Shown here piece after piece: positions 1-64,000 of a stretch of DNA of 64,000 nt. The DNA comes from an uncultured delta proteobacterium (GTDB lineage Bacteria > Myxococcota_A > Polyangia > Polyangiales > Polyangiaceae): NCBI GenBank assembly GCA_963841435.1, contig CAWJCS010000002.1, forward strand, positions 1 through 64,000, written 5' to 3'. The translations under genes were made by a program, and so were the position numbers. A model generated the notes under the pieces. That model saw only the letters and a program-made list of their open reading frames with translations, had not been told where the DNA came from and did not search any database. Numbering within the stretch: position 1 is the stretch's first letter; each line of letters opens with the position of its first letter.

Positions 1-84
1 AATTCCGGTATCCGGAGCGCGGACCCCGTACTTGAAGGGGTAGCGGCCTGACGCGATAGTCGCGTGGTGACGGAGCGTGCGACT

Positions 85-1884
85 TCAGCTCGGCGGCGGC
101 TGCTCGGTCGTGTCCAGAGGCGAGGACGGGACGGTGACGTGGCCAAGCTCGGCGGCGAGCTCGGTCTGGTCGAGTCGCTCGCGCGTTCGCGCCCAGTAGG
201 CGGGAGCGAGCTCGAGGTAACGGTCGCGAGGCCAGTAGGGCATGACGCGGATCACCTCGGCGAGGTAGCACTCGGGGTCGAGGTCGTGGAGCTTGCAGCT
301 AGCGATGAGGGAGTAGAGGTTGGCGGCGGCCTCGGCGTGGTCGTCGGAGCCGAAGAAGAGCCAGGCTTTTCTGCCGGTGGCGACGATTCGGAGGGCATTT
401 TCGCTCGGGTTGTTGTCCATGCGCAGCCTGCCGTCGTCGAGGAAGCGGCGCAGGGCAAGCTCTTGGCGCATGGCGTAGCCGAGGGCCTTGTTGACGAGCC
501 CGCGTTGTTGGCTCGTCAGGTCGTCTTGGGCGCGCACGCAGGCGAAGAACTCGTCGACGAAGGGCCTGAGGATGGTCTGCCGCTTCTGGAGTCGAGCGGC
601 GGGAGGCAAGTCGTTCCACGCCTGATCGAGCTCGTAGAGCCTTCTGATCCGCAGCAGACCTTCGCGACCGACGGCGAAGCCGGAGACTGCGGCTTCCCAG
701 AAGCGCCGGCGGCAGTGACTCCAGCAGGCGACCTCGGTGGGCGCGTCGCTCGCGTCATCGACGGCATCGCCACGGAACAGGGCGTCGTAGATGGCGTGAG
801 CGTCGGCTTGGATGTAGCCGGAGAAGCCGCGGAACATGTCGCAGACGGCGGCGCTGGTGTGCTTGGGCTGGTACTCGAAGAAGACGTGCTTCCGGTCGGC
901 CAAAACGACGAAGAAGTGGCCCTTTTTGCAGGGTTGCCGCCTTCCGTCTGGAAGTGGCTCCGGGCGGATCGCGACTCCGGTGGCATCGGTCGAAAGGCAG
1001 AAGGCGTGTTTGCGGGCGTCGTCGGCGCAAGCGAGCACGATGGGGCCGAGCGAGGCGCCCACGTCCTCGACCGAGCGGGCCATGGTGCCGCGATCGAGCT
1101 CGATGCCGTCGGCTGTGAGCTGCTCTTCCTGCCGGAAGTAGGGCAAGCCGAAGCGAAACTTCTGCACGATGATGCGAGCGAGCATGCTCGGAGCGCAGAG
1201 GCCGCGGCGCACGAGCAGGCGCGGCAGCGGCGCCGTGAGGATGGTGAAGCGCGCGCCGTCCTGCTCGAGCACGGTGGCGTCCTCGGGCAGAGCGGCGGGA
1301 GAATTGGGGTCGGTGGCGGTCCTGTACTTGGCCCGCGCGATGACGACGCGGACGGCCTCGGGCCGTTGGTAGCCGAGCTTGTAGCTCGTTTCCCAGCCGA
1401 TGAAGGTGCCCTTGCTTGCGAGCTCGGCATCGCGGATCTCGATGCGGCGCTCGGGCAGGTGGTCGGCGTCCGCCAGATTTCTGCGACCTCTGGGCTTGGT
1501 TTTGGCCCTTGCCGGTGGTTTACCAGCGGGCCGAGCACCGGGGCCATCGCCGGCCGCGCCTGACTCGGCCTCTGCGTCGAGCTTCCGAGCAAGCTCGTCA
1601 AGCTTCTGCTTGGTGCTCGCGAATTCGAGCTCGAGCTGGGTCGCGTCGACGCGCTCGGCCTTGGCGATGAAGATGCGCCGGCGGAGCAGCTCGAACTGCT
1701 CCATGAGCTGCCGGTAAGCGCGGCGGAGGTTGTCGCGCTCGCTGATGACACCGGCGAGCCAATCGCTGGTCAACGCGAGCTGGTCGCTGGTCAACGCGAG
1801 CTCGCGCTGCATGTGAGCGACGAGAGCTTCGAGCGCTTGAACACGCGACGACGATTCTGCTTCAGCGACGCTCACGGCAGGCAT
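85..1884 (-). CDS. tnpC: IS66 DDE transposase TnpC
   Basis: LPYFRQE, STDATG, IQADAH, CWSHCRRRF, MDNNPSENALR and YSLIASCKLH motifs. Likely start is the ATG of MPAVSV at 1884. Confidence 0.93.
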   Translation of the reverse strand: MPAVSVAEAESSSRVQALEALVAHMQRELALTSDQLALTSDWLAGVISERDNLRRAYRQLMEQFELLRRRIFIAKAERVDATQLELEFASTKQKLDELARKLDAEAESGAAGDGPGARPAGKPPARAKTKPRGRRNLADADHLPERRIEIRDAELASKGTFIGWETSYKLGYQRPEAVRVVIARAKYRTATDPNSPAALPEDATVLEQDGARFTILTAPLPRLLVRRGLCAPSMLARIIVQKFRFGLPYFRQEEQLTADGIELDRGTMARSVEDVGASLGPIVLACADDARKHAFCLSTDATGVAIRPEPLPDGRRQPCKKGHFFVVLADRKHVFFEYQPKHTSAAVCDMFRGFSGYIQADAHAIYDALFRGDAVDDASDAPTEVACWSHCRRRFWEAAVSGFAVGREGLLRIRRLYELDQAWNDLPPAARLQKRQTILRPFVDEFFACVRAQDDLTSQQRGLVNKALGYAMRQELALRRFLDDGRLRMDNNPSENALRIVATGRKAWLFFGSDDHAEAAANLYSLIASCKLHDLDPECYLAEVIRVMPYWPRDRYLELAPAYWARTRERLDQTELAAELGHVTVPSSPLDTTEQPPPS

Positions 1885-1963
1885 GGCTCTACCTGAAGCG
1901 AGTCGAATTTGTCGAGCACAAACGCCACTTCGAGCGTCGCCCGAGGGCGTGACCGCCGCGAGG

Positions 1964-2320
1964 TCAGTGAACGCGAACGCGCGATCGCGGCGCAGGCCTC
2001 GACGCTCGAGCGAGGTCGACTCCGTCGAGCAACGCGTCGAGCAGGCTTTCGTCGAGCTCGACGTGGCGCGCCCCCGGCGTGCCCGCCTCCGGCACGCGAA
2101 ACACCCCACGATCCAAGCGCTTGTAAAAGAGACACATTCCTGAGCCGTCGAAGAACAGCACCTTCACCGCGGTCTTTCGCTTTCCGAAGTAGATGAAGAG
2201 CGCCCCGCTCCGTGCGTCGTAGCCGATGCGCTCGAGCGCCGCCCCGGCGAGTCTGTCGAACGACCAGCGCATGTCGACCGGCTCGAGCGCCACGAAAATC
2301 TGAACGCCGCTCGGGATCAT
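1964..2320 (-). CDS. tnpB: IS66 accessory protein TnpB
   Basis: EPVDMRWSFDRL...VKVLFFDGSGMCLFYKRLDRGVF signature. Confidence 0.93.
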   Translation of the reverse strand: MIPSGVQIFVALEPVDMRWSFDRLAGAALERIGYDARSGALFIYFGKRKTAVKVLFFDGSGMCLFYKRLDRGVFRVPEAGTPGARHVELDESLLDALLDGVDLARASRPAPRSRVRVH

Positions 2321-2667
2321 CGCGCCCCCCGCAGAGCCTGAACAACGTCTCGCAGCAGCGCCGCGTCGAATCCGCGGCGCACCGCGATGCGTGCCCCTGC
2401 GACCTCGAGCACCATGTCCTCGGCGACTGCTCCTCGCCCCGGGCGCCGAACGACCTCCGTCAACTCGATGCCGGCCGCCGGGTGCCGACTCGCCCCCGCG
2501 ACTCGTCGTTTCCGACCCCCGCCGCCCGACCGCCGCAGTCGCGATGCCGCCCACTGCAACGTCGAGCCTGCGTATGGCTTGTCCGCCGCGAACTCAGGAG
2601 CGGTCTTCCCGCTCCCCCGCCATGCCTCGACCCGCTCCGCCCAAACGGCTTGTGTCTCCGCTTTCAT
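2317..2667 (-). CDS. tnpA: IS66 accessory protein TnpA
   Basis: WAERVEAWRGSGKT HTH-like N-terminus and RRGFDAALLRDVVQAL C-terminus. Overlaps the tnpB start. Confidence 0.85.
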   Translation of the reverse strand: MKAETQAVWAERVEAWRGSGKTAPEFAADKPYAGSTLQWAASRLRRSGGGGRKRRVAGASRHPAAGIELTEVVRRPGRGAVAEDMVLEVAGARIAVRRGFDAALLRDVVQALRGAR

Positions 2668-3015
2668 TCGCGCGAGCCTGCACGCTCGTCACGAACTCGT
2701 GAAGTACGGGGTCTGCGCTCCGGATACCCTCGAAGATCCTGAGCTTGCCCTCAGGTACGAACACGGTTGCCAGGGTTCTTTCTGCCTGTTCACGGACGGC
2801 GACCAACTCCACGTGGTTTTCCGCCTTGCCTCGTCGGTGTTCGAGGGATTTGAGAGCGAGGTCGAACCCAGGGTCAGAGGCGACTTCGAGGTAGACACCG
2901 CGATCACCCTGAATCCCCACCGCTTGCCGTTCCCTGTCCACTTCGGCGAGCTGTGACCGAATCACCGCAAGGTCCTGCGCCAGTGGAGTTGCCCCTGTCA
3001 AACCGGACACGTGGT

Positions 3016-3874
3016 TTAGGGTAATTGGGCGCGGCGGAATTGCCGCGGAGAAAGCATGTTGAGGCCGCTGTGGGGGTGGTTCTCGTTGTAGTCGGCAAAC
3101 CAAGCGGGAAGGGCGGCGAGGACGGAGCGCGCCGAGGCAACGTCGCCGAGGTAGACGTAGTCGCGTTTGAAGGTCTTCACGAAGGCCTCCGACATGCCGT
3201 TGGACTCGGGCGAGTACGCGGGCGTGTTGCGCACGAGCAGGCCGGACAGAGCACCAAACGCCCGCGTCTCGTGCGCCGTATAGGGCGGTCCGTTATCGGT
3301 GAGCCACTCGACGGGGTGCGCCGTGTGCGTGCCTCCAAAGCGCGCCTCGACCGACTGCGCCATCAAATCACGGATGTCCGTGCCGTCGAGGTGCCGGTCG
3401 GACGCGACCCAGGCGATAGCCTCGCGGTCGCAGCAATCGAGAGCGAAGGCGACGTGGACGCGCTCGCCGTTCCAGCAGCGCACCTCGAAGCTGTCGCTGC
3501 ACCACCGCAGGTCGCTCGCCAGCGTGATCACCTTGCCGTCGTGCCGGCGCTCGGGATGGATGCCGTACTTTGCCAGCAGCAACTGCGCCCGCTTCATGAG
3601 CCGGTAAACGCGCTTGTGGTTGATGCGATTGGCGGGCTCTTGACGGTTCAATCGGGCCGTGACGCGGCGGTAGCCGTACGACGGCCGCTCGCGCACCACC
3701 GCGCGGATGCGGTCGAGCACGTCGTCGTCTCCGTCGCAGTCGTAGCCGGTCCGTTCTCGCGGAGCCGTCCGGGCACTGCGGCTCAGGTGCGAGCGTGAGA
3801 TGCCGAGGGCGTCGGCCACCGGCTTCACTTTTCGCCCTCGTCGGATGAGCTCCCGCGCGACAACAGTTTTTTTT
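3016..3874 (-). CDS. IS3 transposase OrfB (DDE domain, expressed by -1 frameshift)
   Basis: YGYRRV, RWCSDSFE, ALDCCDRE, WLTDNG and SNGMSEAFVKTFKRDY motifs. Confidence 0.9.
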
Positions 3875-4211
3875 CGCGGGCGACCTCGATGGCCTCTTCG
3901 AGGATCTCCACTTGCATCGTCTTCTTGCCGAGAGCCCGCTCGAGCTCCTTGATGCGCGCCTTGAGCTTCTTCACCTCGCTCTCGGGCACGACCTTCTCGT
4001 TCGACTTCAGGCCCTTCTTCGTCGCGTCGTCCATGGCTCGCTTCCATTGGAACAACATGCTGGGCGCGAGGCCATAGCGTCGTGCAACCTCCGAGACTGA
4101 GTTCCCGGTGCGGGCCGCCTCGTCCAGAAATGCCCGCTTCTGCTCGGCCGTGAATCTACGCCGCCTGCCTGGCTCGACTGCCTGGACGCTGATCAATGCT
4201 GCTGCCGTCAT
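3825..4211 (-). CDS. IS3 transposase OrfA (HTH)
   Basis: RRRRFTAEQK...SVSEVARRYG...LFQWK plus a leucine-zipper-like IKELERALGKKTM segment. Confidence 0.9.
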   Translation of the reverse strand: MTAAALISVQAVEPGRRRRFTAEQKRAFLDEAARTGNSVSEVARRYGLAPSMLFQWKRAMDDATKKGLKSNEKVVPESEVKKLKARIKELERALGKKTMQVEILEEAIEVAREKKLLSRGSSSDEGEK

Positions 4212-4341
4212 CGTGGACTCCTTCGAAAAGGTGTCCGGTCCAAACGGGGGCTACATCACCAGCTTGGCACCGTGCTGGGCCCGATCCCGAAGTCGCCACT
4301 TGATCTTGGCGCCCCCGCGCACCTTCTTTGGATACTTGTAG

Positions 4342-5478
4342 GTATCCGGAGCGCGGACCCCGTACTTGAAGGGGTAGCGGCCTGACGCGATAGTCGCGTG
4401 GTGACGGAGCGTGCGACTTCAGCTCGGCGGCGGCTGCTCGGTCGTGTCCAGAGGCGAGGACGGGACGGTGACGTGGCCAAGCTCGGCGGCGAGCTCGGTC
4501 TGGTCGAGTCGCTCGCGCGTTCGCGCCCAGTAGGCGGGAGCGAGCTCGAGGTAACGGTCGCGAGGCCAGTAGGGCATGACGCGGATCACCTCGGCGAGGT
4601 AGCACTCGGGGTCGAGGTCGTGGAGCTTGCAGCTAGCGATGAGGGAGTAGAGGTTGGCGGCGGCCTCGGCGTGGTCGTCGGAGCCGAAGAAGAGCCGAGG
4701 GCATTTTCGCTCGGGTTGTTGTCCATGCGCAGCCTGCCGTCGTCGAGGAAGCGGCGCAGGGCAAGCTCTTGGCGCATGGCGTAGCCGAGGGCCTTGTTGA
4801 CGAGCCCGCGTTGTTGGCTCGTCAGGTCGTCTTGGGCGCGCACGCAGGCGAAGAACTCGTCGACGAAGGGCCTGAGGATGGTCCGCCGCTTCTGGAGTCG
4901 AGCGGCGGGAGGCAAGTCGTTCCACGCCTGATCGAGCTCGTAGAGCCTTCTGATCCGCAGCAGACCTTCGCGACCGACGGCGAAGCCGGAGACTGCGGCT
5001 TCCCAGAAGCGCCGGCGGCAGTGACTCCAGCAGGCGACCTCGGTGGGCGCGTCGCTCGCGTCATCGACGGCATCGCCACGGAACAGGGCGTCGTAGATGG
5101 CGTGAGCGTCGGCTTGGATGTAGCCGGAGAAGCCGCGGAACATGTCGCAGACGGCGGCGCTGGTGTGCTTGGGCTGGTACTCGAAGAAGACGTGCTTCCG
5201 GTCGGCCAAAACGACGAAGAAGTGGCCCTTTTTGCAGGGTTGCCGCCTTCCGTCTGGAAGTGGCTCCGGGCGGATCGCGAGTCCGGTGGCATCGGTCGAA
5301 AGGCAGAAGGCGTGTTTGCGGGCGTCGTCGGCGCAAGCGAGCACGATGGGGCCGAGCGAGGCGCCCACGTCCTCGACCGAGCGGGCCATGGTGCCGCGAT
5401 CGAGCTCGATGCCGTCGGCTGTGAGCTGCTCTTCCTGCCGGAAGTAGGGCAAGCCGAAGCGAAACTTCTGCACGATGA
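4342..5478 (-). mobile_element. Truncated second copy of the type 1 IS66 (right end plus 3' part of tnpC)
   Basis: Near-identical to 8-1172, with a 28-bp deletion near 4696. Identity stops at 5478, where hsdM sequence begins. Confidence 0.93.
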
Positions 5479-5535
5479 GCCTGCAAGGGGTGCTCGCCGG
5501 CATCGACTTCAACGACGAGCGGCGACTCGGTGACG

Positions 5536-6615
5536 CTAGTGTGCCGCATATGAGATACGGGCAAGCATGCGGCGGTGATCTCGGATGAGGCGATGGGGCT
5601 TGTTGGTCCAAATGAAGGGGGTGGGGTTCTGGTTCCAGCGCTCGAGGAAGGCCTCGATGTGCTTGCGCAGCGCGGTCCTGGTCTGGAAGTCGCCGTGGCG
5701 GAGCGATTGCCGAGTCAGGATGCTGAAGATCGCCTCGACCTGGTTCAGCCACGAGGCGCTCGTGGGCGTGTAGTGGAAGTGGACGTTGGGATGCCGTTCG
5801 AGCCAGCGCTGCACGGCTGGCGTCTGGTGCGCCGACGAGTTGTCGAGGATCACGTGCAGCTCCCGGCCGCGGTACTGCCGGGCGAGGAGGCGAAGAAAGC
5901 CGAGGAATTCCTTGGCGGTGTGGCGGTCGGTGCACTGATGGCTGACCTCGCCCGTGACGACGTTCAGGGCCGCGTAGAGGTCGAGCACGCCGTGCCGCTC
6001 GTAGTCGTGGGTGAAGCGCCGCACCTTGCCGGGGCGCAGCGGCAGCATGAGCTGCGTCCGCTCGAGAGCCTGGATTTGCGTCTTCTCGTCGACGCTGAGC
6101 ACGACCGCGTTCTGTGGCGGGTTGAGGTAGAGCCCGACGACGTCGCGCACCTTGGCTGCGAACTTCGGGTCCTTGCTGACCTTGAAGGTTCGAGCCAAAT
6201 GAGGCTTCAGATCGTTCGCGCGCAAGACCTTCGCCACGGTCGCGCTCGTCAACTTCACCCGTGCCCCGATCAGGCGCGTCAACCAGCGCCCGTACCCCGC
6301 AGGCGGCGGCGACATCACCAGCGACACGATGCGCTCGACCTGCTCCGGCGTGACGGCGTGATCCTTGCGCCCGCCCCGGGGACGGTCGGCCAGCCCGGCC
6401 ACCCGCCCGTGCTCGAAACGCTTGCGGATCGCGGTTACCTTCGGCGGGGTCAGCGAAAGCCGGCGGCCAATTTCCTGGCCGGGAACGCCCTGCGCGGCGA
6501 GCAATACGACCCGCGCCCTGCGCACGTGCCCGGCTCGCGCCGTCCGCTTCCGCACCAGCTCCTCCAACTCCCGCTGCTCGCTCGGCGTCACCTTCAACGG
6601 CTTCGTCGTGTTCAT
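5536..6615 (-). CDS. IS630 transposase
   Basis: LSVDEKTQIQALER, HDYERHG, VILDNSSAH and SWLNQVE motifs. Confidence 0.95.
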   Translation of the reverse strand: MNTTKPLKVTPSEQRELEELVRKRTARAGHVRRARVVLLAAQGVPGQEIGRRLSLTPPKVTAIRKRFEHGRVAGLADRPRGGRKDHAVTPEQVERIVSLVMSPPPAGYGRWLTRLIGARVKLTSATVAKVLRANDLKPHLARTFKVSKDPKFAAKVRDVVGLYLNPPQNAVVLSVDEKTQIQALERTQLMLPLRPGKVRRFTHDYERHGVLDLYAALNVVTGEVSHQCTDRHTAKEFLGFLRLLARQYRGRELHVILDNSSAHQTPAVQRWLERHPNVHFHYTPTSASWLNQVEAIFSILTRQSLRHGDFQTRTALRKHIEAFLERWNQNPTPFIWTNKPHRLIRDHRRMLARISYAAH

Positions 6616-6672
6616 GCAGCGGTGGACGCATCATGCCACCTGAAAATTCCCCATAACTCATACGCGGAGCAC
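5539..6672 (-). mobile_element. IS630-family element with TA target duplication
   Basis: Ends CTAGTGTGCCGCATATGAG and CTAGTGCTCCGCGTATGAG (rc). TA occurs at 5537-38 and 6673-74. Removing the element restores the hsdM frame (GAC GCT AGG AAC). Confidence 0.93.
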
Positions 6673-7802
6673 TAGGAACCGGGACAACGTTCTTTCACGG
6701 CTGGTCGTTCATTTCTCGAAGATCGATCTGCGGAACGCGAATCTGTCGGAGGCCGACATGCTGGGGAGGGCGTACGAGTACCTCATCGAGCGATTCGCCG
6801 ACGATGCCGGCAAGAAGGGCGGCGAGTTCTACACCCCGAACAAGGTCGTCGAGCTGATCGTGGAGATCCTCGCGCCGAAGGAAGGGATGCGAATCTGCGA
6901 TCCGACGGCGGGCTCGGCCGGCATGCTCATCGAGTGCGCCCACCACGTTGAGCGCAACGGCGGCAATCCGAAGAACCTGGCGCTCTTCGGGCAAGAGAAG
7001 AACCTTGGAACGTGGGCGCTCTCGAAGATGAACCTGCTGCTCCACAACCTCCCCGGAGCACGCATCGAGAAGGGCGACACGATCCGGGAGCCGCGGCTGC
7101 TCGAAGGTGGCGAGCTGATGTTGTTCGATCGCGTCGTGGCCAACCCCCCATTCTCCCTGGACGACTGGGGCCGAGAGGTGGCTGAGAGCGATGGCTTCGG
7201 GCGCTTTCGGTTCGGGGTTCCGCCGAAGACGAAGGGCGACCTCGCGTTCGTGCAACACATGATCGCCACGACGAACAAGAGCGGCATGGTCGGCGTCGTC
7301 ATGCCGCACGGCGTCCTTTTTCGCGGTGCCGGCGAGGGCGAGATCCGCAAGGGCATGCTCCAAGACGACCTCGTCGAAGCGGTGATCGGGCTGCCTCCTA
7401 ACCTCTTCTACGGCACGGGCATCCCGGCTGCGGTCCTCGTGCTGAACCGGGCCAAGAAAGCGGACCGCAGGGGGAAGGTCTTTTCGTTGAGGCGTCCCGG
7501 GAATTTCGAGAGGGTTCCGCGCAGAACCACCTCCGCGATGAGGACGTCAAGAAGATCGCCACCAGTGTTCACGCCTTCAAGGATGTAGAGAAGTACGCCC
7601 GCGTTGTGCGGCTCGAAGAGATCGAGAAGAACGACTTCAACCTGAACATCAGCCGCTACGTCAACACGGCCAACGCCGCGATCAAGGTGGACGTAGCAAC
7701 CGCCAGCCTCTCTCGGCATTTGATCGCACTGACGGCCCGACGGGCAGCGTGGGTTCGCTCGATCAGTCGGTAGCTTGGCTGCCCGTTGGCTCCGTCAGCC
7801 GC

Positions 7803-8660
7803 TCACCAACAGAACATCAGGTTGTTCAGAAATTCGATGCACTTGTCGGGCCCAATGGCGGATTTCAGCCATTGAAAGTTGTCTGCCGTGGCGGCCCAAT
7901 GCCCTTTTGACCCACAAAATTCGCCCGGCACGGAGTCGCTGAGGCTTGCGATGCCGAAGACTCCCCAGGTCCTGCTTCCCAGCCTGATGGGACCCCCGGA
8001 GTCGCCCCTGCACAGCCAGGGGTCTGTCGGGCCAGCGCCGAAGCGGTATTCGCCCGGCGACGAGAAGTACGTCGGCGTGACCTTGCCGGTGCGCCCGAGT
8101 CCGTCGAAGGCCCCACTCCTGGTGAACATTCCGTAGCCGACAGCCCACATTGCCTCACCGCTCGGCCTGTCCTTCCCGATGGGGACGGCGTCCGACGGGG
8201 TGATGTAGGGGAGGTCCCAGGGCGAGGTGAGCACCGCGACGTCGTGCGGAGCGAAATTGTTGTAGGCCGGGTTGACTTCGGCGTGCACCCAGACGCCGTT
8301 GAGCAGTGTTTGCCAGGCCCCCGTCGATGTCTGACGCTTCACGATGACCGTGACGGTCCCGCTGTTGGAGGTCCCGAGCGGCTGAGTCACGCAATGCGCC
8401 GCCGTGATGATAGTCCGCCGTGAACTCACATTGCCGGTGCAATGCTCCCAGGCCCGAAAGTCTGGCCAAAGGACGTCCAGGCTCACGACACCACGCCACC
8501 TCGCGGAGCTATCAATCAGAGTGCCGTTCATGAGCTCCGACTGCTCGCTCGACAGTTGCTCTTCGAGGTCTTCGGACTCGACAGGTGCTCCGCAAGCAGA
8601 GAGCACGACGGCGAGTGCCGCAGCACCGAAAACCTTACCGACCGCCCGCGAATTGCGCAT
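7803..8660 (-). CDS. Secreted trypsin-like (S1) serine protease lipoprotein
   Basis: Lipobox LSAC, with ITAAHC, HDVAVL and CRGDSGGP catalytic motifs. Confidence 0.9.
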   Translation of the reverse strand: MRNSRAVGKVFGAAALAVVLSACGAPVESEDLEEQLSSEQSELMNGTLIDSSARWRGVVSLDVLWPDFRAWEHCTGNVSSRRTIITAAHCVTQPLGTSNSGTVTVIVKRQTSTGAWQTLLNGVWVHAEVNPAYNNFAPHDVAVLTSPWDLPYITPSDAVPIGKDRPSGEAMWAVGYGMFTRSGAFDGLGRTGKVTPTYFSSPGEYRFGAGPTDPWLCRGDSGGPIRLGSRTWGVFGIASLSDSVPGEFCGSKGHWAATADNFQWLKSAIGPDKCIEFLNNLMFCW

Positions 8661-8970
8661 GATTTCCTCTCGAACTGATGGTTATGGGGACGTTCTGAGG
8701 GCACGAGAGGCAGGAGAGCGTGGGTGCTCACGCACCACCAATCTCGTGGCCTCGTCCCGCCGCGCGGCGATATCGTTCGCCCGCGAGCTTCCCCAAGCAG
8801 GAGCCGTGCCAGCAAGGTCGCTGGGCGCGCAGAAGGAGCCGCTCGCCGTGAAGCCACGGCAACCTTGGGCTTTCCACAGACAGGGAGCGGCATTCGCGTC
8901 CGCGCCCGGAGACGGTGCTCCCGTTCGCACGCGTGCGAACGTTCGGGCGCACGGCGGCGGGCGGAGCTTC

Positions 8971-9048
8971 GCGCCAAGGCAAATCGAACTGGGGAACCGG
9001 CTCAGTCGCGGACGGCGGCACGGCCGCAGGAGAACTCGGAAGCGTACC
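8971..9048 (-). mobile_element. ISCR-like terminal (oriIS-like) remnant
   Basis: The reverse complement ends in CAGTTCGATTTGCCTTGGCGC (8991-8971), a variant of the conserved end motif. Confidence 0.6.
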
Positions 9049-9517
9049 TGCTCTCGAGCCACTCGCGGCTCCGCCGAGAAGTGGTCCCGCACTCGCCCGC
9101 CGATCCGAGCGCCACCGCGCCGCCGCCTGCTCCCGGCGATCAGCTCGAGCTTGCGCTCGATGCCGAGAGCGACGAGCCCGCTCCGAGAAAAAGATGGGCG
9201 TGGCTCTTGAAACACGTCTTCGCGGCAGACTTGGATACGTGCCCCCGCTGTGGCGGACCGATGCGCTGGATGGAGGCTGCAGCCACCGCCGAGGCGGCTC
9301 GCGACTTGCTTGCCCGGCTCGGGCTCGCTCCGCGCCCGCCGCCGGCTCCGCATCCTCCTCCGCTCGGGCAGCTCAAGCTGCCACTCTTGCACTGACAGCT
9401 CCAGGCTCGGCAGCCTCGAGGCGGACGTGTCCGTCAACTCCTCCGGTCGGAGGTTCGCCGACGGGCAAACTGCCGGTCCGTCGTTCCGCTTCTGCCTCCT
9501 CCCTGCGTTCTCCGGTA
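9049..9517 (+). mobile_element. ISCR-like transposase 3' fragment
   Basis: Near-identical to 23202-23670. Encodes LSSHSRLRREVVP...CPRCGGPMRW...GQLKLPLLH*. Confidence 0.9.
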
Positions 9518-9724
9518 TCGAACAGCCTTACTCTCCGTACCGGCAGGTCGAGCAAGAACACCGCCAGCGCCCACTCGACGAACCGCGCGTAGAAGCCCAC
9601 TTCGCGTCGAATGCTTTCATTGCCCGGATCGAACGCCCGCGCCGCCGGGGGGTCCACCACGCCGCCACCGGCGCGCGCCGCGCGCGTGAGCCGCTCGATT
9701 TCGACCTTCCGCTGTACCACGAAC

Positions 9725-12283
9725 CTACGGGGTAACTTGCAGCGTCGCCGCGGTCAGTGTACTCGAGCTGGCGCTGCAGGCGCCCGATATGAGCCCGGTC
9801 AGACCTGGCCACACCGCTGTGAAGCGATAGGACCCGTCATAGTAGAACGAGCCCTGCAGGTAGTCGCCCGTCGCTCCGAACGTCGTTGTCGCGCTCGTGA
9901 GCGACACGCGGGTCCCCGTGAGATCCAGATCACGAACCGCGATGGCCTTGTATGTCATCTGGGTCCCCGCCGGAAATCCCGCCCAAACGGGGATGTTGTT
10001 GGTCTTCATGCAAGTCGCGCCTGGGTTGACCGATGGCGAAGCCGTAGTCTCCTGCCAGTACAGCACCGCGATGTTGGTATCGATGCGGGTATCGAGGTCG
10101 ACACGGTTGGTCTCAATCAGCGTCGGTTGCCAGACGGAGCCGCCTGCGGTTGTGGCTTTGAGCGCATTCGCGCCCGATGGGTAGGTGGCAGCCGTCACCG
10201 TGCTCGTGTTGCTTGGCGTCACCTTGACGCCGTACATGCGTAGCTGTTGAGAGCCGCTGACGAGAATGGGATAGGTGACCCGGACCGAATCGCCATCCGG
10301 CCACGAACCGAGCCGCGATACGGTCACACCGCCGGTCACGGCATTGCCCCCGGCTGCGGTGAACACTGCACAGCTGTCAGCGCTGACGGACGTGGAATAG
10401 AGCCTCGTGGAAGTGGAGCTCGCGGTGGCAGCGCCCGGGTCGGTCCAGTAGAGCGTGGGCGTTCCCGATGGGCACTTCAGGAAGAAGAGCCGCCCATTGG
10501 GAGACGAGGTCATGGCCTGCCATGAGTTGTTGTCGAAGCTGAAAGCCTGGCCCACCTGACCCGGAGGACCCAGCGTGAAAGTGAGAGGCGTGATCGTCGC
10601 CGGCCCGCCGGCGACGTCGATGCGCCACACGTTGTAGCTTCCGCCCTGGCCAAAGGCCCACGCTCTCTTCGACCACGGATCGGCGTACATCTCCACGCGA
10701 TCCGCACCGCCGAATCCAACCGAGCTGTCGCTGGGGAAGAACGACCAGTTCTTCCCGCAGTCAGTGGATTGCCACAAGAAGAGGTGTCCCGCTTGGTTGT
10801 TCTGTGCGCTCGGCGCGTTGCAATCGCGCCCTAGGCGAATGTGAATGATGTCTCCATTCGACATCCGCACCGCGTTGGGATCGTTTCCCAGCTTGTAAGG
10901 ATAGGGACTGAGCGGGCTCGGTGGGCAGGACTGGGTGTCGGCCCAAGTTCCGCCGATGGGTTTGTACAGGCGGTCGGTCACGTCGAGGGCGCTCGTGCCC
11001 CAGCTGTCTGATTGCGCGGCGAGCCCGTAGTCAACGGATCCATTGAAGATGTGCGCGCGCTTGGCCACACCGGAACACCTGGCGGCGTTCTGCGGCGTGA
11101 CGACGAGCGACGTCTCCCAGAAGGTTGGAGGCGTATTGGCCGGTGTGCTTACCGTCTGGGTAAACCGCGTCCAGCCGCTATTCACGTTCGCGAGCGTGAC
11201 GACACTCGACGAGGCAATCGAGGGCGCGCTCTGATAGTATTTCTTGCGCCAGAGGCCGCTGGAGTTGGCTGCGTAAACATCGAGACGGCCGGAGCTCGGC
11301 TTCGACACGGCCACGGAGTACCCTGCAGATGCACCAGGGGTTCCACCACCGGCGTCCCAAACGAGCGCTGCCGCATTCGACGGCGTCGCGGTGCTGAAGC
11401 TGGTGTGATAGATGACGCCGTCGGAGCCTCGAGCAAAGATGTCGAGCCCGGTACCATCGACTGAGCCGAGCCCGGCGATGACCTGATTCGTCTCCCAGAA
11501 CCCGCCGAGAGGGCCGGCCCACTGCGACCAGCTCGTCCCGCTGTAGTGAGATTGGTAAAGGGCTCCGTTCGTGCCTTGTACGACAACGTCAATCTGTCCC
11601 AATGCGCGCGAGAAGGCAGCGGGCGCCGCCTTGGCACCCCCGGGCGGAACGCCGGGATTCATGTCCCAACCGCCCGTGGGAGTCGTGCCCTGAATCAGCG
11701 TGTGCCAGACCGCCTTCCGCCCGTTCGCATCGGCCTGACCCAGTGCGAAGACCTCGAGACGATTGCTTGCGTACATGGCAACGGCGGGCGACGACGTGAG
11801 GACGCCGTTTGGAATGGCGACCCATGACGCCGACAAGCCGGCGCTCGTGTAAGTGCGATAGTAAAGCGTGTTGTTGGAGGCACCCCGGACAACCACGTCG
11901 AATTGGTTGTCGTGGTACGCCGACGCGGGATTTCCGGACAGACCTCCGGGAGGAGAGCCCCAGTTGGTGAAACGACCGATCGCGCTACCAATCACTTGAA
12001 CGTGGACCAGTGACGCGGCCTCGTCGAGCCATAGGTCAATCCACGTCGGCGAGCTACCGGGCACCCAAGAAGCGGAAGCGCCAGCATTGATCGAGCCGCC
12101 GCTCGACTCGAGCTTGTCCCACCCCATGTCACTCCATACGGCTAACCCGCTCGAGACTTCGCCGACGGGTTCGCTCTGAGCGTCTTCCGTCCACTTCGAT
12201 GCGCAGCCCACCAGCGCACAGCCCGAAAGCACTATTCCCAACCCGAGCTTCGCGAGCCGGGTTCGCTTCGACGAAGGAATCAT
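9725..12283 (-). CDS. Large secreted lipoprotein with lectin-like beta-propeller repeats and a sialidase-like region
   Basis: Signal peptide with lipobox LVGC. Repeats FDVVVRG, LEVFALG, IDVVVQG, LDIFARG and LDVYA, each with Trp residues. Asp-box-like STDCGKNW. Confidence 0.65.
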   Translation of the reverse strand: MIPSSKRTRLAKLGLGIVLSGCALVGCASKWTEDAQSEPVGEVSSGLAVWSDMGWDKLESSGGSINAGASASWVPGSSPTWIDLWLDEAASLVHVQVIGSAIGRFTNWGSPPGGLSGNPASAYHDNQFDVVVRGASNNTLYYRTYTSAGLSASWVAIPNGVLTSSPAVAMYASNRLEVFALGQADANGRKAVWHTLIQGTTPTGGWDMNPGVPPGGAKAAPAAFSRALGQIDVVVQGTNGALYQSHYSGTSWSQWAGPLGGFWETNQVIAGLGSVDGTGLDIFARGSDGVIYHTSFSTATPSNAAALVWDAGGGTPGASAGYSVAVSKPSSGRLDVYAANSSGLWRKKYYQSAPSIASSSVVTLANVNSGWTRFTQTVSTPANTPPTFWETSLVVTPQNAARCSGVAKRAHIFNGSVDYGLAAQSDSWGTSALDVTDRLYKPIGGTWADTQSCPPSPLSPYPYKLGNDPNAVRMSNGDIIHIRLGRDCNAPSAQNNQAGHLFLWQSTDCGKNWSFFPSDSSVGFGGADRVEMYADPWSKRAWAFGQGGSYNVWRIDVAGGPATITPLTFTLGPPGQVGQAFSFDNNSWQAMTSSPNGRLFFLKCPSGTPTLYWTDPGAATASSTSTRLYSTSVSADSCAVFTAAGGNAVTGGVTVSRLGSWPDGDSVRVTYPILVSGSQQLRMYGVKVTPSNTSTVTAATYPSGANALKATTAGGSVWQPTLIETNRVDLDTRIDTNIAVLYWQETTASPSVNPGATCMKTNNIPVWAGFPAGTQMTYKAIAVRDLDLTGTRVSLTSATTTFGATGDYLQGSFYYDGSYRFTAVWPGLTGLISGACSASSSTLTAATLQVTP

Positions 12284-12705
12284 TTTCTAGACCCTTTTCT
12301 CCGCGCTACCACTCGCCACCCTCATAGCTAGTTCATGAGCGAAAATGTCGTCGATGGCGCGTTGGTTCGCCAGAACGCACGCAAGCTTTCATTCGAGATA
12401 TCGGCGCGAAGCGCCGGACTCTGCACTGCTTACGCGAGACGTAACATCACAGCCGAACATGCCTTCGCGACAAGGCAAAAGGATATTGACCAGAATACAT
12501 ATTTGTCAAGCAGAAAACGTTTTTCTGTCTCGGTTGAGGCCTCGTCCCCCGCTCAAGACAAGTGAACTAAATCAGGTCTTCGTTACCGGTGGACAGGTCT
12601 CCTAACGAACGGACTGGGTTGTCGAACGGCGGAAATTCCGGCTCCAAAATCAGACACACCGAGGCCGCCCGAGGGGGTCGGGGTCGAGCTCTGAGCTGAG
12701 GGGAT

Positions 12706-12804
12706 AGCCCGCGACTTCGCGGCGCTGGGTTCCGATCTGGCTTGTGGTTGCAGGTCGGGAGGCGATGGCCGGTTGACCTGGCGGGCGCCGCGAAGTCGCG
12801 GGCT
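12706..12804. repeat. Perfect 20-bp inverted repeat with a 59-nt spacer
   Basis: AGCCCGCGACTTCGCGGCGC (12706-12725) and its reverse complement (12785-12804). Confidence 0.9.
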
Positions 12805-12850
12805 TCGCGGGATCGCTTGACTTTGTAGGGGGATCCATCCGTCGCAGGAA

Positions 12851-13217
12851 TGTGTTCCAGGCGGACCTCGACACTTGCCCTCGCTGCGGTGGACCGATGC
12901 GCTGGATGGAGGCCGCTGCCTCCAAGGAGGCTGCTCGCGACCTGCTTGCTCGGGCTCGCGCCGCGCCCGCCGCCGGCGCCAAAGCCGCCGCCGCTCGGGC
13001 AGCTCGCGTTGCCGTTCATGCGGTGAGCCGTCAAGTGCACGCCGGCCAGCGCGGGCGTGTGCGCCGTCTGCGCCCACGGGGCGGCGCGGGGGTTCAGGAG
13101 GAGGCGAGCGGCTGGACGCGGCCCGCGTGACCGTGCCCGACGAGTAACGGGTCCCGTCCGCCCACGATCCACCGTCCCGGGCTTGCCCCGATTTTGCAGT
13201 TGGATCTTCCTTGGCGC
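12851..13217 (+). mobile_element. Diverged ISCR-like 3' end with oriIS-like terminus
   Basis: VFQADLDTCPRCGGPMRWMEAA...GQLALPFMR*, then CAGTTGGATCTTCCTTGGCGC at 13197-13217. Confidence 0.8.
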
Positions 13218-13480
13218 TGGCCGCGCTGGTCACCCGGAGTCCGATCGGTATCGTTCCGACCGCGTCTCTCCGAGAGGCGGCCAACACGATGCTTCAGGAA
13301 GGCATCGGCCGTCTGCCCGTCATCGAGGCGGGCCGCCTGCCGGGCATCGTCACGCGCAGCGACCTGCTCGAAGGCCAGAAGCCCAGACTCCTCGCCGCCA
13401 TCAGGCGCGAGCGAACGCGCCGCCTCGGAGCGCCGTGGCGCTCCGCGTCCCCGCGGCCCGGGGAGCGCGCGGGAGTCTGA
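13218..13480 (+). pseudogene. CBS-domain protein C-terminal fragment
   Basis: ASLREAANTM...IGRLPVIE...GIVTRSDLL begins directly after the oriIS-like motif. Confidence 0.75.
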
Positions 13481-13510
13481 TCAGCGCCGGTCCTCCCGAT
13501 GAGGCGCTCG

Positions 13511-14176
13511 TCAGACGACGCCACTGGCCCGTGCGTTCCACGTGGGCAGTGCACTCGCGAGCGAACGCGGTCCGCTGACGAAAATGGCTCCCGCGCTGAT
13601 CGCCTGACGCCAGCCGAGGCGGCCGACGTGCCACAGGGTGAACGGCTGCGAGCGCGCCCTGACCCGCAGATCCGGCTCGAATCCCGGCCGGGAGTAGCAG
13701 AGCTCGGCATCCCCTCGCTCGATCAAGAACCAGAAGCGCCGGTAGCTCGGCGGCTCCTCGGGAAACTCGAACTCGACCACCACCCGTCGGGCCGGGAGCT
13801 TGTCGCGCCGGAGGTGCACATGGACCCATGCCCAGAGGACGAACGACGGATCGCTGTGCTCGGGCCGTAGCTCGATCCAACGGCGGCCCCACGACGACAG
13901 CGCCTCGATGACGCTCCACAGATCGCGGCCCGCCTCGGTGAGCGCATACTCGCGTCCTCGGCGCCCAGGCTTGGGCGTGCTCGTCACGACCCCCTGGTCC
14001 TCGAGCGTCCGGAGCCGTGCCGTCAGGAGCGACCGCGACATGCCCGGGACGCCCCCGGCGATCTCGGTGAAGCTACCGCACCCGAGCAGCAGGTTGCGCA
14101 AGACCAGCATCGTCCACCGCTCGGCGAGGATCTCGGACGCGCGAGAGATGGGACAGTACTGGCCGTAGCGCTTCAC
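13511..14176 (-). CDS. HxlR-family winged-HTH regulator
   Basis: YGQYCPISRASEILAERWTMLVLR...GMSRSLLTARLRTL...YALTEAG, with an SCP2-like C-terminus. Confidence 0.88.
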   Translation of the reverse strand: MKRYGQYCPISRASEILAERWTMLVLRNLLLGCGSFTEIAGGVPGMSRSLLTARLRTLEDQGVVTSTPKPGRRGREYALTEAGRDLWSVIEALSSWGRRWIELRPEHSDPSFVLWAWVHVHLRRDKLPARRVVVEFEFPEEPPSYRRFWFLIERGDAELCYSRPGFEPDLRVRARSQPFTLWHVGRLGWRQAISAGAIFVSGPRSLASALPTWNARASGVV

Positions 14177-14261
14177 CCCGCGATGCTGCAACACGGGTGG
14201 ACCCGAGGCCAAGTACAGATTTTGTCCTTGATAGAAAGCCCCTCGCCCATAGAGTCGGCCC

Positions 14262-15056
14262 ATGACTTCCGACGGTCAGGTCAATCGTGATGCCGCCTCG
14301 ATCTACGAGGATTTCTTCGTAAAAGCCCTGTTTGCCGAGTGGGCTCCGAGAGTTGCGGACGCGCTGGAGCCCTACGCCGAGGGCCGCCTGCTCGACGTCG
14401 CGTGCGGGACGGGCGTACTCGCTCGGGAGCTTGCCCGCCGGGTGGGCCCGGGGCGCGTGTGCGGCCTCGACCGCAACGAGGGCATGCTGGCCGTCGGCCG
14501 GCGCCTCGTGCCGGACATCGACTGGCGAAACGGGCGCGCCGAGGAGCTGCCGTTCGCGTCCGGCGAGTGTGCGGCGGTCGGGAGCCAGTTCGGGCTGATG
14601 TTCTTCGAGGATCGCGCTCGGGCGCTACGCGAGATGTGGCGCGTGCTCGCGCCCGGAGGCCGGCTGGCGGTGGCCGTGTGGGGACCTCTTTCGGACACGC
14701 CGGGCTATCGCGCGATGGTCAACCTCTTGCGGTCCCTGTTCGGCAACGAGATCGCCGACGAGCTCACGGCGCCCTTCTGCCTGGGCAACGTCTCGCTGCT
14801 GCGAGACCTGCTGCACAGCGCAGATATCCCAGACCCCACGATCGAGACCGTGGTCGGCACCGCGCGATTCCCCTCCATCGAGTCGTGGATTCACACCGAC
14901 GTGAAGGGCTGGACGCTTGCTGACCGGATCGACGAGGAGCAGTACGAGCTGCTGAAGCGACGGGCGCCGGCAGCCCTTGCGGACCACGCCCTCGCCGACG
15001 GACGGGTGGAGTTCGCCAGCCCGGCGCACATCGTCTCCGCTCGGAAGGCACGCTGA
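14262..15056 (+). CDS. Class I SAM-dependent methyltransferase
   Basis: LLDVACGTG and QFGLMFFED motifs. Divergent from the HxlR gene. Confidence 0.9.
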   Translation: MTSDGQVNRDAASIYEDFFVKALFAEWAPRVADALEPYAEGRLLDVACGTGVLARELARRVGPGRVCGLDRNEGMLAVGRRLVPDIDWRNGRAEELPFASGECAAVGSQFGLMFFEDRARALREMWRVLAPGGRLAVAVWGPLSDTPGYRAMVNLLRSLFGNEIADELTAPFCLGNVSLLRDLLHSADIPDPTIETVVGTARFPSIESWIHTDVKGWTLADRIDEEQYELLKRRAPAALADHALADGRVEFASPAHIVSARKAR

Positions 15057-15109
15057 GCTCCAGGCACTACCCGTGGCTTGCCGTCGTCCCAGCGACGCCT
15101 CGAGCCAAC

Positions 15110-15940
15110 TCGTACTCTACTGTACGAAAACGGTCAGAGCTGCTATCTCCTGGGCGCATACGAGCGCCGACTCGCCCATGGCCAGCAAGACCCCATCGCC
15201 TCCTCGCCGTGCCGATGCCCGCCGGAACATCGAGATCATCGTCGCAGCCGCCGAGCGCCGCCTGGCCCGCGACCCCGACGCCAGCATGAGCGACATCGCC
15301 AGCGAGGCAGGCCTGGGGAGAATCACGATCTACGGTCACTTCAAGAAACGGGCAGAGCTGGTCGAAGTCGTGGCCCGACGCGTGCTCACCGATGCCAATA
15401 CGCTTCTAAGGGGCGTCAACCTGCGCGGCGGGCCCGCGCCCGCGCTCGCACGGCTCGTCCAAGCCTCCTGGGAGGTGACGGCGCGCTCCGGGAGCCTGGT
15501 CGTTGCCGCAGAGAGGGCGCTCTCGCCTCAGGTCTTGCGAGAGCTTCACGCTGGAGAGCTCGAGGATCGAGTGCGGCGCTTCGTCGCGCGCGGCCAGCGC
15601 GAGCGCGCGTTTCGCTCCGACCTTTCGACGGATTGGCTCGTGGCGCTCTTCCACGCGACGTTGCACTCGGCCGTGAACGAGGTCCACGCCGGCAGGCTCG
15701 ATGGCAACAGAGCCGCGGAGACCGTCACGCGTACCCTGCTCGGAGCCTATCAACCGCCTTCGGAGTCTCGCGGTCGCGCACGTCGATGAGCGGGGGCGGT
15801 CCGCTGACGGAAGGCAGCGAGCATCGCAACCTATGGAACTTCAAGGATAAATGCGTTGCCTCCCGGCGACGTTCGGCAGGGCGCACGCGACAGTTGTCAT
15901 ACACAACTGTACGAGTTATAAGATGTACTCAACTGTACGA
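15110..15940. promoter_or_regulatory. Three related 18-bp palindromic sites, putative TetR operators
   Basis: TCGTACtctactGTACGA (15110-15127), TCATACacaactGTACGA (15897-15914) and ATGTACtcaactGTACGA (15923-15940). They lie upstream of the TetR and DHFR-like genes. Confidence 0.65.
15178..15789 (+). CDS. TetR/AcrR-family regulator
   Basis: RRADARRN...SMSDIASEAGLGRITIYGHF HTH. Confidence 0.9.
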   Translation: MASKTPSPPRRADARRNIEIIVAAAERRLARDPDASMSDIASEAGLGRITIYGHFKKRAELVEVVARRVLTDANTLLRGVNLRGGPAPALARLVQASWEVTARSGSLVVAAERALSPQVLRELHAGELEDRVRRFVARGQRERAFRSDLSTDWLVALFHATLHSAVNEVHAGRLDGNRAAETVTRTLLGAYQPPSESRGRARR

Positions 15941-16008
15941 GATGCTGCCGCGGGCCCCTTCCTACCCCAACACCTTGCCGGCCTGACCGGCACACAGGAG
16001 CACCAGCC

Positions 16009-16641
16009 ATGTCACTCCTCCGTGTCCATAACTTCTCGATCTCGCTCGACGGCTTCGGCACGGGCGAAGGTCAGAGCCGCGACGCGCATTTCGGTCACGC
16101 CGGCGATCGACTGCACACGTGGATGTTCGCCACTCGATGGTGGGCCCGTGGCAAACCCGGCGGCAGCGGCGGCGTCGACGACGCCTTCACGCGGCAGTTC
16201 GAACCCGGAATCGGCGCCGAGATCATGGGTGCCGGGAAGTTCGGACATCCCGGATGGCACGATGACCCGAACTGGAAGGGCGCTTGGGGCCCCAACCCGC
16301 CCTTTCACACGCCTGTATTCGTACTGACGCACCACACGCGCCCGTCGATCGAGATGGAGGGCGGCACGACCTTCCACTTCCTCGACGCCTCGCCGGCCGA
16401 CGCGCTCAAAGCGGCGCGCGAGGCGGCGGGAGGTGGTGACGTGCGTCTCGGCGGAGGCGCTACCACGATCCGTGAGTTCCTTATCGCAGGACTCGTCGAC
16501 TACTTGCATGTCGTAGTGGTCCCAATCCTGCTCGGCCGGGGCGTGCGTCTTTGGGACGGGCTCGAGGGCCTCGAGAAAGAGTACAGGGTCGAAGCCACCT
16601 CCTCACCGAGCGGAGTCACGCACGTGACGTTCACGCGTTGA
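16009..16641 (+). CDS. Dihydrofolate reductase/RibD C-terminal family protein
   Basis: SISLDGF, IMGAGKF, GGGATTIREFL and VVPILLGRG motifs. Confidence 0.88.
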   Translation: MSLLRVHNFSISLDGFGTGEGQSRDAHFGHAGDRLHTWMFATRWWARGKPGGSGGVDDAFTRQFEPGIGAEIMGAGKFGHPGWHDDPNWKGAWGPNPPFHTPVFVLTHHTRPSIEMEGGTTFHFLDASPADALKAAREAAGGGDVRLGGGATTIREFLIAGLVDYLHVVVVPILLGRGVRLWDGLEGLEKEYRVEATSSPSGVTHVTFTR

Positions 16642-16724
16642 GATGTGCGCCCGGCGGCGAGGCTAGCGGGGAAGCATCTGGGCTTACACGTGGGTCAGCG
16701 GCCTCTTGCCGCACGCAGTGAACA

Positions 16725-17139
16725 TCATGAGCCTGTCGCGATCTCGTCGTAGCCGCGCCCTTTGAACTCGAGCAGGCAGAAGCCGTGCCCAAACGGATCG
16801 GCGAGCAGTGCCAAGCGTCCCCAGGCGTGCTCGCGAATCCCACCCTCGCGCTTCGCACCTGCGGCCTCGGCACGCTGAACCGCGGCATCGAGGTCGGTGA
16901 TCACGAAGTCGAGATGCACCGGCGTCCAGTGCCGGCCGTAGTCACGAGGCCGCGGCGCACCGGCGAACGGCGTGGAGTTCGACGAGCTTGACCAGGAGGT
17001 ATATCGGCACCTCGCCACCGCGTAGCTCGACGGCGCCCTCGCCGAACTGTCGCGCCACGTGCAGCTCGAACGCTTCCGTGTAGAAGCGGACACCTCGTTC
17101 GAGGTCATCAACGTCGATATTCACGAGCAGCCGCGTCAT
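16725..17139 (-). CDS. VOC/glyoxalase family protein, frameshifted near 16985
   Basis: MTRLLVNIDVDDLERGVRFY in one frame and WTPVHLDFV...ADPFGHGFCLLE in another. Confidence 0.8.
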
Positions 17140-17164
17140 CTGCGCAGATCCTACCACCGCGCGA

Positions 17165-17558
17165 GCTCGCCTACCCAGGGGCTCGGTGCCCTCGCTGAGA
17201 AGATCGACATACGGTGAGTACGCGAAGACACGGTTGCGAGCGTACCCGGTGAGCTCGCGGACGATGCCGAGCTTGGTCATGCGATCGAGGGCCGAGGCGA
17301 CGGTCGGATAGGTCAGCCCAAGGCCCTGCTGCACCTCGCGGATCCCGGTGATCGGCTTTCTTTGAAGGTACTCGTGGGCGCGGAACGTCGATGCTGCGGC
17401 ACGACCGAGTCCTTCGATCTTCCGACGGTCGGCATCGAACAGCGCGAGGATTCGCCTCGTGGTGCCAAGCGCCTCGTCTGCGGCCGTTACCACGCCCTCC
17501 AGGAAGTAGCGCAGCCAGCCCTCCCAGTCGCCGTGCGTGCGCACGCGCTGCAGGTCTG
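17165..17558 (-). pseudogene. Fic-family protein C-terminal fragment
   Basis: GDWEGWLRYFLEGV...IVRELTGYARNRVFAY, a typical Fic C-terminal HTH region. The catalytic HPF motif is absent. Confidence 0.75.
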
Positions 17559-17574
17559 GACGCCTATGAAAACT

Positions 17575-18060
17575 TGCGGTCCTCCGGAGCAGCTCCGCCC
17601 AGGGGCGATAGCGCGAGCCGCCCACGCTTGAAGGCGCCTCGCTGCACGGCGAGGGGGCGCAGGGCGAGGCAGCGTCGTCGGTCGCTTGGCTCGGCCCTGG
17701 CTTGGGCACGATGAGTGGCCGCCACTTGGCAGCGGCGGCGAGGACGCCGAAGTAGCGCACGGTGTGGAACCGGGGCGCTGGCACGAGCGCGACCAGGCGG
17801 CAGAGCAGCGACAACGGGTCGAGGTCGACGGCGACGGTGCCGTCACTGAACGGCTTCTTCAGAGCGATGCGCACGAGCCCATCGGGGCCGGGTAGGAGCC
17901 GCTCGTTGGCCAGCGGCGGGCGCAAGATGCACTTCAGCAGCGCTTCGCGTCCTTGCTCGTCGGCCGGTGCGGCGCGAGTCGCGGCGTGCAGGCTGAAGCC
18001 GGCTTCGCGCACCGAAAGCGGCGCGTCGATGACCACGCCAGCGGCCCGATCCCGGCCGCC
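17575..18060 (-). mobile_element. ISCR/IS91-like transposase internal fragment (second subfamily)
   Basis: GFSLHAAT...ILRPPLANERL...FSDGT...RLVALVPAPRFHTVRYFGVLA...WAELLRRT. Confidence 0.85.
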
Positions 18061-18074
18061 TTTCGCCCAAACCT

Positions 18075-19037
18075 AGTCGCATAATAAGAAGCGTCCGGCG
18101 CGAGTCGAGCGAGTGAGGCTGTGCCGACCGAGCGAGCATTCGCGCTGAGGTTTGTTGGAGGGAGCCGTTGCGCGGCAGCGCAGGTCGCGGGGCTATGGGG
18201 ATCTTGGCAAAGCCGGTGGGGCGAAGGCGGACGCTTTGCGGCCTATTCGGACACGACCGGGTGGCAGGCGCACCAAGATTTGGCAGCTGGCCGGCCCTCG
18301 GCTGGAGTTGAGGGCGGTTGTCGGCAAGCGAATGGCGCCGATCGCCAGGGCGCGGGTAGACGACTCCGTCACGAGCGCGGGTGCGTCGTTTTGTGTCTGC
18401 GCGCCGGTCACGCCGCGACCTCGGGCGGCGCTCGAGCGCCGGGTGGGCGGAGCGAGGGCAGCGGTCCTCGCTGCACGGCGTGGGCGCCGCAGCTGGGGCA
18501 GAGGGTGACATCGACCGCGGCGACAGTTTCGAGCAGCTCAGGCCAGGACTCGTCGTGCTCGCTGTCTTGCTGGTTGGGTTGCTCGCGCTCGGCACCGCTG
18601 CCGCCGAGCAGTGCTCGAGCGCGCTCGAGGCGGGTGGTCACGTTGCCGGAAGCGAGCAAGCCGTAGTGCCTGATTTTCACGAAGCCGTGCGGCAGGACAT
18701 GCTGGAGAAACCGCTTCAGAAAACGAGCGGTGGCAATGAGGCGGTCTGGTCGCCGCGCGTCCGAAACCTGACGGTCTCGTCAGTGGCGCATACGAGTCGC
18801 GAGTTGCTGATAGCGACTCGGTGGGTGTAGCGCCCGAGGTATCGATAGACCTGCTCGCGGCCACCGAAGCGCCGCTTGGCGTAGACGATCCACGAGGCGC
18901 GGTGCAGAGCATCCGTGCGATGAGCGGCAGCGCGGCCTTCATCCTCGGCAGCAAGCCTCAGTCGTCCATCGCGACGAGCGCGAGCCAGCCCATCGAGCAC
19001 CTTGCCGCGAAAGAGGGCGGCGAGGACGCGGACGGGG
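18075..19037 (-). mobile_element. IS91 (Y2-type) transposase 3' half, frameshifted, plus downstream end region
   Basis: LFRGK, YLGRYTHRVAISNSRL (YxxxY), RFLQHVLP...KIRHYGLLA and CPSCG motifs. Confidence 0.85.
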
Positions 19038-19680
19038 GCGGATAGGAAACGCAAAGCGGATTCGACGAGCGAGCCGACGTGCCCACACAGTTGACCGATT
19101 CGAGTCTTATGCGACCCAGCCGGCGGGCCGGGGCCGCTGAGCTAATCCAAAGGGGACCACTCCCTCGCCGCACATGGTCGCGGGTCGGGGTCCCGGGGTC
19201 TCACCACCGGTCGGCGTCGGGGTCCACCAGGTCCGGGCTCCGGGCGCGGGCGATCGGCGGAATGCTGGCGTCTCGACCGAGGCTTCGGAGCAATGCGGCC
19301 GCAGTGTCGGCGTCGAGGATCAGCGCGATGAATCGGAGGCGCCCGCCGCAGGGGCAGGCGAGCGCGTCAACGTCGTAGATGCGCTTCAGAAGCTCGGCCC
19401 AATCGATGCGCTCGGATCGAGGGCATCGGGATGCCGGTGCATCGCATACGGGCGCGCGCGGTGGCGCAGGGTGATTTGTGGCGACGCTCGTCAACGTAAT
19501 CGGCCGACGCGCCGCCCCACTGGGCCCAGGCCCGAGAACGGGCCCAGCGCATGTACGCTCCGCCGGGACAGCACGCGGGCACTCGGCGACCTCGGGCGCG
19601 TCTGCCGACTTGCGCGGAACGATCGCCTTGCGCCACGCGGAGTGTGGCGCGAACACTCCGTGGAATCGGACGAGCGGATG
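19038..19680 (-). mobile_element. ISCR-like transposase 3' end (third subfamily) with canonical-looking oriIS
   Basis: RFHGVFAPHS...RIDWAELLKRIYDVDALACPCGG. The reverse complement of 19038-19058 is CGCTTTGCGTTTCCTATCCGC. Confidence 0.8.
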
Positions 19681-19681
19681 C

Positions 19682-19751
19682 AGCGACGAGCCCGCTCCGA
19701 GAAAAAGATGGGCGTGGCTCTTGAAACACGTCTTCGCGGCAGACTTGGATA
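19682..19751 (+). mobile_element. 70-bp internal piece of the main ISCR-like family
   Basis: Identical to the SDEPAPRKRWAWLLKHVFAADLD segment of 23321-23390. Directly followed by an IS66 left end. Confidence 0.85.
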
Positions 19752-20215
19752 GTAACCGCTGCACCGACCCCATCTGTCGAGCACGCGCTGGTGCTGGCAG
19801 AAGTCGTGCATGCGGAAGCGGTACACGGCTGAGCAGCGGGAGCGGTTGGTCGCTGAGGTAGCGGCGGGCGAGGCGGTGCCGGTGGTGGCGGCGCGGATGG
19901 GTGTGGGGGCCTCGGCGGCATACCTGTGGGTCAAGGAGGCACGAGAGGGGAGCAAGCCGACGTTCGCGAAGCTGGTGCGGGCGTCGACGCCGGCGGCGTC
20001 ATCGTCGATGGTGCTCCAAGTGGGACGAGCTCGAGTGCGCGTCGAAGCTGGCTTCGACGCCGAGCTGCTCAGGCGGGTCGTGTCGGCGCTGAGCGACGCA
20101 TCGTGATCGGGCAGGGGCTTCCGGTGTACGTGGCGCTCGAGCCGGTGGACATGCGGTTCGGATACGAGCGGCTCGGCGGGGTCGTGCGTGAGCGGATGCA
20201 GGCGGAGCCGAGGTC
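19752..20215 (+). mobile_element. IS66 (type 2) left part: IRL, tnpA (19810-20106), truncated tnpB
   Basis: IRL GTAACCGCTGCACCGACCCCATCT, tnpA ...AGFDAELLRRVVSAL and tnpB VYVALEPVDMRFGYERL. Confidence 0.88.
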
Positions 20216-20814
20216 GATCGGGGCACTCTGAGAGAATCGATTCGAGCGACTTGCCGGTCTTGACCCCATGCCGCTGTTCGAGCCGAGTGAGCGGCGCCTT
20301 CGAGCCTCGGGATCGTGTCCATCGGGAGCACCGGCGGAAACCGGTGGCCATGCATGGCGCCGAGGAGCGTGAGGTCGTTCGAGCCGGCCCTGATTGTCTG
20401 GTCGGCGTACGACTTGGCGCGCTCTTGCCAGAAGTTGGTGATCACCTCGTTGAAGACCGCTGGGGACATCCCGTCCTCGGTCGCCGCTCTCTTGAGTTCG
20501 TCCCGTGTCAGACCCGGCCCGAGCGGATCCACCACGAGGCAGGCGACGAGCAGCCGTCCGAGTTGGCGCCGGGCGAGTGTGTGTACGTCCTGCATCCACT
20601 CAGGATACCGCTTCGAGGGCGATCCCGACGAGCGGCGACATGGAGGAGGTACGCCCCGGCGGCTGGAACCATCAACCCGGGCACACGCGCCGATGGCAGC
20701 GTAGATGCAGATATCCATCCGTGATGGCACGGAGCCGGGACGCCCCTTGAGCCGGTGCGAGGAACACGGTGCTTCGGTGGTGCTACACCAGGCGTCAGTC
20801 GGAAGGCGCCATAG

Positions 20815-22446
20815 ATGTCTCTTCGGTCACGACTCTGGGGCGCGGCTGTACTTGCCAGCCTCTGCCTCGCTCAATGCACCGGCAAGCCCGGCCCCCCGGG
20901 GGCGGTAGGAAAGGCGGGCCCACCCGGGAGCGATGGCATGAACTGCGCGGTAGCCCCGGGAGAGGACGCCGCTGTGGTCACGTGCGGGGACGTCGTCGTC
21001 AGGATTCCCTACGGGACCGACGGTTCCGCCGGGGCGGGCGGCGGCGACGGAGCCGATGGAGCCGATGGAGCCGACGGCGCTGATGGAGTGGGCTGCACGG
21101 CAGAGCCGAGCAGCAGCGGCATCGTCGTCACGTGCTCCGACGGGAGCGTCACGATCACGAACGGCGCCGATGGAGCGGACGGGGCCCCCTGCTCTGCTGC
21201 TTCGGACGCGACCACGTTGACCATCACGTGCGGTGAAGACGAGGTCGCCATCCCACTCGCTGGACCCACGTGTGCGGTCGCTCCAAATGGAAATGCCGAC
21301 GCCACCAATGCGATTCAGGACTGCATCGACGAGATGGGCGTCCTCGGCGGAGGCACGGTGCTTCTCCAGGGCGGCGAGTACCTCCTTCAGTCGAACCATT
21401 TGCGCTTCGAGGCGGGCATGCACGACTACGTTCACCTCAGGGGGGCAGGGCCCCAGACGGTGTTGAGGCTGGATGCTGGCCTGCGCAGGTCAGCGATTCT
21501 CATCGGTGCGGACGTTGCCGACTTGGGCGTAGCGTGCCCGCCGCCCTACGAGGAGTACGCGGTGGCGGGGGTCCGAATCGAGGGGCTCCGCATTGTCGGC
21601 AACCTCGGGGAACCCACGGACTGCTGCCCGGAAGCGAACGAGGACTGGCAGACTGTCGGTGGCGCGTGGCTGACTTGCGAGGCCTACGGCGCGACCTACA
21701 CCGCCAACCCCTACCTGCCGCGAAATGGGATCAACATCCGGTGCGCTACAGACGTGACCATTGCCGACGTGACGATCGACAAGGCAAGCAGTGGGGGCGT
21801 AGTGGCTGACCGCGCACTGGGGCTCGTCGTGGAGCGGACGCGGATCAACGAGCCCCTCGTCAACTGTTTCGCTTCCAACTTCACCGAGGGAACGATCGTT
21901 CGCGAAATGACGTGCTACCGCCCCGGGTGGTCCGGACTGAACGGCGATCCCGCTACCCACCTCACGTTCGAGGGCAACACGATCTCCGAAACCGGAACCC
22001 TTGTGTGTCCGGGGGTGACCTCGTGGGAAAAGCCCGGGATCTACCTGGTGAGCGTCACCGGCTCGACCGTCACGAACAACATCATCACGGACAGCTCGGG
22101 GCCAGGGATCGAGCTTCACGGATCCGACCGGAATATCATCACCGGGAACCACATCGAGGGGAGCATCAAGGCCGGGATCGCTTTGGACGTTCTTCGCAGC
22201 CCGGAGGATGAACCGTGCCTCGAAACCGACGGCTCGGATGACAACGTCCTATCGGGGAACGTGATCGTCGACGGCGCAGAGCGACCGATCTGGAACGTAT
22301 GTCCCTCCCTGGGGAACGTCGCCTCGGGCAACGTCTGCGCGGGCAACTTCGACGACGCTGCCCTCGTCAGTAGCAACTCGGACTGCGGCACGATCTGCGA
22401 CAACGAGGCGGACGCTCTAGACGTCGTGGCCGGGTGCGGCGGCTAG
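20815..22446 (+). CDS. Secreted right-handed beta-helix protein with collagen-like N-terminus
   Basis: Signal peptide, GPPG/GADG repeats, DATNAIQDCIDE...GGGTVLL pectate-lyase-3-like start and repeated N(I/V)ITGN-type strands. Confidence 0.8.
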   Translation: MSLRSRLWGAAVLASLCLAQCTGKPGPPGAVGKAGPPGSDGMNCAVAPGEDAAVVTCGDVVVRIPYGTDGSAGAGGGDGADGADGADGADGVGCTAEPSSSGIVVTCSDGSVTITNGADGADGAPCSAASDATTLTITCGEDEVAIPLAGPTCAVAPNGNADATNAIQDCIDEMGVLGGGTVLLQGGEYLLQSNHLRFEAGMHDYVHLRGAGPQTVLRLDAGLRRSAILIGADVADLGVACPPPYEEYAVAGVRIEGLRIVGNLGEPTDCCPEANEDWQTVGGAWLTCEAYGATYTANPYLPRNGINIRCATDVTIADVTIDKASSGGVVADRALGLVVERTRINEPLVNCFASNFTEGTIVREMTCYRPGWSGLNGDPATHLTFEGNTISETGTLVCPGVTSWEKPGIYLVSVTGSTVTNNIITDSSGPGIELHGSDRNIITGNHIEGSIKAGIALDVLRSPEDEPCLETDGSDDNVLSGNVIVDGAERPIWNVCPSLGNVASGNVCAGNFDDAALVSSNSDCGTICDNEADALDVVAGCGG

Positions 22447-22689
22447 GCTTCCGGGGGGCAGCCCGGCGGATCCACTTGTGGAAATCCCTGGGCATGCCCC
22501 GCTCGGCGAGCATGCGGACTTGGAACGCCATGCCGTTGCCTCTCACGCCCGTTCGACGACTGTTGTCAACCCAAGCGGCGGGTCACCCAGTGGCCTTTCA
22601 CGGATCGGTGACCTGGTCGGCGATGGCCTCGTGGTGCTGGCCGAAGTCCGGCTGGCAGGTCGTGCAGGCGCACACCTCCGGTGGATGAT

Positions 22690-23741
22690 CTTCCACCGCA
22701 CCGCCGAGCGCGTCGACCGGCTGCTCACAAAGAGCGGCCGGAGCCTCGAGCGGGAAGGGGACGAGCCGGTGCCCGAGCTCTGCTCCGACGAGCCAGGGCT
22801 CGCCTCCTGCTACGCGGCCGCGGCCCAGGGCATCAGCGTGAGCGGCGAGCGGGCAGGAAAGCCCCAGCTCAGGCTCGTCTTCGGCACCCCCGCCGCCCCC
22901 GAAAGGGCAGAGCAAGATCCGGACGAGCCGGTCGCCGAACACCGCGGCGTCAACGTCCACGCGAGACAGTCGGTCGACGGCCGCGACCGGCGACAACTCG
23001 AGCGGCTGTGCCGCTATGTCACGCGGCCTCCGGTTGCACAGGACCGGCTCGCTCGCCTGCCAGACGGCTCGCTCGAGCTCCGCCTCAAGCACCCGTGGAA
23101 GGACGGCACGCGCGCCGTCGTGCTGGAGCCGGATGATCTCTTGGTCCGGCTCGTCGCCTCGGTGCCCCCGCCGCGCTGGCATTTACTCAGATATTTTGGC
23201 GTGCTCTCGAGCCACTCGCGGCTCCGCCGAGAAGTGGTCCCGCACTCGCCCGCCGATCCGAGCGCCACCGCGCCGCCGCCTGCTCCGGGCGATCAGCTCG
23301 AGCTTGCGCTCGATGCCGAGAGCGACGAGCCCGCTCCGAGAAAAAGATGGGCGTGGCTCTTGAAACACGTCTTCGCGGCAGACTTGGATACGTGCCCCCG
23401 CTGCGGCGGACCGATGCGCTGGATGGAGGCTGCAGCCAGCGCCGAGGCGGCTCGCGACTTGCTCGCCCGGCTCGGGCTCGCTCCGCGCCCGCCGCCGGCT
23501 CCGCATCCTCCTCCGCTCGGGCAGCTCAAGCTGCCACTCTTGCACTGACAGCTCCAGGCTCGGCAGCCTCGAGGCGGACGTGTCCGTCAACTCCTCCGGT
23601 CGGAGGTTCACCGACGGGCAAACTGCCGGTCCGTCGTTCCGCTTCTGCCTCCTCCCTGCGTTCTCCGGTAGCGCCCCCCTCCGGCACCTCCAACTCAGCT
23701 CGCTCCGCCCAGCTTCTTCGCAGTTCGAATGCCCTTGGCGC
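22690..23741 (+). mobile_element. Longest copy of the main ISCR-like element: transposase C-terminal part, 3' non-coding region and oriIS-like end
   Basis: GVNVHA, LERLCRYVTRPP (single Tyr), WKDGT, RYFGVLSSHS and CPRCGG motifs. Stop at 23548. CAGTTCGAATGCCCTTGGCGC at 23721-23741. Confidence 0.9.
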
Positions 23742-23837
23742 CGCCACCTTCCGCAACGTTACGCAACGATCCCACACCCAAAGCTATCCCAGAACGTTGC
23801 GGATCGTTGCATGGCATTGCGGTTCGTTCCCCTGAGC

Positions 23838-23863
23838 GCGGGTTCGAGTCCCGTTGGGGACGC
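23838..23863 (+). other. tRNA-Glu-like 3' fragment (att-like site, not a full tRNA)
   Basis: GCGGG-TTCGAGT-CCCGT T-arm followed by TGGGGAC-GC acceptor 3' strand. No D-arm or anticodon arm upstream. Confidence 0.7.
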
Positions 23864-23888
23864 AGGTTCTCGCCAGTTCGATGCTCGC

Positions 23889-26693
23889 TCACGGCTTCGC
23901 GCGGCGACACAGAAGCGTGTGAGCTCGGTCAGGGCCAATGATCGTGCCGCGCATTCCGTCGCCGGTCGCTCGGAGCGTGATGGGGAAGGGCTCGTTGACG
24001 AGGACGCTGCGCCAGCAGCCGCCTCCTGGGCCGATCTCGAGCAGCGACGCCCCCGCCAGCGATTCTAGGAGGTACTGATACCCAGGATCGGAGTCGCGCC
24101 CGATCTCGATCGTCGGCGTGTTGAAGGCGACGAGGTACGTTTGTCCAGGAGCGGCCGGGGACGCACGCCTGCATTCGGGAAGCCCGCGGCGCGTGCGCCA
24201 GGTCACGTCCCGTCCAGCTGAGCCGCGTACCATCGAGTAGACTCGGGTGCCGTCGTCGTTCTCGATGACGAAGCTGAGTCCGTCCGGTCCGAGCGCCATC
24301 CGACCCGCAGGGCCGACGAACCAGCGCCGCGCCACCACGGTACCCGTAGCGTCGAGCTCGAAGAGCTCTTGTCGCCCGGGCGCGCTCACTAGCACCGCCG
24401 CACCGCCCTTCGGTAGGGGCATGGCTTGCGCCCGTCCAAAAAAGAGCTGAGCCCTCGTACCTTGAGCGGGAGGGGTCTTCGCGAGGACCCTCGCTCGGCC
24501 GGTCGCTTCAAGGATGAAGAACACCGTGTCTCCGACGCTGCGCGACCCGATGTCGGTCTGCGTCCGGACCATGATCGCGTACGAGCGCGCCATGAGCACG
24601 GGTTCGAGGGCAGCCACGTACAGGGTGTCCCCAGTGCGTTCGAGTGGGCCTCGCGTGAGCTGAGCCGCAACGCCCGTCAGCGCCGGGGTTTCGACTCGGA
24701 ACGCTCCTGCCGCGTCGCGACCGCTCCAGCCGAATGCGTTTCCTTTTCGTTGGATGGGCCAAACCGCGGGAATTTGCCCCATGCTCGACGGGTCCGAAGG
24801 ATCTGTCACCTGCAGCTGTCGGAGCACTTCACTTGTCGGGAACGAAGGCCTGGCGCGGCATTGGTACTTCGGCACGGCGGTTGCGGGGTAGGCGGTTTCC
24901 GGTACAGGAACGACGGGGAAGAGATCGTCCCAGGGACGCTGACTCGGAGCCGACGCTTCGGGGAGCGCGACCTCGGGATTCGGTACTGCGGATGGCTCGC
25001 GCGCGAGTGGCTCATCCGTGAAGGCAACCGAGGCCGCAAAGGAGCACCCGTGACTCCAGCAGCGGAGCTCCGCCCTGGGATCTGGTTTTCTGCCCTGCCA
25101 TGGCACGCGCGTGAAGCTCTGACCTCCGTCCTCCGTAACCAACAGCCCGCCATGGCCCTCGACGGCCATGCCGTGCCGCTCGTCGGCGAAGGCAACCCGA
25201 TAAATCTCCGTCGGGATTTCGTGCGCGGGTCCCTCCTCGCCGCTCTCTGGATCGCGCCAGATCAGGGTAGAGCGGACCTCCCTGCCGACGCGCGTGCGCC
25301 GAATGTACGCAAGCTTGTGATCGAGCAGATTGACGGCGCCCTCCTCGACGCCCTCGCCGAAGTCGTAGGCTTGGTTCGCCGGGGCTGCGAACGGCAACAG
25401 TGCAATCGACGGTGAGGAGCGGCTCAATGCGGCCGTGCCGCCGGTTCCAGGATTGCGCTTGGCGACGAGCCAGCGCGACGTTGCGGCGAGCGGTGTGACG
25501 TCGAGCCCTGGGTATTGTTTCCAGGCTCCGCCGTCGAAGACCACCAGCAGGGGTTTGCCCGCGGACTTCGGTCCTGCGTCCGCCACGGCGAGCGCTGCAA
25601 TCCAGCGGCCCTTGGGATCTGCCGTGGCGACGCGGATTGGGTGCGGTGGTGCCGGCAGCGAGCCTTCCCCCTCGGGTCCGAGCAAGCTCAACGTCAGCGA
25701 CTGCTGGGAGCACGCGCAAAGGAGTCGCCTGCCGTAGGGCTGGACGCTACAGGAGCCCGGAATCGAGTGATCGGTGACGCGCCCGTCCGGGGTCCGGAAC
25801 GCCAGCAACACTTTCCATCGATCGGCGGCATAGACCCATCGCACCCAAGTGCCATCAGTGAGCACGAGTCCGCCGGCGACTCTCCCAGCTTCTGTGGCGA
25901 CCTCGCGCCGGAGCCAAGCCGTCCGAACCGGGTCGGCCGCGCTTTGCATCCCTTCCGAGGAATCGTCGGCCTGGTCGAGGACATCGATGTCACTCCCGAG
26001 CCACGCCGTCGGCTCATCGAGGTCGGTGCTCGGTCGCGTCGCAAGCGCCGCAAAGGTGCGACCCCCGTCGGTCGTCTCCAGCAGTCGATCGGGTGGCGCA
26101 ACCGCGTGTGCGCGCTCGGTGGTTTGGAAATGAACGAGGGCGAGGTCGGCTTGCCCGAGCAGGCGCGAGCCGCTTCGCGAGACAAGCAAGGTTGGTCGCC
26201 CGCGGCTCGAGAGCGCGACGACCGGATTGCACTGCACGATCCGCTCATGGAGATCCGACCGCGTGAGGCCGACGCTCTCCAGCCGTCCGAGAAAAACTCG
26301 AGACCAGAAGAGCCCGCCGCCCTCGGTGAAATGCAAAAACCCGCCGTCCGACGGACAGCTCCTGATGATCGCTTCGAGGGTATCGTCGCGCGCGAAGGTC
26401 ACCGCGCCGGCCCGAACCTCAGCGCGCGAACCGGCAAACAGGACCCGCGTCGTCGTCAACGTGCTGTCGGCAAAGCTCGCCGAGGACGACGAAACGAACG
26501 GGACGCGAACGAGCCGCCATCTTTCCGCCTGGCCCGGGACGGCGGACGGCGGGGAGCCGCCGTGGACGGCTGGAGTAACTGCGCGGGGGTTGCACGCAAG
26601 CGAAAGAGCGCAGATGAGGAGCACCCGTGTGACAGCCGTGAAGGGGCCCGCAGATGGTGCTCCTACGTTGGTGGTATCCCCGTGAGCCGTCAT
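23889..26693 (-). CDS. Large hypothetical lipoprotein with BNR/Asp-box-like repeats
   Basis: 934-aa ORF with lipobox SLAC and motifs TTDGGRTF and TEDGGQSF. Confidence 0.65.
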   Translation of the reverse strand: MTAHGDTTNVGAPSAGPFTAVTRVLLICALSLACNPRAVTPAVHGGSPPSAVPGQAERWRLVRVPFVSSSSASFADSTLTTTRVLFAGSRAEVRAGAVTFARDDTLEAIIRSCPSDGGFLHFTEGGGLFWSRVFLGRLESVGLTRSDLHERIVQCNPVVALSSRGRPTLLVSRSGSRLLGQADLALVHFQTTERAHAVAPPDRLLETTDGGRTFAALATRPSTDLDEPTAWLGSDIDVLDQADDSSEGMQSAADPVRTAWLRREVATEAGRVAGGLVLTDGTWVRWVYAADRWKVLLAFRTPDGRVTDHSIPGSCSVQPYGRRLLCACSQQSLTLSLLGPEGEGSLPAPPHPIRVATADPKGRWIAALAVADAGPKSAGKPLLVVFDGGAWKQYPGLDVTPLAATSRWLVAKRNPGTGGTAALSRSSPSIALLPFAAPANQAYDFGEGVEEGAVNLLDHKLAYIRRTRVGREVRSTLIWRDPESGEEGPAHEIPTEIYRVAFADERHGMAVEGHGGLLVTEDGGQSFTRVPWQGRKPDPRAELRCWSHGCSFAASVAFTDEPLAREPSAVPNPEVALPEASAPSQRPWDDLFPVVPVPETAYPATAVPKYQCRARPSFPTSEVLRQLQVTDPSDPSSMGQIPAVWPIQRKGNAFGWSGRDAAGAFRVETPALTGVAAQLTRGPLERTGDTLYVAALEPVLMARSYAIMVRTQTDIGSRSVGDTVFFILEATGRARVLAKTPPAQGTRAQLFFGRAQAMPLPKGGAAVLVSAPGRQELFELDATGTVVARRWFVGPAGRMALGPDGLSFVIENDDGTRVYSMVRGSAGRDVTWRTRRGLPECRRASPAAPGQTYLVAFNTPTIEIGRDSDPGYQYLLESLAGASLLEIGPGGGCWRSVLVNEPFPITLRATGDGMRGTIIGPDRAHTLLCRRAKP

Positions 26694-26847
26694 GTCCTAG
26701 CGCATAGTAGGACGATCGGGCGCCTACGTGGCGGGCGAACGCCCACCGATCAACGCCCTGCTCAACCGACGACACGCCCTCCCAGGATCGTCGCCGGGTT
26801 TCCTCGCTCCCACCAACATCGACTACCTGCGCGTGTTGTCTTAGCGC

Positions 26848-27486
26848 TCACGGTGCGGTCGGCCCTGCGCCGGCGTCGGTGGAGTCGAGCTTCGTCAGCC
26901 GGCTCGAGACGAGGCCGTAGCGGGGCCGGCCCTCTGCATCGAGGAATCGCTCGAGCCGAGCGGTGGCCACGTACGCGCCGCCGAGGTCGACCGCCGGACA
27001 CGACCATTTTCCGCAGTGACCGAGGCATGCGAAGCGCTCGTCCTCGAGGCGAAGAACCAGCGCATTTTGCGCGCGATCCGCGCCGGGAGCACAGCGCACC
27101 TCTGAGCCGGGAGGCTGTTCGAACGCGAGCGCAACGTGTCCCGTGCAACGCCCCTCGGAAGGCGCGACCGTTCCGCACCTGAACTTGGTGCCGTCGCAGA
27201 GATCGGGGCAGACGCCCATCCACCCGTGCACGACGACCGACACTGCTAGGTAGGCTTCCGGATCCGCCATCAAGTCCGAGAGGGCGACGCGCTCGGCAGG
27301 CCGAGCGGCGCCGGCCCCTGAAGCGCTCGGTGCCGGTGCCGCAACGACCGCGTCCTCGCGAGACGCCGCCGTGCCGGCCGGTGCCGAAGCGGGAGCCGGC
27401 GCGCAAGCGACCGCGAAGAGCAGGATGGGGAAATGCGCCTTTGCCGCCCCGACACCGACCAGGATCGCTTCGAGCTCGCCCCGCAT
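26848..27486 (-). CDS. Cys-rich hypothetical lipoprotein
   Basis: Hydrophobic stretch ending AVAC, with several Cys pairs. Confidence 0.55.
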   Translation of the reverse strand: MRGELEAILVGVGAAKAHFPILLFAVACAPAPASAPAGTAASREDAVVAAPAPSASGAGAARPAERVALSDLMADPEAYLAVSVVVHGWMGVCPDLCDGTKFRCGTVAPSEGRCTGHVALAFEQPPGSEVRCAPGADRAQNALVLRLEDERFACLGHCGKWSCPAVDLGGAYVATARLERFLDAEGRPRYGLVSSRLTKLDSTDAGAGPTAP

Positions 27487-27819
27487 GGATCAACACCCGG
27501 CTCCGAAACCTAGCATGAGCATCCCGGCCTCGAGCGTTGCATCCCTCGACGAATTGAAGGGCGACGGAGCCCCCGCCCCGGCCCCGCCGTATCTCCGCCC
27601 TCGTCATCGGCCCCCGGAGATACGACAACGCCCGGCGCGGCTGCATGAGCACCGTGCTCTGCCGCTCGTGAACGTTCCTCATCAGGAACGACCGCGGGGC
27701 AAGACACTTCGTGATGTCCGAGAGCTCCGCCGCGCTCGCGTCCATCGCCCCCTCGGCGCTCGTCAACGCGCTCGGAAATGGTCCCACTCCGGCTCGAGCG
27801 CCACGTACACCGGAAGCCC

Positions 27820-28845
27820 CACGTGGAAGAAGCGGGTAGCACGTGCGGAGCCACCATCGTCCACGCCATGTGGCAGGACGCGCTCGAGAGCGGCTCGGTG
27901 ATCTCGACCGATGCAACGTCGGCGCTGATCCAGCCTGAAAAGAGCCAAAATGGCCAGCGGCAGGCCTGCAAGAAGGGCCACTTCTTCACCGCCGTCGTGG
28001 ACACCGACCACGTGCTGTTCGCGTACGCCGAGAAGCACACGCAAGACTTCGTGAGGAAGCTCTTCGGCGGCTTCACGGGATTTCTCCAGTCCGACGCCAG
28101 CAACGTCTACGACATCCTGGACCGGGGACCCCCCAGCGAAGATGACGAGACCGTCACCCTCGTCGGATGTTGGGCTCACTGCAGGCGCTATTTCTTCGAG
28201 GCCGCGATCTGCAAACACCAGACCGGCATCCAAGGCCTCTTGCGCATTCGCGCCATCTACGCTGCTGACGACGCGTTCAGGAAGCTGCCGCCCGCCAAAC
28301 GCAAGGCGCTGCGCGATACGCACCTGCGCCCCCTCATGCTGAGCTTCTTCGAGTGGGTGAAGGCCACGCGCCTCACCACGCCCGGCCGCAGTCTCGCAAC
28401 CAAAGCGCTCGGCTACGCGTTCAACCAGGAGAACGAGCTCTTGCGCGTGCTCGACGACGGCCGTCTGCCCCTCGACAACACGCGCTCCGAACGCTCGCTG
28501 CGAAAATCGTCGTGGGTCGCAAAATTGGATGTTCTACGGCAGCGACACTCACGCCGAGAGCGCCGCCGCCATCTTCAGCCTGATCGCCTCCTGCCGGCTT
28601 CACCGGCTCGACGCCGAGCAGTACCTCGACGAAATCCTCCGCGTCCTGCCCTACTGGCCCCCGACTCGCTACCTCGAGCTCGCTCCGAAGTTCTGGCCCG
28701 CCACCCGTGCCAAGCTTCGCGCCGAGGAACTCGACGCACCGCTGTGCCCGTTCACCATCCCGCCGGCGGCCTGAGCTCGGCGCGAGCGCGGCATCGCGAC
28801 CCCCGGCCGAGCTCCCTTTCAAGATGGGGTCGGTGTAGCGGTTAC
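27820..28845 (+). mobile_element. IS66 (type 2) right part: 3' tnpC (frameshifted near 28505) and IRR
   Basis: ISTDATS, CWAHCRRYF, LDNTRSERSLR and FSLIASCRLH motifs. IRR at 28822-28845 is the rc of GTAACCGCTACACCGACCCCATCT. Confidence 0.9.
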
Positions 28846-28971
28846 CGAGCACCTGGATCGGAGCGTCCCCAGGTCGGCAGAGCCGCTGCCAGCACGAAGC
28901 TCGCGAACCTCGGGTACCGTTTCAGTGCTGAAGAACTCGCCATGCCACCCTCCGCCTTGAACGTTGAGGTC

Positions 28972-29583
28972 TCACTGCGTAAAGCAGTAGAACGTATCCG
29001 GTGCACAGAAAGGGAACCCGGCGCCCATAGAGCCCACGCAGGCTGGCCTCTCAGCATCCGAGCAATCGGCGTTTGTGCAGTCGGTCGTGCAGAGGCACCT
29101 CCCGGCGGCAGGGCCTTCACAGCACCGGCACGTGAGCCCCTCAGGACACGGCCCATCCGGAATGCCGTTACCGCAGGGTGGTCCCCCACTGCCGCCTTCG
29201 CCTGCGCTTCCGCCCTTCCCGCCCGTGCCGCCCTTCCCGCCCGCGCCACCGTTCTTCCCGCCAGAGCCACCTTGCGTGCGCCCCGATTCCCCGCCAGCTC
29301 CGCTCAGCGAACCCCCGGCTCCTCCATCAGCACTCGAACCTGACGTGCCTCCGGACCCCGAGGCGGCTGTCTCTCCTGCTCCGCCGCCACGCCCCGTGCT
29401 GCCGCTCGCGGAGGCGCCCGCACTAGACCCTCCTGTCCCGCCCGAGCCGCCGCCAGTACCCGCTGCGGCACCCTTGCCACCCGAGGCCGCCGCCCCGTTC
29501 GTGGAGGACTTGGAACCGCAACCGGCTCCGCCCCAGAGGATTGGAGCAATTACGCCGACGGCCGCAATCTTCCACACCCGCAT
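28972..29583 (-). CDS. Gly/Ser-rich lipoprotein with Cys-rich C-terminal domain
   Basis: MRVWKIAAVG...GAGC lipobox, a Gly linker, and a Cys-rich tail. Confidence 0.7.
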   Translation of the reverse strand: MRVWKIAAVGVIAPILWGGAGCGSKSSTNGAAASGGKGAAAGTGGGSGGTGGSSAGASASGSTGRGGGAGETAASGSGGTSGSSADGGAGGSLSGAGGESGRTQGGSGGKNGGAGGKGGTGGKGGSAGEGGSGGPPCGNGIPDGPCPEGLTCRCCEGPAAGRCLCTTDCTNADCSDAERPACVGSMGAGFPFCAPDTFYCFTQ

Positions 29584-29763
29584 GGGAATCTCCCCCAGTT
29601 CGGCGCCCGCCCGCCGGGCCGGGCCGCCGCCCTGGATGGTGTGGGGCCGCTGGTTTGGTGAGGTCAAGTCCAGACTTCCATGCGGGGCGCGAGGTGCCCC
29701 CAGACCAAACGATCAACTAAGAAAGGCCCCTCTCCGGGTCGGAGCGGGCGACGAGTTCTATGA

Positions 29764-31196
29764 CTACTCGCCCGAAGAGCCTCCTGATCTCGCTCTTCGT
29801 CTCCGGCCAACCCGGGCAAACCAGTCGAGGGAGATCGCGATGAAACCCTTGAAGTCCAGGCGGGTGACGATGCGTGGACTCAAGCTCATCAGGTGCTCGC
29901 GGGCGAGAACGGAGAGTGAGTCCTTGGCGAGGGTCTCCTCGAACCACGCTCGTAGGAGGTCGCCCCCTGTAACCGCGGCCGATGCCACGACCTGCTCGAC
30001 GCGCAGGTCCAGGCCATCGATGCTGAAGAATGCCTTACAAACGCGACGAAGCTGTTCTCTGTCGCCCCGTGCGTTCGCCAAGCGGAGGACGCTGTGAAGC
30101 CAGCGGAACGGCGCGGACTCAAACTGGTCCTTGCGTCCGTTGAGGGCAGCCGTGACGCCGACCTGTTCCAGCGCATCGGCGGCGGCTTCAAGGAGCTTCT
30201 TGTCTTTGCCAGCACCACGCACTTGGAGTGCTCCGCTACCCCGCGAGCGGCAAAATCTGTCGCCACCCAGGCCACCTCGTCGAACGGCAGTACCGAAGCG
30301 CTGAACACGCACCGCGTCTTCGGTCTGTTCGGCCTTGATCGCGACCAGTGGCTCCTTGTCCGAGGAGTGCGAGAGATTCTCCTCGATAGGCCTGTTGGCG
30401 AGGGCGATCACAGCAGGAGGGCAGCGATAGTTCGCCGGTAGCTGGACGACCGACATCTTGAAGTCACGACGAAGCTCCTGAAGCCGCTCAGGGCTCGCCC
30501 CGTTCCACTGGTAGATGATCTGGTCGTCGTCCGCGACGACACGAAGGAGATCGGACGGGCTCGGACCAACGATCGCCCGGAGGAATCTGTACTGCGACGT
30601 GTTGGTATCCTGAAATTCGTCCACGCACACGCTCGTGTACGCGGCCCTGAGCAGGCGAGCGACCGCCGGCTTGGACTCCAGCAGCTCGATGGCCTTGGCT
30701 ATCAAGCACGGGAAGTCGAGCCGGTTCGCCTTCTCCAGTTCTAGGCGGTATTGGGAGAACGCGCGGATGCCTTGTCGGCCAGATCGGGGTCACGAACGCG
30801 GTTGCGGACATCGTCCGCACTCATGCGAACGTCGAGCAGCCGGTCGAGCAGTGGTCGCAGCAGGTCCGTCTCGTCGGTCTCGACGCCCTGGCTCGCGCAA
30901 TCTCGGATCGCGTCGAGCAGCACGGCTTCGCGATCGCCTGCCTGATTCAGGATCACGAAATCCGGCCTGAATCCGATGTGGCTTCCGTGTTGGCGCAGAA
31001 CGTCTGCCGCGAAGGAGTGGAACGTTCCGAGCTGCACCCGGTCGCGCCCATCGGTGACCATGCCATCGATGCGCGAGCGCATCTCGTCCGCTGCCTTCGT
31101 GGTGAACGTCAAGCCAAGTACACGGAAGCGCTTTCGCGGCAATCCCTCGATGAGCTTTGCAATCCTTGTCGTGATGACCTTGGTCTTCCCCGATCC
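29764..31196 (-). pseudogene. UvrD/PcrA-like helicase, truncated and multiply frameshifted
   Basis: GSGKT (cut just upstream by an ISCR copy), LTFTTKAADEM, GTFHSF, VDEFQDTN, VADDDQIIYQWNGA and NYRC motifs. Confidence 0.88.
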
Positions 31197-31831
31197 CACG
31201 CGCGCCGTCGTGCTGGAGCCGGATGATCTCTTGGTCCGGCTCGTCGCCTCGGTGCCCCCGCCGCGCTGGCATTTACTCAGATATTTTGGCGTGCTCTCGA
31301 GCCACTCGCGGCTCCGCCGAGAAGTGGTCCCGCACTCGCCCGCCGATCCGAGCGCCACCGCGCCGCCGCCTGCTCCCGGCAATCAGCTCGAGCTTGCGCT
31401 CGATGCCGAGAGCGACGAGCCCGCTCCGAGAAAAAGATGGGCGTGGCTCTTGAAACACGTCTTCGCGGCAGACTTGGATACGTGCCCCCGCTGCGGCGGA
31501 CCGATGCGCTGGATGGAGGCTGCAGCCACCGCCGAGGCGGCTCGCGACTTGCTCGCCCGGCTCGGGCTCGCTCCGCGCCCGCCGCCGGCTCCGCATCCTC
31601 CTCCGCTCGGGCAGCTCAAGCTGCCACTCTTGCACTGACAGCTCCAGGCTCGGCAGCCTCGAGGCGGACGTGTCCGTCAACTCCTCCGGTCGGAGGTTCG
31701 CCGACGGGCAAACTGCCGGTCCGTCGTTCCGCTTCTGCCTCCTCCCTGCGTTCTCCGGTAGCGCCCCCCTCCGGCACCTCCAACTCAGCTCGCTCCGCCC
31801 AGCTTCTTCGCAGTTCGAATGCCCTTGGCGC
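31197..31831 (+). mobile_element. 5'-truncated copy of the main ISCR-like element with oriIS-like end
   Basis: Near-identical to 23107-23741. End motif at 31811-31831. Confidence 0.92.
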
Positions 31832-31889
31832 CACCGGGAACTCCCCCAACGATTGCACCACGGGAGCGCTTTCGGGGCTCACGTGAACC

Positions 31890-32630
31890 CTATTGGGGCT
31901 GGGGTGCGGGCCGCAGGTGCAGCTCCGCAATCTCGGCCGAAAGCAGGGCGCGGTCGTAGATCGCGACGTCGTCGATCGACCCGGAGAACGGGCGACCTTC
32001 TTCCACCCACCTCCCCATGAAAAGGTCGGAATCGCCGGGAGCGATGGGGCGAGCGAGCGGGCTCGATTGCGCCAGCGTCCCATCCACGTAGAAGGACAGG
32101 ACGTTCAGCGGTGCGTCGACGACGACGGCTGCGTGTGACCAACGGCCGAGCTCGAAGCATTCGCACTCGTAGTGCGCGTAGGCGAAGTCCGGTCCGATCC
32201 AATACGCAAAGGTCCAGTAGATCCCCGATGATCTGCTCCGGGTTTGCCATTGCCAACCGCCCTCCCGTGTGGCCGCCTCGGTGCCGATCACGGAGCCGAA
32301 ATCGTCGTTGGCGACGTCCTCTTCCGCGATGCGGATCCAGCCAGAGAACGTCCAGCTCGAGGTGGCATAGGGAAAGCTCGCCACGGTCACGCTGTCACCG
32401 GGGAGGAAATGCAGCGCCCCCCCGAAGCGGCCGTCGCTCGTGAAGGTCGCCCCCGAAACGACGCCGTCGCGTCGATTCCCCGAGTCGTCCAGAAGAACGG
32501 TGCCGCCCATCTCGTCGAAGGGCCAGTGGGCGACTAGCCCGCTGCCGAGAGTCGTCGGGGCGAGACCGGTCGCGTCGATGTAGGTGGGGCCGCAGCCGAC
32601 CAGCAAGGCGACGAGCGGCAGAGTTTTCAC
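31890..32630 (-). CDS. LamG/concanavalin-like domain lipoprotein
   Basis: LVGC lipobox, LVAHWPFDE...DDSGN and FSGSIDDVAIYDRAL motifs. Confidence 0.85.
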   Translation of the reverse strand: MKTLPLVALLVGCGPTYIDATGLAPTTLGSGLVAHWPFDEMGGTVLLDDSGNRRDGVVSGATFTSDGRFGGALHFLPGDSVTVASFPYATSSWTFSGWIRIAEEDVANDDFGSVIGTEAATREGGWQWQTRSRSSGIYWTFAYWIGPDFAYAHYECECFELGRWSHAAVVVDAPLNVLSFYVDGTLAQSSPLARPIAPGDSDLFMGRWVEEGRPFSGSIDDVAIYDRALLSAEIAELHLRPAPQPQ

Positions 32631-33080
32631 AGCTCCACCCGGAGCGTCAACGCAGCCGACATCAGTGGATTGCTGATCCGAGCGGTCTCCACGCCCAGGA
32701 ATCGGATGACCGGATATGGAGCGATGAGGACGCCGTGCCCCTCGAGCGCGAGCGCGATGGACGAGGTGACCGAAAGCGCCGCTCCCACCCCGGTGTCGGC
32801 CGCAAACACGAGGCGATCGCCGCGGAGCCCCGCGTAAGGAGAGCGAGCCGTGCCGGTGACGCCCACGTGGTACGCACCTGCGCCGAGCGACAGATGCAGG
32901 CTCAACCAGGCGCCGGGCAGGAGCTCGCCGACCAGCTCGAGCAAGCCGAGCTCCTGGCTCACCGTGGCGCTGCCCGACGCCGCATCGACTCGAGGACGCG
33001 TTCCGAAACCGGCGAGCGACAGCCGCCCCACGAGTCGCCGGGCGAGCGTGATGCGCAGGCGGCCGACGGGCATCAGGGCA
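32627..33080 (-). pseudogene. C-terminal fragment of a probable beta-strand-rich outer-membrane protein
   Basis: Alternating amphipathic strands ending LTLRVEL*, translationally coupled to the LamG gene. The 5' part is missing. Confidence 0.45.
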
Positions 33081-33094
33081 CTCGCGACGCCGCC

Positions 33095-33299
33095 GAAACC
33101 CCCGACGGACGTCTACGTCGGCGGCCACGACACGATCGACTGGAACTCCGGCGCCCTCTACCGCATCCCTCGCAACGGCGGACCGCTGGACACCGTCAAC
33201 CAGGGTCACTCCGTGTTCGGCATCGCCGTGGACGTGGCCCGCGTGTACTGGACACGCGGCGGGGCGGGGGAGGTGTGGATGCGCTGCAAGGGGGAGTGA
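33095..33299 (+). pseudogene. Beta-propeller protein C-terminal fragment
   Basis: GALYRIPRNGG...FGIAVDVARVYWT repeat motif. Confidence 0.5.
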
Positions 33300-33528
33300 T
33301 GGCTACGCGGTCAGCGATGCGCGACCCGCTCATGGTCCCCTGGCGGCGGTCGAACGCCTGAGCCCCCGTCGAGCAACCACCCATCCAACGCCACCAAGCA
33401 CGATCGTGGTCCCCGCGCCGCAGAAGAAAAGCCGCAGTGCAACGGGTTAGGGCTCATATGCCCGAGATGTCTAGCTTGGGCGCGGACCCGGGCGACGGCG
33501 TCACGGCGCCGAGCGTTGGGGTCCGTTG

Positions 33529-33552
33529 GGTGGAGGCGCCGGGAATTGCACC
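33529..33552 (-). other. tmRNA (ssrA)-like 3' end fragment (att-like site)
   Basis: The rc GGTGCAATTCCCGGCGCCTCCACC resembles the T-loop and acceptor 3' strand of tmRNA. Its 16-bp core is repeated at 34649-34664. Confidence 0.55.
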
Positions 33553-33835
33553 GTCGCGTATGTCGGCGAATTGCGCCGCGCGGTCCGGAATGGACAGCGG
33601 ACGGAGTGGAGGCGAGGCGCTGGGATGTGGTGGTGTGGATCGCGGCTGAGCTCGAAGCGAGGCGAGTCGGCAAGCCGCGCAAGCAGAGCCTGGCGAGGGA
33701 GTCGAGGTAGCCCTGGCCGAGGAGCGCGGCGGCCTTCGACGCGAACTGGCCTTCGTGAAGCCGCCCAATTTCGGGCGAGCGCCATTGGTCCACCGCAGCT
33801 GACGTGTGATAGAAAGAGCGCTATCCTTGGGGCGG

Positions 33836-34027
33836 ATGCACGCCCTGACCGCCGATGATCTCGAGACGAGCAGGCGAACGCCGCCCGAAGAGAAGCTGGC
33901 GCAGGTGTTCGACATGGCGGATGCGGGGATTCGGCTCAAGCGCGCTGCGCTGCGTCACGCCTCACCCAACTCGACCGAACAGGAGGTCGATGCAGCGCTG
34001 GAGCGGTGGCTGATGGCTGAGGGCTGA
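33836..34027 (+). CDS. Small protein, putative antitoxin or partner of the downstream NTase
   Basis: 63 aa (TPPEEKLAQVFDM...LRHASP...ALERWL). Its stop overlaps the next start. Confidence 0.65.
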   Translation: MHALTADDLETSRRTPPEEKLAQVFDMADAGIRLKRAALRHASPNSTEQEVDAALERWLMAEG

Positions 34028-34617
34028 TGGCTGATGGCACAAAGCTCGAGCGGGCGCTCGCAGCTGCAGCCGATGATATTGCGGCGGAGGGGAAGCGATT
34101 TGCGCTGGTTGGAGGATTGGCCGTCTCGGTCCGAGCAGAGGTGCGTTTCACGCGCGACGTCGACTTAGCCGTGGCGGTCGACAACGACGCGGAGGCAGAA
34201 TCGCTCGTGTACGCGTTGAAATCGCGCGGCTACACCACCGTTGCGAGCGTGGAGCACGAGGCTCAATCACGTCTGGCCACCATCCGATTGCGGTCTCCCC
34301 AGGGCGTGAAGGTCGACCTGCTGTTCGCTAGCAGCGGCATCGAGGCAGAAACGATCGCTCGGGCGACTGTCGTTCCTCTTCCCTCCGTTGGCGCCGTTCC
34401 GATTGCGCGCGCAGAAGAGCTTCTTTCGCTCAAGGTGCTCTCGATGACCGACGAGCGTCTTCAAGACCGAATCGATGCGCGCAGCTTGCTCCGGGTCAAT
34501 GTTGATCTCGACCTGGATTGCGTGCGGGCCAATCTCCGGCTCATCGCGGAGCGGGGCTATGCGCGCAAGCAGGATCTCGCTGCCAAACTGACGACACTGC
34601 TCGAGACCTCGCATTGA
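34027..34617 (+). CDS. AbiEii-like nucleotidyltransferase (putative toxin)
   Basis: ALVGGLAV, RFTRDVDL, KVDLL, LLSLKV and QDRID motifs. Confidence 0.82.
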   Translation: MADGTKLERALAAAADDIAAEGKRFALVGGLAVSVRAEVRFTRDVDLAVAVDNDAEAESLVYALKSRGYTTVASVEHEAQSRLATIRLRSPQGVKVDLLFASSGIEAETIARATVVPLPSVGAVPIARAEELLSLKVLSMTDERLQDRIDARSLLRVNVDLDLDCVRANLRLIAERGYARKQDLAAKLTTLLETSH

Positions 34618-34664
34618 CTGCTGGCGCGCCCCAATCCCCGCAAAGCCCCGCCGGGAATTGCACC

Positions 34665-34790
34665 CTCCACGCCGTGCTCGCTCAGGTCGAGCCCGTCGAG
34701 CTCGTCCTCGCGACCGACGCGCAGCCCGACCGTGGCCTTGAGCAGCGTGAACAACAGGTACACCGCTGCGAACGACCAGAGGAACAAAGG
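34665..34790 (-). pseudogene. amt: Ammonium transporter C-terminal fragment
   Basis: LLKATVGLRVGREDELDGLDLSEHG matches the Amt C-terminal signature. Confidence 0.75.
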
Positions 34791-34826
34791 CCGCCCTGCC
34801 AGATTGCAAACGACGCGACCCTCGCC

Positions 34827-35081
34827 GACGTGCCGTTCCTGCACTTCAATGTCTGCTTCTACAAGGGCATCGAAGAAGCGATCGCCCGCGGGCTCGGCGG
34901 CTTCGAGCCCGGGGCCGGCGGGGAGCACAAGGTGGCGCGCGGCTTCGAGCCGACCGTCACGCACAGCGTGCACTACCTCGGCGACCGCCGCCTCGCGCGC
35001 GCCGTCGCCGAGCACCTCGTCGGCGAGCGCAGCGCCGTGGACGAGCACGTGTCCGAGGCCGAGCCGGTGCTCAAGCGCTGA
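34827..35081 (+). pseudogene. FemAB-like/DUF482 GNAT protein C-terminal fragment
   Basis: FLHFNVCFYKGIEEAI...FEPGAGGEHKVARGFEP. Confidence 0.8.
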
Positions 35082-35493
35082 CAGCGCGCCGGTCCCGGCC
35101 GAAAGGGTCGCCCTGGATCGCCTCGGCGTGCGACGCGCACAGCCAGCGCCCGTTGCGCTTGATCCACGTCGACGAGTCGGCGGCCTCGAGCGTGAGCTTC
35201 TCGCCGTCGACGGTCAGATCCTCGGTGACCTTGTAGGCGACGACCGCGACGTCGTCGGTGAGGAGGCGGACCTCCGCGGCCGGGTCGAGCTCGACGCGGC
35301 GAATGCGGTACTTGGCGCCTTGCATCATGTGCTCGAACGCCGCGCGCTCCACGCGCCGGATACCGCTCGACCCGGCGATGATGCATGGAAACTCGGTGAA
35401 CTTCAGCGCGGCCTCCAGGTCGCGATCTTGCATGGCCTGCCAATACTGACGTTCGAGCTCCAAGATTTCCTTCTCGACACTGACGGGATTCAT
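35071..35493 (-). CDS. NTF2-like (DUF4440) protein
   Basis: ILELERQYWQAM...SSTWIKRNGRWLCASH. A GGAGG RBS precedes the ATG. Confidence 0.8.
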   Translation of the reverse strand: MNPVSVEKEILELERQYWQAMQDRDLEAALKFTEFPCIIAGSSGIRRVERAAFEHMMQGAKYRIRRVELDPAAEVRLLTDDVAVVAYKVTEDLTVDGEKLTLEAADSSTWIKRNGRWLCASHAEAIQGDPFGRDRRAVSA

Positions 35494-35504
35494 GGGGACC
35501 TCCT

Positions 35505-37130
35505 TCATTGGTATGGGTTGTCATCGCCGTGGTCAACTTCGTCGATGCGCTTGAGCCCTTGTTCGGCGAGCCAGCGCTGGTAGCGCTCCTTGCGCGCGCG
35601 AATTTCGTCGGGGGAAAGGGGCGGTTCGTAGACGCCTTCGTGCGAGTGCGCGCGTGCCGGAGCCGTCCGACTCGGTGCCGCCCCCGCGCTGCTCGGCGGC
35701 GCGCTGCTCGGCGTCGACGCGGCGCTCGTCACGCCCGGCGCCGCGCGCGAAGCCTCGCTCGCGTCCGACGCCGCGTTCGGAGCTGCCGGCGCCTCGCTCG
35801 CGGCAGGTGCCGGAGTGGTCGCGGAGGGCGATGGATCGGCCGCTGCAGGTGAGCTAGCCGTGGACGCTGGGGGCGTCGCCGTGGCGGTCGGTGGAGTGGC
35901 CGAAGGCGGTGCCGGCGCGAGGCTCGTTGGCGTGATCACGACCGGTGCCGCCGGTGCACGCGTGGTTTCGGGCGGGCCTATTCGGGCCACGGCGTCCTGC
36001 GCGGCGCGCAGCGCGGGGCGTCCGAACGCGAGAACGGTAAGCACGACCGTTGCGCTCATGCCGAGCCCGGCGAGCACGTGCGCGGCCCGGCGGCGCCGGC
36101 GCGCGGACGGCGGCGCGAACAGCGCGACGGGGGCGATCGAGCCTTCGGCCGAGTTGCGCTCGAAAAAAGCCGTGGGCTCGACGCTGGTGTCCGCCACGTC
36201 CGAAGCCTGCAGGAGGGCGAAACGTTGCAACGCCGCGCCCAGTGCCGCAACGTCCGGGAAGCGGTCGTCGATATTCTTCTCCAAACAGCGTTCGACGATG
36301 CCTTCGAGCTCGGCGGGCAGCTCGGGCCTCAAGCTCTGCAGCGAGGGCGCGGGCGACGTGAGGACTTTGGCGCACACCTCGGCGACGTTCGCGCCGTCGA
36401 ACGGGTGCCGCCCCGTGATGAGCTCGAAGAGCACCACCCCGACGGACCAAATGTCGCTGCGGCCATCGACGGCCGATGCATCGAGCATCTGCTCGGGCGA
36501 CATGTACCAAGGCGACCCGAGGCTCTGGTGACTGTCCGTGAGCGTGTTCGGTGCGTCGGAGACCTGTTTCGAAATGCCGAAATCCAAAATCTTGACCGCG
36601 AAGCGGCCGTCGGCTCGCCGCACCAGAAAGGTATTCGCCGGCTTGATGTCGCGATGCACGATCCCGTTCGCGTGCGCCTCCGCGAGGCCCTCGCAGATCT
36701 GCAACGCAATGTTGACTGCGTCGTCGATGGGCAGCGGTCCGCGCTCCTTCAAGTACGCGCCGAGCTCGACCCCCTCGAGCAGCTCCATCACGAGGAAGGG
36801 CGTGCCCGAGTCGAGCTGTCCCACGTCGTGGACGCGTGCGATGCGTTCGCTTCGGAGCACGGCCGCGCGCCGCGCCTCGTTCAAGAACCGCCGCACGAAC
36901 TCCGCGTCGGCGCTCAGATCGGGGCGGATGAGCTTGATGGCGACGGAGGTGCCGAGCCCGAGGTGCGTGGCGCGACACACGACGCCCATGCCGCCCGAGC
37001 CGAGCGGGGCATCGATGCGGTAGCGTTCACCGATGACCTGCCCGGGCGGAACTGCAACGATGAGGTCTGGGCTCAGCGGTTTCCCACCCGCCGGAGTTCC
37101 GTCGAAACGTTGCGAATCGTCTGGAGCCAT
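35505..37130 (-). CDS. Hanks-type Ser/Thr protein kinase with TM helix and Pro/Ala-rich tail
   Basis: LGSGGMG, VAIK, HRDIKPAN, DFG, MSPE and DIWSVG motifs. Confidence 0.95.
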   Translation of the reverse strand: MAPDDSQRFDGTPAGGKPLSPDLIVAVPPGQVIGERYRIDAPLGSGGMGVVCRATHLGLGTSVAIKLIRPDLSADAEFVRRFLNEARRAAVLRSERIARVHDVGQLDSGTPFLVMELLEGVELGAYLKERGPLPIDDAVNIALQICEGLAEAHANGIVHRDIKPANTFLVRRADGRFAVKILDFGISKQVSDAPNTLTDSHQSLGSPWYMSPEQMLDASAVDGRSDIWSVGVVLFELITGRHPFDGANVAEVCAKVLTSPAPSLQSLRPELPAELEGIVERCLEKNIDDRFPDVAALGAALQRFALLQASDVADTSVEPTAFFERNSAEGSIAPVALFAPPSARRRRRAAHVLAGLGMSATVVLTVLAFGRPALRAAQDAVARIGPPETTRAPAAPVVITPTSLAPAPPSATPPTATATPPASTASSPAAADPSPSATTPAPAASEAPAAPNAASDASEASRAAPGVTSAASTPSSAPPSSAGAAPSRTAPARAHSHEGVYEPPLSPDEIRARKERYQRWLAEQGLKRIDEVDHGDDNPYQ

Positions 37131-37480
37131 GGTCGCGGCAGCTTGTAAAGCACCGGATGTGCCAAGTGTCGTCGCGCCCACGAATCGACGAGCTCGACCC
37201 CGCGCGACCGTGACGCGATCGCCCCAAGTGCGGCAGAGTGCCTCACGCGCGCAAGGGCCGTCTGCGCTGCGCGACGTGGCGTCAGTTGCCCGCGACGATC
37301 GGAGTGAGCGCGGTGCCACGAGAACACCAGCATGCCCGACGCCTCACCGCGCTCGGGGCCCGGCAAAGGCGACGCCTGCGCGAAACTCGAGCCACGGGCC
37401 TTGGGCGGTGGCTGCGAACGGAACGCCGGCGCCGAGCGAAAGCTCGAAGGACGAACGGCTCGCGAAGCCGCGGCCCGAAG

Positions 37481-37568
37481 GAGGGGGAGCGGAAGAGGGC
37501 CGGCTTTTCGGGTCTTGGGGCGGCAAGCGCACGCACGCTCGGCCAAGGCGAAGCCGGATTGGGCCGGC
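37481..37568 (-). mobile_element. Non-coding piece of an ISCR-like 3' region
   Basis: Matches 39449-39527 apart from a short indel. Confidence 0.75.
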
Positions 37569-37759
37569 ACTCGTCGGCCTCCCGCAGGTCTCGAGGGTCC
37601 TCACGAGTCTGTTGGCACCGACCGAATCGCCGGGCGCGGGGTAGCGAGCCGTCAGCGGAGTGCGCACCGGCCGGAGCCGTGCGCTCGGAGCCTCGGCAAA
37701 CGTGTAGCGACGAGAGGCTGCGCGCATCGTTCGGCTCGTTGCGTGGTAGCGTTCGATTC

Positions 37760-38817
37760 GTGCGGGCGCGCGCGTACCTCGTGGCTGCGGCGGTGGCGTG
37801 GCCAGTGAGCGTGGCGTCGGCCGAGACGCCGGGAGCGAGCGAGGGGACGCCGCCCGAGTGCTCGGAGGCCGCGCAGGCGCTCAAAACCTACGTGCTCAGG
37901 CGCGAAACCGAGGCGCGGACGTGGCCGGGGCGTGATCCGGCGCATCTGCTCCGCGCGATCTCACCAGCTTGCCGGCGGGCCGTGACGGAGGGTCAGTGGC
38001 CCGAGCTTGCCAGCACGCTGCTGCCGCTGGCGGAGACGGACGACGCGCTCAAGGGCGCGACGTGCGAGCTTTCCCCCCGGAAGCCTTCGACCGCATCACC
38101 GAGTGGGTCCAGGTGCCGACCGACCACGAGAGCTACGTCTACGACGCGGTCTGTGCGGAGGCGCTGTTTCGTCACCGCCGCAGCGATTTCGATCGCATCG
38201 TGGCCCCCTCACTTTCGGCTACGCAAGGGCCATTCGTGCCGGGCGTGGTGCAGCGCTTGGCAGAGCGATTGCGTCCCGAGGAGCGCGGCGTGCTGCTCCC
38301 CGCTCTGGAGGCTGCGACCCAAGCGAGAGCGGGCGGCCGAGACGACCTCTTCCGGGTGGTTTGTAGCGCCGAGGCGGTTCGTGTCGCCCCACCCTGCCGC
38401 GCTCCCGCTCACCTCAAGGACGAGTGGGTGGACGCCGACCGCGTCCGACAGGTCGCTCCCGCGTTCGCCGTTCACGTCGGCGGCGCGCTCCTCTACGCCG
38501 CCGCGTGCTTTCTCCTCGCGCGCCGGTCACCCACCAGCTGGCCCGCGCTCGGCATGGGCATGGTCGGCGCGATCGGCCTTGCGATCGCGCTGGTCTGGAT
38601 GATCCTGGCCGACCCACTGGACGGGCCCGGAGAGACGAGTGGGATCGGTGTCCTCCAGGCCATCTTGGCGACCCCGGTCGCGGCAGTGGTCGGAGCCGTC
38701 AGTGCGTGGTTGGTCATTGCCCGGGCGAAGGCGCCCGCGCTGCCTCTATGCCTCGGGCTGGCGGCGCTCTACGCGTTCGTCGCAGGAACGTACGCGTGCC
38801 ACTCCTCCGGCTACTGA
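37760..38817 (+). CDS. Hypothetical membrane protein, frameshifted near 38075
   Basis: Signal-like N-terminus in one frame and four hydrophobic helices in the next frame. The shift falls at a C6 run. Confidence 0.5.
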
Positions 38818-38899
38818 TGGGCGGATGCTGCGGGACCACGGGGACCTGGTTCGGTCGCTTCTGCAAGGTGGCATCCGCGGCGTGCTCGTGCGCTTCGCT

Positions 38900-39331
38900 C
38901 GAGAGGTAAGTGGACGACGCCGGAGCGCCGCAAGCCCCAGCATGAGCCACAGCGACGCGCCCGATCTCGGCGCGTGCCCTGGCCGCACGCTGCAGCCAAT
39001 CGTGCCCTCCACGTTCGACGTGGCCGTGTCACTCTCGGGCTCGTTGCCCGGGGTCGCGACGCCCGCGGTTCCCGCCGGCGAGGAGGGCTCACTTGCGCCT
39101 GCACCGCCGGTCTCGCTCACGCTCGCGCCGCCATTGCCCGCGCCGGCTCCCGCATCGCCCGCCGCTGCGCCGCCGCTCCCCGAGGCTCCGATCCCGGCAC
39201 CCCCGCTCGAGGAGCCGCCGGCAGCCGGAGCGCCACCGACACCTGAAGCGCCGGCCGACATGTCGACGGCGCCTCCGGCTCCAGCGCCGAGGCCACCCGC
39301 GGATCCGCCACTGGCCAGGCCGCCCGCGCCG
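38900..39331 (-). pseudogene. C-terminal fragment of a MYXO-CTERM protein
   Basis: Gly-rich linker then GCSVRPG...LWLMLGLAALRRR. Begins immediately at an oriIS-like end. Confidence 0.75.
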
Positions 39332-39670
39332 GCGCCAAGGGCATTCGAACTGGGAAAACGAGGGTGAGGGGCGGGCGGAGGCTTTGGTGGGTGACGCCTG
39401 ACCCCGCCGCGGTGGGGAGGCGAGAGGGGCGAGAAGGCAAAAGAGCAGGAGGGGGAGCGGAAGAGGGCCGGCTTTTCGGGTCTTGGGGCGGCCACGCTCG
39501 GCCAAGGCGAAGCCGGATTGGGCCGGCTCACCGCGGGAACGGCAGCGCGAGCTGCCCGAGCGGCGGTGGGTTGGGTGCCGGCGGCGGACGCGGACCGAGC
39601 CCAAGGCGCGCGAGCAGCTTGCGAGCCGCCTCGGCGGTGGCCGCTGCCTCCATCCAACGCATCGGCCCCG
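39332..39670 (-). mobile_element. Diverged ISCR-like 3' end with oriIS-like terminus
   Basis: GPMRWMEAAAT...GQLALPFPR*. The rc of 39332-39352 is CAGTTCGAATGCCCTTGGCGC. Confidence 0.88.
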
Positions 39671-39674
39671 AACA

Positions 39675-40095
39675 CCGGTATCGCGCTTGGTGTGCGAGGC
39701 GCGGCGTCCGGCCGCGCTTTGGCAAAATCGCCGAACACGGAAGCATCGCGATCATAGAGCGATTCTTCCGCTCGATGAAGCAGGAATGCTTCCGCCGGAT
39801 GAGCGTGCCGCTCAATGCCGGTGCCTTCGAGCAGGAGCTCGCTGCCTACGCGAGCGGGTAAAACCGTTTCCGACCTCACGCGGCGCTGGGTGGGAGGACT
39901 CCCGGTGACGCGCATGATGACATTTCGCCGGCCACGGAGCGGCCGGCGCTCGAGCCGCGTCCTCGCTTTCCGCTCCTGCCGAGAGCTGGGCCCGGAAGAC
40001 TCCGGCGCCGCTTGCGCGGGCGGCTCGAGCTTCGTCTGACTTGCTTCAAAGGGCGCGCGCACTTGCCCATCGTCGAGCTCCGGCGCGCGGCATGA
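39675..40095 (+). pseudogene. rve integrase-core transposase C-terminal fragment
   Basis: RFGKIAEHGSIAIIERFFRSMKQE...*NRFRPHAALGGRTP, with an internal stop. Confidence 0.75.
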
Positions 40096-40219
40096 GCGCG
40101 TGCGCTTCGGGCGCGCCGTGGTCAACGCGCAGGGCGAAGGTGCGTCCAGCAGGCGGATCGGCGCCGTCGATCCGCTCGTGACCGAGCGATCAGCGGGCTG
40201 GACGATGCGAAACGGGGTC

Positions 40220-40313
40220 ATGGATCGGGCGGATTTCTCGATGAAAAGGACGCTGGACACCTACACATGGATCGGGCGGATTTCTCGATGAAAAGGACGC
40301 TGGACACCTACAC
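40220..40313. repeat. Exact 47-bp tandem duplication
   Basis: ATGGATCGGGCGGATTTCTCGATGAAAAGGACGCTGGACACCTACAC occurs twice. Confidence 0.95.
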
Positions 40314-40379
40314 GGGGGCACTGCTCGCGCGGCGATAGACCCGAGCTCCCATACTGTACGGCCGGCGCAAGATGCAGCA

Positions 40380-41054
40380 TCAGTGCGGTTGCCATCGGTG
40401 CTGAAACATCCGCCGCAACTGTCCCGCAAAATCTCGGATCCACGCCACTTCCGACTCTTCGAGTGCCGCAACCGCTCTTTCGTTTTGTTCACTCGCAATG
40501 GTCGCGACGACGAGTCCCACGAAAACGCGACTCTGATCCGGTTCCGCGACAAGCGCTTTGATCGTCGTTTCCGCATCGCGCGAGCCGCTCAGCAGTTCAT
40601 CCATCAAGAGTGCAGCCCACTGCCAGTCGCCGCTTTGGAAGACCTCCCGTGCGCGCAGAAGGCCTTGCGATGCCAGGACGACGGCCGCGTGTTCAGCGAC
40701 AGGAATCGGAGCCGCCTGCAAACTGTGCAGAGCAGCTTTGAGATGGGCGTCGTCATTGGCGGCGCGAAGCAGAACCTCAATGGCGTACGCTGAGGTACCT
40801 CGATCGGGGTCGGCGATGTGGCGCACTGCCTCACCAACGTAAGGGTGAAGGTCGTCGAGCTCACACACAGTCCAGAGAATGTCGCCAGTATACGTCCCAC
40901 CCTCCGCGAGCAGCTCTTTCACTGCAACAGGGGAGCAGCCACCGTCGAGCAACCTGAGGAGTCGCTCATATCCGCCAGTCCTCTGGAACCTCCGCGAATC
41001 GGATTTCAGCTCTTCCAAGAGGTTGCGCACAGGGTCTTCTTGCCAAGTGTTCAT
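40380..41054 (-). CDS. Putative immunity protein (helical, HEAT-like)
   Basis: 224-aa ORF starting about 20 bp after the Rhs tip, with lower GC than its flanks. Confidence 0.6.
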   Translation of the reverse strand: MNTWQEDPVRNLLEELKSDSRRFQRTGGYERLLRLLDGGCSPVAVKELLAEGGTYTGDILWTVCELDDLHPYVGEAVRHIADPDRGTSAYAIEVLLRAANDDAHLKAALHSLQAAPIPVAEHAAVVLASQGLLRAREVFQSGDWQWAALLMDELLSGSRDAETTIKALVAEPDQSRVFVGLVVATIASEQNERAVAALEESEVAWIRDFAGQLRRMFQHRWQPH

Positions 41055-41076
41055 CTACGCTCCGCCAAGTCAACCG

Positions 41077-50749: not shown

Positions 50750-50900
50750 CTAGCCCGAACAGTGCCGGGATGAGGACGCGGTTCGCTGGTAGCCGGCGGT
50801 CAGAAGAAGCCCGACGCCGAGGCTCGAGAGCATGTCGCCCACGGCGTTCGCCGACGCGAGCACTCCGAGACCGAGGCTGCGTTGCTCGCGCGGCAGCATC
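50750..50900 (-). pseudogene. MFS transporter internal fragment
   Basis: EMLPREQRSLGLGVLASANAVGDMLSSLGVGLL. Confidence 0.5.
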
Positions 50901-51154
50901 TCCGGCGCCAAGGTGGCTCCCTCATCTGGAAGATCCGCGAGGTCGAGAAGGGGCGCATCCCGGTGGGAGAGCCTCCGCGAGCTGCAGCAGCTGCTGCGCG
51001 ACCTCGACCAGGGGAAGCAGGCGGCGGTGAACCGGACACGGATGATGCCCTCGATGCGGTAGACAGTCGGGCACGCAACCTGCGGCTGGATGGAAGGCGG
51101 CTGCGTTGAATGCAAGTCGCCATTGACGAAGGTCCTTGGGTATCTTATCGTCTT

Positions 51155-51508
51155 ATGACGATGAAGACTGCTGCCCAAGTGGCCGAAGCGTGCTGCCCCC
51201 CTGCGAACGAGCAGGCGGACCTTCGACCCGTCGAAGGCGCCGAGGCCGACGAGGAGCTGGCGTCGCTGGCAAAGGCCATCGCTCACCCTGCGCGGGTGCA
51301 GATTCTACGCATCTTGGTGCGCAAAACCGCGTGCGTTTGCGGGGACATTGTGGACGAGCTTCCGCTCGCTCAGTCCACCGTCTCCCAGCATTTGAAGGTG
51401 CTCAAGGACGCGGGCGTCATCCGCGGCGAGGTTGACGGACCGCGAGTCTGCTACTGCATCGAGCCCCGAGCCCTCAGGCGGCTGAAGGCGCTCGTCGGGG
51501 GGCTTTGA
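51155..51508 (+). CDS. arsR: ArsR/SmtB repressor
   Basis: [19 protein letters not shown] and [13 protein letters not shown] motifs. Confidence 0.92.
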
Positions 51509-51567
51509 TGCTGCCCCTTTTTTCTCCCTCAGCATCGTTTATCGCCGATAGCCGAAAGGAAGTTCCC

Positions 51568-51957
51568 ATGTCCGTGACCATCCGCGTCTTCGACCCCGCC
51601 ATGTGCTGTTCCACCGGTGTCTGCGGCCCGAGCGTCGAGCCCGACCTGGCTCGCTTCGCCGCTGACGTCGATTGGCTCCAGAAGCAGGGCGTCACCGTCG
51701 AGCGCTTCAACCTCTCCCAGCAGCCCGGTGCGTTCGCCGAGACGCCCGCCGTCAAGGAGGCGCTCGCACGTGGCACCGAGGTGCTGCCACTGGTGCTCGT
51801 CGGCGACCGCATCGCGGTCGAGGGTTCGTACCCGTCCCGCGAGACCCTGGCTGCGTTGGCCGGCGTCGTGGTGAAAAAGCTCGAGGTGGCGCCCGCGGCC
51901 TCGAGTGGCTGCTGCGGTCCGAGCACGGGAGCCAAGTCGAAGACCAGCTGTTGCTGA
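51568..51957 (+). CDS. arsD: Arsenite metallochaperone ArsD
   Basis: FDPAMCCSTGVCGP. Confidence 0.95.
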   Translation: MSVTIRVFDPAMCCSTGVCGPSVEPDLARFAADVDWLQKQGVTVERFNLSQQPGAFAETPAVKEALARGTEVLPLVLVGDRIAVEGSYPSRETLAALAGVVVKKLEVAPAASSGCCGPSTGAKSKTSCC

Positions 51958-51968
51958 AGGAGCGCCAC

Positions 51969-53750
51969 GTGGACTTCCTCGAACGCGCGCCGCGAAACCT
52001 CTTCTTCACGGGCAAGGGCGGCGTCGGCAAGACGAGCGTCGCTTGCGCGACCGCCATTGCGCTCGCGGAGCGCGGGCGAAGCGTGCTGCTCGTCAGCACC
52101 GACCCCGCCTCGAACCTTGATGAAGTCCTCGAGACGTCGCTCGGCAGCGAGCCTCGTCCGGTCGCGGGTGTGCAGGGGCTGTTCGCGCTGAACATCGATC
52201 CTGAGGCCGCCGCCCATGCCTACCGGGAGCGTATGGTCGGCCCCTACCGCGGCGTGCTGCCCGACGCCGCAGTGCGCAGCATCGAGGAGCAGCTCTCGGG
52301 CGCCTGCACAGTCGAGATCGCTGCCTTCGACGAGTTCTCGAAGCTGCTCGGCGACGCGCGCGCAACGGCAAACTTCGATCACGTCGTGTTCGACACTGCA
52401 CCGACCGGGCACACGCTGAGGCTCCTCGAGCTGCCTGCAGCGTGGACCGGATTCCTCGAGGCAAACGTCGGCGGCACGTCGTGCCTCGGTCCGCTTGCCG
52501 GCCTCAAGGCGCAGCAGGCGCTCTATGATGGCTCACGTCAGGCGCTCGTCGATGCGAGTCGCACCGCGCTAGTGCTCGTGTCGCGCGCGGAACGCTCTGC
52601 TCTCGCCGAGGCAGAGCGTACGCGCAGCGAGCTAAGCTCGCTCGGTGTCGAGCGGCTTGAGCTGGTCATCAACGGCATCTTTCGCGCTTCGGACCACTCG
52701 GACGTGATCGCTGTGGCGATGGAGCGTCGAGGCACGGAGGCACTCGACGCGATGCCGACAGGTCTTCGTGCGCTCGCGCGTACCGACCTTCCGCTCTTGC
52801 CCTTTGGGCTCATCGGCATGAATGCGCTGCGAAAGCTCTTTACCGCCCCCGCAGCGCGCCCGGCCGAGGTCGAGACCGTTCGGGCTGACGCACCCCCACC
52901 GAACACGCGACCCCTCGTCCAGCTGCTGCCCGCGCTCGGGGAGCACGGGCACGGCGTGATCATGACGATGGGCAAGGGAGGCGTCGGCAAGACCAACGTC
53001 GCCGTGAACGTCGCGGTAGAGCTCGCGCGACGGGGGCACAAGGTCCACCTGACGACGACTGACCCGGCGGCCCACGTGGAAGAGACCCTCGGAGGCAGCG
53101 TTGACGGCATCCGAGTGAGTCGCATCGACCCCGAGTCGGAGACGCGCGCGTACTCCGAAGAGGTGCTGCGAACCGCCGGCGCTAATCTGGACGCCGCGGG
53201 ACGCGCGCTTCTCGAGGAAGACCTCCGAAGTCCATGCACCGAGGAGATCGCCGTCTTCCGCGCGTTCGCGCGCATCGTCCACGAGGGCGAGCACGGGTTC
53301 GTGGTTATTGACACCGCGCCCACCGGGCACACGCTGCTCCTGCTCGATGCGGCCGAGTCCTACCACCGAGAGGTGTTGCGGACGGCGGGCTCGGCGCCGG
53401 AGGAAGTCCGACGTTTGCTGCCGCGTCTGCGCGACCCTGCGTTCACGAAGATCCTCCTCGTCACGCTCCCTGAGGCAACTCCTGTTCATGAGGCCGCCGC
53501 ACTGCAGCGCGATCTGCTGCGGGCGGACATCCGGCCGTTCGCCTGGGTTGTGAACCAAAGCCTCATCCCGCTGACGGTCACGGATCCGGTCCTGGCCCGG
53601 CGGCGCGCGAACGAAGCGCGCTTCCACACCGAGGTGAACGACCTGGCACCGCGCGTCGTCGTCGTGCCTTGGGCCGCGCCGAGAGCAGCGCAGGTGAGGC
53701 TGGACTTCTTCGCGGGTCCGGAGCAGCCGCGCGCGGAGGCGGCACCATGA
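51969..53750 (+). CDS. arsA: Arsenical pump-driving ATPase ArsA
   Basis: Two GKGGVGKT and two DTAPTGH motifs, with Cys ligands in GACT, SCLGP and SPCT. Confidence 0.96.
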   Translation: MDFLERAPRNLFFTGKGGVGKTSVACATAIALAERGRSVLLVSTDPASNLDEVLETSLGSEPRPVAGVQGLFALNIDPEAAAHAYRERMVGPYRGVLPDAAVRSIEEQLSGACTVEIAAFDEFSKLLGDARATANFDHVVFDTAPTGHTLRLLELPAAWTGFLEANVGGTSCLGPLAGLKAQQALYDGSRQALVDASRTALVLVSRAERSALAEAERTRSELSSLGVERLELVINGIFRASDHSDVIAVAMERRGTEALDAMPTGLRALARTDLPLLPFGLIGMNALRKLFTAPAARPAEVETVRADAPPPNTRPLVQLLPALGEHGHGVIMTMGKGGVGKTNVAVNVAVELARRGHKVHLTTTDPAAHVEETLGGSVDGIRVSRIDPESETRAYSEEVLRTAGANLDAAGRALLEEDLRSPCTEEIAVFRAFARIVHEGEHGFVVIDTAPTGHTLLLLDAAESYHREVLRTAGSAPEEVRRLLPRLRDPAFTKILLVTLPEATPVHEAAALQRDLLRADIRPFAWVVNQSLIPLTVTDPVLARRRANEARFHTEVNDLAPRVVVVPWAAPRAAQVRLDFFAGPEQPRAEAAP

Positions 53751-54184
53751 CGACCCAGCCGCCCACAATGAAGTACGTGGTGACCGCAGACACCAAGACC
53801 GATGGCCAAGCAGCCGTGCAGGCACGGACGTCCACCATCGCCTTCGACGGCTCAGCGCAGGCGGGCGAGACGCTCCCGGGTCCTGCGGACCTCCTCTGCG
53901 CGGCGCTGTCTGCGTGCATCCTCAAGAACGTCGAGCGGTTCTCGCACATGCTTCCGTTTCGCTACCACTCGGCCTCGATCGAGGTGACCGCGGAGCGCGA
54001 GGAGCCGCCGCCGCGCATCGTGCGCATGCACTACCGCCTGCGCATCGTCACCGATGAGCCTGCGGCGCGCCTTGAGCTGCTGCACAAGAACATTCGCAAG
54101 TTCGGGACGATCACGAACACGCTGGCGGCCGCGTGCGAGGTCACCGGCGAGCTCGAGGCCGTCCCCGCCGGAGGCAAGTCGTGA
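53747..54184 (+). CDS. OsmC-like protein
   Basis: GPADLLCAALSACI...ITNTL. Overlaps both arsA and arsC. Confidence 0.8.
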   Translation: MTTQPPTMKYVVTADTKTDGQAAVQARTSTIAFDGSAQAGETLPGPADLLCAALSACILKNVERFSHMLPFRYHSASIEVTAEREEPPPRIVRMHYRLRIVTDEPAARLELLHKNIRKFGTITNTLAAACEVTGELEAVPAGGKS

Positions 54185-54648
54185 CCGCCGACCTGAAGGT
54201 GCTCTTCGTCTGTCTGCACAACGCAGCCCGCAGTCGCATGGCCGAGGCGCTCCTGCGCGACCAGGGCGACGGGCGTTTCGAGGTGACGAGCGCTGGCTTC
54301 GAGCCTCGTGAGGTGAATCCGCTCGTCATCGAGGCGCTCGGCCAGGTCGGGCTCACGCTCCCGTCCACCGCGCCGCAGCCGTCCGTCTTCGAGCTGTTCA
54401 GGGCGGGCCGTCACTTCCACTACGTCATCGGCGTCTGCGACGAAGAGCACGGACAGAAGTGCCCTCTGTTTCCCGGCGTGACGCAGCGCCTGTACTGGAG
54501 CTTCCCGGACCCTGCGACCTTCGTCGGCACGCACGAAGAGAAGCTCGCCCGCGTGGTCGAGGTGCGTGAGTCGATTCGAGCACGGCTCGAAGCTTGGCTC
54601 TCGACGATCCCCGGCGCGACACGCTCGCCCTCACCCACAAGGACCTGA
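54181..54648 (+). CDS. arsC: Arsenate reductase (LMW-PTP/Trx type)
   Basis: [15 protein letters not shown]...CPLFPG and WSFPDP motifs. Confidence 0.9.
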
Positions 54649-54653
54649 TCTCG

Positions 54654-55770
54654 ATGACCCACGCCAAGGCCGGTCTGCTCGGCAAGCTCTCGTTCCTGGA
54701 CCGCTACCTGACGCTGTGGATCTTCGCGGCCATGGGCCTCGGCATCGCACTCGGGTTCGTCGCGCCGGGCTTCACCACGGCGCTCAACAGTATGAGCGTG
54801 GGGACGACGTCGATCCCGATCGCGATCGGCCTCGTGCTGATGATGTACCCGCCTCTGGCGAAGGTCCGCTACGAGGAGCTGGGGAAGGTCTTCCGCAACA
54901 AGCGAGTGCTGACGCTCTCGCTCGTCCAGAACTGGGTGATCGGCCCGCTGCTGATGTTCGTGCTGGCGGTCGTGTTCCTGCGCGACAAGCCCGAGTACAT
55001 GCTCGGGCCTCATCCTCATCGGCCTCGCGCGCTGCATCGCGATGGTCATCGTGTGGAACGATCTCGCGAAGGGGGACACGGAGTACTGTGCCGGGCTCGT
55101 TGCCTTCAACTCGATCTTCCAGGTGCTGTTCTTCTCGGTCTACGCGTACTTCTTCGCGACGCTGCTGCCGACGTGGCTCGGGCTCGAAGGCGCCGTCGTC
55201 AACATCAGCATCGGCGAGATCGCGAAAAGCGTGGCCATCTACCTCGGGTTGCCCTTCGCTGCAGGGTTCCTCACGCGACGCATTCTCGTCAGCGCGAAGG
55301 GACGCGACTGGTACGAGAAGATCTTCGTGCCGCGCATCAGCCCGATCACGCTCGTGTCCCTGCTCTTCACCATCGTCGTGATGTTCTCGCTGAAGGGCGA
55401 GACCATCGTGCAACTTCCGCTCGACGTGCTCCGCATCGCCGTTCCGCTGCTCATCTACTTCGTGGTGATGTTCGGGGTGTCGTTCTTCATGAGCAAGCGC
55501 GTCGGCGCGGACTACAAGCAGTCCGTCACGCTCTCGTTCACCGCGGCGTCCAACAACTTCGAGCTCGCCATCGCGGTGGCCATCGCGAGCTTCGGCATTC
55601 ATAGCGGTGCGGCGTTCGCGGCAGTCATCGGTCCGCTCGTCGAAGTGCCCGTCCTCATCGGCCTCGTGAACGTCGCCCTCTGGGCCCAGAAACGCTTCTT
55701 CCCGAACACCCCGCTCGAGGTCGCGGCGGCCGCGTGCGCGATCCCGGGCAATCCCGAGAGCAAGGCCTGA
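54654..55770 (+). CDS. acr3: Acr3 arsenite efflux transporter, frameshifted near 55007
   Basis: [35 protein letters not shown] and GPLVEVP motifs. One extra G in CTCGGGCCTC. Confidence 0.93.
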
Positions 55771-55774
55771 GACG

Positions 55775-56230
55775 ATGAACTCCGACAAGACGATCCTTTT
55801 CCTTTGCGTCGCCAACTCGGCCCGCAGCCAGATGGCCGAGGGCCTCGCGCGAAAGCTCTTCGGCGCGCGCGTTCCCGTGCAAAGCGCCGGGAGCGAACCG
55901 TCGCAGGTGAATCCGTATGCGATCGAGGTGATGCGCGAGATCGGGGTGGACATCACGACCCACCATTCCAAGTCGGTGCAGACCATCGATCCCGCGACGG
56001 TGGGCACGGTGATCACGCTCTGCGCCGAGGAGGTCTGCCCGGTATTCATGGGCAAGGTGCGACGACTTCACTGGCCGATCCCAGACCCGGCGAGCAAGGA
56101 CCCCTCGATCCCGCGCGAGGAGATGCTTGCGCGCTTCCGGACGGCGCGGGATCAGGTCCAGGTCAAGCTCGAGACGCTCGCGTCCACCCTCGACGTGCCG
56201 GAGGACGCGAAGCCCACGGCTCTTGGGTAG
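55775..56230 (+). CDS. arsC: Second arsenate reductase
   Basis: [20 protein letters not shown] and HWPIPDP motifs. Confidence 0.9.
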
Positions 56231-56245
56231 GCCTCGATCGAGCCC

Positions 56246-56947
56246 ATGACGCGACACCAAACCGTTCGCGAGGTGGCGGGGGAGTTCCTGGGAACGGGGC
56301 TCTTGGTCACGGTCGCCTTCGCCTCCGGGGCAGTTCGAGTGCAGCTGGGTACGGGGACCATGGGCGGCGCGCTGCTCGGCTCGCTGGCGCTCGGACTCGG
56401 CTATGGGCTGGTGCTCTGGTCGGTCGGCCCGCTGTCCGGAGCGCAGATGAATCCGCTCGTGTCCATCATCGCGTCGGTGGTCGGGCGCCAGCGGTGGACA
56501 GGAACGCTGCTGCGTGTCCTCGCGCAAGTGCTGGGAGCGGTCGCGGTCGGACTCGTGCTTTCGCGACTGGCCACGTACACGTTCATTCGCGAGGACTCCC
56601 ACGTCGCCCCGAATCTGCTGGCCGAGGCGGTGGCTTCCTTCGCGTTCGTGCTGGTGGCGCTCGGGGTTGCGCATCGCCGAGACGTAAAGGTCCCCGTCGC
56701 GCTCGGGGCGTTCGCCACCGCGAGCTTCTGGATGACCGGGCGCGCCACGGTCGGCAATCCGCTCCTGTCGTTCACCGTCCTCCTCGTCGCCAGCGGCGAG
56801 GTCATCACGTGGATCGATCTGCTCCAGGTGGGAGTCTCGGAATTGGTCGGTGCCCTGTTCGGCACGGTGGTCGCGCTCTTCTTGTTCCCACATGCGCGAG
56901 AGTCCGCCGCAGCCTTGGTGTTCGCTCGGCGGCGGGCGGACGCATGA
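56246..56947 (+). CDS. MIP/aquaporin-family channel (AqpS-like, divergent)
   Basis: EFLGTGLL, SGAQMNPL and VGNPL motifs, with six hydrophobic helices. Confidence 0.8.
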   Translation: MTRHQTVREVAGEFLGTGLLVTVAFASGAVRVQLGTGTMGGALLGSLALGLGYGLVLWSVGPLSGAQMNPLVSIIASVVGRQRWTGTLLRVLAQVLGAVAVGLVLSRLATYTFIREDSHVAPNLLAEAVASFAFVLVALGVAHRRDVKVPVALGAFATASFWMTGRATVGNPLLSFTVLLVASGEVITWIDLLQVGVSELVGALFGTVVALFLFPHARESAAALVFARRRADA

Positions 56948-57174
56948 ACATGAGCCCCAGGGCACCCACTGCAATCACGGCTGCTCATCCAGACCGGCAT
57001 GAATCCGTGGTCCCTCGGCGCTGTCGTCGTGACCTGCGTGCTGACCGGCGCCAGCGTTTTCCTCTTCGGCGACCGCTCGAAGCTCGGTGGCGACGCGCGC
57101 GGCGCAGGCGACAAGAGGTAGGCCAGGACGCCGGGTGATGCCTCCACGACGTGCGAGTGACGAATGAGGTACCA

Positions 57175-57295
57175 TGGCCGGACCGTCTTGCGATCCAAGC
57201 TCGTCTCGCGTGAGATTTGGTGAAGACTCTGCTCCGCCGACCAGCGGCGAAGCACTTCCTTGATTTCGATCATCGTCAGCTCCCGGTAGGACATG
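57175..57295 (-). mobile_element. istA: IS21 transposase N-terminal stub
   Basis: MSYRELTMIEIKEVLRRW...ISRETSLDRKTVR. Confidence 0.7.
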
Positions 57296-57558
57296 GGTGG
57301 TTGCCTCCCGACGGCGACCCGCGCCGTCGTTGGAAACAACCTCACTCGCTTCCCGGGTCGCTCTGCTCGGAACCCCTCTTCCCCTTCCGGCTCGCCTCCG
57401 GCGAGCGTGTGCGCCCCTCCCGGCTCGCGAGAGCTCCGAACAGCCGACACCCCGCCGCTGAGCAGTGCGCCGCCCGTCGGCTGCCCCAATCTCCGGCCTT
57501 CAGGGGCCCGCTGGGGCCCGCTACCCCGGCTCGCTGCCGTCCCTCAGCACGATTTTCC

Positions 57559-57579
57559 CAGTTCGTTTCACCTTGGCGC
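57559..57579 (+). mobile_element. oriIS-like end motif
   Basis: CAGTTCGTTTCACCTTGGCGC, preceded by TTTTCC as in the 39332 copy. Confidence 0.65.
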
Positions 57580-58321
57580 CCGCGACGACCTCAAGTCGCT
57601 GCTCGCGAATCCACGGCTGAGCTCGACGGATCGCCAGCGCCTGCAGCAACACTTCGATGCGATCCGAGACGTTGAGATCGAAATGGGCGGCATGGGCGGC
57701 GACATGACGGAGGCGTGCAGCGCCGCGGGCCTCGAGATCGACGCGCTCGAGGCGCTCGAGAACTTCATGTACAGCCCCTACGGCCAAGTCGAGGACATTT
57801 CCCGACTCCACATGAGCCTGGTGGCGCTGTCGTTCGCGTGCAATCACCGGCGCACCGCCACCCTGCAGTGGGGGGATCCCGTCGATCACACCATCTACGA
57901 CGTTCCCAGCAACGCGCGGCGCTGGAACTTCAGCTACATCGCTCATCGCACGCAAAGCGACGCGATCGTGGGTGTGGACCCGGAAGCCGAAAGCGCGCAC
58001 GGAGAAATCGACGTCGTGCGCATGCGGACCCTCGCCGCGGGGCCTCGAGCACTTCAAGGCACGCGGGCTCGAAGACAACGCATTCGTCCTCTGGACGAAT
58101 CATTTTTCCGACGGCCCCTCCACGTCCTACCACAACGTTCCCCACATCATCTGGGGAAGCGGGGGTGGGTACCTGAAGCAGGGCGAGCACGTGAACGGCG
58201 GGAACGTCTACAACAGCCGCCTGCTCACGACCCTGATCAACGCGGCCGTCCAGGATACGGAGCGCCGGTCGCCGATTTCGGCGACGGCACGGGCGAGGAG
58301 CTCGCCGTCATGCGACCCTGA
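57580..58321 (+). pseudogene. DUF1552-family protein C-terminal fragment (frameshifted)
   Basis: DRQRLQQHFDAIRDVE, ALSFACNHRRTATLQWG and NVPHIIWGSGGGYLKQG motifs. Confidence 0.7.
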
Positions 58322-58383
58322 GGGGAACGAAGCGAACCGATCGCTCGCTCCGCGCAGCCGACCCGGGCATAATGGGGTCTTCC

Positions 58384-60543
58384 ATGGACGCGCGCGCGCC
58401 CAGATCACTGCCCCGTGCGGCTCGGCTGAAGCTCGCAAGGCTCGCCGCCCTCGGCAGGGCGACGGTGTTGCTCGCCGCGCCGCTCGGCGCGAGCGTCGCA
58501 GTCGCGGGGTTGCTGCTCGGGGCCCTCATCGGTCGTTCGGCGCTCCGCGACGAGGAATTCGGCGCCTTCGCCAAGGTGAGCCTGGCCGCGGGCGAAATCG
58601 TGCTCTCTGCGGTCGTCGGCCTGGTCGTGGCTGCCTGCATCCTGGGGGTGCGGTGGCTGAGCGGGCGTCTCGACGGGGTTGGCCGGCGGAGCCTTCGGGC
58701 GGCAGCGGTCATCGTCGCCTGGTTCGGGGTGCTCGCTTACGCCACGAGTTGGGCGTTGTTCTGGGCGTTCGGTGGCTTTCTCGACCAGAGCGCGCTGGCG
58801 TTCGCCGCCGACACGGGAAAGCTCCTCGTGAAGCACGCGCTCGAGACGAACCCGGTGCTGCTGAGCGCCCTACCGCTCGTCGCGCTGGGCGTCGTCGCGC
58901 TCGGCAGGCGCGCGCTCGTGCGCCTCGAAGCGCGCGCCTCGGCGCGCGGCAAGCGCGTCGTCGCCTGGAGCTTCGCGGGCGTGCTCCTCGCGGGCACGCT
59001 GCTCGCCGGCGCCGGTGAGCTCGGCATCGCCGGGTCCTTCGAGATGGTCCACGACCGGATCCTCGGCGCGCGCCTGTCGCTCGGTCGGGCGTTCAGGACG
59101 GCGCGCTCGCACCGCAGCGGACCTCTTTCGCACCTGGCTCTCGCGGGCCTGTCCGAGAGGGCCCTCGGGCCCTCGATCGCAAGCGAAGCCATAACGCAGG
59201 GCCGAATCCAGATCGTCGAGCGGCCGCAGGTCGACCTCGATCGCTGGATCGCCGGCATCGATCGGTCCAAAATCCGTCGCCTCAACGTCGTCGTCGTGCT
59301 CTACGAGTCGTCGCAGCCGAGCACGCTGCGCTCGTTCGGCGGCAAGACGCTCGTCATGCCGGCGCTGGACGCCCTCGCCGAAAAATCGGCACGCTTTTCG
59401 ATGTACGCGCAGGCGCCCCAGTCGAACTACGCACAGCCGACGATCTTGTCGTCCGAGTACCCGCTGCGCGATCCCGTCCACCACACCTACCCCGATCACC
59501 CCGGCTACCCCCGCGTGCTGATGTACGACATTTTGAAGAAGCTCGGCTGGCGAACCGCGCTCATCTCGTCGCAAAACGAGTTCTGGGGCAACATGCACGC
59601 CTTCTTCGACACGGGCGGGCTCGACTACTTCTTTCACTCCGAGTCGTTCAAGGGCGCCACCATTCCCGACGAAGACCCCGGCTTCGCGGCGTGGGCGAAG
59701 AATTGGGGCCACTCAGGCAAGCTCGACGACAAGATCACGATGGACGAGGCAATCCGCTGGATCGATCGCGACTCGACGCAGCCGTTCTTCGTCTACATCA
59801 ACCTGCAAAACAGCCACTTTCCCTACTCCACGCCGGACGACTTCCCCAAACGGTTCCAACCGTACAAGATCGACTTTCCCTACGCGTTCGGCAACTATCC
59901 TCCCGACAAGGTCAACGTCGTAAAGAACCGCTGGTACAACGCGCTCTCCTACGTCGACTCGCAGATCGGGCGGCTGGTCCAGCACCTGAAGGAGACGAAA
60001 ACGCTCGATCACACGCTGCTGTTGATCAGCGCCGACCACGGAGAGGCCTTCTACGAGCACGGCTTCGTGTGCCACGCCTCGGCGATCTACAACGAGGCCG
60101 TGCGCGTTCCCGCGGTGCTGTACGGACCGGGCGTGGAACCGGGCAGCTACCCCGCGCTTTCTCAGGCCGTCAACGTGGCGCCGACGGTGCTCGGCCGGCT
60201 CGGATTGCCGCCCCACCCGGCGTTCCAAGGCCGAGACCTGCTGAGCGGGCCACCGGATCCGAACCGCTCCGCCTACATCATTTCGCAGACGCCCATCAGC
60301 CACCAAACCGCGCTCGTGCACGGCGGCTGGAAGCTCATCTACGACTACTTCTACGAGAGTTACCTGCTGTTCGATTTGGTGCACGACCCCGGCGAACAGC
60401 ACGATCGCGCGAACGAGGAGCCGGGGCGCCTGCGCGTGCTGGCCGCGGAGCTGCACGCCTGGGAAAATGCCCAGCTCGACTACTACGCGAGCCCCGCGCG
60501 CTGGCACTCGACTTATCCCCCGGTGCTCACTCGACGACGCTAG
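58384..60543 (+). CDS. Membrane-anchored sulfatase / LTA-synthase-like hydrolase
   Basis: N-terminal TM helices, NVVVVLYES, PFFVYINLQNSHFPY, YVDSQIG and ISADHGEAFYEHG motifs. Confidence 0.88.
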   Translation: MDARAPRSLPRAARLKLARLAALGRATVLLAAPLGASVAVAGLLLGALIGRSALRDEEFGAFAKVSLAAGEIVLSAVVGLVVAACILGVRWLSGRLDGVGRRSLRAAAVIVAWFGVLAYATSWALFWAFGGFLDQSALAFAADTGKLLVKHALETNPVLLSALPLVALGVVALGRRALVRLEARASARGKRVVAWSFAGVLLAGTLLAGAGELGIAGSFEMVHDRILGARLSLGRAFRTARSHRSGPLSHLALAGLSERALGPSIASEAITQGRIQIVERPQVDLDRWIAGIDRSKIRRLNVVVVLYESSQPSTLRSFGGKTLVMPALDALAEKSARFSMYAQAPQSNYAQPTILSSEYPLRDPVHHTYPDHPGYPRVLMYDILKKLGWRTALISSQNEFWGNMHAFFDTGGLDYFFHSESFKGATIPDEDPGFAAWAKNWGHSGKLDDKITMDEAIRWIDRDSTQPFFVYINLQNSHFPYSTPDDFPKRFQPYKIDFPYAFGNYPPDKVNVVKNRWYNALSYVDSQIGRLVQHLKETKTLDHTLLLISADHGEAFYEHGFVCHASAIYNEAVRVPAVLYGPGVEPGSYPALSQAVNVAPTVLGRLGLPPHPAFQGRDLLSGPPDPNRSAYIISQTPISHQTALVHGGWKLIYDYFYESYLLFDLVHDPGEQHDRANEEPGRLRVLAAELHAWENAQLDYYASPARWHSTYPPVLTRRR

Positions 60544-60574
60544 CGCCGATTGGCGCCCGAACCCGGTCGCCTGC

Positions 60575-60718
60575 GCCAGCTCCCCACGACGAGCGCGGCG
60601 CCGTCGTCCCAACCGCTCGAGCCCGATGACCTGTTGGTCCGGCTGGTCGCCGCGGTGCCCCACCGTACTTCCACTTGGTCAGGTACTTCGCCGTGCTCTC
60701 GAGCCACTCGCGACTGCG
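60575..60718 (+). mobile_element. Diverged ISCR-like transposase internal fragment
   Basis: LEPDDLLVRLVAAVP / YFHLVRYFAVLSSHSRLR. Confidence 0.8.
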
Positions 60719-60851
60719 AGACGTCGCGCTCTGACGCGCCGTTTCGCGCCGTTGCAGCCCATCTTTTTGACGTTGCCCTGGGAGACCTCGCGGCAGGCGG
60801 GGTCTGGATCGACCCGGAACGGCGGGACTCGACCCGGCCTGAGCGGGCCCG

Positions 60852-63017
60852 TCATTTGACGACCATCACGGCCACCTGGCCCGTCGTGCGGGTAACCGTG
60901 AGCGCGACGTCCTCCGGGTAGCGGTGAAGGTGTAGATCCACCCGGGCCGAGCCGACGCGCAGGTTCTGGATCGAAAGATCCTCGACGAAGGGGGGCAGCA
61001 CGGGGTGACGAAAGACGACGCGCGTATTGGCGGCGTCGATCGCGAGGCCGAGCACGCCGCGCAGCAGGCTGAAGACCGCCGCGGACGCCCACGCCTGCGG
61101 CGAACAAGCGACGGGATATTGCGTCGGTGCCTGCCCGTGCTGGCGCGTGAACCCGCAGAACAGCTCAGGCAAGCGGTGGAGCTCCATGAAGAGCGACGCA
61201 TCGAAGAGCGCCGCAAAGAGCTTCGCGGCTTCGGTCTTCCTCCCGTACGCGCCGAAGGCCTCCGCGACGATGGCGTTGTCGTGCGGCCAGATCGAGCCGT
61301 TGTGATACGACATCGGATTGTAGCGTTGCTCGTCGGACGCCAGCGTTCGGACGCCCCAGCCCGAAAACATCTGCTCGGAAAGGAGCCCCTTGACGAGAGG
61401 CGTCACCCGCTCGGGGAGCACGATGCCTGCATACAAGGCATGGCCTGCGTTCGAGGTCTTGATGCGGCAGGGCTGCTTGTTGCCGTCCAGAGCGAGCGCG
61501 TAGGTGGAGAGGTCGTCACACCAGAACGCTTCGTCGAAACGCGCTTGCAGCGCCAGGGCTCTACGCTGCCAGGTCTCGGCGAGAGCATCGTGCCCGAGCA
61601 GGCGAGCGAGCCTCGCCATCCCGCTGTAGGCGGCAAATGCGTAACCCTGCGCCTCGCACAGGGCGATGGGTCCCACGGCGATCGTGCCGTCGGCGTGGGA
61701 TACCGAATCGTCCGAATCCTTCCAACCCTGTTGAACGAGCCCGTCCGCGGAATGGCGGCCGTATTCGATGAAGCCATCCCCATCCGCGTCGCCGTAGCGT
61801 TCCATCCACTCCACGGCGGCGAGAATCTCGGGCCACAGCTCTTCGACGAGTGCTCGATCGCCGGTCGCTCGGTGGTAGCGGTCGGCGAGCATCAAATAGA
61901 GCGGCGTCGAGTCCACGCTGCCGTAGTACCGGCCAAAGGGGATTTCGCCAAGAGCTGCCATCTCACCGTCGCGGAGCTCGTGCAGGATCTTGCCGGGCTC
62001 GGCGTCGACGGTGGCGTCGAGCTCCTTGGCCTGGTGTGCCGACAGGAAGCGCAGCACGCCGGCCGCGAGGTCCGGCTCGAACCAGAGCGCTTCGAGCGCC
62101 GTCCAGATCCCATCGCGGCCGAACGGGGTGCTGAACCACGGCACGCCGGCGTACGGATAGGCTCCGTGGGGCGTCTTGGTCGTCAGCAGGCGTAGGTCGG
62201 CTCGGGAGCGCTCCAACCACGCGTTGAGCTGCTCGTTCGAGCTGACGATTCGGCACTCGCGCTCTTCGCGCTCGCGCTCGCGCGTCGACGCCTGCGAAAA
62301 CGCGCTTTCATACGGAGTGGCCACGGGCAACGGTCCGGGACCCTGATGACAGGCGATCCGTAGATAGATGATGCGCGTCTGCCGGCTCTCCAGGCGGATC
62401 CGGAAGTGCGCGGAGAGGGCGTCGAGTCGCTCGGGTGCCGGCGTGAACTCGAAGCGGGTCTTGCGCTCGAGCTGATCGAGCCCGCGGTAGGTGAGCAAAA
62501 CTGACCCGGCGCCCACCTCGGGATCCAACGACTCCCCGCGGCGCTCTCGCCGCGTGCCGCGTACTTCGAAGATGTCGACGAAATCCGCCGCAAAATCGAA
62601 GTCGAGCTCCATCTCGACGGCCTGCGCGCCGTAGTTCGACAGCAGCACGCGCTCGAAGTAGGAGCCCTCGCGCAGGAATCGGGTGCGGGCGAGGTGAAGG
62701 GTGCCGTTCGGGACGCGTAGCCGATCGCCCTCGAACAGATCAGGATTCGTGAGATCGACCGCGAGCACGAGGCCGCCGTCGGGCATGCTCGAGCTCAGAA
62801 GCATCGGATGTCGCTTGCCCATCCTGAGCTCGAGGCGGGAGAGATGTCTGGTGCCGCGGTGATAGAGTCCCTCCTCGCCACGGGGCGACCCGCGCACGTC
62901 GCCCGTGCGGCTCACGACCATGAACGTATCGCCGGCCTTGAGGACGCGCCGCCCGTCGGCCAGACGCGAGGCGGACGCCAAGACGTGATAGCGGGCGTCG
63001 TCCGCGTGATCGTTCAT
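60852..63017 (-). CDS. Amylo-alpha-1,6-glucosidase / glycogen-debranching family protein
   Basis: AGVPWFSTPFGRD, EPGKILHE, QGWKDS and YHNGSIWPHDN motifs. Confidence 0.92.
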   Translation of the reverse strand: MNDHADDARYHVLASASRLADGRRVLKAGDTFMVVSRTGDVRGSPRGEEGLYHRGTRHLSRLELRMGKRHPMLLSSSMPDGGLVLAVDLTNPDLFEGDRLRVPNGTLHLARTRFLREGSYFERVLLSNYGAQAVEMELDFDFAADFVDIFEVRGTRRERRGESLDPEVGAGSVLLTYRGLDQLERKTRFEFTPAPERLDALSAHFRIRLESRQTRIIYLRIACHQGPGPLPVATPYESAFSQASTREREREERECRIVSSNEQLNAWLERSRADLRLLTTKTPHGAYPYAGVPWFSTPFGRDGIWTALEALWFEPDLAAGVLRFLSAHQAKELDATVDAEPGKILHELRDGEMAALGEIPFGRYYGSVDSTPLYLMLADRYHRATGDRALVEELWPEILAAVEWMERYGDADGDGFIEYGRHSADGLVQQGWKDSDDSVSHADGTIAVGPIALCEAQGYAFAAYSGMARLARLLGHDALAETWQRRALALQARFDEAFWCDDLSTYALALDGNKQPCRIKTSNAGHALYAGIVLPERVTPLVKGLLSEQMFSGWGVRTLASDEQRYNPMSYHNGSIWPHDNAIVAEAFGAYGRKTEAAKLFAALFDASLFMELHRLPELFCGFTRQHGQAPTQYPVACSPQAWASAAVFSLLRGVLGLAIDAANTRVVFRHPVLPPFVEDLSIQNLRVGSARVDLHLHRYPEDVALTVTRTTGQVAVMVVK

Positions 63018-63018
63018 C

Positions 63019-64000
63019 CTAGGCGGCCCGCCCCAGCGTGTCGGGGCGGGGTTCAGCGACCCGGCGATAGAGCTCGAGATAGTCGTTTGCCATGCGCCGC
63101 GCCGTGAACCGGCACTCGAAAGCCCGGCGCACGCCCGCTCGCGGGAGCTCGTGCGCTCGCCGGGCGGCCTCGATCGCGGAAGGCAGGTCGTCCACGACGA
63201 AGCCCGAGACGCCGTGCTCGATCACCTCGGGCACCGAGCCGTGGCGAAATGCAATGACCGGAGTGCCGCGGGCCATGGCTTCGATCATGACGATGCCGAA
63301 CGGCTCCGGCCAGTCGATGGGGAAGAGCAGCGCGCGGGCACCTCCGACGAGCTCCGATTTGCGCGTGTCGTCCACCTCCCCGACGTACTCGACCAGCGGG
63401 TGGTGCATGCGATGCGCAATCTCGCGCTCGTAGTACTCGCGGTCCGCCTTGTCGATCTTGGCTGCGATTTTGAGCGGCGTCCCGAGCGCCGTGGCGATCT
63501 CGATCGCGCGGTCAACGCGCTTTTCGGGGGAGATCCGCCCTACGAACACGAAGTAGTCGCCGCCGCCGCTCGAGTAGTCGAACAGATCTTGCGGCAAGCC
63601 ATGATGCACGGTGCCAAGCCAGCGCGCCTGCTGCAGTGGTGTGCGTTGCGCATCCGAAATCGAAACCACCGGCATGTCGGCGAAGCAGTCGTACACGGAC
63701 TGGAGATCGGGAAGATCCAGGCGCCCGTGCAAGGTCGTGAGCTGGGGCAGCCTCATCAACCGCGACACCAGGAAGTGGAAGTAGTCGATGTGAAAGTGCA
63801 CAACGTCGAATTTTTGGCAGTCGTGGAGGAGACGCTCGAGCATCACCATGTGGTGCGCTATGGGGTCGATGCACCCGGGATCGAGCCGGAGCGAGCGCGG
63901 GCATATAGGAACGAGCCGCGCCGAGGTCTGGGCATCACCCGTCGCGTACAGCGTCACGTCGTGGCCCATGGCGACGAGCTCTTCCGTCAGGTAGTGGACG
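63019..64000 (-). CDS. GT4 glycosyltransferase (5' end outside the window)
   Basis: GRISPEK and FPIDWPEPFGIVMIEAMARGTPV motifs. Confidence 0.92.
   Translation of the reverse strand, partial: VHYLTEELVAMGHDVTLYATGDAQTSARLVPICPRSLRLDPGCIDPIAHHMVMLERLLHDCQKFDVVHFHIDYFHFLVSRLMRLPQLTTLHGRLDLPDLQSVYDCFADMPVVSISDAQRTPLQQARWLGTVHHGLPQDLFDYSSGGGDYFVFVGRISPEKRVDRAIEIATALGTPLKIAAKIDKADREYYEREIAHRMHHPLVEYVGEVDDTRKSELVGGARALLFPIDWPEPFGIVMIEAMARGTPVIAFRHGSVPEVIEHGVSGFVVDDLPSAIEAARRAHELPRAGVRRAFECRFTARRMANDYLELYRRVAEPRPDTLGRAA

Follow-up and report, generated by a model that had tools for sequence, protein, structure and literature searches.

A recurrent 21-nt motif as the probable right-hand end of ISCR-like elements surviving as dead fragments in a Polyangiaceae genome

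A total of at least 15 ISCR-like fragments from several lineages, the transposase pieces among them mapped by tblastn, were found within the window, which is the whole stretch of 64,000 nucleotides analysed here and belongs to a Myxococcota-type host genome with 67% G+C. Other insertion sequence debris in the window derives from IS66, IS3, IS630 and IS91 proper. Mosaic joins without any ISCR fragment were also observed, for example Fic/glyoxalase, AbiEii/FemAB and a frameshifted hsdM. No resistance genes were found attached to the copies in the window, which is an IS-dense and pseudogene-rich plasticity zone. The fragments, the motif copies and the adjoining gene pieces are collected in Table 1.

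Table 1. Element fragments, end motifs and adjoining gene pieces in the window (aa, transposase residues)
Feature	Coordinates	Strand	Description or basis
Copies of the 21-nt motif	8971-8991(-), 13197-13217, 23721-23741, 31811-31831, 39332-39352(-), 43378-43398, 57559-57579		Degenerate-motif search
c1	8971..9048	-	Solo right-end remnant, 78 nt; motif at 8971-8991
Internal 'A'-lineage fragment	9049..9520	+	aa 400-513 plus 125 nt downstream
c2	12846..13217	+	5'-truncated, from aa 454; stop 13026; motif 13197-13217
Beheaded CBS-domain fragment	13220..13477	+	Starts at the c2 junction; Pfam
Distant-lineage ISCR-like fragment	17578..18039	-	aa ~306-458, 37-44% identity
True IS91-type fragments	18411-19141	-
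Second distant ISCR-like fragment	19255..19674	-	C-terminal, aa ~385-490
Internal piece, 70 nt	19682..19751	+	100% identity to c3, c4 and 9049-9520
c3	22688..23741	+	Longest copy, aa 229-513, without HUH region; stop 23548; motif 23721-23741
c4	31197..31831	+	Final 635 nt of the element (aa 367-513 and end)
c5-lineage spacer	37479..37577	-	Stop-to-motif spacer, ~100 nt, without motif
Beheaded gene piece	38902..39331	-	Gly/Ala-rich linker and MYXO-CTERM-like tail; 19.3 bits, cut-off 20
c5	39332..39677	-	5'-truncated, aa 466-514; stop 39528; motif 39332-39352
c6	42876..43398	+	aa ~15-183, zinc-binding domain; breaks off just before HUH
Eighth end, degenerate	47378..47409	+	CAGTTC-TGCCTTGGCGC, then 13-nt tandem copy TCTGCCTTGGCGC
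Internal transposase fragment	49253..49366	+	aa 349-386, 90% nt identity to c3
c7	57559..57579	+	Solo end motif with T-rich lead-in
Beheaded DUF1552 fragment	57581..57898	+	Profile positions 172-270 of 307; Pfam
Internal transposase fragment	60598..60719	+	aa 374-408; outside the span of the earlier note

The c1 terminus faces a trypsin-like gene (7806-8681, minus strand) located about 310 nt away. The transposase fragment adjoining this motif copy lies on the opposite strand and belongs to a different copy, which corrects the earlier note. This fragment (9049-9520), truncated on either side and devoid of the motif, shows 99% identity to c3 and c4. Copy c2 represents a separate lineage (78% identity). 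Weaker protein similarity extends beyond the 70-nt piece to 19840. The left break of c4 was observed to interrupt a minus-strand UvrD-type helicase gene at approximately profile position 22. The sole N-terminal piece in the window is that of c6, which runs via a common GTTC into the final 15 nt of the motif. Upstream of c7 no transposase remnant was detected, and an ars operon ends at 56944. Among the breakpoints of the internal fragments we found no common motif or microhomology; fragments as short as 70 nt and broken on both sides are unlike the product of a simple one-ended event.

The degenerate motif was recovered at the seven places claimed previously, where 0.03 copies would be expected in the window, and none of 100 shuffles reached seven. 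The four sequence variants that had been listed also agree with the sequence. The copy described earlier as 'last 19 nt only' (43380-43398) is indeed present but extends over 43378-43398, with 20 of 21 bases matching and C instead of A in position 2. An eighth, degenerate end, additional to the seven and situated upstream of a trypsin/ricin gene, was noticed at 47378-47409, and with this end included six of the eight share one orientation. The motif had been placed about 190 bp past the transposase C-terminus in four copies, and we measured 191 nt from stop to motif end in c2 (13026 to 13217), 193 nt in both c3 (23548 to 23741) and c4 (31638 to 31831) and 196 nt in c5 (39528 to 39332). Similarity between copies breaks off at GGCGC, and the seven flanks beyond it, which start with GAAG, TGGC, CGCC, CACC, CGGC, TGAA and CCGC, are all different. 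The claim that similarity ends at or one base past GGCGC was confirmed, with c3 and c4 (99.2% identity across 639 nt) matching to 4 nt past it. A conserved GAAC/CAAG-type tetranucleotide beside GGCGC was not found across the seven flanks, which show no consensus; GCGC, the last four bases of the motif, could itself be the target. In addition, DNA folding was applied to the terminal 120 nt (78 nt in c1) from five ends in the window, from four relatives and from ISCR2; the z-scores ranged from -0.22 to +2.02, and no stable subterminal hairpin was found in these ten folds.

Pfam domains Zn_Tnp_IS91 (PF14319) and Y2_Tnp (PF04986) were detected at 42876-43583 and in four fragments, respectively. 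Full-length relatives of 514-520 aa have both domains together with the NVHLHVL and LERLCRY motifs and a single tyrosine. For the closest of these (P0006) the best NCBIfam model was ISCR_clade_Ia, with 255.4 bits over profile positions 24-476 of 509. This score is far under the curated 925-bit cut-off for ISCR clade Ia (NF052416), so the element is ISCR-like and not a member of that clade, and IS91 proper (NF033538, transpos_IS91) was rejected with 84.9 bits against a cut-off of 125. A search of plasmid records matched ISVsa3/ISCR2 at ~37% identity over aa 20-474. As in the window copies, the motif was found at a nearly fixed distance past the stop in six relatives (203-227 nt). Relatives in Polyangiales and Myxococcales bear sister motifs, mostly CCTACGCGC, and in two 82%-identical copies from one MAG the similarity terminates precisely at the motif. 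In the relatives terIS was recognised as GGTGGCGRCCGCCACC, which precedes aa 16 by ~130 nt, and the terminus itself falls near TGACGGG. Furthermore, a 5162-nt unit arranged as remnant end, cargo and full copy is duplicated with 99.8% identity at two sites (loci L039 and L041) of a single Bdellovibrionales contig. Clustered fragments, N-terminal ones included, were also seen in relatives. Polyangiales and other Myxococcota carry this clade of ISCR-like elements in abundance.

The transposase is collinear end to end with that of ISCR2, and the zinc-binding N-terminus, NVH-x-H and LERLCRY are common to both, and the lengths are similar (~515 aa here, 497 aa in ISCR2), although identity is only ~37%. 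The right terminus lies 190-250 nt past the stop and has the form GC-GTT-G...TTCCTA...C, as in ISCR elements, and TGACGGG opens the left terminus both in the relatives and in ISCR2. Comparison of two ISCR2 copies from unlike surroundings showed that they diverge at ...TTCTTCCTATACGT, 235 nt past the stop. Where ISCR2 and ISCR27 have CCTATAC, the end here reads CCTTGGCGC or CCTACGCGC, that is, CCTTGG in the window and CCTACG in most relatives, which bears out the variant origin proposed earlier. The ISCR27 oriIS is reported at 236 bp past the stop (PMC8894482), and 10-15 of 22 aligned positions are common to the window motifs and the ISCR27 end. The fixed distance, the boundary, the relatives and the ends of ISCR2 and ISCR27 support the suggestion of the earlier note that the motif is an oriIS-type terminus and closes an ISCR-like HUH element on the downstream side. 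What also sets these copies apart from ISCR2 and the other ISCR elements (ISCR1, ISCR27 and ISCR28) is the Myxococcota-type host of 67% G+C, the lack of resistance genes and the fact that all window copies are dead. Resemblance to IS91, IS801 and IS1294 is seen in the HUH rolling-circle type, the distinct ori and ter ends and the absence of terminal inverted repeats (PMC13181058). The end may differ from theirs, since no GAAC/CAAG-type tetranucleotide was seen beside it in the seven flanks and no clear subterminal palindromes were found in the folds. The transposase exceeds the 356 positions of the IS91 model by ~160 aa.

In at least three of the seven flanks the end is followed by a beheaded gene that runs in the direction of the element and starts 2-9 nt from the junction. 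The CBS fragment named earlier was matched by Pfam and begins 9 nt past its junction, and the DUF1552 label is likewise correct, with that piece beginning 2 nt past its own. The MYXO-CTERM tail does follow the copy at 39332, in a reading frame open from the c5 junction, but scores just below the cut-off. Two other labels were not recovered. ARAGORN returned 0 genes for the 'tRNA att region' and Rfam nothing at the gathering score, with no tRNA match in 23600-24000 even at E<=1; a T-arm-like stretch alone is seen there by eye. The 'hsdR piece' past 43398 was not reproduced either. The missing halves of the beheaded genes were not found within the window, nor was any donor locus or duplicated cargo.

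The fragments show a strong bias toward the right end. Eight right ends were observed against no left ends (sign test p=0.008, where each fragment counts as an independent event and left ends are judged without a reference sequence from this very lineage). Fragment coverage climbs steadily toward the right end, from 0 at aa 1-14 and 1 over aa 15-183 to 5-7 over aa 400-514, with a gap of zero coverage over aa 184-228, so that the HUH region is encoded by no window fragment. When the window was screened for terIS by its palindrome, by a profile of the left end and by a left terminus of ISCR2 type, the matches were at chance level only, and we read the missing left ends as loss in these copies. 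Full-length transposases exist in relatives but not in the window, and every ISCR-like copy in it is dead. Since no fragment holds the HUH region or terIS, activity would need a transposase from elsewhere in the genome.

Our preferred reading, which we consider likely as a whole, takes the motif as the oriIS-type right-hand terminus of insertion sequences that are ISCR-like, belong to the IS91 superfamily and persist in the window as dead fragments, and it attributes the right-end bias to rolling-circle events. The identity of the motif, its fixed position, the boundary, the dead state of all copies and the bias itself are borne out by the sequence, and the cause of the bias is inferred. The elements encode a transposase of ~515 aa that combines a zinc-binding domain and an HUH motif with the single-tyrosine motif LERLCRY. 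The sharp boundary past GGCGC is their terminus, and the DNA beyond is the insertion site or DNA joined later; as with any IS, the sequence past the terminus changes from one insertion to the next. Rolling-circle events probably begin at the right end and proceed leftwards, which may explain why right ends predominate and why the beheaded genes follow the direction of the element. One-ended read-through halting inside an upstream copy, or abortive copying, might then yield remnants that have lost their 5' part but retain the right end, while later deletions and other IS insertions would account for the remainder. Right-end bias, rising coverage and beheaded flanks are the footprints expected of such events. 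One-ended transposition of IS91 family elements carries DNA from beyond terIS (PMC13181058), and according to PMC6218425 no ISCR element had been shown experimentally to transpose.

Pure passive decay, in which whole elements inserted into a tolerant region and were then broken by unrelated deletions and other IS, is a somewhat unlikely alternative that finds some footing in the window. The IS66, IS3 and IS630 copies and the many pseudogene joins without ISCR sequence fit it, as do the doubly broken internal fragments (9049-9520, 19682-19751, 49253-49366 and 60598-60719) with no common breakpoint motif and the N-terminal pieces in the clusters of relatives. It would have to ascribe the right-end bias to chance, or to selection against pieces with the promoter and N-terminal half. 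However, the 8:0 asymmetry of ends and the monotonic coverage are unlikely under symmetric random deletion. Furthermore, one lineage is represented by at least four overlapping pieces with 99-100% identity, implying that truncation took place recently and several times independently within 25 kb.

The earlier note had favoured a more active process, where ends mobilised in trans captured host fragments copied from intact donor loci and strung them together like Helitrons. Helitrons are eukaryotic rolling-circle transposons that pick up gene fragments, with an HUH nuclease, asymmetric ends and a Rep-helicase fusion. The HUH nuclease, the asymmetric ends and the adjacent gene-fragment mosaics are shared with the system described here, but the transposase has no helicase domain and a capture event was seen in none of the window's blocks. 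The UvrD-type fragment by c4 was rejected as part of a Rep-helicase, being on the opposite strand and cut by the element. The right-end bias with its rising coverage, the common direction of most ends and the three beheaded flanks would suit this reading as well. Reading frames also cross the junctions, although long spurious ORFs are common at 67% G+C and open frames therefore weigh little. One-ended transposition is documented for IS91 and IS1294 (PMC13181058), and the duplicated unit of remnant, cargo and element in a relative has a counterpart in ISCR28, for which PMC12772301 describes truncated remnants keeping the oriIS-side end in a 'sandwich' layout. In the window, however, none of the remnants has a full copy or a terIS on its right-hand side, contrary to the prediction of that model; rolling-circle models put cargo upstream of terIS, and neither a terIS nor an intact element follows any block. 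Cargo duplicates are absent, and other joins lack ISCR fragments. The ISCR-like end named in that claim stands, while no block could be tied to a donor or duplicate in the window. With no donor traced in the window, and with many other joins and IS66/IS3/IS630 debris present, a 'Helitron-style capture library' is unproven and we regard it as improbable, though capture and shuffling of host genes by these copies is possible.

More doubtful still is the idea that solo oriIS-type ends, devoid of transposase and terIS, still fire when a transposase is given in trans and, having no stop signal, drag upstream host DNA of variable length to new sites. If this holds, pieces of genes in a large myxobacterial genome would be assembled by such ends into mosaics and chimeric reading frames, much as Helitrons shuffle exons, but in a bacterium. 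That the junctions are assembly chimeras of misjoined near-identical repeats, as the 99% identity of c3 and c4 over 639 nt and several identical pieces of 70-470 nt might suggest, is highly improbable given that the motif variants differ between copies and that lineages with just 78-84% identity share the boundary to the base, as do relatives from independent assemblies.

ISCR elements are of clinical relevance in that resistance genes adjoin the oriIS end, and their ends are defined mostly by comparison. The Myxococcota harbour a large and diverse ISCR-like population, with many independent copies, a terminal motif of clear boundary and variable sequence, and remnants with a strong right-end bias; such copies could reveal what rules govern the ends, where nicking occurs and how often one-ended events arise. 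The region itself is a graveyard of dead mobile DNA, and in its annotation pseudogenes and IS remnants should take the place of novel fusion proteins. The distant-lineage transposase fragment at 17578-18039 was observed to share one ORF (16942-18072) with Fic-like and glyoxalase fragments.

The earlier note had placed a 21-nt motif at seven sites in the window, and a search with a degenerate pattern of this motif was found to return exactly those seven and no others, against 0.03 matches expected from shuffles. Its 9-nt core CCTTGGCGC occurs 11 times (1.67 expected), where seven occurrences are the motif copies, two make up an eighth, degenerate end (CAGTTC-TGCCTTGGCGC with a 13-nt tandem copy behind it), and those at 44083 and 50905 are without motif context. 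When the seven copies were aligned with 400 nt of upstream sequence, the final 21 nt were observed to be conserved with a short T-rich lead-in just 5' of them, and nothing was common past GGCGC, the point at which similarity had been said to stop. The most similar pair, the right-end copies c3 and c4, is 99.2% identical over 639 nt and this match stops 4 nt beyond the motif. For four copies, the distance from a transposase stop codon to the end of the motif is 191, 193, 193 and 196 nt, in agreement with the value of about 190 bp from the transposase C-terminus that had been described. The observation is confirmed, and its interpretation is supported in part. A perfect tandem duplication of the terminal motif (21 nt twice) was noticed at L069:141-182 in an unrelated MAG contig; tandem duplication of this kind may have been left by re-initiation at the origin or by termination there.

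The frames adjoining the motif were assigned by Pfam to Y2_Tnp (PF04986) and, in one case, to Zn_Tnp_IS91 (PF14319). At least 540 relatives of the longest window fragment were found at E<=0.001 among 8000 candidates scored, and the complete ones are 514-520 aa long and carry both domains. The named hosts are Polyangiaceae, Myxococcales, Anaeromyxobacteraceae and one Planctomycetota MAG. The closest full-length relative among the matches listed, P0006, is 88-89% identical to the window fragment; it scores 255 bits over nearly the whole of the NCBIfam model 'ISCR element clade Ia' (cut-off 925) and 85 bits on 'IS91 family transposase' (cut-off 125), and is below the cut-off in both cases. The plasmid matches listed from a search of 72,556 plasmid records are ISVsa3, which we take to be the ISfinder name for ISCR2, with about 37% identity over aa 20-474. 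In an alignment with the transposase of ISCR2, collinearity extends from the zinc-binding region at the N-terminus through the C-terminus, with a common HUH box (NVHLHVL in this clade, NVHFHML in ISCR2) and a common single-tyrosine box LERLCRY. This collinearity and the common boxes identify the element, on its sequence, as ISCR-like. ISCR2 is the nearest of the named elements, whereas the curated cut-offs of ISCR clade Ia and of IS91 proper are both missed and the element is placed outside these two groups. By analogy, its mode of action would be expected to match that of ISCR and IS91 elements, and the most fitting description is a new Myxococcota branch within the ISCR-like group, rich in G+C and with a terminal variant of its own. 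A limited search for IS91/ISCR in myxobacteria returned no publication on this Myxococcota clade; ISCR28-sul4 in a Myxococcota MAG is, from an excerpt, the subject of PMC12772301. Remnant ends beside variable DNA are already a known theme for ISCR.

A pair of ISCR2 copies with differing plasmid surroundings was found to be 99.7% identical over the stretch that starts 118 nt upstream of the start codon and runs to ...GGGCGTTTATTCTTCCTATACGT, 235 nt past the stop, and to diverge beyond. In the excerpts available, the oriIS of ISCR27 is given as GCGGTTGAACTTCCTATACC, 236 bp past the stop (PMC8894482), and the oriIS region of ISCR1 as 232 bp (PMC6218425). The window motifs agree with ISCR27 at 10-15 of 22 aligned positions, and two related loci agree with ISCR2 at 15 of 23 (L002) and 16 of 24 (L018) positions. 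At least 80 related loci were fetched from genomes, the best relatives being 60-72% identical and mostly from Polyangiales and Myxococcales MAGs. With a strict pattern, the motif was located 203-227 nt past the stop in six of the 80 loci listed (L001, L002, L003, L004, L015 and L018), and by eye a sister motif, typically TTTTGGCAGTTCG(A/T)TTTTCCTACGCGC, was recognized at the same place in most of 19 closer relatives. Similarity between L001 and L002, which come from one MAG and are 82% alike, is lost exactly at the last base of the motif. The exact core CCTTGGC[GC]C did not occur downstream of a transposase gene in any of the 80 related loci listed and therefore the relatives use variant ends. 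CCTTGG is found in the window and in L015, CCTACG in most relatives and CCTATAC in ISCR2 and ISCR27, so that the "variant origin" of the earlier note is a real sub-variant. At the opposite end, the relatives share a G+C-rich palindrome (GGTGGCGRCCGCCACC) at a distance of about 130 nt on the 5' side of residue 16, and similarity among them starts near TGACGGG, with which ISCR2 also opens. Searches of the window with the palindrome, with an nhmmer profile of the region and with an ISCR2-like terminus pattern gave left-end matches at chance level only.

A total of fifteen ISCR-like pieces were found in the window by tblastn (with P0006, and with 28 full-length relatives at relaxed thresholds), NCBIfam and self-comparison. 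The right end is retained in eight of them (c1-c7 and the degenerate eighth) and a left end in none, a bias with p=0.008 in a sign test if the fragments are assumed to be independent. The other seven are internal and broken on both sides, some very short; one example, at 19682-19751, is 70 nt long and matches three other copies with 100% identity. Only c6 (aa ~15-183) derives from the N-terminal half; it ends just short of the HUH box and is joined via a common GTTC to the final 15 nt of the end motif. According to an excerpt of PMC13181058, GTTC is the tetranucleotide that IS801 and IS1294 use for cleavage and as target. Coverage by pieces is one over aa 15-183 and aa 229-305, five to seven over aa 400-514 and zero over aa 184-228, and therefore the HUH motif is encoded nowhere in the window. 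At least four overlapping pieces of a single lineage are 99-100% identical, which points to several, recent truncations. No transposase remnant preceding c7 or the eighth end was found at E<=5 with the 28 full-length queries, or by blastn against the relatives.

The flanks were found to differ between ends (table). The CBS fragment and the DUF1552 piece that had been reported after the motif are both present, directly after c2 and c7 respectively. The MYXO-CTERM tail was found after c5, with a score just under the cut-off. These three pieces share the orientation of the element, and the 5' part is missing from each. The frame past c6 is open for 62 codons, and the 'hsdR piece' named there had no match in NCBIfam, Pfam, PDB sequences or a large protein set; likewise, the 'tRNA att region' near c3 contains no tRNA by ARAGORN or Rfam. 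For the truncated CBS, DUF1552 and UvrD genes, no 5' half was found in the window; a Pfam search of 150 further stop-free ORFs gave no complementary half of these genes either, its sole additions being an Rv0078B-like antitoxin and a weak match to IS66 Orf2.

Right-end copies, their flanks and other features of the window
Feature	Position (strand)	Description	Evidence
c1, right-end copy	8971-9048(-)	Faces a complete trypsin-like gene 310 nt off	
c2, right-end copy	12846-13217	Single CBS domain directly after end	Pfam
c3, right-end copy	22688-23741	3' ends of convergent genes within 60-150 nt	
c4, right-end copy	31197-31831	3' ends of convergent genes within 60-150 nt; left break cuts UvrD-type gene	
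c5, right-end copy	39332-39677(-)	Gly/Ala-rich stretch after end, closed by a MYXO-CTERM-like signal	19.3 bits, cut-off 20
c6, N-terminal piece with end motif	42876-43398(+)	Left side abuts start of RHS core and tip ORF	
Join within c6	43370-43398	Transposase codon ~183 (GCC GTT C) to GTTC within end motif; ~1.2 kb deleted, HUH included	
c7, solo end	57559-57579(+)	DUF1552 profile positions 172-270 of 307 directly after end	Pfam
Eighth, degenerate end	47378-47409	Terminal motif partly tandem-duplicated (13 nt twice)	
Type I methylase (N6_Mtase) gene	6644-7770	Frameshift-split; IS630 copy directly before	
Trypsin-like protease genes beside ends	7806-8681(-); 47374-48852(+)	27% identical to each other; c1 and eighth end each 200-310 nt upstream, same orientation	
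Mosaic frame	16942-18072(-)	377 codons; ISCR-like transposase, Fic-like C-terminal and glyoxalase pieces	
IS91-type transposase	18411-19141(-)	True IS91-type transposase in frameshifted fragments; element distinct from ISCR-like ones	NF033538 profile positions 177-355
Hairpin	23750-23823	Long and imperfect, just past c3	
T-arm-like stretch	within 23750-23866	GGGTTCGAGTCCC, just past c3	
Abortive-infection and toxin-antitoxin debris	33803-35078; 44110-46660	Rv0078B-like antitoxin, two partial AbiEii, full AbiEii-AbiEi pair, DUF6922, FemAB C-terminal fragment	
Tandem duplication	40219-40312	47 nt, perfect	
RHS ORF	41148-42866(-)	RHS repeat-associated core domain; C-terminal region of ~290 aa without assigned family; probably an orphan RHS tip	
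Tandem units	49949-50330	At least 17 15-nt units in minus-strand 374-codon ORF; no family match	
Arsenic-resistance cluster	51110-56944	ArsR, ArsD, ArsA, OsmC-like, two LMW phosphatase-type ArsC, ACR3/SBF-type carrier, MIP channel; ends ~600 nt before c7	

In IS91-family elements, as outlined in the excerpt of PMC13181058, the transposase nicks oriIS and copying then proceeds through the gene to terIS, and upstream DNA is taken along when termination fails. From this it would follow that read-through ending within an upstream copy produces a remnant that is truncated on the 5' side but keeps its right end, and that a remnant without terIS would be capable of one-ended events only. Both consequences would predict a right-end bias together with beheaded neighbours, as in the window. 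A precedent for the order of remnant end, cargo and full copy was found in a distant relative, a Bdellovibrionales contig where a 5162-nt unit occurs at two places (L039:491-5652 and L041:491-5652) with 99.8% identity. In this unit the final 165 nt of the element come first, then 3.3 kb of other DNA, and a full element closes it, the boundary falling exactly at the right terminus; the upstream copy reaches further left in L041. For ISCR28, the excerpt of PMC12772301 describes the same arrangement. Given the predicted bias and these two layouts, we think it likely that rolling-circle events contributed to the landscape of the window.

Several observations argue against a landscape driven purely by the ISCR-like element. 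The 11 fragment breakpoints have no common motif or microhomology, apart from the GTTC at which the two parts of c6 overlap, and tiny fragments broken on two sides are present. No block in the window is followed by a full copy or a terIS, the flanks past the ends show no GAAC/CAAG-type tetranucleotide, and no subterminal hairpin stands out, as the right-end search gave no candidate better than shuffles. Copies of IS66, IS3 and IS630 share the window, which also contains joins unrelated to ISCR, such as Fic/glyoxalase, AbiEii/FemAB and the frameshifted N6_Mtase. Fragment clusters that include N-terminal pieces occur around relatives too; the loci with these clusters were picked via N-terminal peptide patterns and are therefore no test of the right-end bias.

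In a relative, P0090, a protein of 417 aa encoded on a 799-kb contig, was observed to carry a cyclic-nucleotide-binding domain (PF00027) together with the C-terminal domain of the transposase and is a further chimeric frame at a truncated copy.
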